Below, one piece after another: positions 1 through 32,000 of a stretch of DNA of 32,000 nt. Source of the DNA: Mucisphaera calidilacus (GTDB lineage Bacteria; Planctomycetota; Phycisphaerae; Phycisphaerales; Phycisphaeraceae); assembly GCF_007748075.1 (NCBI RefSeq), contig NZ_CP036280.1:360001-392000 (forward strand), given 5' to 3'. Each line of letters opens with the position of its first letter. Positions within the stretch are counted from its first letter, which is position 1. The notes beneath the pieces are model-generated. The model was not told the DNA's origin, did no database searches, and saw nothing but the letters and a program-made list of their open reading frames with translations. The position numbers and the translations under genes were made by a program.

Positions 1-771
1 TTCCCGGAGGATCTGGTTCTTGAGGCTGCGCGTGACATGCAACGCCCCCACGAGGCAGTGCCCAGTGGCACGGCTGCTCTGGACTGGCACGCTGGCCCGA
101 GGCTGGCGTGGGGCGAGCACCCTCCGGATCACTGGCGTGCGATCACATTCTGGGGGCAGGTCTACGAGGCTGAGGGGGGCAACCCTTCGGGCAATAGTCG
201 CGTTCAGATCCGGGATTTACGGCTGGCGGTCAAGAGCCTCTCGGATGGTCGATGGCATCTGCTGCAGGACACTTCCGGTTTCGAGGGTGCTTTCTTTCGA
301 GAGGACTTCACGGACAATGACAGCTGGGACGCCTGGCTTCACGCCGAGCAAGAGGGTGCCTCGGTCAGGCTCCCCAATGGTCAGGGGCGCAACTTTCACT
401 TCTGGCCTGATGTGGACCGCGCGACGTTCGCGCTTGCGGACATCGACGAGGTGATGGTGAGTGTGGACGCCCGTCTGATTGTCCATGATCCATCGGGACC
501 TGACGATCGCGATCAGGCTCGATTGATGATGAGTGTCGGCGCCGATTACTGGCTGAGTCAGACGGCGGTGTGGGACGGCTGGAAGACCAACGGTGACGTC
601 GGTATCGGCCGTTTCGCGTTCATCGGGCGTGATTGGCAGACTTACACGATGACCACGCTCACGGTTGCCGAGGCGCGGGATGAGTTTCCCGTGCCCGAGC
701 CGGGGGCCGCGTCGCTTGTTGCCATCTGCCTTGGAACGCTCTGGTGTCGACGGAAGGGGGGTTGTTCGTGA
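1..771 (+). CDS. PEP-CTERM sorting-domain protein, 5'-truncated by the window edge
   Basis: Frame 1 is open from nt 1 (FPEDLVLEAARD precedes the first ATG at 37). Stop is TGA 769-771. The C-terminus EFPVPEPGAASLVAICLGTLWCRRKGGCS shows a PEP motif, a hydrophobic helix and a basic RRK cluster. I do not recognise the body of the protein. Confidence 0.8.
   Translation, partial: FPEDLVLEAARDMQRPHEAVPSGTAALDWHAGPRLAWGEHPPDHWRAITFWGQVYEAEGGNPSGNSRVQIRDLRLAVKSLSDGRWHLLQDTSGFEGAFFREDFTDNDSWDAWLHAEQEGASVRLPNGQGRNFHFWPDVDRATFALADIDEVMVSVDARLIVHDPSGPDDRDQARLMMSVGADYWLSQTAVWDGWKTNGDVGIGRFAFIGRDWQTYTMTTLTVAEARDEFPVPEPGAASLVAICLGTLWCRRKGGCS
691..756 (+). other. PEP-CTERM sorting signal (VPEP, hydrophobic helix, RRK)
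   Basis: VPEP is encoded at 691-702, GAASLVAICLGTLWC at 703-747 and RRK at 748-756, six codons before the stop. This matches the exosortase-dependent PEP-CTERM layout. Confidence 0.8.
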
Positions 772-2021
772 GCGGTCGTTATCGTGTTCCGGAGCATCCG
801 CGCGGTTTTATCTGTGGCGAGGAGGAAGAGCGGGCGGTTCTGGATGCGATCCGTCACGGCGGTTCGCTCAGTTACGCCGGTCCGAATCTGCCTGCCTTCG
901 AGCGTGAGTTTGCCGACTATGTTGGCGTGGATCACGCCATCGCGGTCGCCAACTGCACCGTCGGGTTGTTCGTGGCGGCGCAGGCGCTTCGGCTGGGCGT
1001 TGGTGACGAGGTCATCATGACGCCACAGACGTTCCGAGCCACGGCTGCCGGGCTGATCATCAAGGGTGTACGGATCTGTTTCGCGGATATCGATGACTCG
1101 TTGAACCTGGATCCCGAGACGATCGAGTCGCTGATCACTGAGCGCACGAAGGCGGTTTTCGTCACGCACATGCATGGGAACCCCGCTGACATGCCGCGGA
1201 TCCTGGAGATTGCGCGCGCACGCGGGTTGTATGTTGTCGAGGACGCTGCGCACGCACCGGGTGCCACGTGTGACGGGGTTTGTGTCGGCGGTTTCGGCGA
1301 CCTGACGGTGTTTTCCTTCCACAGTCTGAAGAACATGTCGACGGGCGGTGAGGGCGGGATGATCACCGCGCGGGACCGTTCGCTGGCCGATGCCTGCCGG
1401 GCTTTGCGGACGATGGGTGTTCACGGCGATCTCGTGTCACGCGAGACGCGTGGTTTTGGTCGTTACGCCAAGCCGGATTTCTATTACAACGACCACAGCG
1501 GAGGGGCTTTCGACGCCTACTACCGGCCGGGGTACGAGTTGGGCATGAACATGAGGTTGAGTGACCTTCAGGCGGCTTTCGGTCGTGTTCAGCTCAGGCG
1601 GCTTGATGCGATGAACGCCACGCGGGCTCGGATTGCTGCGCGTTACGACGATGTGGTTCGCGACCTGCCTGTCTTCAACCGGTTCGAGCCGCGTCGCGGC
1701 GACCGCTGCGTCTATCATTTGTATCCGCTGCGTCTGAACACCGACGTCTGTGGTTGGTCTCGTGACGAGGTTGTCCGCTACCTGCAGGAGGATCGCGGGA
1801 TTGAGATGCTGCTGCGTTACTTCCCCGTTCATCTTTCGGAATACATGCAGCATGCCGGCTATCGGCTCGGTGCCTGCCCGGTCTGTGAGCGGATCTACTT
1901 TGAGGAGATGATCAATCTTCCGATCAGCCCCAATCTGACGGAAGAGCAGATCGACTGGGTTTGCGGCAGCCTTGTTGAGGTGAATCGTCGAGCCGTATCG
2001 GCGGGTCACCTGACCCGGTAG
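768..2021 (+). CDS. DegT/DnrJ/EryC1/StrS-family PLP-dependent (nucleotide-sugar) aminotransferase
   Basis: Family motifs are present: FEREFADYVGVDHAIAVANCTVGL, VIMTPQTF, VVEDAAHAPGA and FSFHSLKNMSTGGEGGMI (PLP-lysine motif). GTG 768 is preferred over the track's GTG 744 because GGAAGGGGGG (751-760) sits 7 nt upstream. GTG 768-770 also overlaps the upstream stop TGA 769-771 (GTGA). Stop at 2019-2021. Confidence 0.9.
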   Translation: MSGRYRVPEHPRGFICGEEEERAVLDAIRHGGSLSYAGPNLPAFEREFADYVGVDHAIAVANCTVGLFVAAQALRLGVGDEVIMTPQTFRATAAGLIIKGVRICFADIDDSLNLDPETIESLITERTKAVFVTHMHGNPADMPRILEIARARGLYVVEDAAHAPGATCDGVCVGGFGDLTVFSFHSLKNMSTGGEGGMITARDRSLADACRALRTMGVHGDLVSRETRGFGRYAKPDFYYNDHSGGAFDAYYRPGYELGMNMRLSDLQAAFGRVQLRRLDAMNATRARIAARYDDVVRDLPVFNRFEPRRGDRCVYHLYPLRLNTDVCGWSRDEVVRYLQEDRGIEMLLRYFPVHLSEYMQHAGYRLGACPVCERIYFEEMINLPISPNLTEEQIDWVCGSLVEVNRRAVSAGHLTR

Positions 2022-2140
2022 GGTGGGGGCGTGTCGAAGATGACGCGTGTTGCGTCTATGACGCCTTCCTCTGTGGGCATGGCGGTGAGCCATGTGGGGA
2101 TCGGGTAAGAGCCTACGGTTGTGGTTGTGATTGCTTTCAT
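2006..2140 (-). pseudogene. Possible 5' remnant of a cobalamin-independent methionine synthase (MetE/Meth_synt_2-like) gene; 44 codons only
   Basis: The minus-strand ATG at 2140 gives MKAITTTTVGSYPIPTWLTAMPTEEGVIDATRVIFDTPPPYRVR*. The TTTVGSYPxPxWL start resembles, from memory, the N-terminus of short MetE-type proteins. The ORF stops after 44 aa and its 3' end overlaps the DegT stop on the other strand. Confidence 0.25.
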
Positions 2141-2168
2141 GCTGTCTGCTTTCGTGTTGTGGTGTTTC

Positions 2169-3008
2169 TCAGGTGTGCGTGCGTCGGTAGTGGCCCGGCG
2201 CGTGCGACTCGTGGCGTGCGAAGGATCGGTAGAAGCTGGTGACGTCGTCAAAACCGCACTCGAAAGCGATGCTTAGGATGCTGTGGTCCGTGGTGGTGAG
2301 CAGTTGTCGTGCGTGGTCGATGCGCAGCCGTTCGATATAGCGTCGGTATGACTCGCCTGTGATCTGGCGGAAGAGTGTGGTGAAGCGTCGGCGACTCATC
2401 CCGCAGTGCTCGGCGGCGCGATCCACGGTGATGTGCTCAAAGAACCGCCCGTTGAGCCGGTCGATGTGGTGCATGACGCGTTGGCGTGAGGTGTCAGTCG
2501 TCTTGTCGTCAGTGGTACGCGTGACGCGTTCGATGAGCACGACCAGTTGATGCGCCAGCCCGAGGATCAGCGACCGGTATCCGGGCTTGCGTGTCGATTG
2601 CTCGAAGAGCATCTGTCTCAGGAGGCGTCGTGTTTCGTGGACGCGATGGGCCGGGAGGGCGACGGTCTGTGCACGGCTCGTGCAGGCGATGCGGTCGACG
2701 AGCACGCCCGGATCGAGGCAGAGCGCGAGCAGCGTGACGGGCTGGCCCGGGGTGTCGTCCAGGCGGTGACTGACCCCGGCCGGCACGATAGTTGCCTGAT
2801 CCGGCAAGAGAGAGAGTTGTCTGCGGCGTACCGACACGCAGCCGGATCCGTTGACGGGAAGCAGGATTTTGTGGAATGCGTGAGACATGAGATCCGTGCT
2901 GAACAACGGGGCATGTGCTGATTCGAACACCGTGACACCAAAGTCAGCGAGGCGGACTTCGACCGGTCTTTGTCGTTTCAGTGTACGGGTTGGGTGTCGA
3001 TCGGTCAT
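2169..3008 (-). CDS. AraC/XylS-family transcriptional regulator (cupin-like N-terminal domain plus C-terminal double HTH)
   Basis: The C-terminus AAEHCGMSRRRFTTLFRQITGESYRRYIERLRIDHARQLLTTTDHSILSIAFECGFDDVTSFYRSFARHES is a typical AraC HTH signature. ATG 3008 (MTDRHPTRTL...) is chosen. The track's start at 3047 is a TTG that adds 13 hydrophobic residues. Confidence 0.88.
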   Translation of the reverse strand: MTDRHPTRTLKRQRPVEVRLADFGVTVFESAHAPLFSTDLMSHAFHKILLPVNGSGCVSVRRRQLSLLPDQATIVPAGVSHRLDDTPGQPVTLLALCLDPGVLVDRIACTSRAQTVALPAHRVHETRRLLRQMLFEQSTRKPGYRSLILGLAHQLVVLIERVTRTTDDKTTDTSRQRVMHHIDRLNGRFFEHITVDRAAEHCGMSRRRFTTLFRQITGESYRRYIERLRIDHARQLLTTTDHSILSIAFECGFDDVTSFYRSFARHESHAPGHYRRTHT

Positions 3009-3128
3009 CAGAATTGCCTGAAATGCAAATATAGCCCAAAAGGCCAAGACACGGAACCCGTCGCGTCTATCATCGGTTCTGATGGTCCGGTGTTCATGGT
3101 GCTTTCTGGCCCTGTTGGTGGATCTGTT
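3009..3128. promoter_or_regulatory. Divergent promoter/operator region between the AraC-family regulator and the isomerase-like gene
   Basis: This 120-nt spacer lies between two divergently oriented starts. It is locally AT-richer (GAAATGCAAATATAGCCCAAAAGG). It also holds an imperfect direct repeat, GTTCTGATGGT ... GTTCATGGTG, at about 3076-3105. No binding site is proven. Confidence 0.4.
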
Positions 3129-4490
3129 ATGTCGATGATTGATCGAGTCTCTCGCGTTCCGGTTCTGTGTTTCGGCTCGCCCGTCTACTGGGAGCGTGAG
3201 GAAGCGCTGCGGGCCGCGTGCCGCGAGGTTGTCTCGTGGTTGTCGGCGGAGGAGGAGGGGCGGTCATCGCCTCGGCCTGAAGCCGTTCTGATCCGTGAAG
3301 AATCCGATTTGTTGCGGTGGCGGGCTGAGCGGTCGCGTCGTGACGGGATGGTGATCTTCGTCGCGTTGAGTGGCGGTGTGCAGCCGCTGATGCTCAAGGC
3401 GGCCGAGGGGCGCGATCATGTCGTGCTTGCGCACGCCTACCTTGCTCAAGGCTCAGAGCGTTTTCGTTCGCTTGCGGGTGAGCTGATGCACCGCAACGCG
3501 CACCCGGCCTCGACGGACGTGTATGCGTGTCTGCGTCGTCAGCGTCAGGGCGTCACGTGGGCGTCGAGCGCGTCGGAGGTCTGGGATGCCATGATTGGCT
3601 GGCAGGCACGCGAGCGGATGCGTGGAGCGCGGATCGTCATGATCGGGGAGACGGAGCCGTGGGTGATCAACAGTTGCCGGTCGCCCGAGCGTGCCCGCGG
3701 GGTTTTCGGCTGCGATGTTGTGCCTTTGCCGCTTGAGGTTCTATTGGATCGTGCCCGTTCGGTGACCGACGAGCAGGCACGCGAGCACGCGGATGACTGG
3801 GTGGGCGGGGCTCAGGGTCTGGTGCAGCTGGATCAGGCCGACGTGCTGGCGGCCTCGCGGGTGTATTGTGCGATGGACGCGATTCTTGCCGAACACGGTG
3901 CCGACGGCCTGTCGATCGCCTGCTTCAGTCTGATTGGTGCGCTGGACACGACGAGCTGTCTTGCGGTGAGTACCTTCAACGATCGTCACGGTCGACTGGC
4001 GGCCTGCGAGGGTGATCTTGATGCGGCTCTGACGATGCTCATGCTCAAGGCTCTGGGAGCCACCTTCGTCTGGGTGGCCAACCCGATTATTCACGGTGCT
4101 CGCACGCTCGATCTGGTGCATTGCACCGCGCCGCGATGTGCCTGCGGTGGTCAGCAGCCTTACCGCCTGCTGCGTCATCACGAGAGCGGCCGCGGCGTTG
4201 CTCCGGAGGTTGCGTTGCCCACGGGTCGGAGCGTGACGCTGTCGAGGTTGGGTGATGATCTCTCGCGCGTTGCTCTGCTGGAGGGGCGGACTCATGCGGT
4301 CGATCATCTCCCGGCGTGTCACACGCAGCTGCGCATCGAACTCGATGCCGGGCAGGACGCCATCGAAGCGTTGCTCGGAACGCATCTCGTCATGACCTAT
4401 GGCTCGTGGGCCGGGAGGATCGAGCACTTCGCGCGGTTTGCGGGTCTGGAGACGGTCGGCAGCGTGTCGGTCAGCGATGTGTCGTGCTGA
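3129..4490 (+). CDS. Putative sugar isomerase of the L-fucose/L-arabinose isomerase superfamily
   Basis: Long ORF with a stop at 4488-4490. ATG 3129 (MSMIDRVSRVPVLCFGSP) is preferred over the track's 2970 start, which would overlap the AraC gene. GADGLSIACFSLIGALDTTSCLAVSTFND...RLAACEGDLDAALTMLMLKAL...LVHCTAP...LRHHESG resembles the C...C / (A)E-G-D / HC pattern of fucose/arabinose isomerase-like enzymes. Pairing with a divergent AraC regulator fits sugar catabolism. Confidence 0.6.
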   Translation: MSMIDRVSRVPVLCFGSPVYWEREEALRAACREVVSWLSAEEEGRSSPRPEAVLIREESDLLRWRAERSRRDGMVIFVALSGGVQPLMLKAAEGRDHVVLAHAYLAQGSERFRSLAGELMHRNAHPASTDVYACLRRQRQGVTWASSASEVWDAMIGWQARERMRGARIVMIGETEPWVINSCRSPERARGVFGCDVVPLPLEVLLDRARSVTDEQAREHADDWVGGAQGLVQLDQADVLAASRVYCAMDAILAEHGADGLSIACFSLIGALDTTSCLAVSTFNDRHGRLAACEGDLDAALTMLMLKALGATFVWVANPIIHGARTLDLVHCTAPRCACGGQQPYRLLRHHESGRGVAPEVALPTGRSVTLSRLGDDLSRVALLEGRTHAVDHLPACHTQLRIELDAGQDAIEALLGTHLVMTYGSWAGRIEHFARFAGLETVGSVSVSDVSC

Positions 4491-4829
4491 GTCTGCGTTG
4501 ATTCGACGTCCTGGATCACATGAGGGCCGAGGTCTGTGCGTGGCCGATGGGCGGGGCGTTGCGGGCCCGCGTGTGCATCGGGTGTGTCCTAGCGGCCGGG
4601 CGGGAGCGTGGCAGGTTGGGTCTGGGCAAGCGGGGGCATCTGGGTTGTTATGTCGTGGTAGCGCTTTTATTTCCCTGATTCGGTGATCGTCCGGGGCTAG
4701 TTGGCTCTGAACGCCTTGGCGTCGTGTTTTTGTGTCTGAGGTCATCATTTTCTAACGAGTACGAAGCGGTGTGGGGCGTGGGTATGGCGTTGCCGGCGAT
4801 TGCGTTGGATAAAAACACCTAAAAATCGG

Positions 4830-4857
4830 TTGTTTCGCGCGTCGCTGCCTGTAAATT
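4830..4857 (+). promoter_or_regulatory. Candidate sigma70-like promoter (TTGTTT-N16-TAAATT) upstream of the giant gene
   Basis: TTGTTT at 4830-4835 and TAAATT at 4852-4857 are separated by 16 nt, inside the only AT-rich patch of the window (about 4650-4860). The site is ~290 nt upstream of ATG 5150. Planctomycete promoter rules are poorly defined, so this is tentative. Confidence 0.25.
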
Positions 4858-5149
4858 AGAGGTTTGGGACGGGTTGGCGAGAGGGAACTGGTCCGGGCCA
4901 GTGAGGGAGTCGCCATGTACGGTGATGAGACTGGTCTGGATCTGACTTGGAGAAGTGCATCTACTGGAAAAGGCATCCACCTGCATTGGGCGAGGGTTCG
5001 TCTGTCCGCATCGATCTGTGCGGGTGAGGGTGTCGGCTCGTGTCTGCTCACGGGTTGATGTAGGTGCAGCGCGTTGTTCCTAAGAGCCGCGTGGAGCGCG
5101 GTGTTTGGAGTCTGTCGTGATCAATTCATGGTGGCGTAGAAGGGGACGT

Positions 5150-8100
5150 ATGCGGCGGCGTGTGCTGCGGTCGCTGCGCAGGATGCTCGGTCTGAAGCGG
5201 AATCGGCCGTCGCTCGCGCAACGGGTTGAGCAGCTCCAGACCGGTGCGCGCCTGCGGCTGCGTTGTTTCCTTGATCGTGCCCTGCTCCGGCCGTTGGCGG
5301 GTCGTACGACGACTGCCAGTGCGCTCCTGGATCCGAAGTTTGAGAGTCTTGAGCCGCGGCTGCTCCTCTCGGCCGATGCCCCTGATTGGTCGCTGTTTGA
5401 TGAAGATCAGCACGGCGTCGCTGCGGAGTCACAGGTTTCGGAGCCGGGGACGGAAGATCTGCCCGCGTCGGCTCGGTCCTACAGCCTCCTGGCCGCTTCG
5501 GGGTCGGTGGGCGGCACGCTTTTCGCTCAGGGCAGCGGTGACGCGGATGGTGTCGCGGGGGTGTCGGTGGATGTGGAGGACCTCCGGGAGCGTATGGAGG
5601 CGTTGCGTGACGACTGGCTGGGATCGCTCGATCAGTCGGACGTGTTCAATGTCGAGGTTCCGTTCATCGATGCTTCGCTGGCTGATGTTGTTGATCTCGG
5701 CAAGGCGTTTGATGTCGCGGTGCTACAGAAGATCGCGTGGGGCGGTCTTGAGACGCTCGAGGATTTTGCGGACGAGTTGTCGCGTGCGGGCGCTTTGGCT
5801 GAGGGTCAGGCCGTCAGTTACGACCCCGCTTCGCAGCAGGTCACGATTCCGATCGACTTCGAGATCGCGTTGCACGAGGTTGACCTGCGTGACCTGAGCC
5901 GGCTGGGCCTGGTCGACATCGATCGCATGGTGGATGAGGGGCTGGTGCAACTCGGCGACTACGTCGATCCCGATGACCTGCTGGATCACGGTTACATCGA
6001 CGTGGCGGGGATGATCGGACTGGGCCTGATCAGCACGGGTGACGTCGCGGACTGGGGGGCTGTGGATCAGCAGGCCATCATTGACGCGGGGCTGATCGGT
6101 GTTGCTGGTCTCGCTCAGCACAATCTGGTCGATGGTTCGGATCAGGTTGATCTTGACGCGCTGCTGGACTCGGGTCTGGTCACGCTCGGCGATCTTGTTG
6201 AGAAGGAGTTGGTCACTTACGCCTCGATCACCGGTGGCCTGGGTTTTGTGCAGGAATTGAATCTCCTGGCCACCAACATCGCGGACTACGGGCTTGATCT
6301 CTCGTCGCAGCTGCAGAGCGTTGACCTGATCGACCTCTCGGCCGCCTTCGCCGCCGACGCCAACGCCTTCACGGATCTGATCGCGGCGGAGTTGATTGGC
6401 GTTGCTGACCTCGCCATCGATACGCTGGCTCTTGACGACCTGATTGCGGGTGGTGTCACGACGCTGCAGGAGCTGGTGGACGAGGGCATCCTGACGGCTG
6501 ACGACCTCAGCGACACCCTCCGTCTCGAGGTTGTGGAGCTTCTGGACCAGACCACGTTGACGCTGAGCGGGCTGATCGACGCGGGCGTCATCCGTATCGA
6601 GAGTTTCCGGTCGGACGCGTCGGTTACGGTGCTTGACCTCGTGGGCGACGGTGTGGCCACGCTGCGTCAGCTGGTCGACGCGGGCCTGATCACGCCTGAC
6701 GATTTCGGCCCGATCACGATCCCGGAGAGTGAACTGGTCAACAGCGGGTTGCTGACCCAGTTCCAGCTTGATTTCAACGCGTTGGTCACGGCGGGTCAGG
6801 TTGCCCTCTCGGACCTGGTCGAGGGTGACTTCGTTGACCTGCTCGATCTCATTGAGGAGGGGTTACTCGACGTCCATGACCTGGCTACCTCGAGCCTTGA
6901 TGCTCGTGCGTTGCTGGAGAGCGGCCTTGCCGACCTGCGCACGCTTGCGGACAACGCCTTGCTGCAGGCTGACGCGCTGTTGGATGGCGTGTGGGCCTCG
7001 GCGCATCAGTTGGCCGATGACGGCGTTTTGACGCTCTCGGAGTTGGTGTCGAGTGCGCTCGTTGACGCGGAGGACATGATCCGTGATGCGGTGGACATCC
7101 GTGCGCTGCTGGACGCGGGCGTGACGGACCTGCTGAGTCTTGCTCAGAACGATGTGCTGTTGCCCGCTCAGGTGGCGCTGGATGCCGTGCTCTCGTCGGA
7201 CGTTGCGACCGAGGCGACCGATCTGTTCAACCGCATCAGCACCGCGGGCGGGGTGATCGGGCCCGGATCGATCATTGATCTGGACGACCTGCTCCAGAAC
7301 TTCCCGGTGGGGCTGAGTGACCTGGTCTACTTCGGGCTGGTGACGCAGGACGTCCTGCCCGATCTCGGGTCTGTCGATCGCTCGGCGTTGCTTGCCACGA
7401 AGGCTATCGACGAGAGCGTGCTGCGGCGCAAGGGTGCCGAGGGTGCCGTGAACGAGGGGCTGCTCACGCTTGGGCAGCTCAGCGACCTCGGGGTCATCGA
7501 TCGGGCGAATCTCAAGGATCTGGCGCCGATCGAGATTGATGCCTTCGAACTGACGGCCCAGGCCGTCGCGCAGGCTGATGCGGACGGTTACATCATTCAC
7601 GGGAGTGGTGCCACGCTCGCCGGCCTGCTGGCCCGGCCGGACGTGACGCTTGAGCGTCTGCTTGATCTCGGCCTTGTCGCCACGACCGATCTCGGCGATC
7701 TGGGGACGATCCTGCTGAGCGATCTTTTTGTGCTGGGCACCCTGAGCCGGGCCGACATCCTGGCCAGCAACGTTCTCGACGCGGAACTGCTTGACGGCCT
7801 GATTGCTGTTGACGACACGGTCGCGATCGCCGACCTCACGACGGGCGGGCTCGCCTCGCTCGGTGACCTGGTGGACGCCGGCCTGCTGGGTCTCGCCGAT
7901 TTCAATCTGGTGCTTCCCTTCCACACGCTGACCGAGAACGATCTTCTGGCCTCCGGGCTGATCACGCCTGCGCGTCTTGAGGGCAGCGGGCTGCTGCTGA
8001 CCGGCGGCACGCCTGAGCAGCGTTTTGTTCGGACGCACGAGCTGATCACGCAGGGCTACGCGGAGCTCTCGGACCTACTGGATGCGGGGCTGATTGATGC

Positions 8101-11100
8101 CTCGCGGCTGCTGACTACGTCTCTCTACGTCACGCTGTTGCAGGACGCGGGTGTCCTTGCGATGAATGCTCTGGAGGCCCATGGTCTGGGGCAGAATGGC
8201 GACGTCGATGTTGAGGCGCTCGTTGCGACGGGGCTGGTGACGCTTGATCAACTCGTTGCCGTCGGCCTGATCGCGGAAGAGGATTTCTACGACGACAACC
8301 TCGTTCTCCTGCGCAACCTTGTGGATGCGGCGTTGGTGACCGCTGCGGATCTCGCCGCCGACCAGACTCTGGATCTTGACGATCTGCTCGACACGAACGT
8401 GGTCGGCCGGCAGTACGTCGACGACGCGGGTCTCGTGGATGAGGTCGCGGGGGTGTCCGATCGGATCCTGATCACGGACCTGCTGGGGGACCCGAATGTT
8501 ACGCTCGCCAGCCTGATCGAGTCGGGGGTGTTGTCGTACCGCGACTTCGCCAACATCGCGTTTGCTCAGGAGGTTCTGGAGGCCACGACGCTGGAGGGCA
8601 GCCCGCTCTTTGTGGAGGGGCAATTCGATGATCTCGTTCGTCTGGGCAGTGTGGCTCTAGGTGATCTGCTCGGCTCGATCCTGTTCGATAACAGCCTCGA
8701 CGCCTATGTAGACGCCGAGTTCCTCGATCGCTTCGATTTCAATGATGTCAGCCTTGACGCTGCGGCTCTCGAGGGTGCCTTTGCCGTTGATGTTCCGGAT
8801 GATCGTGGCCCGACGATCGCGCTCTACGACCTGCTGACGACGTTGCCGGCGGTCACGCTTCAGAGCCTGATTCAGAACGGGTTCCTCTCCGATGCGGATC
8901 TGGTCGATCCGGCCAAGCCGCTGGACATCGTTGACCTTGAGGCTTCGGACCTGTTTGAGACGGGCGACCTGCTGAACTTCGTCAGCCAGCGTTCGGTCTA
9001 CCTCCACGATGTTGCTGAGGACGTCAACCTCGCCACGCTCGCCGAGGCCGGCCTGCTGGTCGCGGGTGACCTGATCGTGAACCGGGCCGGCGAGCTCGCG
9101 GAGTTCGTAGACGAAGGACTCCTGGGCAAGCAGAGCTTCCGGGACGTCGCGATCCCGGTGGCCACGATCACGGACAACACGACGCTGAGCAGCACCGACC
9201 TCAACAATCAGGGGATCGTTGATGCGGGCACGGTGTCGCTGCATGACCTCATCGATGCGGAGATCATCGCGCTCGATCAGCTGATTACCGATGGCGTTGT
9301 CACGGTTGCCGATCTCGTAGCCGACGTGACCTCGCGTGACGTCGATGATGTTCTCGATGCCGACGCACTCGAGCGGGCGATTCTCGAGGACGCGGGTGTT
9401 CTGACGGGCGCGGAGAACGATCGGGTCCGTCTCAACGGCTCCAGCAGCCTCCTGAGCGAGAACCTGGCTACGCTGCTGGCGCTGACCACCCAGCGTGTGG
9501 TGAATCCCTCGCACTTCGACGCGGGTGCTTCGGTGGACAAGGATGACCTTGTCACGGCGGGCCTGCTGACCGAGGTTGATCTCATCGAGGCCGGTCTCGT
9601 TTCCGCCGCGGAATTGTCGGTGACGTCGATCGGGCTGAAGCAGCTCGATCAGACGGGTGCTCTGCCTCTCGACCGACTCACGAGCATCGACGACTACATC
9701 GATCTTGGTGTGGTGACCCAGCCGCAGGTTGATGGCGTCGACACACTCGACAAGGCCGACCTGATCGCTTCGGGGCTCGTCAACGAGACCGAACTCCTGC
9801 AGGCGGGGCTGCTGGGTGAGCAGATCGAGCTGAGCGACCTGTTGACATCGGGGCTGGTCACCACGGAGCAGTTGTTGCTCAACAGCGTTACGTACAGCGA
9901 CGGGTATGTGGCCACGCAGGATCTGGTCGACAGCGGGCTGACGTCGGTGGCGGCGTTGGAGGGAGCTTCCCTGACCGGCACGCAGATCGATGTCGCGGAC
10001 CTGATCAACTCGGGTCTTGTGACGCTGCTTGATCTTGTCGACAACGGTATCGACCTGGACGACCTGCTTGCGGCCTCTCTCTCCGGCGGGACGCCTACCG
10101 AGCAGCAGGTCATCGATGCGGGGCTCTTTGATCCCAGCGTCGATATCGCTGAGCTGGTCTCTTCGGGTCTGCTCTCGGTGCAGGACCTCATCGACGGCGG
10201 TGTGCTGCCCGCGACTATCGAGTCCGCGGTGCTCGTCGGCCTGAATCTTGTCACCGGCACGCAGCTCGTGGCCGCGAGCCTGATCACGCACGGTCAGCTC
10301 GACAGCCAGACGTTCCCGTCTGTCTCGCTGACGTCGCTGCTGGCCGCGCTTCGCGATGGCGGGGACGCGGGCTCGACGCTCATCAATCTCACCGATTTGC
10401 TCAAGGCGGGTTTCTTCACCGCTGATCAGCCTCGTGCGGACCTGATCTCCGCGGGCATTGCCTCGGACATCGCGATGACCGGCGCGGGTCTTGTCGGTGC
10501 ATCGGTTGACGTGCAGGATCTGGTTCAGGCCGGCCTTACCACCTTCGAGAGCCTCGACCTCGGAGGCTTCCTGACCACGGGCGTCGATTACCGCACCGTG
10601 GTGGGTGCTCCGTTCGCTGCGGCGACGGGCGTCACGATCATCGACGATGACCTTGTGGGCGCGGGCCTGCTGTGGAAGCGTGTCGATCCCGATGCGCTGG
10701 ATGCGCTGGGTCTGGCCACGCTGGCCGATCTCGCTTCGGCCGGGCTGATTGTGGATCCGCTGATCAGTCGGGCTGAGCTTGATGAGCTCGGGTCTGTCGA
10801 CGTGGACATCCTGCGGCTGCCGCCGGTTGATCTCGCTCGGCTACTTGCCACGGATCTCGTTGACGACCGGGGCGAGGTCGATCTCGACGCACTTCTGGAC
10901 ACGCCGGTTGCGGGCGGTGACGGTCTGGTTCTCGTCAACGTCGCCGACCTCGCGAGGCTGGGTCTCATCGACTGGACCGACGTCAACGGGCACGACGTCA
11001 ATTACTTCGGGCTGAGCAATCGCTCGCTTGATCTCGCCGGCGATTTCGGGCTGGAACTTGTCGGCATGACCACCGAGGCCACCGCTGACCTTCGGGCCAC

Positions 11101-14100
11101 GGCCTCCGCGGGCTTCGATCTCGTGATCGATCTCAACGGGCTCGACAACGCGAGCGGCATCGTCTGGCTGCTGGAGGATGCCACCGCGACCGCGCAGCTG
11201 GCCTTCAACGTGATTGACCTTGACGTTGCGGCGCGGCTGGGCTTCATCGGCGTCACGCTTGCGGACGTATCGGGTCTTGAGAGCGGCGTTGCCGTGGACC
11301 TGACCCGCACGATCACGGCTGATCTTGACGGCAACGACGCCACGACGAATGATCGCCTCGTCGAGCTGGATTTGCTGCTGGGTGCGTCGCTCGACGAGCA
11401 CCTGGTCGGTTCGGTCTCCGGCTCCGCGGCCGCTACGCTCCGGGGCATCAAGGTGAATACGGGTATCGGGGGCATACCTGTCGGTCACGGTGCGTCGGTG
11501 ATCCTGACGGTTGCCGATCTCGAATCGGCGAAGGGCGAGGGTTACTACGAGCTCGCGCTGAACGATCTGCCGGGCATCTTCCGCGTCCACGAGTTGCTGA
11601 AGATCGAAGACCTGATGTCGATGCTGATCCGCACGCAGGACTACGTGCGCAAGGCGCTCGATCAGCTGCCTTTCTGGGCGACCGACCCTCAGTCTCCGCT
11701 GTACGAGTTGACCAAGGACGTCAAGATTCCGGTGATCAACAAGTCGCCGGGTGAGTTGCTCGAGCTCATCGGCCAGCTTGACGACGCTGTCACCGAGGTC
11801 CAGCGGTTCCTCTACGACCCGGAGAACGATGCGCAGCGGCTTGTCGCGTTCGTGATGGACGCTCTGGGCCTGGACATCGAGGCGGATTCGGACAAGTTCA
11901 GTGTTTACATGGAGGGCAACATCCTCCGGCTGCGGCTGAACCTGATCGAGGATTTCAGCGAGGACATCCCTCTCGATTTTGATCTGTCGGCGCTGGCCGG
12001 TGCGATCTCGGGTGATACCGCCGAGATCGCGGGCATCGACAGCCTCGTCTCGACGGAGGGCAGCGGCACGATCGCGCTCAAGGGGTTTGCGGAGTTCCAG
12101 ATCGACGCGGGCATTGATCTCGGTCCGCGTGCCGACGGGCAGGCGCCGGATTACTTCCTGTACGACTACGATGCGGGTCTTGAGCAGGGCACGCGTGTCG
12201 AAGCGGGCTTCAAGGTTCTCGGCTCGGGCATCAATCTCGACTTCGAGATCTTTGATGCCATCGGCGTCTCGTCGACCGGTGCGCTGATCCTGATGGACGC
12301 CGACAACAACCTGACCACCAATCCCGAGTTGAGCGATCCCGACGACCGTTCTGACTTTGTGCGTGTTGTCTTTGCGCTGGACCAGCAGTCCGGCACGGGG
12401 GTAACGGACGACGGCCTGTATCGATTCGACGAGACGCTGCTCGGCGACAACGTCGTGGTTGAGGTCAACGGTGGTTTTGCGATTCTTCTGCCGATCGAGA
12501 TCAACATCTTCGGCACCGTGATTGACTTCCCGGGCGAGCCGCTGTTCATCCGCACCAACCCGGCCTACATCACGACCGACGGCGGCGTGTTCGAGTCCAA
12601 CGACGGCCTTGCCGAGGTCTTCCGGCATCTGTTTGGCACGACCGATCCGACGCCGGGCCCGCACGACCCGATTCTCGTGAACGCGCCCGACATCGCGGGT
12701 GCTCTGGGCAATCTTGCCAACAGCAAGATCCGTGAGCTGCTCGAGCAACTCGCCGGCCTGATCGAGGGTCTCAAGCAACAGCTTCTTGACGCGAATCTCT
12801 TCGACCTCGCCATCCCGGGCACGAACCAGTCGATCGATGATCTGTTCGGTGCCGGCAACGACAACGGCCTGGCGGGGGTTGATACCGCTACCGGCGTCGA
12901 GGCCTTTCTTGATATTGACACCTACGTTCTTGAGTACCTCAAGACGGTGACCTGGGTGGGTGCCGGGTCCGTTGCTGACGGCACGCTGACGGCGAACGAC
13001 GTCTTCAATGGTCTCGCGACGTTCCTGACCAACCACTGGGTCCCGACGCTGCCCGGCATCGGCGCGGCCGTCGGCGGTGGTTTCATCACCATCACCAGTT
13101 CGGGTGATCAGCTCTCGCTGGACGTCAACGGCAACTACACCTTCAACAAGGATCTGCTCTGGGACCTGGATTCTCAGCTGGGTGACACCGGCCTCTCCCT
13201 GACCGGCGACCTTAACTTTAATGCCGCCTTCAATGCGCTGCTCGACCTCGACTTCGGCGTCAACCTCGCCACGGGTGCGACCGAGTTCAACTTCAATGAG
13301 TTCACGTTCGACGGGTCGTTCGACAGCACCTCGCTCTCGCCTTCGCTCGACTACAACGGCATCAGCACCGTCTCGGTCAATAACGGCACCGTCGATCTCG
13401 ACCTCGGCGGCCGTGTTTATACCGATGGCAGCGGCGACTTCCGGTTCGACCCGAGCATGGCGGGTGACGGCTCGTCGCTTGAGAACAGCATCGAGATCGA
13501 GTTGCCGCTCGAACTGCTGAGCAATCCGGTTGGCACGATCGGCTTCGCCGACACCGACTTCTACGACGGCCAGCTCGACCCCGGTTTCACGGCTGATCTG
13601 AGCGGACTCACCGGCATTCTCGACAACGCCGCGTACATCGCGCTCGACCTGCTCGGCGAGAGCGTCGATGACCTGCGTGGCACGCTGCTGACGCAGTACG
13701 ACCAGCAGGGCGACCCGGTTCCCGGAACCGGCAGCTTCCTCGACGAGAACATCGCGGGCACTGACACGTCCATCGCTCGCGTGCTCGGCCTTGACAGCCT
13801 GCTCAACCTCGGCGACTACATCCGCCACTATCTGCGTCCCCAGCTCCCCGAGAGTGGGACTTTTGAACGCGACCTGACCATTCCGCTGGGGTATCTCGAC
13901 GGCGGGTCGGTTGATCCGCGTACCAACTGGTACGGCGACGCGTCGGGCAACAACGTCCCGACCATCGGGGGTCTGCTCCAGTACCTCGAGGACAACTGGC
14001 TCCCGACGCTTGGTGGCGGGGCAGGGGGGTTCAGCTGGCAGCTCATCGGGTCCGACGCCGTAGAGATCGTCTTCACGGCCAACAGCCCGTTCACGCGCAC

Positions 14101-17100
14101 GGTGGGTGTTGATCTTGGTGCCGATGCCGAGAACCTCGGGCTGGAACTCGAGGCCGAGGCCAATTTCGAGCTGGACATCCAGCAGGACGTGATGGCGACG
14201 CTGCTGTTCGACTGGGGGGCGGACACCACTTCCTTCACGCTGGATCACTACGACTTCAGCATCGACGCCGACGTGAATGACCTCTTCGCCGGCGCTTCCT
14301 TCGGTCCGCTGGACATCTCCGTCGGGCAGGAGGCCCCCGATGGCTTGAAGGGATCCGCGTCACTTGACCTTGCCGGTCGACTCTCGTTCAACAACGCCGT
14401 TGAGCTCGCACGCACCGACCTGCTCTTTGAGGCGGGTGACCTGGCCTTCCGACTCACGCCCGAGCTTGACCCGACCAACAATCTTGAGATCGATCTTCCG
14501 CTCTTCGCGTCGCTGGCGGGCGTTGATCTCGGCTCGGTCGAGCAGGGGAGTATTCCGCGTGTCGGCCTGGCGGGTTCGATCTTCCCGAATGCCGCTGGCG
14601 CGGATCCGCTGCGCTTCACCTCGGAGAACCTCGAAGAGCTTGTTGACTTCAGTGATTTCAACATCGGCACCTTGATCGCCATGATTCAGGGAACCATCAA
14701 CTGGCTCGAGGAGATCAGCAACGCCGATTTCCTGAGCACCGAGATCCCGTTCACCGACAAGACGCTGGGTGACGTTCTGGACTTCGCGACGGTCTTCTCC
14801 GACCAGGTTCTCTCGAAGATCGATTTCGAGCGTATCCGTACCGTTCAGGACTTCATCGACGCGTTCACGCGTGCCGGCATCCTGCCCGAGGACGCCAACG
14901 TCGTCTACGACCCTGCGACGCAGACGCTCCGGTTGCCCTCGCTGTTCGACTTCAATCTCAGCGACTTCGGTCTCCGTGATCTGCAGCGGAACGGCGAGGT
15001 CACGTTCGCCAACCTCATCGACATCGGCGCACTCGACCCCGAGACCGTTCTGAGCAAGGGCACGTTACTCGACAACATGCTCGGCTTGACGCTCATCCAG
15101 TTCCGCGAGTTTGTTCGCTGGGAGCTTGTCCCGGAGGATGCCTTCGACGGTACGGGCATCACTGTCGCCGACCTCGAGTCGCTGGGCCTCATCGAGGCCG
15201 GAGCGCTCAACGGGACGGGTCTGGTCGCGGCGGGTCAGATCGCTGTGGAGGACCTGATCGGCACGGATGCTGTCAACGTCTCGCTGCTCGATCTCATCGA
15301 CGCCGACCTGCTCGGCAGCGCCGACCTCACCCTGCCTCTTGGTGATCGTCGGGTCCCCTACATTGATCTTGTCGAGTCGCGGCTGCTGAACGTCAACGAG
15401 CTGACCGCTCTTGGTGTCACGCTCTACGACCGTGACGGCAACACCACCTCTACGCCCTCTGACGCCGAGACCGTCGATCTCCAGGATCTGATCGACCTCG
15501 CCCGCTTCTCGCTCACTGAGCTGTTGGACATGGGCTTTGTCGGGCGTTCCGAGTTCAATGACGCCACCACGATCACCGTGGCTGCTTTGGAGGCGGCGGA
15601 GCTGATTGCCGAGAACGCGCTCGACGGCGAACCGATTGTCACGGCCGGCGAGGTCACGCTGGGCGACCTGCTCGCCGCCGAGTCACCGGTGTCCGTCGCT
15701 CTCGCTGACCTGATTGAGAACGGTCTTGTCGGCCGCGGCGACATGACGCTGGGCGACATCACCCTCGGCAACCTCTCCATCGATGGCTTTGATCTCCACG
15801 ACTTTGTCGACCTTGGTTTCCTCGACCAGAACACGGTCTCTACGTTCGTTTATGACCGCTTTGGTCTGGAGGATGTCCCCCTTGACCTCGGTCTTGATCT
15901 CGGTGGTGTGCTTGAGCTCAGCACGACCGCCACCGCCGACCTCGTTGCGGAGATCGAGGCGGGTCTTGACTGGGTTATCGATCTCGATGGTCTCAACGGC
16001 ACCGAGGGCCTGACGATCCTGGTTGAGAACGCTCACATCGCCGGCAGGGCCTGGTTCGACGTGAACGATCTCGAGATGGGTGCCAAGCTCGGGTTCCTCG
16101 GCCTCACGGCGGGTGGAGCGGGCAGCGGCAGCGGGATCCACTTGTTTGCGGAGGCGAGTGCCACGCTCGACGCGGACGGCAACCTCGACACGACTGATGA
16201 CCGTACCTTCGAGTTGTTCGATCTGTTCACCGGTTCGCTGTTTGACAATCTGGTGCTCGACTTCGACGGGTATGCCGAGGCCGCGCTCAACAACTTCCAG
16301 GTGGATGGCTCGATCCCGGGTCTGAACGAGGCCGCGCTCGCCGGCCAGGAAATCTCGATCGCCATTCCAAGCATCGTGAACCAGACCGGCACCGAGGTTC
16401 TCAAGAGCGGCGAGAAGACGCCGGCGGAGATTCAGGAACTCAAGGACCTCGAACGCATCGTCATCATCCTGCCGGACTTTGATGACACCTTTAACTTCAC
16501 GGATCTCGATTTCGCCAGCATCATCACGATGATCCGTCAGGGCGTCGAGTTGCTGGATCAGGCTCTGACCGATGTCCCGTTCTACCGCGAGTCCATCCCC
16601 GTCGTGAACCGTTCGCTCGAGGACGTTCTCGACTTCATCAACGATCTCACTCAGAAGCTGGAGGAAGCGGCCAACAACCCGGCCGCGGTTCTGCAAGACG
16701 TTGAGGAGGTCATCGAGGATGCGCTCGGCATCGGCGACGATGCGCTCGACCTGTTCCTCGATGGTGATGCTCTGCGTATCGACCTCAACTGGCAGCCCCT
16801 CGCCTACGAAGAGATGCTGCCTTTCGCCTTCGACCTGGGGGGGATGAAGGACCTCTCGGGCGACAGCAATGCGTCTGAGCTCAGTGGTATCAACAGCCTC
16901 GTCGACGCCAACGGCGCCGTCTCGCTTTATGCCGGTCTTGAAGCGAATCTCCAGTTCGGCGTGGACTTCAGCGAGGTCGACACCGGCGGGCTGGGTGCTC
17001 TGGAGTTCTTCTTTGTTGACTACGACGACAACGGCACGCCCGGCAACACGGCAGACGACTCGGGCACGCGTGTGGCTTTCGAGGCCCGGCTTCTCGCTGA

Positions 17101-20100
17101 CGATCTTGACCTGACCATCAACCCGTTCGACATCGGTGTCGCGGACGGCTTCGCTGTTCTCGACGGCGACGGCGATCCGCTGACCGACGACATGGCGGCG
17201 TTCACGCTCTTCCTCGATCAGGACGGCAACGCCGTTCCCGACGACGGTCGCTTTGTTATCGGCAGCGAGAGTCTCGGCGACAATCTCGACTACGCGATTG
17301 TGGGCGGGTTCGCGGTCGAGCTGCCGCTTCAGGTATTTGGCACCACGCTCGGCACGCCACTCGGCGTCGCGACCAATCCCGTCTATGGCACCGACGGCCT
17401 CAAGGAACTCTTCCTCCACCTGACCAACGACAGCGGCGCGGGCGCGAGCGATCCGATTGTTCTCACGTACCCCGACCTGACCGGCGCGCTCGGCGGCGAC
17501 TTCGGTCTGCTCGGCATCCTCAACGACCCGACGTACATCCTGGATGGTGTCGATCTTGCGCTCGGTGGCGTTCAGGAAGTCGTGGGATCGGGTTTCGCGC
17601 AGGATCTTCCGCTGATCGGTGACGAGCTCGGCGAAGCGGCGACCTTCATCCGTGACCTGCGTCAGGGCTTCCTCGCCGACCTGCGTGCCAAGCTCAGCGG
17701 CCCGGGCCAGGCGATCAATTTCATTCGTGAGGCGATGTGGGACGCTTTCGGTCCGACCGGCCTCGACATCCTGCTCGACCAGAGCGGTGACGGCCAGCTC
17801 GCCATCGAGGACATCGAGGTTGCCTGGTACGACGTGGATGGCAACAAGATCAAGGACTGGATTGTCGGTGAGGCCGTTCCCGAGTCCGGCTTTGTTTACG
17901 ACAGTTCCGGCGTGTTCGTCGGCGACGGCGTCGCGATCCCGGCAGGGGGGTTCCAGGTCTCCGACGACACGGATGCCATTCAGTTCGACCTTGATCTCGG
18001 CGGCACCGTTTTTGGCACCGGCGTCGATATCCCGCTCGAGATCGATCTGCCCGGCTTCGGTCTTGATGTCGACGGCGGCTTCGGTGTCGCGATGGACTGG
18101 TCCTACGACTTCGGCATGGGGCTGAGTCTGAACGACGGTTTCTATCTTGCGACCAATGACAAGGCGAATGACGAGGACCCCGAGCTCGAGGTCGAGATCG
18201 GCGCGTTCCTCGACGGTAAGCCGCTCGACAACACGGTCGTGACGCCTTTCTATGCGGAAGGCACGCTGCTCTTCTTCAAGGTGACTGCCACCGACACCGA
18301 CCGCGACGAGGCCAAGCCCGGCTTCCAGCCCAGCGGCGTCTTCGGCTTCCTCGAACTCGACGCCATCGGCGACGACACCACCGGGCGTCTCACGCTGAAT
18401 CACTTCCTCTCCTCGCCCATCGAGGACGTCTTCGAGCTTGACATGGGCATCGAGGCTGCGCTGAATCTCGAACTCGGTCTCGAGCTGGATGGCGTTGAGG
18501 GTCTGCCGCGTCTCGTGGCGGACCTTGTTCTCACCTGGGACTGGACGCTCCAGGAAGGCGCGAGCGAGCCGGACATCGGGCTGTATGACCTTGGCCTTGA
18601 GGTTGGTTCTTTTGTTTCCGAGGTGCTCAAGCCCATCACCGAGAACATCTCGGATGTTCTCTCGCCGTTCGAGCCGGTGGTGGACGTGTTGCTCGAGCCG
18701 ATCCCCGGTCTCGACGCGTTCATTGAGGACCCCAATCTTCTCGGGCTGATCAATTTTGTCGCGAGCCTGACCGGCAACCCGGAGATCCCGCCACAGTTCT
18801 TCTACGCGGTTGATTCCATGCTGGACATCGTCGCGCAGGTCAACGCCCTGCTCGGCACCGACGGCCGCATCCTTCTCGGCGACATCACGGGTCTGGGCAC
18901 GACCAGCGTCGAGAGCACGCAGGCCGAGTCCTCGATCCCGGCGGGTCTCCAGTCCTTCCTTGATCAGATTCGGCTCGATGGCGCCGGCGGCACGCCGGCC
19001 AACAGCGGGTTCTCCTCCGGCGGCTCGTCGACGGAGCGAAGCGGTTTCGAGATTGTTGAGTACCTGACCGACATCGGGAACTGGGCATCGCTGATCACCG
19101 GCGGCGACGCCATCCTGTTCACCTACGAGCTGCCCTACCTTGAATGGGGGATGAGCTTCAGCCAGCAGATCGCGCAGATCCCGCTCGGCCCCATTCAGAT
19201 CGTGGTCTCGGCCGTCGGATCCTTCGAGGTCTTCGCGGACCTCGGATTCGGTTACGACACCTACGGCATCCGCAAGGCCATCGAGACCGGCAATGCCTGG
19301 CAGGCGTTCGATGGCTTCTTCGTGGCCGACTACGCGCTGAGTGGTCCCAACAAGGGCCAGGAGAAAGACGAGTTCGGCTTCTCCGCGGAGATCGGATTGG
19401 AAGCGGCACTCTGGCTGCTGCTCGTGGAGGCCGGTATCGGAGGCGTGATCGGCTTCGAGGCGGGTCTCGATCTTCAGGACGTGGTCGACGACGGACGCAT
19501 CCGCGCTTCCGAACTCGCCACCATGTGGACCTACACCGGCAACGGAGCCCCGGGCGGTCTGGCGAACCTCGTCAACCTGAGCGCACGCGCCTTCTTCGAG
19601 GCCTACGCGTTCGTTGACGTCGGCATCTCGATTCCCTTCGTCGGCAAGATCATGAGCCGCGTCGTCGACTGGACCATTGCCGACGTCACCATCTTCGAGC
19701 TTGAGTACAACGCGCCCAAGGTCGAGCCGATCCTCGCGACGATCTCCGGCGATCAGCTCATCCTCAACACCGGCAAGCGTGCGGGCGACCGCGAGTACCT
19801 CGACTTCACCGACGGCGGCGAACGCTTCACCGTCACCGGTGACAGCTCGAGCATTACTGTCAAGTACGACGAGTGGGAGCAGACTTACGACGGCAGCTTC
19901 ACCACCCTCATCGCCGACGGCGGCGCGGGCGACGACGTCTTCAACGCCAGCGGTCTTATGGGTGTGAACGTCGAGTTTGACGGTGGTGTCGGCAACGACG
20001 CGCTGACCAGCGGCTCGGGCACGGCCACCATGACGGGCGGCGCGGGCGACGACCGGCTCATCGCCACCAACGCCACGGGTGTCGTCTACCTCGAGGGTGG

Positions 20101-23100
20101 CGACGGCAACGACACGCTCTCCGGCGGCTCGGGCGTCAACACGCTCATCGGCAACAGCGGCGACGACCGACTCACCGGCGGCGACCAAGCCGATGTCATC
20201 GACGGCGGCACCGGCGTCGACACGCTCAACGGCGGGGCCGGTATCGAGACTTATATCTTCGGCGACGGCTTCGGTGAGGACCGCTTCCAGGACACCTCCG
20301 ACGCCAGCATCCTCGACTTCTCCGCGCTCTCGGACGACATGGACGTTCGCATCACCGAGAGCCTGGTTCAGATCGCCACTGATTCCGAAGAGCTGCGTAT
20401 CAGCCGCCCGAATATCAGCACGATCATCCTCGGTTCGGGCAACGACAACATCAGGCTCAGCGAGCTCGCTGAGGGAACGCTCATGCTTGAGGACACCGGC
20501 GGCGCCAATACCTACACCCTCGAGATGCAGGCCCAGACCAACAACAAGGGCGACGCCATCGTCCAGATCATCGACAGCGATGATCAGCACGACGAGCTGA
20601 TTCTCAACAATCTCGTCGGCATCAATCCCGACGACGTCGGCGACGACGTCATCTATATCAACAACATGGAGATTGAGAGCGGACGCCAGTTCGTCCGGTT
20701 CGACAACAGCCTCGAGCTGATCACCATGAACGTCGTCGACTCCTCGATCGACGACACCGCCACCACCACCGACTTCGCCTCCGACCTCACGATCGACTCG
20801 AACCACGGCGGCGGAGCGATCATTGGCCAGTCGGGGCTCTACGTCAACGCACGCAACCTGACGGTGCTCTCCAGCCTGGACGGGCGTGATTTCGTCTTTG
20901 ATGTCGAGACCGATTTCGTTCTGGAGGGCAACGTCCACGCCACCGGCGAGTTCGATGTTGCTGCCAATACGGTCGGCACGCTGTCAACGCTCGGCGAGGT
21001 GGCCTACAACATCGACGCCAACGACATGGACTGGCACATCCGGGTCAGCGACGTCAACGTCACCGGCAACCTCAACGCCATCAACAACGGTCGCATCGCG
21101 ATCACCGCCGACAGCACGGACACCGGCGCGGGCGAAGAGGCCAACATCACCCTCCACAACGACGTCACCAGCGGCTCGGGCGACAACGCCGACCAGCTCG
21201 GCGGCGGCGAGTTGGAGTTCATCGCCTCCGGCGACATCACCCTCGAGAACCAGCCCGCCTTCCTTGGTGCCGGCTCCCACCTCATTCTCGCGGCCGACAA
21301 CATCTTCAACGATGACGCGCCTGACAACCGCATCGTCACCACCGTCGGCGGCATCACCGTCCTCACCCGCGACGAGGGAGCTGTCAGCGGCAGCGAGATC
21401 ATCATCCGCGAGACCGACGACCTTGTTGTCTATGGTCTGGACATCGCCGATAACGGCGCACTCAACCCGGTCGGTCTCTCTTCTGCGCATGGCGAGATCG
21501 ACGTCCGACTCGCCGCCGTCGACGCGCGCCTGACGCTCGACTCCGGCAGCATCGTGACTCGTGACCCCGGCCTCGATATCACCCTGACCGCCGACGACTT
21601 CGACTTCCTCCCGGCACCCGACGCACGCTCTGACGAGCCGGACCGCGCGATCGGCGGCATCATCGGCACGGGCGACCTCATCATCCGCGCCACGAACGCT
21701 TCGCGCTTTGTCATGGGCACCGCGGCCGAGGCCCCCGAGGGCAACGACTGGACCGACATCGCCGCCGACTTCCCTGACTTCACCAACTACCCGGGTCACG
21801 TAGGCGGCAACTTCACCGGCGAGGGTCTTGAGGCCACCTACGACGAGGACGGCTCGCTCTTCACGGATACCGTTCACCTCTCCACGCGCGACCTCTCCGC
21901 GATTGCGGACGGTTTCAGCCTGATCACGATCGGCGAGGACGTCGGCGACACGAACCCGACCTACGAGATGATCTTCGGCGATGCCATGGACGCCCAGGTC
22001 GTCAAGGACACGGGTCTCGACCGCGTCCGGGACTCGTCCTTCCGCGACGACGTCATCCTCAACGCCGAGCGCATCTTCATCGAGGGCGAGGTCGAGGCCA
22101 TCGCGCCGCTCGGCCAGTCCGCGATTCTGTTCGACGTCAACACCGACCGGCTGCACATCAAGTCGAAGAACATCAACAACCCGCTCGGCGGCACGGACTC
22201 GGGTATCACCGGCGACCTGCTCAACCTGCTCGGTGTTCGCAACCGCATGATTGTCGACGGCTGGGTCCGCACCGACGGCGACATCATGGTCAACATCCAG
22301 GGCGACGGCGAGGATTATGCGTCGCCGATGATGAGCGACGTTGCGTATCTCGACCCGAAGCGACTCAACAACTTCATCCAGGGTGTCGCGGGCACTCTCG
22401 AGACCAACGCCGACGGCGGCGTCATCGAGATCATCACGAAGAACTCCGTTGTCCTCGAAGGACGCAGCTTCGTCAACGGCACCGGCTCGCGCATCACCAT
22501 CACGCCTGGCACCTTCTTCGAGCTCGTCCAGATCGCCGGTTCGATCCAGGCGCCCGACGCGGAGGCTCTCGTCGAGATCAGCGCGCCCGAGGCCGTGTAC
22601 ATCAACGGCGAGATCCTCGCGGGTGCTGCCTATGACGGCGGCGTCAAGCGACTGACGGGCGTCGGGGCCGACGTCGTCATCGACACACCCCACGAGCTCC
22701 GCATCTTCGGCGCGATCACCTCCAGCGACGTCCTCGAACTCACCGCCGGAACCGATCAGGACTACAACCAGCGCGACCCCGAGGACGCCTCCATCCACCT
22801 CACCGGTCAGCTCACCTTCCTCGGCGACAACAGCCTCCTCCGACTCGAAGGTCCCGACGACATCCTCATCGAGGGCAGCATCTTCGGCCGAGGCGACAAC
22901 TCCGGCCTCCTCATCGACTCTCAGCAGCGGGTCAAGTTCGCCACCTCGTTCGTCGAGGTTGAGGACGGCATCGACATCTACGGCCGCGGCCAGACCGTCG
23001 ACCTCGAGACCGGCGAACTGAGCTCCGTCTACATCGCGCCTACCGCGGTTATCACCTCTTTCGATGCCGGCAGCGACATCAACATCACGGGCGCTAACGA

Positions 23101-26100
23101 CGTCGACGTCCTCGGCACCGTCGTCGCAGGCGGTTCCATCGGTCTCACCGGCGTCACCTGGTCCGGGCCTGACTCACACGCCACCGTGACCGCCGGCGAG
23201 CAAGTCGTCATCGACTCCGGCATCCTGGCCAGCGACACTGTCACCATCATCGGCGGGGCGGCCAGCGCCGACGACGTCAGTCTCGATCCCGACAACGCCG
23301 GTCTCCCGGTGAATGATCAGCGGCGTGTCAGCGTCATCGTCACCACCGCGGGCGGCATCACCGCAGCCGGACGCACCTCCGACAACACACCGGGCGAAAT
23401 CAACATCTACGGCCAGTCCGGCGTCGAGATGATGGGTCACCTCTACGCGGGTGCCAACCGATCTCTCCTCTTCGACACCCAGGGCAACCTCATCCGTGAG
23501 GAGATCGACTGGTCCGGCAGCGTCGGTGGCAACGTCAATATTGAGTCGCCGGCTGAGGTCTTCATCGGCGGCTTCGCCGAGAACCTCAACAACCAGGTCC
23601 AGCTTGGCGCGAACGTCAACCTCCAGATCGATACCACCGGCAACGGCGTCTCCAACGGCTCGGTCGGCGTCAACGCCGCCGTCACCGCCAGCAACCAGAG
23701 CCTCAGCCAGCTACGCGACGACGTCGCCACCCCGCTCGCCTCCGCCTTCGGGTCCGACGTCGAGGTCATTGTCCGCGACAACAAGCTCGTCTTCACTTCC
23801 GCCGACCCCTTCACCATCCTCAGCAGCTCGTCCAACAAGGACCTGCTCGGCCTCGGTGGGGGCAACCTCGTTGCCTCCGAGATCATCGCCATCGCCGGCA
23901 CGACCGCCGACGCGGCACCCGCCGGCTTCGACTTCTCTGCCGGCTCCGACGTTGTCCTTCGTTTTAACGACGGTAACGGCGACGCGCTCGGCGAGGTCAC
24001 CATTGCCGCCGCCGACACCGCCGGCCTCACGACACTCTCCGAGCTCGCCGACCTCGTTCGCCAGACCGTGCGTGACGTCGAGGATCTCCGCGATATCAAC
24101 GTCACCACCGAAAGCGGCTCGATCCGCTTCACCAGCTTCTACGACTTCCAGATCGACCAGTCCTCCGTCAACGCCGACACCCTCGGCTTCACCACCGTCG
24201 CAGCGGCCACCGTCGCCTCCACCCGCGACGCCTCCACCTACGAGGTCACCGCCGCCAACGCGCTCTTCGGCGACGTCGTCGTCACCGGCGGCTACATCGC
24301 CGCCAGCACCGAGGTCAACCTCCGCAACATCGACACCGCCGAACACCCCTACGCAGGCGGCGACACGGGCGTCTGGATCGAGGCCTCCAGCGAGATCTCC
24401 ACCAACGACGACTTCAGCACCGTCAACATCGACGCGAAGAACGATGCCCTCATCGAGGGTCATATCATCGCGGGCGGTGAGTTCGAGACCATCCGCGACG
24501 CCCAGACCGGTGCCTTCATCGGCACGCGCCTGATCGACTTCGGGCTCGACGCCGCCAACACTGAGATCCGCATCGAGGCCGAGAAGCAGGTCCGCATCGG
24601 CACCGTCCTCCGGGCCGGCGGACTCATCGAAGTCATCGGCGGCGACCCCGGCGAGGACGACCCCGATGACCTCTTCGACTTCGGCAGCAGCAGCGTGCTC
24701 GTCTTCGGCTCAGCCGAGCTCGAGACCTGGGGCGAGAACAGCACCATCCTCCTCAAGGGCGCCAAGGACATCAGCGTCCTCACGCCGACCCACTTCCACC
24801 AGGTCGAGCCTGATACGTGGGCCAAGGGACCGGTCGCCACGATCGTTGCCGACGGCGAAGTACGGAACTTCGGCGTCCTCGCCTCCGACGTCGTCCTCGA
24901 GATGCGCCGCGGCAAGGGTCTCAGCGCGGTCACCGAGACCATCACCGTCAGCGCCGTCGACGCCGGCACCGACCTCGCTCTCTTCAACCACGTCCAGGCC
25001 GCCTTCGACAGCAGCACCGAGTTCCAGGACGTCTTCGTCAACCGCATCGGCCGACACATCATCTTCGAAGCGCCCTACGACTTCGAGATCCTCCCCGAGT
25101 CCACCAACCTCGACCTGCTCGGCCTCGAGACCGCGCGATCCTCCATCGTCTTCTACCAGCCTGCCGAGATCGCCGGCACCGACGACCTCGCCACCACCGG
25201 CCGACTCGTCTCCGATGTCACTCTTGACCTAGAGCTCGAGGACGGCCTCGGCGGGACGATCACCGGCACCGTCGATATCCTCGCCTCCGCCACGACCGCG
25301 AACAGCACCGTCGCTGACCTAATCGCCGACATCAACAACGCGCTCGACGCCTCGGCCTTCGGAGCCATCAACGTCATCGCACGCGACAACCGTCTCGTCT
25401 TCCAGACCGACGACCTCGACTTCTCCATCACTTCATCCTCGACCAACGTCAACCAGCTCGGCCTCCGCGGCGTCTGGGACACCGTCGAGCTCCGCGAGGA
25501 AGCCACCCTTACCGGCTCCGACAGTCTGCCGACCACAGGCGTGCTGCCCCGCGACCTCGTCCTGGTCATCCGTATCGACGCCACCGACGTCGACGACACC
25601 CTCCTCGGCGCCATCATCCTGACCCCCGCCGACACAGCCGGCAACACCACCCAGCAGGACCTCGTCGACGACCTCAACGCCAAACTCGCGGCCACCGACA
25701 TCCCGCGCTACGAGACCCAGCTCACCTTCGCCGACTACCTCACCGCCACACTCGACAACGGTCACGTCGTCATCACCGGCACCGAGGCCTTCCGCCTCCG
25801 CACCGCCTCGCAGAACGAGACCCTCCTCGGCTACGACGCCCCCGTCGACCTGCCCGCCACCGAGATCTTCTACGACGCCATCCTCACCGCCGACACCACC
25901 CCGCCCAGCCCCGTCCTCAGCTCCCCCGTCACACTCGAGCTCGTCATCGACCGCTTCGGCGTCATCAGCAACGAGACCCTCACCGTCACGCCCGACGCCA
26001 CCAACGCCACCACACAGGACCTCGTCGACGACATCAACACCGAGCTGGTCCTCCTCGGCATCAACGACCTCGAAGCCCGCGACAACGCCGGCACCATCGA

Positions 26101-29100
26101 GTTCGTCGCCCACAACGACTTCACCATCGAGCAGACCTCCACCAACGCCAACCTCCTCGGCCTGACCACGGTCCACGGCGGAGCCGACGTCAGCGCCACC
26201 CGCGCCGACTCCATCCACCAGCTCACCGCCGGCAACGCCCTCTGGTCCACCGGTGTCCTCGCCGAAGACGTCACCCTCAACCTCACCACCACCGACTCCG
26301 ACGACAACGTCGTCAACACCACCGTCACCATCGCCCGCTCCGCCACCGACGGGACCGACGGCAACACCCGGAACACCACCCACGACGACCTCGCCGACGA
26401 CGTCACCGACGCCCTCGCCGCCGCCGGGCTCGACATCACCGCCCGCGTCGATACCGGCAGCCTCGTCCTCGCCAGCGACACGCTCGACATCACCGTCCTC
26501 GGCACAAGCAGCTCCTCCGACCTCCTCGGCCTCGCCGACGCCTTCAACGGGATCGACGAAACATCCGTCCGCCCGCCCTCCGTCTACGAGCTCACCACCG
26601 AGACCACCGCCACCACCGGCGTCCTCGCCGACAACGTCACACTCGACCTCGTCATCGCCCTCGAAGACCCCAACCAGCAGACCATCCAGTCCCTCGAATC
26701 CAACGACGGCTGGGAGATCCTCACCGGCCAGATCGACCCCGACCTGCCCGAGATCGCCAGCCGCACCATCGACAACGTCGTCAGCGCCAGCGTCACCATC
26801 TTCCGCGACGACACGCTCACCAACGCCACGCTCGACGACATCGCCGACGACATCAACGAAGCCCTTATCCGCAGCGAGCTCCGCGACTTCACCGCCTCCG
26901 TCGAATCCGGACGCATCCTCATCAGCAGCGGCCGAGCCTTCGCCCTCCAGCTCACCTCCGAGAACGCCAACCTCCTCGGCCTCACCGCGATCGCCGACCC
27001 CGAAACCGAGGCCACCCGCGACGACCCGACCAACCGTGTCGAGCCGCGCGACACGATGATCAACGGACGCCTCGCCGAGGACATCACCCTCCGCTTCGCG
27101 CTCGACGACGGCCTCGGCGGCACCTGGAACGGCAACGTGATCATCGCCGCCGCCGACACCAACGGCATCACACCCGGCACCGCGGCCAACAACGGCGTCA
27201 GCGACCTCATCATCGACATCAACAAGGCTCTTGCTGACACCGCCATCCCCGGCCACCCGGGCAACCTCATGTTCGGCGATGTCGTCCAGGCCGTCGCCCT
27301 CGCCGGAGATGCCGCCGCCTCCGACGACACCCCGCCCGCACCGAGCATCATGTTCGTCAGCGACGCCGGCTTCACCATCGACAGCCAGGCCGCCGACGCC
27401 CTCAGCCAACTCGGATTCAACACCGGCACGCTCGGCTCCGCCGCTTCTACGCCCGGCTATGAGGTCACCGCCGAGAGCGTGCTGCCCGGTGGTCACCAGA
27501 CCGCTGGCGACGTCACCCTCACCCTGCTCATCGACGTCGGCCTCACCAGCACCGTCACCATCCCGCAGGCCGACACCCTCACCAACGCCAGCCTCGGCGA
27601 ACTCCTCGCCGATATCCGCGCCGCGCTCCAGCAGGGCGAGGTTCTCAACACCGGCGACAGCTCGCCCACAGGCTCCTACGCCAGCCAGTACATCCAAGCC
27701 ACCGCCCTCAACGGCACTCTGACTCTTGCGAGTGACGTTGCCTTCACCATCGACGCCAGCGCATCGACCAACGCTCAGCATCTGGGCCTCGACGCCGTCT
27801 CCCTCGGGACCGACGCCGTTGCTACTCAGCCGGCCCCGACCGAGAACCTCGTCGCCGACACCCCGCTGCCCGCCAGCTACGCCCTCACCGACGACGTCAC
27901 CCTCGAACTCCGCCTCAAGACCTCCGACACCACCGAGTCCAGCCACACCGTCACCATCACCGCCGCCGCGGCCAGCGACAACACCTCCGTCGACGACCTG
28001 ATCACCGACATCAACAACGCCCTCGTCGCCGCCGTCGGCGACACCTCCGTCCAGGTCAGCCTCGACGACGCCGGCAAGATCATCTTCACCGGCACCGAGG
28101 CCTTCCGCATCAACTACGCCTCCGAGAACGAGTCGCTCCTCGGCTTCGCACCGATGCCCAACGACGGCATCGTCGCCAACAAGTCCTCCGACACCGGCGA
28201 GCTCCCCGAAGACGTCACCTTCGTCGTCTGGGTCAACCTCGGCACACAGAAGATCGTCGGTGAGGTCACCGTGCCCGCCGAGATCACGCTCACCAACAAC
28301 AGCAACGAGGGCATCGGCGACCTCGTCGACGACATCCAGGACGCTCTCAACGGCGCCGTCACCTTCGATCCGGGCGACGGCCTCCGCAACGGACTCAGTG
28401 GCGGCAGCTACTACGACGCACAGACCGGCGACCCGTTCGACTTCGCCGACTTCGCCGACAACCCCGTTACCGTCGGTGGCGACGCCGACCCGATCATCAA
28501 GGTCAAGCTCCTCCGCGGAAAACTCCTCTTCACCAGCCAGTACGAGTTCGAGATCCTCCCCACCTGGAACACCGCTCCCTTCGACAGCGACCCGCTCGTC
28601 AGCAGCAACATCGAGCTCCTCGGACTCGACGCCGTCGCCGAGGGCCTCACCGCCGAGACCACACGTCCCTACAACCTCATTGCTACAGCGGCCGGCTCAC
28701 AGGTCGTCTTCGAGACCGAGTCCAACGCCGGCGAGCTCTACATCGCGGGTGGCGTCCGCTCCGACAGCCAGATCGTCATGCAGGGCGTCAACGGCGGCGA
28801 CTTCACCTCCTTCGACTTCGACTGGTCCGGCATCATGGAGACCACCAACGGTCCCATCATGCTCGACCTCGGAACCAACGGACACCTCCGCGGCGACCTG
28901 ATCGCCGGCGGCGCCAACGGCGACGTCATCATCACCGCCGACGACACTCTCGAGATCAGCGGCATCATCGTCGCCGAACGCAACATCGACATCGACGCCG
29001 GCTTTGTCGCAGCGGCCTCGGGCGACCCGGTCAGCGTCACCATCAACAAGACGGCATGGCTCCGCACCAACGGCGGCCCGCTCGATCCGCAGGCCATTAC

Positions 29101-32000
29101 CATCGACGGACGCAACAGCGTCCTCATCGACGGTCCGATCGGTGCCCTCCAGACCGACGACGCACGCACCACCGCCGATGTCGCCATCACCTCCGCCACC
29201 GCCGACGTCACCCTCACTGAGGAGTCCGGCTGGATCGAGACCGGCGGACGCATCGTCATCACCGGCGACACGCTCTACATCGATGGCGTCATCAAGAACG
29301 CCGGCGACGCCGACAGCTCCGTCCCCAACCCGGCCGACCCGAGCACCTATGAGGTCGTTCTCGACGCCGCCATCAACACCATCGTCACCGGCGACATCGA
29401 TGCCTTCGGCTCCGTCCTGATCGACAACCCCGTCGCCTTCGTCCTCCAGGGCTCCATCGCCGCCGGCGAGGTCGAGACCTTCGTCTTCCCGACCGAGGCA
29501 CGAGGCTTGCTCACGAATCCGGGTGAAGAAGTCCGTATCATCGCGCCGGGCATCACCATCGCCAGCCAGACCGCCACCGTCGACGAAGAACTCATCGACC
29601 TCGACGGTGACGAGACACCCGACCTCGCGCCGGGCGACACCTACCTCCTCGGCTCGCAGGTCTCCGCCAGCGGGGCGGTCGTCCTCAACGCTGGCATCGA
29701 CGACATCATCATCGAGTTTGCCTCCGAGCTTCTTGCCTGGGACGACGACGCACAGATTCACCTGGTCGCCGACGGGGTCTCGATTCTTGGTGCCCTCTAC
29801 GCCGGCGCGGCTCGTGAACGCAACACCGACAACCCCGACCTGCTCTGGAACGGCGAGAACGCGGGCGTCGACATCGACGCACAGGTCATGGTCGGCCTCG
29901 GCGGAGCCGGGACCGCCACCGACGCCGACGTCTTCCTCGGCAACGCCGCCGCCCAGGGCGACCCCCTCGACCGCGCCGGCAGCATCACCGCCACCGGGCC
30001 CGTCACCATCGACGTCGACGCGGCCAACGGCATCTTCGCACTCACCGAGACCAGCTTCATCCGTGGCGACGCCAACCTCGTCGCAGGGGCCAGCCCCGTT
30101 GCCATGAGCAGCCTCGACATCAACTCAGGCGACATCGCCGACATCGCGGGCGTCATCGACTTCGCCGACGACAACTCGACCGTCAGCATCGAGACCACCA
30201 ACGGCATCATCAACGTCTCGGGCAGCATTGATGCCGGCGACACCCTCACCCTCAACGGCAACACCTCAGGCAACGTCACCACGCCCGTCAGCGTGCAGAT
30301 CACCAAACTCGTCTACGAGACCGTCAAGCAGACATTCCCCACCGACGACGGTGGGAACGCTCAGTTCACCATCGACCAATCCGGCAACCCGATCGACGAC
30401 TTCGGCTTCCTCCTCAGCATCAACCTCGGCGGTCAGGTTGAGCTCGAACTCGATGGCGTCACACCCAAGCGGCAGCTTGACGCTGAGAACAACCCGATCC
30501 TCGGCGACGGCCCTGTCTACCTGACCATCGACGGCGACGACAACCCCGTCACCGTTGACAAGCAAGGGCGCAAGCTCGAACTCCAGGGCAACGGCGACTA
30601 CAACCTCGTCGACGAAGCCGGGCAACTCCTCGACGAGGCCGGTTTCGTCATCGACATCGACGGCGTGCGCCTCGACGCCAACGGCGACCGGATCAACGTC
30701 TTCGGCTACCGCGTCGATGCCAACGGCAACTACCTCAACAGCACCGGTCAGACCGTCAACCTCTACGGCCAGCGTGTCGACGCCAACGGCAACCTGCTTG
30801 AGAACGACGGTGCCGACAACTGGTCCGGCAACCTCGTCAACAGCGCCGGCTACCGCGTCAACAGCGACGGCCTCCTCCTCAACGCTTCCGACGGCCTGCT
30901 CAACGGCGTCGGAGCTATCCGTGGTGCTGTCGATATTGGCGGAACCGACTACCTCACCGACCCGTACGGCAACCTCATCGACGACAACGGCGAACTCCTC
31001 GACGAGGCCGGCTTCCTCATCAATGAACGCGGCCAGCGCATCAACACCGACGGCACGCCGCTCTCGCCCATCGACACGCCGGTGCTCGGCGGCAACCGAG
31101 TCGCCGTCGACCCGCTGACTCTCGAGGACCCTGTCGCCGGCAACGGCACCATCGACGGCGGCGCACCCGTCACCGGAGCAGCGCCCAAGGGCACCACCGG
31201 GCACGTCGTTGTCGACCTGCCCATCCGCCAGAGCGGTGGCGTTGTCAACACCTCCGCACCCGACAGCCAGATCATCATCACCGGCACGACGGATATCGAG
31301 ATCAGCGGCATGGTCGGCCGGGCCTACATGCAGGCCGAGGAAACCGCCGTCGACACCGGCAGCGTCAGCATCACCTCGACCACCGGCGAGGCTTACATCC
31401 GCACCGATGCGCTCGTCAACGCTCAGGACGACATCAGCATCACCGCCGAGAATGTCTGGGCCCTCGACGAGTCGGTCGTCATCACTCGTGCTGACCATAG
31501 CACCACCAGCCTGGTTGCTACCGGCTCCGGCGATGACGGCAAGATCTTCATCGCACGCAGCGAGATCTACTTCTTCCGCGCCCTCGTCTCCGCTGCAGGG
31601 CAGGTCCACCTCCAGGGTAAGGACATCAACGTCTGGGGCACCATCACGGTCACCGGCGACTACGCCGATCCCGCCGAGACCACGCGATCCGCCGCGCACC
31701 TCGAAGCCGACCGGCACATCCTCGTCCGTGGCGAGATCCTCAGCTCCGGCCACGCCGACCTCGACGCCGGCCTCGCTGATATCACCGGTGCCATCGTTGT
31801 CGCCGCCGAGGGCAAGATCGCCGCCGGCTTCGAGTCTGACATCCCGGCCGACATCACGCTCGATACGCCCGGCGAGGTTTCGATCCAGTCGTACGACGAC
31901 GAAGCCAACGACGACCTCCAGTTTGCGGCGCCCTTCGTCTCCTACGAGCCCACCTTCGTCGACGTCGTCACCGGCTTCCGCCGCGTCGAGGACGGCTTCA
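5150..32000 (+). CDS. Giant LEPR-XLL-type secreted/surface repeat protein, 3'-truncated by the window edge (at least 8,950 codons in the window)
   Basis: Frame 2 has a stop at 5081-5083 and then no in-frame stop up to nt 32000 in my manual end-to-end translation. No frame-2 ORF fragment appears in the track after 5150, which fits an unterminated ORF. ATG 5150 is preceded by AAGGGGA (5140-5146). The translation is coherent throughout, with LEPRLLLSA, GGxGxD repeats and several internally consistent repeat families. The start codon is less certain; the alternative is ATG 5183. Confidence 0.95.
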   Translation, partial: MRRRVLRSLRRMLGLKRNRPSLAQRVEQLQTGARLRLRCFLDRALLRPLAGRTTTASALLDPKFESLEPRLLLSADAPDWSLFDEDQHGVAAESQVSEPGTEDLPASARSYSLLAASGSVGGTLFAQGSGDADGVAGVSVDVEDLRERMEALRDDWLGSLDQSDVFNVEVPFIDASLADVVDLGKAFDVAVLQKIAWGGLETLEDFADELSRAGALAEGQAVSYDPASQQVTIPIDFEIALHEVDLRDLSRLGLVDIDRMVDEGLVQLGDYVDPDDLLDHGYIDVAGMIGLGLISTGDVADWGAVDQQAIIDAGLIGVAGLAQHNLVDGSDQVDLDALLDSGLVTLGDLVEKELVTYASITGGLGFVQELNLLATNIADYGLDLSSQLQSVDLIDLSAAFAADANAFTDLIAAELIGVADLAIDTLALDDLIAGGVTTLQELVDEGILTADDLSDTLRLEVVELLDQTTLTLSGLIDAGVIRIESFRSDASVTVLDLVGDGVATLRQLVDAGLITPDDFGPITIPESELVNSGLLTQFQLDFNALVTAGQVALSDLVEGDFVDLLDLIEEGLLDVHDLATSSLDARALLESGLADLRTLADNALLQADALLDGVWASAHQLADDGVLTLSELVSSALVDAEDMIRDAVDIRALLDAGVTDLLSLAQNDVLLPAQVALDAVLSSDVATEATDLFNRISTAGGVIGPGSIIDLDDLLQNFPVGLSDLVYFGLVTQDVLPDLGSVDRSALLATKAIDESVLRRKGAEGAVNEGLLTLGQLSDLGVIDRANLKDLAPIEIDAFELTAQAVAQADADGYIIHGSGATLAGLLARPDVTLERLLDLGLVATTDLGDLGTILLSDLFVLGTLSRADILASNVLDAELLDGLIAVDDTVAIADLTTGGLASLGDLVDAGLLGLADFNLVLPFHTLTENDLLASGLITPARLEGSGLLLTGGTPEQRFVRTHELITQGYAELSDLLDAGLIDASRLLTTSLYVTLLQDAGVLAMNALEAHGLGQNGDVDVEALVATGLVTLDQLVAVGLIAEEDFYDDNLVLLRNLVDAALVTAADLAADQTLDLDDLLDTNVVGRQYVDDAGLVDEVAGVSDRILITDLLGDPNVTLASLIESGVLSYRDFANIAFAQEVLEATTLEGSPLFVEGQFDDLVRLGSVALGDLLGSILFDNSLDAYVDAEFLDRFDFNDVSLDAAALEGAFAVDVPDDRGPTIALYDLLTTLPAVTLQSLIQNGFLSDADLVDPAKPLDIVDLEASDLFETGDLLNFVSQRSVYLHDVAEDVNLATLAEAGLLVAGDLIVNRAGELAEFVDEGLLGKQSFRDVAIPVATITDNTTLSSTDLNNQGIVDAGTVSLHDLIDAEIIALDQLITDGVVTVADLVADVTSRDVDDVLDADALERAILEDAGVLTGAENDRVRLNGSSSLLSENLATLLALTTQRVVNPSHFDAGASVDKDDLVTAGLLTEVDLIEAGLVSAAELSVTSIGLKQLDQTGALPLDRLTSIDDYIDLGVVTQPQVDGVDTLDKADLIASGLVNETELLQAGLLGEQIELSDLLTSGLVTTEQLLLNSVTYSDGYVATQDLVDSGLTSVAALEGASLTGTQIDVADLINSGLVTLLDLVDNGIDLDDLLAASLSGGTPTEQQVIDAGLFDPSVDIAELVSSGLLSVQDLIDGGVLPATIESAVLVGLNLVTGTQLVAASLITHGQLDSQTFPSVSLTSLLAALRDGGDAGSTLINLTDLLKAGFFTADQPRADLISAGIASDIAMTGAGLVGASVDVQDLVQAGLTTFESLDLGGFLTTGVDYRTVVGAPFAAATGVTIIDDDLVGAGLLWKRVDPDALDALGLATLADLASAGLIVDPLISRAELDELGSVDVDILRLPPVDLARLLATDLVDDRGEVDLDALLDTPVAGGDGLVLVNVADLARLGLIDWTDVNGHDVNYFGLSNRSLDLAGDFGLELVGMTTEATADLRATASAGFDLVIDLNGLDNASGIVWLLEDATATAQLAFNVIDLDVAARLGFIGVTLADVSGLESGVAVDLTRTITADLDGNDATTNDRLVELDLLLGASLDEHLVGSVSGSAAATLRGIKVNTGIGGIPVGHGASVILTVADLESAKGEGYYELALNDLPGIFRVHELLKIEDLMSMLIRTQDYVRKALDQLPFWATDPQSPLYELTKDVKIPVINKSPGELLELIGQLDDAVTEVQRFLYDPENDAQRLVAFVMDALGLDIEADSDKFSVYMEGNILRLRLNLIEDFSEDIPLDFDLSALAGAISGDTAEIAGIDSLVSTEGSGTIALKGFAEFQIDAGIDLGPRADGQAPDYFLYDYDAGLEQGTRVEAGFKVLGSGINLDFEIFDAIGVSSTGALILMDADNNLTTNPELSDPDDRSDFVRVVFALDQQSGTGVTDDGLYRFDETLLGDNVVVEVNGGFAILLPIEINIFGTVIDFPGEPLFIRTNPAYITTDGGVFESNDGLAEVFRHLFGTTDPTPGPHDPILVNAPDIAGALGNLANSKIRELLEQLAGLIEGLKQQLLDANLFDLAIPGTNQSIDDLFGAGNDNGLAGVDTATGVEAFLDIDTYVLEYLKTVTWVGAGSVADGTLTANDVFNGLATFLTNHWVPTLPGIGAAVGGGFITITSSGDQLSLDVNGNYTFNKDLLWDLDSQLGDTGLSLTGDLNFNAAFNALLDLDFGVNLATGATEFNFNEFTFDGSFDSTSLSPSLDYNGISTVSVNNGTVDLDLGGRVYTDGSGDFRFDPSMAGDGSSLENSIEIELPLELLSNPVGTIGFADTDFYDGQLDPGFTADLSGLTGILDNAAYIALDLLGESVDDLRGTLLTQYDQQGDPVPGTGSFLDENIAGTDTSIARVLGLDSLLNLGDYIRHYLRPQLPESGTFERDLTIPLGYLDGGSVDPRTNWYGDASGNNVPTIGGLLQYLEDNWLPTLGGGAGGFSWQLIGSDAVEIVFTANSPFTRTVGVDLGADAENLGLELEAEANFELDIQQDVMATLLFDWGADTTSFTLDHYDFSIDADVNDLFAGASFGPLDISVGQEAPDGLKGSASLDLAGRLSFNNAVELARTDLLFEAGDLAFRLTPELDPTNNLEIDLPLFASLAGVDLGSVEQGSIPRVGLAGSIFPNAAGADPLRFTSENLEELVDFSDFNIGTLIAMIQGTINWLEEISNADFLSTEIPFTDKTLGDVLDFATVFSDQVLSKIDFERIRTVQDFIDAFTRAGILPEDANVVYDPATQTLRLPSLFDFNLSDFGLRDLQRNGEVTFANLIDIGALDPETVLSKGTLLDNMLGLTLIQFREFVRWELVPEDAFDGTGITVADLESLGLIEAGALNGTGLVAAGQIAVEDLIGTDAVNVSLLDLIDADLLGSADLTLPLGDRRVPYIDLVESRLLNVNELTALGVTLYDRDGNTTSTPSDAETVDLQDLIDLARFSLTELLDMGFVGRSEFNDATTITVAALEAAELIAENALDGEPIVTAGEVTLGDLLAAESPVSVALADLIENGLVGRGDMTLGDITLGNLSIDGFDLHDFVDLGFLDQNTVSTFVYDRFGLEDVPLDLGLDLGGVLELSTTATADLVAEIEAGLDWVIDLDGLNGTEGLTILVENAHIAGRAWFDVNDLEMGAKLGFLGLTAGGAGSGSGIHLFAEASATLDADGNLDTTDDRTFELFDLFTGSLFDNLVLDFDGYAEAALNNFQVDGSIPGLNEAALAGQEISIAIPSIVNQTGTEVLKSGEKTPAEIQELKDLERIVIILPDFDDTFNFTDLDFASIITMIRQGVELLDQALTDVPFYRESIPVVNRSLEDVLDFINDLTQKLEEAANNPAAVLQDVEEVIEDALGIGDDALDLFLDGDALRIDLNWQPLAYEEMLPFAFDLGGMKDLSGDSNASELSGINSLVDANGAVSLYAGLEANLQFGVDFSEVDTGGLGALEFFFVDYDDNGTPGNTADDSGTRVAFEARLLADDLDLTINPFDIGVADGFAVLDGDGDPLTDDMAAFTLFLDQDGNAVPDDGRFVIGSESLGDNLDYAIVGGFAVELPLQVFGTTLGTPLGVATNPVYGTDGLKELFLHLTNDSGAGASDPIVLTYPDLTGALGGDFGLLGILNDPTYILDGVDLALGGVQEVVGSGFAQDLPLIGDELGEAATFIRDLRQGFLADLRAKLSGPGQAINFIREAMWDAFGPTGLDILLDQSGDGQLAIEDIEVAWYDVDGNKIKDWIVGEAVPESGFVYDSSGVFVGDGVAIPAGGFQVSDDTDAIQFDLDLGGTVFGTGVDIPLEIDLPGFGLDVDGGFGVAMDWSYDFGMGLSLNDGFYLATNDKANDEDPELEVEIGAFLDGKPLDNTVVTPFYAEGTLLFFKVTATDTDRDEAKPGFQPSGVFGFLELDAIGDDTTGRLTLNHFLSSPIEDVFELDMGIEAALNLELGLELDGVEGLPRLVADLVLTWDWTLQEGASEPDIGLYDLGLEVGSFVSEVLKPITENISDVLSPFEPVVDVLLEPIPGLDAFIEDPNLLGLINFVASLTGNPEIPPQFFYAVDSMLDIVAQVNALLGTDGRILLGDITGLGTTSVESTQAESSIPAGLQSFLDQIRLDGAGGTPANSGFSSGGSSTERSGFEIVEYLTDIGNWASLITGGDAILFTYELPYLEWGMSFSQQIAQIPLGPIQIVVSAVGSFEVFADLGFGYDTYGIRKAIETGNAWQAFDGFFVADYALSGPNKGQEKDEFGFSAEIGLEAALWLLLVEAGIGGVIGFEAGLDLQDVVDDGRIRASELATMWTYTGNGAPGGLANLVNLSARAFFEAYAFVDVGISIPFVGKIMSRVVDWTIADVTIFELEYNAPKVEPILATISGDQLILNTGKRAGDREYLDFTDGGERFTVTGDSSSITVKYDEWEQTYDGSFTTLIADGGAGDDVFNASGLMGVNVEFDGGVGNDALTSGSGTATMTGGAGDDRLIATNATGVVYLEGGDGNDTLSGGSGVNTLIGNSGDDRLTGGDQADVIDGGTGVDTLNGGAGIETYIFGDGFGEDRFQDTSDASILDFSALSDDMDVRITESLVQIATDSEELRISRPNISTIILGSGNDNIRLSELAEGTLMLEDTGGANTYTLEMQAQTNNKGDAIVQIIDSDDQHDELILNNLVGINPDDVGDDVIYINNMEIESGRQFVRFDNSLELITMNVVDSSIDDTATTTDFASDLTIDSNHGGGAIIGQSGLYVNARNLTVLSSLDGRDFVFDVETDFVLEGNVHATGEFDVAANTVGTLSTLGEVAYNIDANDMDWHIRVSDVNVTGNLNAINNGRIAITADSTDTGAGEEANITLHNDVTSGSGDNADQLGGGELEFIASGDITLENQPAFLGAGSHLILAADNIFNDDAPDNRIVTTVGGITVLTRDEGAVSGSEIIIRETDDLVVYGLDIADNGALNPVGLSSAHGEIDVRLAAVDARLTLDSGSIVTRDPGLDITLTADDFDFLPAPDARSDEPDRAIGGIIGTGDLIIRATNASRFVMGTAAEAPEGNDWTDIAADFPDFTNYPGHVGGNFTGEGLEATYDEDGSLFTDTVHLSTRDLSAIADGFSLITIGEDVGDTNPTYEMIFGDAMDAQVVKDTGLDRVRDSSFRDDVILNAERIFIEGEVEAIAPLGQSAILFDVNTDRLHIKSKNINNPLGGTDSGITGDLLNLLGVRNRMIVDGWVRTDGDIMVNIQGDGEDYASPMMSDVAYLDPKRLNNFIQGVAGTLETNADGGVIEIITKNSVVLEGRSFVNGTGSRITITPGTFFELVQIAGSIQAPDAEALVEISAPEAVYINGEILAGAAYDGGVKRLTGVGADVVIDTPHELRIFGAITSSDVLELTAGTDQDYNQRDPEDASIHLTGQLTFLGDNSLLRLEGPDDILIEGSIFGRGDNSGLLIDSQQRVKFATSFVEVEDGIDIYGRGQTVDLETGELSSVYIAPTAVITSFDAGSDINITGANDVDVLGTVVAGGSIGLTGVTWSGPDSHATVTAGEQVVIDSGILASDTVTIIGGAASADDVSLDPDNAGLPVNDQRRVSVIVTTAGGITAAGRTSDNTPGEINIYGQSGVEMMGHLYAGANRSLLFDTQGNLIREEIDWSGSVGGNVNIESPAEVFIGGFAENLNNQVQLGANVNLQIDTTGNGVSNGSVGVNAAVTASNQSLSQLRDDVATPLASAFGSDVEVIVRDNKLVFTSADPFTILSSSSNKDLLGLGGGNLVASEIIAIAGTTADAAPAGFDFSAGSDVVLRFNDGNGDALGEVTIAAADTAGLTTLSELADLVRQTVRDVEDLRDINVTTESGSIRFTSFYDFQIDQSSVNADTLGFTTVAAATVASTRDASTYEVTAANALFGDVVVTGGYIAASTEVNLRNIDTAEHPYAGGDTGVWIEASSEISTNDDFSTVNIDAKNDALIEGHIIAGGEFETIRDAQTGAFIGTRLIDFGLDAANTEIRIEAEKQVRIGTVLRAGGLIEVIGGDPGEDDPDDLFDFGSSSVLVFGSAELETWGENSTILLKGAKDISVLTPTHFHQVEPDTWAKGPVATIVADGEVRNFGVLASDVVLEMRRGKGLSAVTETITVSAVDAGTDLALFNHVQAAFDSSTEFQDVFVNRIGRHIIFEAPYDFEILPESTNLDLLGLETARSSIVFYQPAEIAGTDDLATTGRLVSDVTLDLELEDGLGGTITGTVDILASATTANSTVADLIADINNALDASAFGAINVIARDNRLVFQTDDLDFSITSSSTNVNQLGLRGVWDTVELREEATLTGSDSLPTTGVLPRDLVLVIRIDATDVDDTLLGAIILTPADTAGNTTQQDLVDDLNAKLAATDIPRYETQLTFADYLTATLDNGHVVITGTEAFRLRTASQNETLLGYDAPVDLPATEIFYDAILTADTTPPSPVLSSPVTLELVIDRFGVISNETLTVTPDATNATTQDLVDDINTELVLLGINDLEARDNAGTIEFVAHNDFTIEQTSTNANLLGLTTVHGGADVSATRADSIHQLTAGNALWSTGVLAEDVTLNLTTTDSDDNVVNTTVTIARSATDGTDGNTRNTTHDDLADDVTDALAAAGLDITARVDTGSLVLASDTLDITVLGTSSSSDLLGLADAFNGIDETSVRPPSVYELTTETTATTGVLADNVTLDLVIALEDPNQQTIQSLESNDGWEILTGQIDPDLPEIASRTIDNVVSASVTIFRDDTLTNATLDDIADDINEALIRSELRDFTASVESGRILISSGRAFALQLTSENANLLGLTAIADPETEATRDDPTNRVEPRDTMINGRLAEDITLRFALDDGLGGTWNGNVIIAAADTNGITPGTAANNGVSDLIIDINKALADTAIPGHPGNLMFGDVVQAVALAGDAAASDDTPPAPSIMFVSDAGFTIDSQAADALSQLGFNTGTLGSAASTPGYEVTAESVLPGGHQTAGDVTLTLLIDVGLTSTVTIPQADTLTNASLGELLADIRAALQQGEVLNTGDSSPTGSYASQYIQATALNGTLTLASDVAFTIDASASTNAQHLGLDAVSLGTDAVATQPAPTENLVADTPLPASYALTDDVTLELRLKTSDTTESSHTVTITAAAASDNTSVDDLITDINNALVAAVGDTSVQVSLDDAGKIIFTGTEAFRINYASENESLLGFAPMPNDGIVANKSSDTGELPEDVTFVVWVNLGTQKIVGEVTVPAEITLTNNSNEGIGDLVDDIQDALNGAVTFDPGDGLRNGLSGGSYYDAQTGDPFDFADFADNPVTVGGDADPIIKVKLLRGKLLFTSQYEFEILPTWNTAPFDSDPLVSSNIELLGLDAVAEGLTAETTRPYNLIATAAGSQVVFETESNAGELYIAGGVRSDSQIVMQGVNGGDFTSFDFDWSGIMETTNGPIMLDLGTNGHLRGDLIAGGANGDVIITADDTLEISGIIVAERNIDIDAGFVAAASGDPVSVTINKTAWLRTNGGPLDPQAITIDGRNSVLIDGPIGALQTDDARTTADVAITSATADVTLTEESGWIETGGRIVITGDTLYIDGVIKNAGDADSSVPNPADPSTYEVVLDAAINTIVTGDIDAFGSVLIDNPVAFVLQGSIAAGEVETFVFPTEARGLLTNPGEEVRIIAPGITIASQTATVDEELIDLDGDETPDLAPGDTYLLGSQVSASGAVVLNAGIDDIIIEFASELLAWDDDAQIHLVADGVSILGALYAGAARERNTDNPDLLWNGENAGVDIDAQVMVGLGGAGTATDADVFLGNAAAQGDPLDRAGSITATGPVTIDVDAANGIFALTETSFIRGDANLVAGASPVAMSSLDINSGDIADIAGVIDFADDNSTVSIETTNGIINVSGSIDAGDTLTLNGNTSGNVTTPVSVQITKLVYETVKQTFPTDDGGNAQFTIDQSGNPIDDFGFLLSINLGGQVELELDGVTPKRQLDAENNPILGDGPVYLTIDGDDNPVTVDKQGRKLELQGNGDYNLVDEAGQLLDEAGFVIDIDGVRLDANGDRINVFGYRVDANGNYLNSTGQTVNLYGQRVDANGNLLENDGADNWSGNLVNSAGYRVNSDGLLLNASDGLLNGVGAIRGAVDIGGTDYLTDPYGNLIDDNGELLDEAGFLINERGQRINTDGTPLSPIDTPVLGGNRVAVDPLTLEDPVAGNGTIDGGAPVTGAAPKGTTGHVVVDLPIRQSGGVVNTSAPDSQIIITGTTDIEISGMVGRAYMQAEETAVDTGSVSITSTTGEAYIRTDALVNAQDDISITAENVWALDESVVITRADHSTTSLVATGSGDDGKIFIARSEIYFFRALVSAAGQVHLQGKDINVWGTITVTGDYADPAETTRSAAHLEADRHILVRGEILSSGHADLDAGLADITGAIVVAAEGKIAAGFESDIPADITLDTPGEVSIQSYDDEANDDLQFAAPFVSYEPTFVDVVTGFRRVEDGF
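5348..5374 (+). other. LEPRxLL ('LEPR-XLL') N-terminal motif
   Basis: Residues 67-75 read LEPRLLLSA, preceded by an Arg-rich leader (MRRRVLRSLRRMLGLKRNRPS...). This motif is characteristic of large planctomycete secreted proteins. Confidence 0.8.
5654..5879 (+). repeat. Junction element copy 1 (precedes repeat array 1)
   Basis: EVPFIDASLADVVDLGKAFDVAVLQKI..LEDFADELSRAGALAEGQAVSYDPASQQVTIPIDFEI aligns by eye with copy 2 at 14741-14956. Confidence 0.7.
5880..10985 (+). repeat. Array 1 of degenerate short 'DL(V/I)D(A)G(L/V)(I/V)Txx(D)L' repeats (~1,700 aa)
   Basis: Examples are LRQLVDAGLITPDDF, LSGLIDAGVIRIESF, LQELVDEGILTADDL, LSDLLDAGLIDASRL, LGDLVDAGLLGLADF and VQDLIDGGVLPATIE. The array starts at DLSRLGLVDID and ends at DLARLGLIDWTD. 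Cores are spaced 11 aa apart when adjacent and usually ~20-25 aa apart. Confidence 0.85.
11020..12715 (+). repeat. Module A conserved core (paralogous to 15860-17505)
   Basis: LELVGMTTEATADLRATASAGFDLVIDLNGLDNASGIVWLLEDA...VIDLDVAARLGFIGVTL, IPVINKSPGELLELIGQL, NGGFAILLPIEINIFGT...FIRTNPAY and DPILVNAPDIAGALG align in the same order with module A'. Confidence 0.75.
14741..14956 (+). repeat. Junction element copy 2 (precedes repeat array 2)
   Basis: EIPFTDKTLGDVLDFATVFSDQVLSKI..VQDFIDAFTRAGILPEDANVVYDPATQTLRLPSLFDF aligns with copy 1. Confidence 0.7.
14957..15840 (+). repeat. Array 2 of the same 'DxGL' short repeats (~295 aa)
   Basis: Examples are ADLESLGLIEAGAL, VEDLIGTDAV, LLDLIDADLLGSADL, LQDLIDLARFSLTELLDMGFV, LADLIENGLVGRGDM and HDFVDLGFLDQNTV. 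Confidence 0.75.
15860..17505 (+). repeat. Module A' conserved core (paralogous to 11020-12715)
   Basis: VLELSTTATADLVAEIEAGLDWVIDLDGLNGTEGLTILVENA...VNDLEMGAKLGFLGLTA, IPVVNRSLEDVLDFINDL, VGGFAVELPLQVFGT...VATNPVY and DPIVLTYPDLTGALG. Confidence 0.75.
19910..20260 (+). repeat. RTX / hemolysin-type calcium-binding nonapeptide repeats (GGxGxD)
   Basis: The run reads GGAGDDVFN..GGVGNDALT SGSGTATMT GGAGDDRLI..GGDGNDTLS GGSGVNTLI GNSGDDRLT GGDQADVID GGTGVDTLN GGAGIETYIFGDGFG. It is followed by the usual ...ILDFSALSDD tail. Confidence 0.9.
20770..23640 (+). other. Beta-helix-like tract I (irregular ~20-25 aa turns rich in G/N/D-I-T-L/V)
   Basis: Recurrent strings include GRIAITADS, ANITLHNDVTSG, GDITLENQ, GGITVLTRD, SEIIIRETD, LDITLTADD, GDLIIRATN, SDINITGAN and GEINIYGQSG. 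These are typical of parallel beta-helix adhesin or passenger regions. I assigned no family. Confidence 0.45.
23665..28627 (+). repeat. About 12 tandem copies of an unrecognised ~110-160 aa domain ending in S-x-N-x-x-LLG(L/F/Y)
   Basis: The (L/T/Q/H)LG(L/F/Y) anchors start at nt 23843, 24179, 25115, 25454, 25823, 26153, 26522, 26972, 27407, 27779, 28136 and 28616. Each unit also carries ..G.L..DVTL.L.., then ..VTI.AADT..N(T/A)(T/S)..DL(V/I)DDIN.AL.., then ..G.L.F....F.I. A beta-helix-like insert splits the array at ~24240-24850. Confidence 0.8.
28650..30300 (+). other. Beta-helix-like tract II
   Basis: Recurrent strings include GDVIITADDTLEISGIIVAERNIDIDAG, AITIDGRNSVLIDG, ADVAITSATADVTLTE, GRIVITGDTLYIDG, GPVTIDVDAANG and STVSIETTNGIINVSGSIDAGDTLTLNG. 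Confidence 0.45.
30335..31075 (+). repeat. Short YD-like beta-hairpin repeats ((Y/F)-x-V-D-x-x-G-x-L)
   Basis: The run reads LVDEAGQLLDEAGFVIDIDGVRLDANGDRINVFGYRVDANGNYLNSTGQTVNLYGQRVDANGNLLEN...YRVNSDGLLLNASDGLL...LTDPYGNLIDDNGELLDEAGFLINERGQRINTDGTPL. It only loosely resembles the YD/RHS or cell-wall-binding repeat logic. Confidence 0.4.
31230..32000 (+). other. Beta-helix-like tract III, running off the window
   Basis: Recurrent strings include SQIIITGTTDIEISG, GSVSITSTTGEAYIRTD, DDISITAENVWALD, GKIFIARSEIYF, GQVHLQGKDINVWGTITVTGD and RHILVRGEILSSG. Confidence 0.4.

Follow-up and report, generated by a model that had tools for sequence, protein, structure and literature searches.

Anatomy of the giant gene Pan265_03220 of Mucisphaera calidilacus and of its predicted surface or matrix protein

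A reading frame that opens within a 32,000-nt stretch of DNA (the window, which is the whole stretch analyzed) and does not close before its end raises two questions: whether it encodes a real protein, and what such a protein would be for.

The open frame and the gene it belongs to

The window was translated in six frames. Frame 2 of the + strand was stop-free at nt 5084-31999 (8,972 codons), the last stop before it being a TAA at 5081-5083. The first in-frame ATG was at 5150, and the 8,950 codons from there to the end of the window held no stop, as the original prediction had stated for 5150-32000. The other two + frames carried 298 and 218 stops across the identical window, which excludes a chance opening of frame 2. 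GC at codon positions 1, 2 and 3 was 0.67, 0.42 and 0.84. DNA repeats were at most 100 nt long with 60-80% identity, and no long near-identical DNA repeats were found in the window, which makes an artefact of repeat collapse or misassembly unlikely. With 26.9 kb in the window and 40.5 kb as annotated, the frame is a single uninterrupted ORF above the 5 kb used by Reva and Tümmler (2008) for giant genes. It was missing from the ORF track because, as had been noted, the track holds closed ORFs only; the top entry was an antisense shadow of 1,751 aa (15683-20938).

The window contains the first ~66% of the annotated giant gene Pan265_03220 of Mucisphaera calidilacus Pan265T (8,950 codons against an annotated 13,493 aa). 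The DegT protein encoded ~3 kb upstream of the ORF is 100% identical to one of this strain. The species is a marine member of the Phycisphaerae (Planctomycetota) with a closed isolate genome, and its description lists one giant gene, under this locus tag and with this length (PMC8882080), which bears out the expectation of a real ORF extending past the window. The gene is therefore not new, having been annotated and named there; most of the protein's length has no domain-family match. Ranking it with the largest genes known from bacteria was only roughly right, as larger ones exist, encoding proteins of >30,000 aa in Omnitrophota (bioRxiv 10.1101/2023.11.21.568195). The gene spans ~40.5 kb, or ~1.2% of the 3.49-Mb genome, and GC was 63.7% in the window vs. 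63.9% in the genome (PMC8882080).

The gene is nothing unusual within Planctomycetota, a phylum well known for giant genes that encode surface proteins. Proteins of at least 10,000 aa are frequent in PVC phyla including Planctomycetota (bioRxiv 10.1101/2023.11.21.568195), and planctomycete giant genes mostly encode predicted surface proteins; Pan265_03220 shares with them a length >20 kb, a predicted surface or adhesion product and an atypical, strand-skewed composition (PMC5177795). At 40.5 kb it exceeds the maximum of 36,239 bp in the 2016 survey (Kohn et al., PMC5177795). Unlike other planctomycete giants, it is the sole giant gene of an unusually small genome (3.49 Mb) and has almost no detectable InterPro-type domains.

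Intact orthologous ORFs, ~50-55% identical, were found in Planctomycetota MAGs. Orthologue L004 was 55% identical to the window protein over aa 4505-8972; L004 and L005 were open throughout their 23.3-kb loci and ran for at least 3,333 codons beyond the end of the window, and L001 was collinear over aa 747-8745 of the window protein. The gene is an intact, conserved coding sequence. Further downstream the orthologues encode a C-type lectin domain (Lectin_C), a coiled-coil-like stretch of ~1,000 aa, and FG-GAP, cadherin-like and Big_9 domains. Used as a single query, the last 600 aa had no relative in scans of genome and metagenome contigs; a four-sequence alignment as query succeeded. The last 1,123 aa, searched exhaustively against representative proteins, had only 127 matches, all of them fragments of at most 2,969 aa. 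One candidate extension past the window, P0157, was rejected, being a separate 1,191-aa protein in a different context.

The gene illustrates how giant genes vanish from standard resources, by omission from closed-ORF tracks and by fragmentation in metagenome gene calls. The L001 calls split the gene into pieces of 3,569, 881, 1,650, 1,722 and 6,357 aa, and no match longer than ~3,400 aa was found in the large protein collections searched.

Module order along the protein

Slices of 1,000 aa were compared with Pfam and NCBIfam, slices of 300 aa with Pfam once more, and the PDB was searched with sequences and profiles. Over 95% of the sequence had no match in Pfam, NCBIfam or the PDB, and the statement that the protein cannot be assigned outside its LEPR motif and RTX block stands on that ground, the searches having added only a SHOCT-like signal below threshold and a borderline DUF3659 match. 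Three assignments hold: LEPR-XLL, one RTX block and, at the borderline, a DUF3659-like repeat. Domains of the other main giant-gene class, NRPS/PKS (condensation, adenylation, KS, AT), were absent from the whole window protein in Pfam and NCBIfam. The protein is extremely acidic (D+E 1,484 vs. K+R 375). Self-BLAST and an HMM map of the repeats supported the description of a coherent protein that contains several families of repeats. Its diverged modules form a chain of probably helical repeats, modules M and N, a strongly conserved core, 12 copies of module B and a DUF3659-like repeat (Table 1).

Table 1. Features of the window, with positions in nt from its first letter
Feature	Position	Strand	Basis or detail
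Intergenic region, ~660 nt, upstream of the giant ORF	4491..5149		Rfam and promoter search
Open reading frame, frame 2, running off the 3' end	5084..31999	+	Stop-free, GC3 0.84
Probable start and arginine-rich leader	5150..5335	+	ATG 5150, AGGGGA 4 nt upstream
LEPR-XLL motif, …ESLEPRLLLSADAP…	5336..5380	+	NCBIfam NF012209
Repeat family A, ~1,700 aa of degenerate short repeats	5861..10933	+	Self-BLAST, motif map
Module M copy 1, ~590 aa	10934..12718	+	Duplicated at 15794-17503
Module N, two tandem ~300-aa copies	12731..14533	+	Self-BLAST, aa 2551-2751 vs. aa 2879-3096
Shorter second copy of post-leader segment and family-A repeats	14534..15793	+	Self-BLAST
Module M copy 2	15794..17503	+	Self-BLAST
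Conserved central domain, ~800 aa	17504..19903	+	Homologues, AF2 model
RTX nonapeptide Ca2+-binding beta-roll	19916..20356	+	HemolysinCabind, PDB, AF2
Most conserved region, ~1,050 aa, beta-rich pattern	20381..23533	+	Orthologue alignments
Module B array, 12 copies of a ~110-aa alpha/beta module	23543..28633	+	HMM map, alignment, AF2
Beta-rich segment	28634..30283	+	48-50% identical to orthologues
Short-period repeat, G-Y-x-V/I-D-x-x-G-N-L…, DUF3659-like	30341..31123	+	TRF 21-nt period, Pfam
Beta-rich segment running off the window	31181..31999	+	Aligns to P0122 and orthologue L004

Judged from the sequence, the ATG at 5150 is probably the start codon. The sole cysteine of the 8,950 residues sits in the arginine-rich leader that follows. 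The LEPR motif matched NF012209 ("LEPR-8K") with 26.7 bits vs. a curated cut-off of 17 (E 2.9e-06, residues 63-77 from ATG 5150), and the predicted LEPRLLLSA was located at aa 89-97 of the open frame (nt ~5348-5374). It lies 67 residues past the first ATG in a very large, repetitive protein, which is the layout of the NF012209 type: a near-N-terminal motif after a basic leader in a repetitive protein of extreme length. The homologues share the order of basic leader, then LEPRxLLS, and one of them (P0036) is named LEPR-XLL domain-containing protein by NCBI. As a motif of ~24 residues is the whole definition of the family, NF012209 says nothing on the other 13,400 residues. A literature search returned no experimental function for LEPR-XLL, a term mentioned only in passing, and no classical signal peptide was visible at the N-terminus.

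Neither a sigma-70-like promoter site nor an Rfam family was found in the upstream intergenic region. The 5 kb upstream hold a PEP-CTERM-like ORF, a DegT aminotransferase gene (~3 kb from the giant ORF), an AraC regulator and an isomerase-like ORF. Assignment of the first to PEP-CTERM was rejected (15.1 bits vs. a cut-off of 20.7, no NCBIfam match).

The unit of family A is a core of ~11 residues (xLxDLVDAGLITxxDL), irregularly spaced and probably helical. SHOCT (PF09851, cut-off 27) reached a summed 29.5 bits over one 1,000-aa slice with no single stretch passing, and 24.9 and 19.4 bits in 300-aa slices. The two copies of module M were 34-41% identical, and a profile of the module had no match in the PDB. 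Behind module N, self-BLAST paired aa 3151-3400 with aa 177-390 (35-40% identity) and matched aa 3300-3600 to family A.

The central domain was 37-62% identical to homologues P0001-P0013. It runs from a helical start into long beta-hairpins and carries an EF-hand-like loop, DVVDDGRIRASE; the AF2 model had an overall pLDDT of 75.9. Nothing beyond a weak EF-hand match (E 0.08) was found among PDB sequences, and a Foldseek search gave no credible fold match. Assignment to an outer-membrane barrel or a gasdermin pore was rejected because the Foldseek matches had TM <0.12 and rmsd 20-40 Å.

The GGxGxD repeats noted originally are a true RTX block. HemolysinCabind scored 44 bits vs. a cut-off of 23 (E 2e-11), the PDB matches were RTX structures of CyaA, lipase and serralysin (alignment profile vs. 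CyaA, E 7.9e-55), AF2 pLDDT was ~90 and the TRF period 27 nt. It is the only such block in 8,950 aa and it is internal, at aa ~4945-5091 of 13,493 (~37% of full length); no RTX match was found in the 3,333 aa past the window end in L004 and L005. The core that follows it was 57-66% identical to orthologues (mean column identity 72%) and came up empty in a relaxed Pfam scan and a PDB profile search.

Module B has the pattern …DVTLxL…TVTIxAADTxxNTTxxDLVDDINxAL…GxIxFTS…FxI…SxNxxLLGL. Its array is split by an insertion of ~200 aa (nt ~24197-24817), and the orthologues have 10-16 copies. The AF2 model (pLDDT 92.7) weakly resembles flagellin outer domains: the best Foldseek matches were flagellin/FliD outer domains (V. 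cholerae FlaA/FlaB, P. aeruginosa FliC, E. coli FliD D2-D3) at TM 0.39-0.59 and E 0.03-0.5, led by 9n8g_C (TMq 0.59, E 0.026, probability 1.00) ahead of others at TM 0.39-0.56 and E 0.1-0.5, and the fold assignment on this model is marginal, with Foldseek E-values of 0.01-0.5 overall. Phage tail-sheath and structural proteins matched at TM ~0.55. The stretch …DLVDDINxAL… recalls the Flagellin_IN motif; assignment to that family (PF07196) found no support, with one of the 12 units matching in Pfam (E 0.42) and an equally unsupportive PDB profile search. Unlike flagellin, module B is without the D0/D1 polymerisation helices. A module B profile found nothing in a collection of 5.8 billion proteins.

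The beta-rich segment behind the array matched no Pfam family. For the short-period repeat, DUF3659 (PF12396, cut-off 24.8) was slice-dependent and borderline, with 26.1, 24.5 and 18.6 bits; homologue P0164 scored 33.9 bits.

Probable role and competing explanations

The product is probably extracellular. The NF012209 match, the leader-and-motif order shared by the homologues, the RTX block, the acidity, the single cysteine and the Lectin_C, FG-GAP, Cadherin and Big_9 domains of the orthologues were counted for this, as was the likeness of module B to the surface-exposed outer domains of flagellins and tail sheaths. Together they favor, with somewhat better than even confidence, a secreted protein, stabilised by Ca2+, that would serve as a fibre, an adhesin or part of the matrix. 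The leader and LEPR-XLL motif would act as an export or sorting signal, and Ca2+ bound outside the cell would then fold and stiffen the chain. The outcome may be a fibre of great length, at the cell surface or within the matrix; its distal modules could bind carbohydrate or other surfaces, and it may contribute to the dense extracellular matrix and viscous-colloid growth of the strain. Pan265T does produce a dense extracellular matrix, described with a "polar matrix or fibre", and is a motile, free-living heterotroph growing as a viscous colloid (PMC8882080); the link of this phenotype to the gene is only a correlation.

A rival explanation is a type-I-secreted adhesin. Giant RTX adhesins such as LapA, MpIBP and SiiE are acidic, nearly Cys-free, megadalton modular fibres with an RTX beta-roll. 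A product of this kind would leave the cell with its C-terminus ahead, by way of an ABC/MFP/TolC system, and a retention module at its N-terminus would anchor it in the outer membrane. The giant, acidic, modular and nearly Cys-free chain agrees with it, and so does the strong match of the RTX block to CyaA, lipase and serralysin structures. On the other side, the sole RTX block seen is internal and short, LEPR-XLL takes the place of a LapA-type retention module at the N-terminus, Pfam shows no tandem bacterial Ig-like (BIg) repeats in the window protein, and no secretion-system (T1SS) genes occur within 5 kb upstream. This explanation is possible but doubtful.

A surface protein serving motility or cell-envelope architecture rather than adhesion or matrix is unlikely. 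The strain is motile (PMC8882080), module B resembles flagellin outer domains, and SwmB of Synechococcus WH8102 (~1.1 MDa), needed for non-flagellar swimming, is likewise a giant repetitive surface protein with atypical oligonucleotide usage (cited in PMC2528017). SwmB belongs, however, to another phylum with another phenotype and is likened here by description, not by sequence homology; the flagellin likeness is marginal and concerns outer domains that are decorative, whereas polymerisation is the task of the D0/D1 core.

Giant genes have been linked to predation (bioRxiv 10.1101/2023.11.21.568195), and the product might instead be an enzymatic or toxic effector, for example for cell-wall degradation or contact-dependent killing as proposed for the Omnitrophota giants, with the repeats as a delivery stalk. 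The 1,050-aa core, far more conserved than the rest, could suit a catalytic or interaction domain, and the lack of family assignment for >95% of the sequence leaves room for such an activity. Against this, no catalytic family matched in 8,950 aa (Pfam, NCBIfam) and the species description gives free-living heterotrophy as the lifestyle of the strain (PMC8882080); an effector is improbable.

Finally, the idea of a relic without function, or of an artefact of annotation or assembly, has hardly any credence left and is already effectively refuted: frameshifts do break the metagenome orthologues L001 and L002, but L001 comes from a metagenome assembled from long reads, where sequencing error is a plausible cause of its frameshifts, whereas 8,972 stop-free codons carry a strong codon-position signal, L004 and L005 are intact, the source is a closed isolate genome (PMC8882080) and the window lacks near-identical DNA repeats.

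Codon drift and meaning of the locus

An unexpected drift in codon usage runs along the gene. From 5' to 3', C at four-fold sites rose from 0.27 to 0.83 and G fell from 0.49 to 0.09, smoothly and in all eight four-fold codon families, and the GC skew flipped, reaching -0.37; orthologue L001 has a weaker version. A replication terminus was considered and set aside as the cause of the flip, as the change is gradual, far exceeds replication skews and recurs, weaker, in L001. Nor does the drift fit a simple horizontal acquisition from a donor of higher GC, because G3 drops while C3 climbs. That the drift is adaptive and caused by extreme gene length is a tentative suggestion, with the odds well against it. 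Selection against drop-off or processivity errors could strengthen as translation cost accrues over 13,493 codons; alternatively, C-rich, G-poor, unstructured and Rho-sensitive mRNA could be favored, so that transcription aborts when translation fails. If true, bacterial giant genes would be natural test-beds for long-debated position-dependent codon selection, and the gradient, if general, would bear on how cells handle the cost of translating extremely long messages.

For the secreted fibre, adhesin or matrix protein favored above, what is new is the anatomy: a ~1,700-aa array of probably helical short repeats, two duplicated modules, the 1,050-aa core and 12 copies of module B. About 95% of a conserved protein of 13.5 kaa is structural "dark matter", in which the core and the well-folding 110-aa module B, the latter confined to this protein's family, are candidate new domain families. 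As Pan265_03220 has no second giant gene beside it in a strain that is small, cultured and matrix-forming, the test of genotype against phenotype is unusually tractable.

Open frame and genomic setting

Six-frame translation gave no stop in + frame 2 from nt 5084 to nt 31999 (8,972 codons), with 298 and 218 stops in the other two + frames. The preceding stop was the TAA at 5081-5083, the first ATG lay at 5150 behind AGGGGA, and counting from this ATG to the window end returned exactly the 8,950 codons of the original prediction, which had read the frame as open throughout. As it had also stated, the ORF track held closed ORFs only, the longest entry being an antisense shadow (15683-20938, 1,751 aa). 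GC per codon position was 0.67 / 0.42 / 0.84 in the giant ORF, a strong coding signal. DNA repeats in the window were ~100 nt or shorter (60-80% identity); no long near-identical repeats were found in the window, and assembly collapse was therefore of no concern.

The upstream DegT aminotransferase matched, at 100% identity, a Mucisphaera calidilacus (Phycisphaerae, Planctomycetota) protein encoded on a contig of 3,486,541 bp. The genome of this species (CP036280.1) is 3.49 Mb with 63.9% G+C (PMC8882080), and window G+C was 63.7%. Exactly one giant gene is listed for it, "locus tag Pan265_03220, 13,493 aa" (PMC8882080). From the neighbouring gene and the genome's single giant gene, the window ORF is almost certainly Pan265_03220, ~66% of which is visible in the window; confidence is high that it is this gene and that it belongs to the LEPR-XLL class of giant proteins.

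Neither a sigma-70-like promoter match nor an Rfam family was found in the intergenic region before the giant gene. The 244-aa ORF ends in …VPEPGAASLVAICLGTLWCRRKGGCS, which has the appearance of a PEP-CTERM sorting tail; Pfam PEP-CTERM scored 15.1 bits (below the cut-off of 20.7), and an NCBIfam scan of this ORF gave no match. Across window positions 1-5000, G exceeded C and T exceeded A on the + strand whatever the gene orientation, and the minus-strand AraC gene had the mirror image of this bias in its own frame. The orientation independence of the bias points to the + strand as leading strand and to a giant gene transcribed in the direction of replication.

Modular architecture and orthologous loci

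Features upstream of and within the giant ORF, and loci orthologous to its product (window protein; aa numbers counted from nt 5084)
Feature	Position	Description
244-aa ORF	nt 37-771	upstream of giant gene
DegT-family aminotransferase	nt 744/768-2021	upstream of giant gene
AraC-family regulator	nt 2169-3008/3047	minus strand, divergent, 2.1 kb upstream of giant gene
Isomerase-like ORF	nt ~3096-4490	upstream of giant gene
Intergenic region	nt 4491-5149	~660 nt, directly before giant gene
Repeat family A	aa ~260-1950	degenerate array, 11-residue core xLxDLVDAGLITxxDL
Module M	aa 1951-2545 and 3571-4140	~590 aa, two copies
Module N	aa 2550-3150	~300 aa, two tandem copies
Reprise	aa 3151-3570	second copy of post-leader segment and family A
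Central domain	aa 4141-4940	well conserved
RTX block	aa ~4945-5091	solid assignment
Conserved core	aa 5100-6150 (nt 20381-23533)	highest conservation in the family
Module B array	aa 6154-7850	12 copies of 110-aa module
Short-period repeat	aa 8420-8680	21-nt period, borderline DUF3659
L001	collinear with aa 747-8745	140-kb long-read metagenome contig
L002	collinear from ~aa 2714	metagenome contig
L004	aa 4505-8972, one alignment	Planctomycetaceae MAG, 282-kb contig, 55% identity
L005		Planctomycetaceae MAG, orthologous
L006		MAG labelled Desulfobacterales, orthologous fragment
L007		Phycisphaerae MAG, orthologous fragment

The window protein began with an arginine-rich leader followed by LEPRLLLSA, a motif already predicted, which scored 26.7 bits against NCBIfam NF012209 ("LEPR-8K", LEPR-XLL domain-containing protein; cut-off 17); a basic leader and then LEPRxLLS was a layout common to several homologues. 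When thirty 300-aa slices were scanned with Pfam, HemolysinCabind alone exceeded its cut-off, which bore out the predicted RTX block, and >95% of the visible protein was left without assignment, in agreement with the original prediction, which could assign no sequence beyond the LEPR motif and the RTX block. The sole family signal for repeat family A was a summed SHOCT match, below threshold per domain. One cysteine was present (in the leader), and D+E numbered 1,484 vs 375 K+R. The product has a LEPR-XLL N-terminus, an RTX block and modular repeats, and is extremely acidic and nearly Cys-free.

For the central domain, an AF2 model from 13 homologues (mean pLDDT 75.9) ran from helices through long beta-hairpins to a confident RTX beta-roll, and Foldseek gave support for the RTX part only. 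An outer-membrane barrel or pore-former fold was rejected for this domain (TM < 0.12, Foldseek). An EF-hand-like loop, DVVDDGRIRASE (~19470-19510, aa ~4800-4812), also lay here; it had a profile match to secretagogin (E 0.08) and may be an extra Ca2+ site. Identity to orthologues was 57-66% in the conserved core (72% mean column identity), vs 35-50% elsewhere. This stretch had no match in Pfam or PDB and is a candidate new domain, possibly the functional core.

Module B was present in 10-16 copies in orthologues, and its AF2 model was confident (pLDDT 92.7). Its best structural neighbours were flagellin and FliD outer domains (E 0.026, with TM reaching 0.59) together with structural or tail-sheath proteins of phages (TM ~0.55), all with marginal statistics. 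Module B fell short of Pfam Flagellin_IN, and its profile returned zero matches against 5.8 billion proteins.

Partial proteins from Planctomycetota MAGs (Rubripirellula, Pirellulaceae, Planctomycetia) matched the central region (open-frame aa 4140-6100), with identity of up to 55-61%, and orthologous loci were obtained by contig look-ups and a genome scan. In L004 and L005, a single frame was open over all 23.3 kb of each locus and ran on for at least 3,333 codons past the window-end equivalent. Intact frames at ~50% amino-acid identity across genomes argue for a real product under purifying selection. The giant ORF is a genuine giant coding sequence, and a conserved one.

Past the window-end equivalent, the 3,333 residues that follow in L004 contained a C-type lectin domain, beta-rich segments and a stretch of ~1,000 aa (~18700-21700) with abundant Q, E and L and the look of a coiled coil. 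The lectin domain was without the usual cysteines, and its Lectin_C match (15440-16042; 24.2 bits vs cut-off 22.6) appeared only in the short-slice scan, being absent with 1,666-aa slices. FG-GAP, cadherin-like and Big_9 matches are on record for the last called piece of L001. The lectin, FG-GAP, cadherin-like and Big_9 domains are adhesion or carbohydrate-binding modules, and by analogy orthologue-like content would follow the window's end in Pan265_03220.

Neither large protein collection returned anything longer than ~3,400 aa, so that full-length giants are seemingly retrievable from neither. Owing to frameshifts or a stop, gene calls in public metagenome assemblies broke the orthologous gene into 2-5 pieces: L001 was called as 3,569 + 881 + 1,650 + 1,722 + 6,357 aa (frameshifts and a stop, 7400-20200), and L002 as 2,190 + 10,255 aa, ending at the contig end (split at 6973-7001). 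Given this splitting and the ~3,400-aa ceiling, these resources systematically hide or fragment giants of this kind.

Codon usage along the giant ORF

Window GC skew flipped from +0.18 to -0.37 within the giant ORF, and off-frame stops per 1,500 codons fell from 60/75 to 7/20 (5' to 3'), both because of a gradient in synonymous codon usage. Measured in blocks of 5 to 6 kb, third-position C rose from 0.36 at the 5' end to 0.75 at the 3' end, with G falling from 0.41 to 0.14 and T from 0.20 to 0.06; Leu CTG fell from 0.49 to 0.10 as CTC rose from 0.29 to 0.85, and Thr ACG fell from 0.70 to 0.10 as ACC rose from 0.25 to 0.81. In 1.5-kb windows, C at four-fold sites rose from 0.27 at the 5' end to a peak of 0.83, then stood at 0.74 at the 3' end (Spearman 0.94 with position, p = 4e-14), and G at these sites fell from 0.49 to 0.09 (window 5150-31999). 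All four-fold families shifted (8/8, p 1.6e-5 to 8.7e-39), and 5'-end codon usage was like that of the neighbouring genes. L001 had a weaker rise (0.34 to 0.63). L004 and L005, visible from mid-gene on only, were flat and then fell in the tail; the true shape of the pattern may thus be a hump at mid-gene and not a monotonic ramp.

Atypical, strand-skewed oligonucleotide usage has been reported for giant genes (PMC2528017). No description of a smooth intragenic codon gradient was found, and the word "codon" is absent from the giant-gene preprint (bioRxiv 10.1101/2023.11.21.568195). Candidate causes are selection against ribosome drop-off, for which position-dependent selection provides an existing theoretical frame (PMC13271495), mRNA structure or a Rho-sensitive message rich in C and poor in G, and the history of individual domains.

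Function and novelty

Growth of M. calidilacus is described as a viscous colloid in a dense extracellular matrix, with a "polar matrix or fibre" (PMC8882080). The giant protein probably functions as an extracellular fibre. The product would be exported, with the leader and LEPR-XLL as candidate signal, would fold with Ca2+ outside the cell, and would form a fibre of great length, at the surface or in the matrix, that binds carbohydrates or surfaces, a plausible scaffold for the strain's unusual gel-like matrix. That this RTX-bearing product is a LapA/MpIBP-type T1SS adhesin is unlikely, and a SwmB-like role in motility or the envelope is distinctly improbable. An effector role for the giant protein, exerted through a catalytic core, is slightly harder still to credit. 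Set against the intact orthologous frames, a pseudogene or artefact is scarcely conceivable. The extracellular fibre is the reading we prefer.

Giant genes are a documented hallmark of Planctomycetota: a 2016 survey found genes > 5 kb in 29/29 genomes and > 20 kb in 15/29, the largest being 36,239 bp (PMC5177795). In PVC phyla, proteins that reach 10,000 aa or more are reported to be frequent, and Omnitrophota are reported to have proteins above 30,000 aa (bioRxiv 10.1101/2023.11.21.568195). Every particular observed in the original prediction held and its interpretation largely did so; the object itself was already known, because the gene had been annotated and noted in print (PMC8882080). 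New here, and descriptive only, are a map of the modules, the conserved core and a model of module B. The giant gene is an object of a kind already known; its sequence is genuinely dark, and one side observation, the codon gradient, is intriguing.

Follow-up and report, generated by a model that had tools for sequence, protein, structure and literature searches.

Among solenoids, the repeat unit comprises 33 aa in ankyrin, about 30 aa in mTERF (two helices and a 3-10 helix) and 42 aa in armadillo (three helices), and leucine-rich repeats consist of a strand and a helix. Stalk families of adhesins such as the Ig-like and transthyretin-like families are repeated whole domains. The ends of helices carry standard signals, namely S/T-x-x-D/E capping boxes, hydrophobic staples and Gly Schellman C-caps. 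A total of 76 stalk families were listed by Monzon et al. 2021 (PMC8286594), and copy number varied between such proteins from 1 to 73. As described by Eberhardt et al. 2013 (PMC3581485), the SHOCT domain has about 30 aa and no indels, and in 89% of proteins it is C-terminal.

The window analysed here, the whole stretch of 32,000 nucleotides, contains a long acidic array of a short repeat. We found that this array is a segment within a giant reading frame and not a separate protein. The features of the frame are as follows.

5150 to 31999, forward strand: giant open reading frame, stop-free from nt 5084, first ATG at 5150; at least 8,972 codons, a lower bound since the frame overruns the 3' end of the window
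5336 to 5380, forward strand: N-terminal LEPR-XLL motif, 'FESLEPRLLLSAD' (aa 85-99)
5489 to 5878, forward strand: N-flank domain ahead of array 1 (aa 136-265), paralogous to aa ~3206-3299
5879 to 10933, forward strand: array 1 (aa 266-1950, 1,685 aa), a repeat of 32-33 residues in about 52 slots
6422 to 7183, forward strand: most regular stretch of array 1 (aa 447-700), eight consecutive units
10937 to 14698, forward strand: large module after array 1 (aa 1952-3205)
14981 to 15793, forward strand: array 2, shorter and built from the repeat of array 1 (aa ~3300-3570, about 270 aa)
15791 to 17494, forward strand: second copy of the post-array module (aligned part aa 3570-4137; BLAST to aa 1952-2542)
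20087 to 20350, forward strand: RTX calcium-binding nonapeptide block, downstream of both arrays (aa ~5002-5089)

A six-frame scan and translation revealed that 5084-31999 (+) is a single stop-free frame, and collinear homologues confirmed it as the coding frame. The LEPR-XLL motif matched NCBIfam NF012209 (LEPR-8K) with an E-value of 4.6e-6 (26 bits; cut-off, 17), and the homologue P0004 carried the related Pfam Planc_extracel motif at a sub-threshold score (21.5 vs 25.5 bits). The RTX block was identified by both Pfam HemolysinCabind (E 1.5e-7) and the NCBIfam RTX_toxin region (E 3.4e-12). The modules around the arrays were found to be duplicated: aa 177-375 aligned to aa 3206-3390 in self-BLAST (34% identity, E 1e-28), and the initial ~590 residues of the post-array 1 module were paralogous to aa 3570-4137 (31% identity, E 1e-48). 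The post-array 1 module itself had no match in Pfam, NCBIfam or PDB. Additionally, the frame contained no Cys in all 8,972 residues and had a net charge of about -1105, and more long repeat regions were present downstream. Together with the LEPR-XLL motif and the RTX block, these properties suggest an extracellular, secreted or surface-type protein, a placement read from motifs only; the C-terminus, with any type 1 secretion signal, falls outside the window. Upstream of the giant frame, no secretion genes were seen. The sequence-only reading of this DNA had passed over the giant frame with its LEPR-XLL and RTX elements, array 2, and the ancient position-by-position conservation described below.

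That reading had placed an array of an apparently undescribed repeat at 5880-10985. Its presence was borne out by motif counts against shuffled sequences, but its end lies near nt 10933, about 50 nt earlier, where a paralogous flank starts. The motif [LIVMF][LIVMFA]x[AGSDENT]G[LIVMFA][LIVMFTAGS] occurred 38 times in aa 266-2000, compared with 4.6 +/- 2.0 times in 500 shuffles, and G-h-h-[TSDN] occurred 42 times compared with 8.4 +/- 2.8. When trained on aa 266-1100, a matrix found 20 copies in aa 1100-1975, which had been held out (shuffles, 3.8 +/- 1.8), and essentially no copies elsewhere in the giant protein. Each 240-aa slice of array 1 also aligned to several others with 25-31% identity and E-values of 1e-8 to 1e-23. 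At the DNA level, Tandem Repeats Finder found no repeat, so the copies are diverged, as had been proposed. The array consisted of 19% L, 13.2% D, 11% A, 9% G, 4.2% E, 2.8% R and 0.7% K, with a net charge of -235 over 1,685 aa, in agreement with its description as very acidic with few K/R.

By autocorrelation, the base period of array 1 was 11 residues (lag 11: hydrophobicity, z=11.2; identity, z=7.2), and hydrophobicity gave further sub-peaks at 5/6, 16, 22, 27 and 33. AlphaFold2 and a unit HMM showed that three 11-mers are grouped into a structural unit of 32-33 residues, and these two periods replace the spacing of ~20-25 aa given before. Likewise, the estimate of 70-90 cores was too high; about 40-45 cores were recognisable in array 1, and 30 full units were found at iE<0.01 in the ~52 slots. 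Where the array was regular, units were spaced 27-33 aa apart, and the eight units of aa 447-700 began at aa 448, 480, 513, 545, 572, 604, 637 and 669. Sliding analysis revealed a fainter periodicity near aa ~1110-1290 and aa ~1650-1950. Array 2 contained three units at iE<0.01 (aa 3385, 3463 and 3538) and was similar to array 1 in self-BLAST.

The AlphaFold2 model of aa 447-700, which rests on only 9 sequences, showed eight units of 27-33 residues with a pLDDT of 82.9 and a pTM of 0.59, and a second slice reached only 63.8 and 0.35. In both models, helices of 6-7 residues were separated by Gly-containing linkers of 4-5 residues, and these predictions fit the solenoid or stalk of helix-Gly-turn-helix type that had been guessed earlier. 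The unit, whose consensus is TVDLDDLVDSGLVTLADLIDAGLLTAADL, was predicted to start with a 3-residue strand; helices 1 and 2, of 6 residues each and each followed by a Gly turn, come next, and a one-turn helix 3 and a loop complete the unit. The elementary piece is roughly h-T-x-x-D-L-(V/I)-D-A-G-L, an 11-residue mini-helix with its own capping signals. Its N-terminal end would be formed by a Thr/Ser N-cap and an Asp at N3, its body by a hydrophobic pair, and its C-terminal end by a Gly C-cap, after which two hydrophobic residues form the linker. Helix-end signals would account for the T, D, G and flanking hydrophobics that are conserved in the repeat.

The repeat family was rare and was found in 44 of 1.84 billion representatives. 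Orthologues from six GTDB MAG loci and from metagenome proteins aligned to aa 136-3700 in a single HSP with 35-45% identity. Collinear orthologous arrays were present in MAGs of five phyla, and the MAGs came from sediment, groundwater and soil. Six of the seven orthologues had an array of 1,638-1,717 aa; identity was ~41% in the array and 37-54% in the flanks, and the array alignments were nearly gap-free. In the remaining orthologue (L006), 422 aa of the array, or ~13 units, were absent, so the length is not absolutely fixed. Between two orthologues, dN/dS was 0.136 for the array and 0.099 for the flanking module. Conservation was high at core Leu positions (0.80-0.85) and at the two Gly (0.64-0.65), low at exposed positions (0.09-0.36) and weak at acidic positions (0.16-0.46), a pattern that points to a scaffold rather than a ligand surface. 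The array is ancient, conserved position by position and under purifying selection, with no free-running expansion.

Our favoured interpretation, to which we give an even chance, sees the array as an ancient folded domain of tandem repeats, which forms a solenoid-like, strongly acidic scaffold and serves as a fixed-length element in a giant protein. Approximately 50 consecutive units would stack into this scaffold, which would be a stalk, spacer or spring of fixed length and would set the distance between the modules on its two sides; the giant protein itself would be secreted or located at the surface. A shorter version of ~7 units serves FG-GAP propeller proteins as an inserted cassette. The array looks like a conserved fixed-length scaffold, not a loose spacer. 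No described family matched at a robust level, in keeping with the claim that the repeat was undescribed, and the repeat is best read as a new, previously undescribed family of an already known general kind.

Among the alternatives, the one that survives best, although still unlikely, is that the array is mainly a polyanionic domain that folds or stiffens with Ca2+ or binds metal or mineral surfaces. Its net charge and 13.2% Asp, the RTX Ca2+-binding block in the same protein and the sediment, groundwater and soil origin of the orthologues are all consistent with this function. Moreover, the core D-h-h-D-A-G-h-h-T-x-x-D-(L/F) is spaced like an EF-hand/dockerin loop (D1, G6, hydrophobic 8, T9, D12), and EF-hand proteins made up about half of the non-significant Foldseek matches of both models. 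However, every one of these matches had E>2 and a TM of about 0.1-0.2. Loop positions 2 and 3 were always hydrophobic and position 5 was mostly Ala or Ser, in a tally whose motif fixes positions 2-3 and in the HMM consensus alike; therefore, two canonical EF-hand ligands, at positions 3 and 5, are missing. The acidic positions were weakly conserved compared with the core Leu and Gly, and helix capping explains why Asp is conserved at N3. In the array, EF-hand, dockerin and RTX gave no Pfam match at E<=1, nor did LRR or TPR, and the earlier exclusion of these families was upheld.

Next in plausibility, and likewise improbable, is that the array, rather than being one rod, consists of compact lobes in a string, each with ~7 units (~235 aa). 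Each lobe would be an insertion-type domain whose ends lie close together and would mediate protein-protein or ligand contacts, by a logic similar to that of the I-domain that integrin alpha propellers carry as an insertion. In its favour are P0023, P0024, P0026 and P0037, in which a ~235-aa cassette of the array repeat lies within one FG-GAP blade. The cassette occupies one FG-GAP repeat between 'DLVVGN.G' and '(K/R)(I/V)Y...G.G.F', a segment that spans ~6 residues in ordinary repeats, and Pfam FG-GAP matches flank it on both sides. As the cassette replaces a ~6-residue turn, its two ends should be close together, and a folded-back or closed lobe thus fits better than a straight rod, a point against the favoured reading. 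The best match of the cassette HMM in array 1 was at aa 477-677 (89.8 bits, iE 1e-29), 1,685/236 is ~7, array 2, with cassette matches at aa 3309-3582, has roughly the length of one cassette, and the slice with a pTM of 0.59 is also of cassette length. In contrast, the HMM matches in array 1 were partial and overlapping and did not divide it into seven complete copies, and internal offsets revealed no clean super-period of ~236 aa. The ~13 units absent from L006 are a non-integral number of cassettes, and the poorly conserved exposed positions argue against specific binding surfaces.

We consider it quite doubtful that the array represents SHOCT domains (Pfam PF09851) amplified in tandem, SHOCT being the only named family that reached its curated cut-off on the array. 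A match to a named family had been put forward as evidence against novelty, and such a match was found: over the whole array, Pfam SHOCT scored 28.1 vs 27 bits (E 1.6e-6), and the reversed and shuffled arrays had no match. The published SHOCT peptide VMATLEKLGDLKAKGILTQEEFDAKKAELLK (PMC3581485, Table S1) has the pattern L..L...G(I/L)(L/I)T.(E/D)(E/D)F in common with units such as LRQLVDAGLITPDDF, and up to 8 copies occur in a Naegleria protein (PMC3581485). Using a narrow SHOCT alignment of near-identical sequences, hhalign of the unit profile gave a P of 0.0021 over 15 columns (reversed control, 0.24), but the probability was only 13.6%, half of SHOCT was covered, and the long Lys-rich second helix was absent. 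The cut-off was passed only by summation across the whole array and by no single stretch; one of 34 units matched (E 0.0065), the unit consensus matched nothing, and the orthologous arrays in P0001 and P0004 had no match at E<=1. Judged by these controls, the match appears marginal and specific to this sequence. Common to SHOCT and the array unit are the short helix, the conserved Gly turn and the cap (I/L)T-x-(E/D)(E/D)-F on a helix. Whereas SHOCT is a single, usually C-terminal, Lys-rich unit with a long second helix, the array unit has 32-33 aa, three mini-helices, almost no Lys and ~50 internal copies, and none of the length, indel and location properties given for SHOCT above is true of the array.

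A biased, disordered acidic linker whose motif stems from Leu/Asp/Gly richness is refuted and keeps only the slightest chance: despite the strongly biased composition, the many degenerate units and the stretches of fading periodicity, composition-preserving shuffles had 5-8-fold fewer motifs and no periodicity, the held-out test was positive, pLDDT reached 83, and the orthologue alignments were almost gapless with a dN/dS of 0.14.

Comparison with known systems revealed partial similarities, and Foldseek of the array models found no PDB or BFVD analogue. The MshEN motif carries basic and Gln residues. The array shares with MshEN/T2SSE_N of PilB-type ATPases, as a lead only, the local pattern L-(L/V)-x-x-G-(L/I)-(L/I)-x-x-x-x-L, whereas it is devoid of those residues; among PDB sequences, the third-best match of the unit profile was the segment 'ALLDAGLLTDEEL' of the PilB N-domain (E 1.4, not significant), and Pfam T2SSE_N had no match at E<=1 in the array. 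Like EF-hand and dockerin loops, the repeat has T/S/N at position 9, an acidic residue at 12, a hydrophobic residue at 13 and flanking helices, in addition to D1, G6 and hydrophobic 8. Unlike them, it has V/I/L at position 3 and Ala/Ser at position 5, lacks Pfam matches, and is predicted to be helical ahead of the Gly. As in solenoids of ~30-42 residues, tandem units of ~33 residues contain 2-3 helices, to which the array adds a short strand, and conservation is confined to core hydrophobics and turn glycines. In contrast to the named solenoids, the helices have only 6 residues, about half the usual length, and an internal threefold sub-period of 11 residues is present; ankyrin, mTERF, armadillo and leucine-rich repeats had no Pfam match at E<=1 in the array and no Foldseek match. 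The array also resembles the stalks of fibrillar and RTX adhesins in being a long tandem array in a giant, acidic, RTX-bearing and apparently extracellular protein, with a proposed role in module spacing. Unlike those stalks, however, it is built from a 33-residue helical unit, and both its unit positions and its length are conserved across orthologues.

The array described in the sequence-only reading lay within a single giant frame on the plus strand, which was free of stops from nt 5084 to nt 31999 of the window (8,972 codons, with the first ATG at nt 5150) and ran past the 3′ end of the window. The main array (array 1) covered aa 266-1950, and a shorter one (array 2) was found further downstream. 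The features of the frame, in window nucleotides, were as follows.

5880-10985, +, interval assigned to the array by the sequence-only reading, aa 266-1967 of the giant frame
14981-15793, +, array 2, a short array of the same repeat
20087-20350, +, RTX calcium-binding nonapeptide block (Pfam HemolysinCabind, E 1.5e-7)
~23680-28660, +, second kind of tandem repeat, at least 11 copies of a 110-150-aa domain (aa ~6200-7860)
~30400-31120, +, stretch of short repeats of the 'DANGN(L/Y)L / D(E/D)AGxLL' type (aa ~8440-8680), with a weak DUF3659 match (E 0.015)

The strict form of the motif occurred 38 times in array 1, compared with 4.6 ± 2.0 times in shuffled sequences, and the pattern G-h-h-[TSDN] occurred 42 times, compared with 8.4 ± 2.8. 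A matrix built from the first half of the array was run on the held-out second half, where it recovered 20 copies (shuffled sequences, 3.8 ± 1.8), and on the remaining ~7,000 residues of the protein, where it recovered almost none; this small-sample 11-mer matrix had a noisy consensus and served the held-out test only. When slices of the array were masked and searched against the rest, every 240-aa slice aligned with several others at 25-31% identity. Tandem Repeats Finder detected no tandem repeat in the DNA, which indicated that the repeat copies are old. The composition of the array was D 13.2%, E 4.2%, K 0.7%, R 2.8% and L 19.1%, with a net charge of -235.

Hydrophobicity was autocorrelated most strongly at lag 11 (z=11.2), and further sub-peaks stood at 5/6, 16, 22, 27, 33 and so on; for residue identity, lag 11 reached z=7.2, with secondary maxima at 33 and 65-66. 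In sliding windows, the 11-residue signal was confined to aa ~230-1110 and ~1290-1650, was weaker up to aa ~1950 and reappeared at aa ~3270-3500. Coiled-coil hendecads were rejected, as the hydrophobic pattern was hh-x4-hh-x3 with a Gly every 11 residues and not a/d/e/h. A 29-column unit HMM with the consensus TVDLDDLVDSGLVTLADLIDAGLLTAADL recognised 30 units within aa 266-1889 and another 3 within aa 3385-3554 (iE<0.01), spaced by 27-33 residues where the array was regular. The 1,685 residues of array 1 have a capacity of about 52 units, and roughly 40-45 Gly-turn cores were recognisable. The earlier claims of a motif array, of copies diverged at the nucleotide level and of an acidic, K/R-poor composition were thus borne out, and the periodicity was found; the proposed 70-90 cores and spacing of ~20-25 aa, in contrast, had to be replaced by these lower counts and by an 11-residue period within 32-33-residue units.

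Two slices of the array were modelled. The model of aa 440-700, based on a nine-sequence alignment, showed a pLDDT of 82.9 and a pTM of 0.59, and that of aa 1300-1660, based on four sequences, showed a pLDDT of 63.8 and a pTM of 0.35, with two well-predicted blocks in which helices of 6-7 residues were joined by linkers of 4-5 residues. Mapped onto the sequence, the aa 440-700 model contained eight units in succession, each of 32-33 residues except for one of 27. The predicted unit comprises three 11-residue sub-repeats and starts with a 3-residue strand, followed by helix 1 (xxDLvx), an xGhhT linker, helix 2 (LxxLVD), an xGLIT linker, the one-turn helix 3 (xDDF) and a short loop; the originally reported motif, DLVDAGLITxxDL, corresponds to helix 2, its linker and helix 3. 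Helix ends are signalled by a hydrophobic staple, a Thr/Ser N-cap, an Asp at N3 and a Gly C-cap that is followed by hydrophobic residues, and we take the conserved residues of the repeat to be these textbook capping signals. A Foldseek search of the PDB gave a best E of 0.72 (TM about 0.1) for the aa 440-700 model and of 2.6 for the aa 1300-1660 model, and a search of BFVD with the better model returned nothing at E<=0.001. EF-hand proteins made up about half of the weak Foldseek matches, which was attributable to local helix-loop-helix geometry.

Homologues were rare. A word-indexed search found three, at 36-43% identity, and an exhaustive profile search of 1.84 billion representatives found 44 at E<=0.001 (29 at E<=1e-10), mostly fragments. 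A scan of species-representative genomes revealed six loci, all in MAGs, which were labelled Gammaproteobacteria, Phycisphaerae (two), Desulfobacterales, Pirellulales and Spirochaetota; each giant frame aligned with aa 136-3700 of the window protein in a single HSP at 35-45% identity. For orthologues at this identity (L001-L006) to be found in MAGs of five phyla, either horizontal transfer or contamination during binning must have taken place, or the descent must be very old. In another homologue (P0002, at 17-7813 of locus L008, contig JAGLUL010000125.1 of the 'Desulfobulbaceae' MAG GCA_023134815.1), an FGGY-kinase C-terminal domain stood straight after the post-array module and the next gene encoded a fucose isomerase; this join looks like a chimeric contig or a mis-join and not a real fusion.

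On the multiple alignment, the array was 1,684, 1,688, 1,689, 1,714, 1,717 and 1,638 aa long in six orthologues and 1,259 aa long in one. The short array belonged to the Spirochaetota MAG (L006, CAVTHO010000010.1), in which 422 aa (~13 units) were absent compared with the six others; this deletion was the sole large length change seen among the orthologous arrays. Array identity between orthologues was about 41%, with flanks at 37-54%, and a 261-residue slice aligned across nine orthologues almost without gaps. For one orthologue pair, the array had a dN/dS of 0.136 (dS 0.98) and the module next to it one of 0.099. Conservation per position reached 0.80-0.85 for the core Leu and about 0.65 for the two Gly, and was 0.09-0.36 at exposed positions. 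Taken together, the lengths, the dN/dS values and the conserved positions indicated that the array is ancient, has not been homogenised, is conserved position by position and is constrained mainly for its fold.

We compared the array with known repeat families. Pfam and NCBIfam searches with seven slices of the giant protein gave no match to the array other than a marginal one to SHOCT (PF09851), a short two-helix domain, and searches of PDB sequences with the array and with the unit profile gave nothing, or E~1.3 (uL15; a segment of the PilB N-domain). The sequence-only reading had set aside RTX, EF-hand/dockerin, pentapeptide, LRR, TPR/Sel1 and HhH repeats, and this was upheld: there was no Pfam match at E<=1 in the array to ankyrin, LRR, TPR/Sel1, HEAT/ARM, mTERF, pentapeptide or HhH repeats, nor to EF-hands or dockerins, and the RTX nonapeptide (GGxGxDxUx, HemolysinCabind) was found only at aa ~5002-5089 of the same protein. 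The cores do have the D1/G6/h8/T9/D12 spacing in common with the EF-hand/dockerin loop, which comprises 12 residues with oxygen ligands at positions 1, 3, 5 and 12 and a Gly at position 6. In this numbering, position 1 was D/E/Q/S/T in 82% of the 38 cores and position 12 was acidic or polar in 71%, whereas the ligand positions 3 and 5 were hydrophobic or Ala: position 3 was V/I/L/A in 100%, and position 5 was Ala in 16 cores and Ser in 10. That the array acts as a cation-binding or mineral-binding polyanion, a role to which its charge might be suited, is unlikely given such ligand positions.

The repeat also occurred outside the giant proteins. Five proteins (P0023, P0024, P0026, P0037 and P0032) were identified as FG-GAP proteins (Pfam E 1e-30 to 1e-43), and in the four that contained both junctions a cassette of ~235 aa (~7 units) was located inside one repeat, from 'DLVVGN.G' to '(K/R)(I/V)Y...G.G.F', where ordinary FG-GAP repeats have about 6 residues. 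P0032 was N-terminally truncated, and only its downstream junction was visible. The cassette replaces the tight turn of one propeller blade. Its HMM matched aa 477-677 of the window protein with 89.8 bits; a tiling of array 1 into seven full cassettes of this type was not supported. The presence of the repeat in FG-GAP proteins indicated a mobile module with at least two architectures. In the FG-GAP blade structure, the two ends of an insert at the blade turn should lie close together. Close ends fit poorly with a straight rod, and this is the main sticking point for reading the array as one. They would suit a string of compact insertion-type lobes better, an alternative that seems rather unlikely. 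In solenoid repeat proteins, tandem units stack to form one continuous superhelix, and the conservation of core positions only is consistent with such stacking.

The remaining candidate was an amplification of true SHOCT domains. SHOCT passed its cut-off on the whole array (28.1 against 27 bits, E 1.6e-6), although no individual stretch did, and 1 of 34 units matched (E 0.0065). Reversed and shuffled arrays gave no match, which indicated that the signal is set by the order and direction of the sequence and not by composition alone. However, SHOCT did not match the unit consensus or, at E<=1, the orthologous arrays of P0001 and P0004. An hhalign comparison of the unit profile with a narrow SHOCT alignment of near-identical domains covered 15 columns at a probability of 13.6% (P 0.0021; reversed control, P 0.24), a weak test because the duplicated SHOCT peptide query had returned near-identical domains only. 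The 31-aa SHOCT peptide found no match among PDB sequences, or E~1.3 at best. SHOCT spans two helices and about 30 residues, has no indels and keeps its Gly and Glu strongly conserved; in 89% of proteins it is found no more than 50 residues from the C-terminus (PMC3581485). The array resembles it in the conserved Gly and in a local motif of helix, Gly cap and helix. In contrast, the second helix has one turn in the array and about 10 residues in SHOCT, the acidic position has Asp more often than Glu (D in 13 and E in 4 of 38 cores), the unit length varies between 27 and 33, and the array occupies aa 266-1950 in a protein that is at least 8,972 aa long. A SHOCT amplification is accordingly quite improbable; the array has a local motif in common with SHOCT and is not demonstrably a SHOCT array. 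The earlier claim that no named family applies thus stood for the unit consensus and these two orthologous arrays and was qualified by the marginal match of the whole array.

The rest of the giant protein was mostly without family matches. Near the N-terminus, aa 85-99 (FESLEPRLLLSAD) matched the LEPR-XLL domain of NCBIfam (NF012209; E 4.6e-6, 26 bits against a cut-off of 17), and the protein carries the N-terminal LEPRxLLSA motif that defines LEPR-XLL giant proteins. The N-terminus of P0001 was also of this type, starting '...VVEQLEPRILLSV', and the literature contained incidental mentions of LEPR-XLL only. A ~130-residue domain stood before array 1 and a ~1,250-residue module after it; in PDB sequences this module had no match, or E~1.3 at best. 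Array 2 (~270 aa) lay between paralogues of the domain before array 1 and of the post-array module, the latter over at least its first ~590 residues, so a block of flank, array and module has been duplicated, with arrays of 1,685 and ~270 aa. The 110-150-aa repeats had no match in Pfam or NCBIfam; each ends like '(I/L)xF(T/E)xxxxFxIxxxSxNxxLLGL', often with 'DL(V/I)DDINxAL' before it. The RTX block (aa ~5002-5089) is one feature of type-1-secreted RTX adhesins, which have such a block close to their C-terminus, a C-terminal secretion signal and neighbouring ABC/MFP/TolC genes; the window ends before the protein's C-terminus and the downstream genes. This block is located mid-protein, at least 3,900 residues before the protein end, an unusual position in a substrate of type 1 secretion. 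The frame contained no Cys in 8,972 residues and had a net charge of about -1105. As read from the part within the window, with the C-terminus beyond the 3′ end, its sequence has the profile of a putative extracellular or surface protein.

The genes upstream, an AraC regulator and a DegT aminotransferase, were uninformative and were not conserved at the orthologous loci, and PADLOC returned nothing meaningful. Minus-strand ORFs of up to 1,751 aa overlapped the giant frame (e.g., 15683-20938 and 10841-14248); antisense ORFs were rejected as genes and regarded as by-products of the high G+C content (63%). The ORF at 37-771 (+), whose protein had no Pfam match, ended in a PEP-CTERM-like sorting tail (PVPEPGAASLVAICLGTLWCRRKGG), as judged by eye, which, if real, would imply an exosortase system in the source organism.

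Our preferred reading is that the array forms a folded scaffold of structural repeats from an undescribed family and provides a giant surface-type protein with an acidic stalk, spacer or spring of fixed length; we give this reading about an even chance. The part stating a folded, undescribed repeat family deserves more confidence than the whole, and the role as a stalk deserves less. A disordered low-complexity linker is hardly credible for an array constrained in this way. The observation made in the sequence-only reading therefore stood, and its interpretation was retained in part. We more tentatively consider it possible, though doubtful, that the unit (3x11 capped mini-helices plus a strand) is a new fold without a solved analogue, forming a rod or spring of ~50 units, a number that stays near-constant across bacterial phyla, and also serving as the FG-GAP cassette; if true, the fold would represent a structural element of a new class in giant bacterial surface proteins.

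Most giant proteins from uncultivated bacteria lack annotation, and the at least 8,972 codons in the window had robust family matches only to a 15-residue N-terminal motif and one RTX block. The definition of the repeat provides a searchable family, described by a consensus sequence, an HMM of the unit and some 44 representative clusters, and would allow ~1,700 residues per orthologue to be annotated. The predicted fold, if right, has an unusually small helical unit with 6-residue helices held by capping motifs, which would be of interest to protein designers and for repeat-protein mechanics, and the FG-GAP cassette is a small, tractable construct for structure determination. Tandem repeats normally gain and lose copies, so a near-constant array length at ~41% identity is unusual and suggests that the length itself is functional. 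Compared with known systems, the array is of a known kind, the tandem-repeat scaffolds of giant bacterial proteins, whereas no description appears to exist of the repeat family, of its 3x11 build with capped 6-residue helices or of its conserved unit count.

Follow-up and report, generated by a model that had tools for sequence, protein, structure and literature searches.

Tandem alpha/beta domains of a giant LEPR-XLL/RTX protein from a Mucisphaera-like planctomycete appear to be remote relatives of the flagellin/FliD IN-motif domain

What are the twelve repeats in the 3' part of a 32,000-nucleotide stretch of DNA (the window) from a Mucisphaera-like planctomycete (Phycisphaerae), and do they belong to a known kind of domain? 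The initial annotation had described twelve copies of a small alpha/beta domain ending in S-x-N-x-x-L-L-G-L that could not be placed in a named family. All twelve endings, S-x-N-x-x-L-L-G-[LFY], were located in one stop-free frame, with LG[LFY] at aa 6255, 6367, 6679, 6792, 6915, 7025, 7148, 7298, 7443, 7567, 7686 and 7846 (aa 1 of the giant protein corresponds to nt 5084). The anchors reported from nt 23843 to nt 28616 are exact if counted from the residue preceding each LG, and all six helices quoted as examples were found verbatim in the translation. Aligning the twelve units gave conserved columns: in the C-terminal motif L and G were invariant, and L63, F96 and S102 were conserved to at least 90%. 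An HMM of eleven units recovered the twelfth with E-values of 1.9e-14 to 8.4e-29 (40-87 bits), and the full 12-unit HMM detected exactly these twelve copies in 8972 aa, the remaining stretches scoring below 0 bits. The mean column identity among the copies was about 27%, and a DNA-level tandem repeat with a period of 330-480 was looked for and not found; the unit copies are old.

Two details of the annotation needed correction. The spacing of 330-480 nt applies to all anchor pairs except the second and third; there a non-repeat stretch of about 200 residues (aa 6370-6569, nt 24191-24790) intervenes between units 2 and 3 and widens the distance to 936 nt. Unit 1 had been called partial. It does lack the N-terminal linker and strand, but its core is complete from the 'DVTL.L' strand on (HMM positions 29-115).

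The array lies on the plus strand. It starts with unit 1 at 23573-23854 (envelope aa 6164-6257, 80.8 bits; leave-one-out E 2.7e-19) and unit 2 at 23855-24190 (97.7 bits; 1.8e-19). The following non-repeat segment opens with an orphan 'STYEVTAAN' strand and gave only a weak match to the unit HMM (HMM positions 6-25 at aa 6376-6395). To visual inspection the segment, G-rich with alternating hydrophobic residues, has a beta-helix-like look, and its C-terminal part is similar to the conserved context of single-copy relatives. The array resumes with unit 3 at 24791-25126 (98.4 bits; 1.9e-14), which by context comparison is of the type that other giant proteins have in one copy. Next are unit 4 at 25127-25465 (110.4 bits; 1.7e-27), unit 5 at 25466-25834 (105.0 bits; 5e-23), unit 6 at 25835-26164 (103.5 bits) and unit 7 at 26165-26533 (96.6 bits; 7.4e-23). 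Unit 8 at 26534-26983 (105.4 bits) carries a unit-specific insertion of about 35 aa behind the second strand. Unit 9 at 26984-27418 (91.8 bits; 2e-16), unit 10 at 27419-27790 (97.6 bits; 8.5e-22) and unit 11 at 27791-28147 (114.5 bits) precede unit 12 at 28148-28627 (88.2 bits), which has acidic unit-specific insertions with about 58 aa outside the profile columns, the largest behind the helix. The array exits into a non-repeat region by a linker at 28628-28708 with an orphan 'RPYNLIATAAG' strand; the element 'Y-x-[VLI]-x-A' is also seen downstream of the domain in single-copy relatives.

The array is part of a giant gene. The stop-free plus-strand frame extends from nt 5084 to nt 31999 (8972 codons) and is open at the 3' end of the window; with the first ATG at nt 5150 the gene (5150-31999) encodes at least 8950 aa in the window. 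It leaves the window at nt 31999, and the orthologous locus in a Mucisphaera metagenome-assembled genome (MAG) likewise ends within the gene. Because the MAG ortholog continues for 1387 residues beyond the aligned part, the full protein should exceed 10,300 aa. Near the N-terminus is a LEPR-XLL motif (FESLEPRLLLSADAP; nt 5336-5380, plus strand, aa 85-99; NCBIfam NF012209 'LEPR-8K', 25.1 bits versus a cutoff of 17). A block of RTX calcium-binding nonapeptides is located at 19871-20350 on the plus strand (PF00353, 32.3 bits versus a cutoff of 23), with partial NCBIfam RTX and serralysin matches. The protein is very acidic and nearly free of cysteine: there are two in 8972 aa, both outside the twelve units, where D+E amount to 15.4% and K+R to 4.2%. 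Genes for an aminotransferase and an AraC regulator lie upstream; neither a T1SS secretion signal nor linked ABC/MFP/OMP transporter genes are seen in the window, beyond whose end the C-terminus lies. We infer that the giant protein is probably a secreted cell-surface protein.

The MAG ortholog is 75.6% identical to aa 3253-8972 and has kept all twelve units in unchanged order. In the array the identity was 70% with a dN/dS of 0.34 and two gap positions in 1666 aa; dN/dS was lower, 0.10-0.15, in the N-terminal half. The segment between units 2 and 3 was 79% identical (dN/dS 0.22), and unit 12 was the most conserved unit (84%, dN/dS 0.19). The residues outside the profile columns were 78% identical in unit 8 (37 aa, mostly insertion) and 79% in unit 12, as opposed to 63% at paralog-variable columns. 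The better preservation of the unit-specific insertions hints at more than passive spacing.

The fold was addressed with AlphaFold2 models of units 6 and 11 (pLDDT 93.3 and 94.7, pTM 0.81 each), which share one topology, beta-beta-beta-alpha-beta-beta-beta-short-alpha. It begins with the N-terminal strand 'Y-E-V-T-A', the hairpin 'DVTL.L' / 'VTI.A' and a capping-box loop 'T..N.[ST]..D'. These are followed by the helix 'DL..DIN.AL', a three-strand meander and the short C-terminal helix 'N..LLGL'. The proposal of a small alpha/beta domain was thus confirmed, and so was the view that it has none of the Ig, cadherin and Big folds: the array was matched by neither Big nor cadherin models, nor by any Ig-type model of Pfam-A or NCBIfam. 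The analysis shows that the twelve units are real and that each, at about 110 aa, is an alpha/beta domain folding on its own.

Pfam-A and NCBIfam searches stayed below threshold for the region and for every single unit, so that, as annotated, no named family was recognised; at curated thresholds the unit HMM matched none of the existing families significantly. Yet the conclusion that the domain cannot be placed did not stand, since structure and profile comparisons point to the IN-motif domain PF07196, i.e. D3 of FliD. Of the top 15 Foldseek matches of unit 6 in the PDB, 14 were FliD D2-D3 or cap structures and the remaining one a flagellin of V. cholerae. Their probabilities lay at 0.57-0.98 (top 10, 0.85-0.98), with E-values of 0.025-0.24 and TM of 0.39-0.54. 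The top matches of unit 11 were V. cholerae FlaA, FlaD and FlaB, P. aeruginosa FliC and the FliD cap, with probabilities of 0.84-1.00, a best E of 5e-3, a TM of 0.56 and an rmsd of 3.1 A over 106 columns. E was above 1e-3 for every match of both units, with TM around 0.5; for the leading matches of the two models taken together E ran from 5e-3 to 0.2 and TM from 0.45 to 0.56.

At the profile level, Flagellin_IN was the commonest sub-threshold Pfam match, obtained with 8 of 76 family members (best E 0.0015; three for the runner-up family). The best unit of the window reached 11.1 bits (E 0.46) against PF07196 and the family member P0052 18.7 bits; none of the twelve units attained the gathering score of 22.7. 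FliD D3 fragments of E. coli carry the PF07196 label in precomputed annotation. Alignment of the family profile with FliD D3 by hhalign scored 26.4 (P 2.7e-4, probability 42%, 65 columns), using a shallow FliD-D3 alignment of 12 sequences (Neff 3.3), and placed the I-N pair of the unit on that of FliD. As controls, 60 block-shuffled profiles scored 11.8 ± 1.9 (maximum 18.4) and the reversed profile 9.6. Reciprocally, a FliD-D3 HMM was run on 362,000 residues, 14.8% of which lay in unit-domain envelopes; 16 of the best 20 and 70 of the best 100 segments fell within them. The profile-profile and reciprocal signals were well above the null and short of conventional homology thresholds. A search of PDB sequences with the unit profile gave nothing significant, with FliD at E 1.4. 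Because unrelated proteins such as DnaK top the PDB search with the family profile, the sequence signal alone does not suffice for the link to FliD.

The unit family and the IN-motif domain share N-x-S-L-x-x-[LI]-x-x-x-I-N with identical spacing. Over 490 family instances the first position of the I-N pair (column 72) was I, V or L in 97%, and the second (column 73) N in 62% and Q in 20%. A literal I-N is present in five of the twelve window units and L-N in one; the others combine V or I with a different residue. The unit family and the 'IN-motif' outer domain of flagellin and FliD (PF07196; D3 in FliD) appear to be remotely related. With such kinship and no curated-threshold match, the units are better described as a divergent branch, not covered by any model, of a known domain type than as a wholly unknown domain.

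The family comprised 624 representative proteins at E ≤ 1e-3 and 215 at E ≤ 1e-10, from Planctomycetota, Verrucomicrobiota, Burkholderiales, Terriglobia, Maridesulfovibrio and Desulfoluna. Among the best 150, 38 had at least 4000 aa, 36 had LExRxLL near the N-terminus and 49 had at least three GGxGxD motifs; names included 'Ca2+-binding RTX toxin-like', 'calcium-binding' and 'LEPR-XLL domain-containing'. The family is found mainly in giant acidic LEPR-XLL/RTX 'calcium-binding' proteins of several phyla, and no curated model captures it. Relatives carry 1 to 18 copies, and in those with a single copy conserved non-repeat sequence flanks the domain on both sides.

How might such an array serve a surface protein? 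In flagellin, FliD and phage tail sheaths a domain of this kind is a solvent-exposed excursion, removable without harm to the core machine. D2 and D3 of FliD are not needed for capping and may have a role in adhesion (PMC8533109), and the insertion domain of the phage XM1 sheath is similar to FliD D3 (bioRxiv 10.1101/2021.12.18.469577). The top BFVD matches were tail-sheath and structural proteins; sequence similarity of the units to phage tail sheath insertion domains was not detected. In the giant protein the excursion domain would have been multiplied head-to-tail without spacers into an extended, exposed stalk or display section, comparable in role to the tandem Ig-like repeats of RTX adhesins. 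Further binding sites might come from surfaces and insertions peculiar to single units. We favor, as the more likely explanation overall, that units related to the IN motif build such a stalk or display section in a protein secreted to the cell surface.

Other explanations have to be weighed. That the pattern is an artefact of chance or composition in a GC-rich non-coding or mis-framed stretch has practically no likelihood left, and we count it as already refuted. A GC content of 63-68% does produce long ORFs on both strands, e.g. one of 837 aa on the minus strand at 25433-27946; against this are the 8972-codon stop-free run, leave-one-out E-values reaching 1e-29, a nearly indel-free ortholog alignment at a dN/dS of 0.34, pLDDT values above 93 and homologs by the hundreds. 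We consider it unlikely that the units were invented independently, as a new family with a two-layer alpha/beta fold that resembles FliD D3 by convergence and has no flagellar tie. Every score is sub-threshold, be it Pfam (best E 0.0015), Foldseek (E ≥ 5e-3, TM about 0.5) or hhalign (probability 42%), the host lacks Flagellin_N/C and FliD_N/C, and the N..S..D part of the common motif is a generic helix capping box. However, four different tests point to one target family out of some 24,700 Pfam models and 350,000 PDB chains. The secondary-structure elements come in identical order, the 65-column alignment runs beyond the helix from the second hairpin strand to the L-G-aromatic tail, and the reciprocal HMM selected unit domains at about five times the chance rate.

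A different role for related units is also conceivable. The units might mainly bind ligands, as adhesive or glycan-binding modules tuned to their partners, so that the array is a multivalent binding platform and not a spacer; we regard this as possible, on balance doubtful. Paralog-variable positions are still 63% identical between orthologs, the insertions of units 8 and 12 are kept at 78-79% with the lowest dN/dS, 0.19, in unit 12, and adhesion has been proposed for the FliD head domains (PMC8533109). On the other hand, neither a binding site nor a lectin signature nor a conserved patch on the surface was identified in the units, the dN/dS of the array (0.34) exceeds that of the N-terminal half (0.10-0.15), and copy numbers of 1 to 18 are the pattern expected of length modules. 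Conservation across the family falls on columns of strands, helix and capping-box loop, which in sequence and model would read as fold-keeping and less as a binding surface. Self-assembly, in which the domains would zip many chains of the giant protein together as a fibre, a sheath or a lattice on the surface, is quite improbable. It draws on the position of the closest structural relatives, each on the outer face of a helical polymer (flagellar filament, cap or phage tail sheath), and on the analogy with flagellin outer domains making lateral contacts at the filament surface; polymerisation determinants are not in evidence, the D0/D1 helices of flagellin and FliD are absent from the host, and single-copy proteins exist in the family.

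Beyond the stalk or display section that we favor, we offer a broader idea with considerable reserve. The units may represent a large, ancient 'IN-LLGL' family, a non-flagellar sister of the outer domains found in flagellin, FliD and phage sheaths, or even their reservoir. It would be a mobile exposed module, multiplied into arrays by LEPR-XLL/RTX giants of at least five phyla, and its units might have conserved specific functional surfaces, e.g. sites for ligands or calcium in the conserved acidic insertions, or a glycosylated N-x-S/T, likewise conserved, before the helix.

Compared with known systems, the PF07196 domain, represented by D3 of E. coli FliD (5H5V/5H5W) and the outer domain of Vibrio and Sphingomonas flagellins, has, like the unit, a hairpin, a capping loop, the I-N helix, a three-strand meander and an L-G-aromatic tail in the same order. 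Both end in a hydrophobic-G-aromatic/L tail, and both are excursions from a larger scaffold that are found in repeats. Hook-associated proteins and flagellins have 1-5 IN-motif copies (PMC9751261), whereas there are twelve in tandem here and up to 18 matched stretches in relatives. The Pfam model spans about 55 residues in contrast to about 90-115 conserved in the unit family, which adds an N-terminal strand and the S-x-N-x-x-L-L-G-L tail. Unlike PF07196 hosts, the giant protein is not flagellar; it is very acidic and resembles calcium-binding proteins. A Pfam-A search of its 8972 aa for Flagellin_N/C and FliD_N/C found none, while E. coli FliD and FliC as positive controls gave their own domains at E 1e-22 to 1e-70. 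The insertion domain of Vibrio phage XM1 gp6 is a single copy in a viral structural protein, as opposed to twelve tandem units. LEPR-XLL giants (NF012209) share with the host the N-terminal motif above cutoff, an RTX block and more than 8000 aa, and the literature mentions a Vibrio protein, about 8000 aa long, that combines LEPR-XLL, RTX and serralysin domains (PMC10868602). We found no description of internal domains in the literature on the LEPR-XLL family. NF012209 is defined solely by a 24-position N-terminal motif, and the unit repeat is in no model of this family.

Giant T1SS RTX adhesins of the LapA, MpIBP and SiiE type have extender regions of tandem Ig-like (BIg) domains. Like the host, they are giant, acidic and Cys-poor with RTX repeats (PF00353 at 32.3 bits in the host). 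Their extenders and the array are both long spacer-free runs of domains of about 100 aa, with copy numbers that vary among relatives, and presumably both project distal parts off the cell. The repeat itself differs, being an all-beta Ig sandwich in the adhesins and an alpha/beta domain here.

The array lies in one stop-free frame on the + strand, which runs from nt 5084 to 31999, comprises 8972 codons and continues past the end of the window. In this giant translation it occupies aa 6181-7848. The initial annotation had derived twelve tandem domain copies from recurring nucleotide anchors, and these correspond exactly to LG[L/F/Y] motifs at aa 6255, 6367, 6679, 6792, 6915, 7025, 7148, 7298, 7443, 7567, 7686 and 7846 (+ strand). 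All six helices quoted there were found in the translation, and alignment of the 12 units gave clear conserved columns. Leave-one-out profiles of 11 units recovered the remaining unit with E-values from 1.9e-14 to 8.4e-29, while the full unit profile, run over the 8972 residues, matched the 12 array copies and no other stretch. The proposed anchor spacing of 330-480 nt breaks down once: a stretch of about 200 residues outside the repeat (aa 6370-6569) intervenes between units 2 and 3 and widens the distance between anchors 2 and 3 to 936 nt. Unit 1 is partial to the extent that its N-terminal linker and strand are missing, but nothing else. Mean column identity among the 12 copies was about 27%. 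Tandem Repeats Finder showed no DNA repeat with a period of 330-480 nt; thus we regard the copies as old and diverged and reject a recent tandem duplication at the DNA level.

A single-protein scan of GTDB genomes yielded one relative, from a Mucisphaera sp. MAG (Planctomycetota, Phycisphaerae). The giant frame of this ortholog aligns to aa 3253-8972 of the window protein with 75.6% identity and carries the same 12 units in unchanged order, including the segment between units 2 and 3. The arrays were 70% identical with a dN/dS of 0.34 and only 2 gap positions in 1666 aligned residues; dN/dS in the N-terminal half of the giant protein was 0.10-0.15. Identity to the ortholog was 76% in columns conserved among the paralogs and 63% in paralog-variable columns. 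The array is under moderate purifying selection, and the number, order and length of its units are conserved. A non-coding artefact was rejected on the basis of the 8972-codon stop-free frame and the dN/dS of 0.34. Judging by the ortholog, the gene extends at least 1387 residues past the window end.

The host protein carries an N-terminal LEPR-XLL motif (+ strand; NF012209, above cutoff) and a block of RTX calcium-binding nonapeptides at 19871-20350 (+ strand; PF00353 above threshold, with partial NCBIfam RTX-toxin and serralysin matches). This block sits in the middle of the protein and not near any visible C-terminus. It is followed by about 1000 residues without any match, then by the array and by more unmatched sequence. 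The giant protein has two cysteines in 8972 aa, none of them in the units, which are very acidic (D+E 15.4%, K+R 4.2%) and, over the array, rich in T+S (19.0%) and A (11.4%). Between 24000 and 30000 GC skew on the coding strand is strongly negative (-0.20 to -0.33) and AT skew is positive, and the strand opposite the array contains long spurious ORFs, e.g. 25433-27946 (837 aa). Both are consistent with an extreme Asp/Thr/Ala-rich codon usage of the array rather than with extra genes.

Other parts of the giant protein are repetitive as well. The N-terminal third is made up of degenerate amphipathic repeats, 'DL(V/I)D.GL(I/V)T...L', at 5612-11080 and 14699-15260 (aa ~177-2000 and 3206-3392), for which a sub-threshold SHOCT match was the sole Pfam signal; internal identity was 34% for aa 177-377 vs 3206-3392 and 31% for aa 453-689 vs 848-1093. 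Two copies of a module that spans about 600 aa or more lie at 10935-12709 and 15789-17494 (aa 1952-2542 vs 3570-4137; 30-33% identity); it had no family match. G/D/N-rich short repeats ('D.NG.LL', 'VDANGN') at ~30620-30760, more broadly aa ~8430-8660, matched DUF3659 below threshold (PF12396, E 0.0029). Upstream of the giant frame, an ORF of 244 aa at 37-771 (+) had no Pfam match; its C-terminal end, 'VPEPGAASLVAICLGTLWCRRK', resembles a PEP-CTERM sorting signal. The ORF adjoins a DegT/DnrJ/EryC1 aminotransferase (744-2021, +) and lies near an AraC-family regulator (2169-3047, -).

The initial annotation could not assign the domain to a named family and, at threshold, this was the case: no Pfam-A or NCBIfam model passed on the whole region, on any unit or on 76 family members. 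Searches of PDB sequences with the 12-unit and 76-sequence profiles returned chance-level matches only, such as BMAL1 and DnaK, with FliD at E 1.4. A word-indexed homolog search gave 1 match with the unit profile and none at E <= 1e-5 with the 76-sequence profile. We took the family size from an exhaustive search in which the profile was run against 1.84 billion representative proteins. Here the domain was common, with 624 proteins at E <= 1e-3, 215 at <= 1e-10 and 22 at <= 1e-30, and up to 18 matched stretches per protein. Among the best 150 matches, 38 were at least 4000 aa long, 36 had LExRxLL near the N-terminus and 49 had at least three GGxGxD motifs. Where names were given, they read 'Ca2+-binding RTX toxin-like protein', 'calcium-binding protein', 'LEPR-XLL domain-containing protein' or 'hypothetical'; the sources were Planctomycetota, Verrucomicrobiota, Burkholderiales, Terriglobia, Maridesulfovibrio frigidus and Desulfoluna. 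The consensus of 490 instances was P..G.L..DA.F.L...VTV.A..T..N.S..DL..DIN.AL..AG...V.A...GG[RK]L.L....F.I...S.NA..LGL, with column conservation of 92% at N62, 95% at L68, 81% at D71 and 80% at A75. Because the profile match ends by about position 98 in many relatives, the S-x-N-x-x-L-L-G-L tail marks a sub-branch.

AlphaFold2 models of two units bear out the alpha/beta domain proposed in the initial annotation. Unit 6 (pLDDT 93.3, pTM 0.81; input alignment of the 12 paralogs only) and unit 11 (pLDDT 94.7, pTM 0.81; input alignment of 76 family sequences) had an identical order of elements: a short N-terminal strand ('YEVTA'), a beta hairpin ('DVTL.L' and 'VTI.A') and a loop, a helix of 14-16 residues ('DL..DIN.AL'), three short strands, and a one-turn helix formed from 'N..LLG'. 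Ig, cadherin and Big repeats were rejected as having the wrong fold. Structurally, the strand between units may be part of the unit that comes after it, which is how the single-unit models place it, or of the unit before it. The conserved Asn, which ranks among the best-conserved family residues, is located two residues ahead of the helix N-cap (family columns 62-67), and in 9 of the 12 window units it is part of N-x-S/T. [ST]64..D67 doubles as a helix capping box, and the equivalent site in E. coli FliD is N-S-S. The N-x-S/T could be purely structural or a putative glycosylation sequon.

In single-copy relatives the domain is set between conserved non-repeat sequences, and its LLG[FL] tail leads into a 'Y-[AT]-[ILV]-x-A' strand. 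The same strand is found after units 2 and 12, where no further unit adjoins. The context is strongly conserved in a single-copy sub-branch (homologs P0102, P0104, P0115, P0110, P0141, P0089-P0091, P0100, P0127, P0132 and P0070), with '...GS..L.TWR..S.INL.APG.I.ILAP.HT.EI.A' upstream of the domain, '...Y-A-I-x-A..GS.V..G...GPNGKLYIAGKV' downstream, and a conserved insertion of ~25 aa after the helix. Unit 3 is of this single-copy type, and the window shares the context at 24620-25126 and 28628-28760. To the eye the array flanks look beta-helix-like; because these non-repeat regions matched no PDB sequence, this stays an impression from the sequence.

The helix motif D-L-x-D-D-I-N-x-A-L resembles the 'flagellin hook IN motif', and therefore we tested a link to this domain (Flagellin_IN, PF07196; domain D3 of FliD) in four ways. 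In Foldseek searches of the PDB with unit 6, 14 of the top 15 matches were FliD cap or D2-D3 structures (including 5H5V, 5H5W, 5H5T, 9M6H, 9M6I, 9M67 and 9U4R) and the remaining one was a V. cholerae flagellin, at probabilities of 0.57-0.98 (top ten 0.85-0.98), E 0.025-0.24 and TM 0.39-0.54. The top matches of unit 11 were V. cholerae FlaA/FlaD/FlaB, P. aeruginosa FliC and the FliD cap (probability 0.84-1.00, best E 5e-3, TM 0.56, rmsd 3.1 A over 106 columns). Among predicted viral structures, extra domains of tail-sheath and structural proteins matched best. With relaxed Pfam thresholds PF07196 was the most frequent family, in 8 of the 76 members (best E 0.0015), every other family being limited to at most 3; D3-covering E. 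coli FliD fragments carry the PF07196 label in precomputed annotation. The hhalign comparison with a lone E. coli FliD sequence was weak (P 0.023) but at the correct location. Against a 12-sequence FliD D3 alignment, the family profile scored 26.4 (P 2.7e-4, 65 columns, probability 42%). The aligned part begins with the second strand of the hairpin, takes in the helix, where the two I-N pairs coincide, and ends with the L-G-aromatic tail. As controls, 60 block-shuffled family profiles scored 11.8 ± 1.9 (maximum 18.4) and the reversed profile 9.6. Reciprocally, a FliD-D3 HMM was run over 150 homologs and the window protein (362,000 residues). Its best segments fell within family-domain envelopes, which make up 14.8% of residues, in 16 of 20 and 70 of 100 cases. 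Inspection by eye shows the same spacing of N, S, L, [LI] and I-N in E. coli FliD 'N-S-S-L-S-G-I-R-D-A-I-N' and in the consensus 'N-t-S-l-d-D-L-v-a-D-I-N'.

The resemblance could be mere fold convergence, since no score alone attains a conventional homology threshold: Pfam was below gathering, Foldseek E above 1e-3 and hhalign probability 42%. Yet four separate tests converge on one target family, and because of this convergence we favor remote homology to the flagellin/FliD IN-domain as the best and a probable reading. Thus the domain, which the initial annotation could not place, is placeable remotely.

Giant bacterial surface proteins (>5,000 aa) largely lack annotation. We rate the array domain as a large, unmodelled, divergent branch of the flagellin/FliD IN-domain fold, repeated here twelve times in tandem within a giant protein that is not flagellar. 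This well-defined, confidently folding domain accounts for ~1,650 residues of the protein and recurs across phyla in hundreds of proteins of the 'calcium-binding', RTX-like and LEPR-XLL kinds, where no curated model labels it. It lends itself to a new family model, which might share a clan with Flagellin_IN. The data suggest that the decorative outer domains of flagellar proteins and of phage sheaths belong to a pool of modules that giant surface proteins outside the flagellum also use. In planctomycetes, the array gives access, as an epitope or as a target for deletion, to a protein with a probable part in shaping the cell surface. The result is useful for annotation and domain evolution and leaves established mechanisms unaffected. 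We found no description of the repeat in giant proteins in the literature on LEPR-XLL, PF07595, Flagellin_IN and FliD D3; a Vibrio LEPR-XLL/RTX protein of about 8000 aa is merely mentioned (PMC10868602).

The array consists of 12 stable alpha/beta modules without spacers, the segment between units 2 and 3 apart, in a giant acidic LEPR-XLL/RTX protein. The related domains of flagellar proteins are exposed to solvent, and their hosts can do without them as far as core function is concerned. After deletion of FliD D2 or D3 flagella were still functional, and these domains have been suggested to act in adhesion (PMC8533109). Flagellins and hook-associated proteins contain 1-5 copies of the IN motif (PMC9751261). 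We propose that the array would make up a long, exposed part of a putative secreted surface protein and act as a stalk or for display. Multivalent ligand binding is an alternative that is compatible with a stalk. The insertions specific to units 8 and 12 are well conserved (78-79% identity to the ortholog), which leaves room for putative binding or calcium sites in individual units. The units might also provide self-assembly contacts. As an exposed stalk, the array would have its analogue in the Ig-like extender of RTX adhesins.
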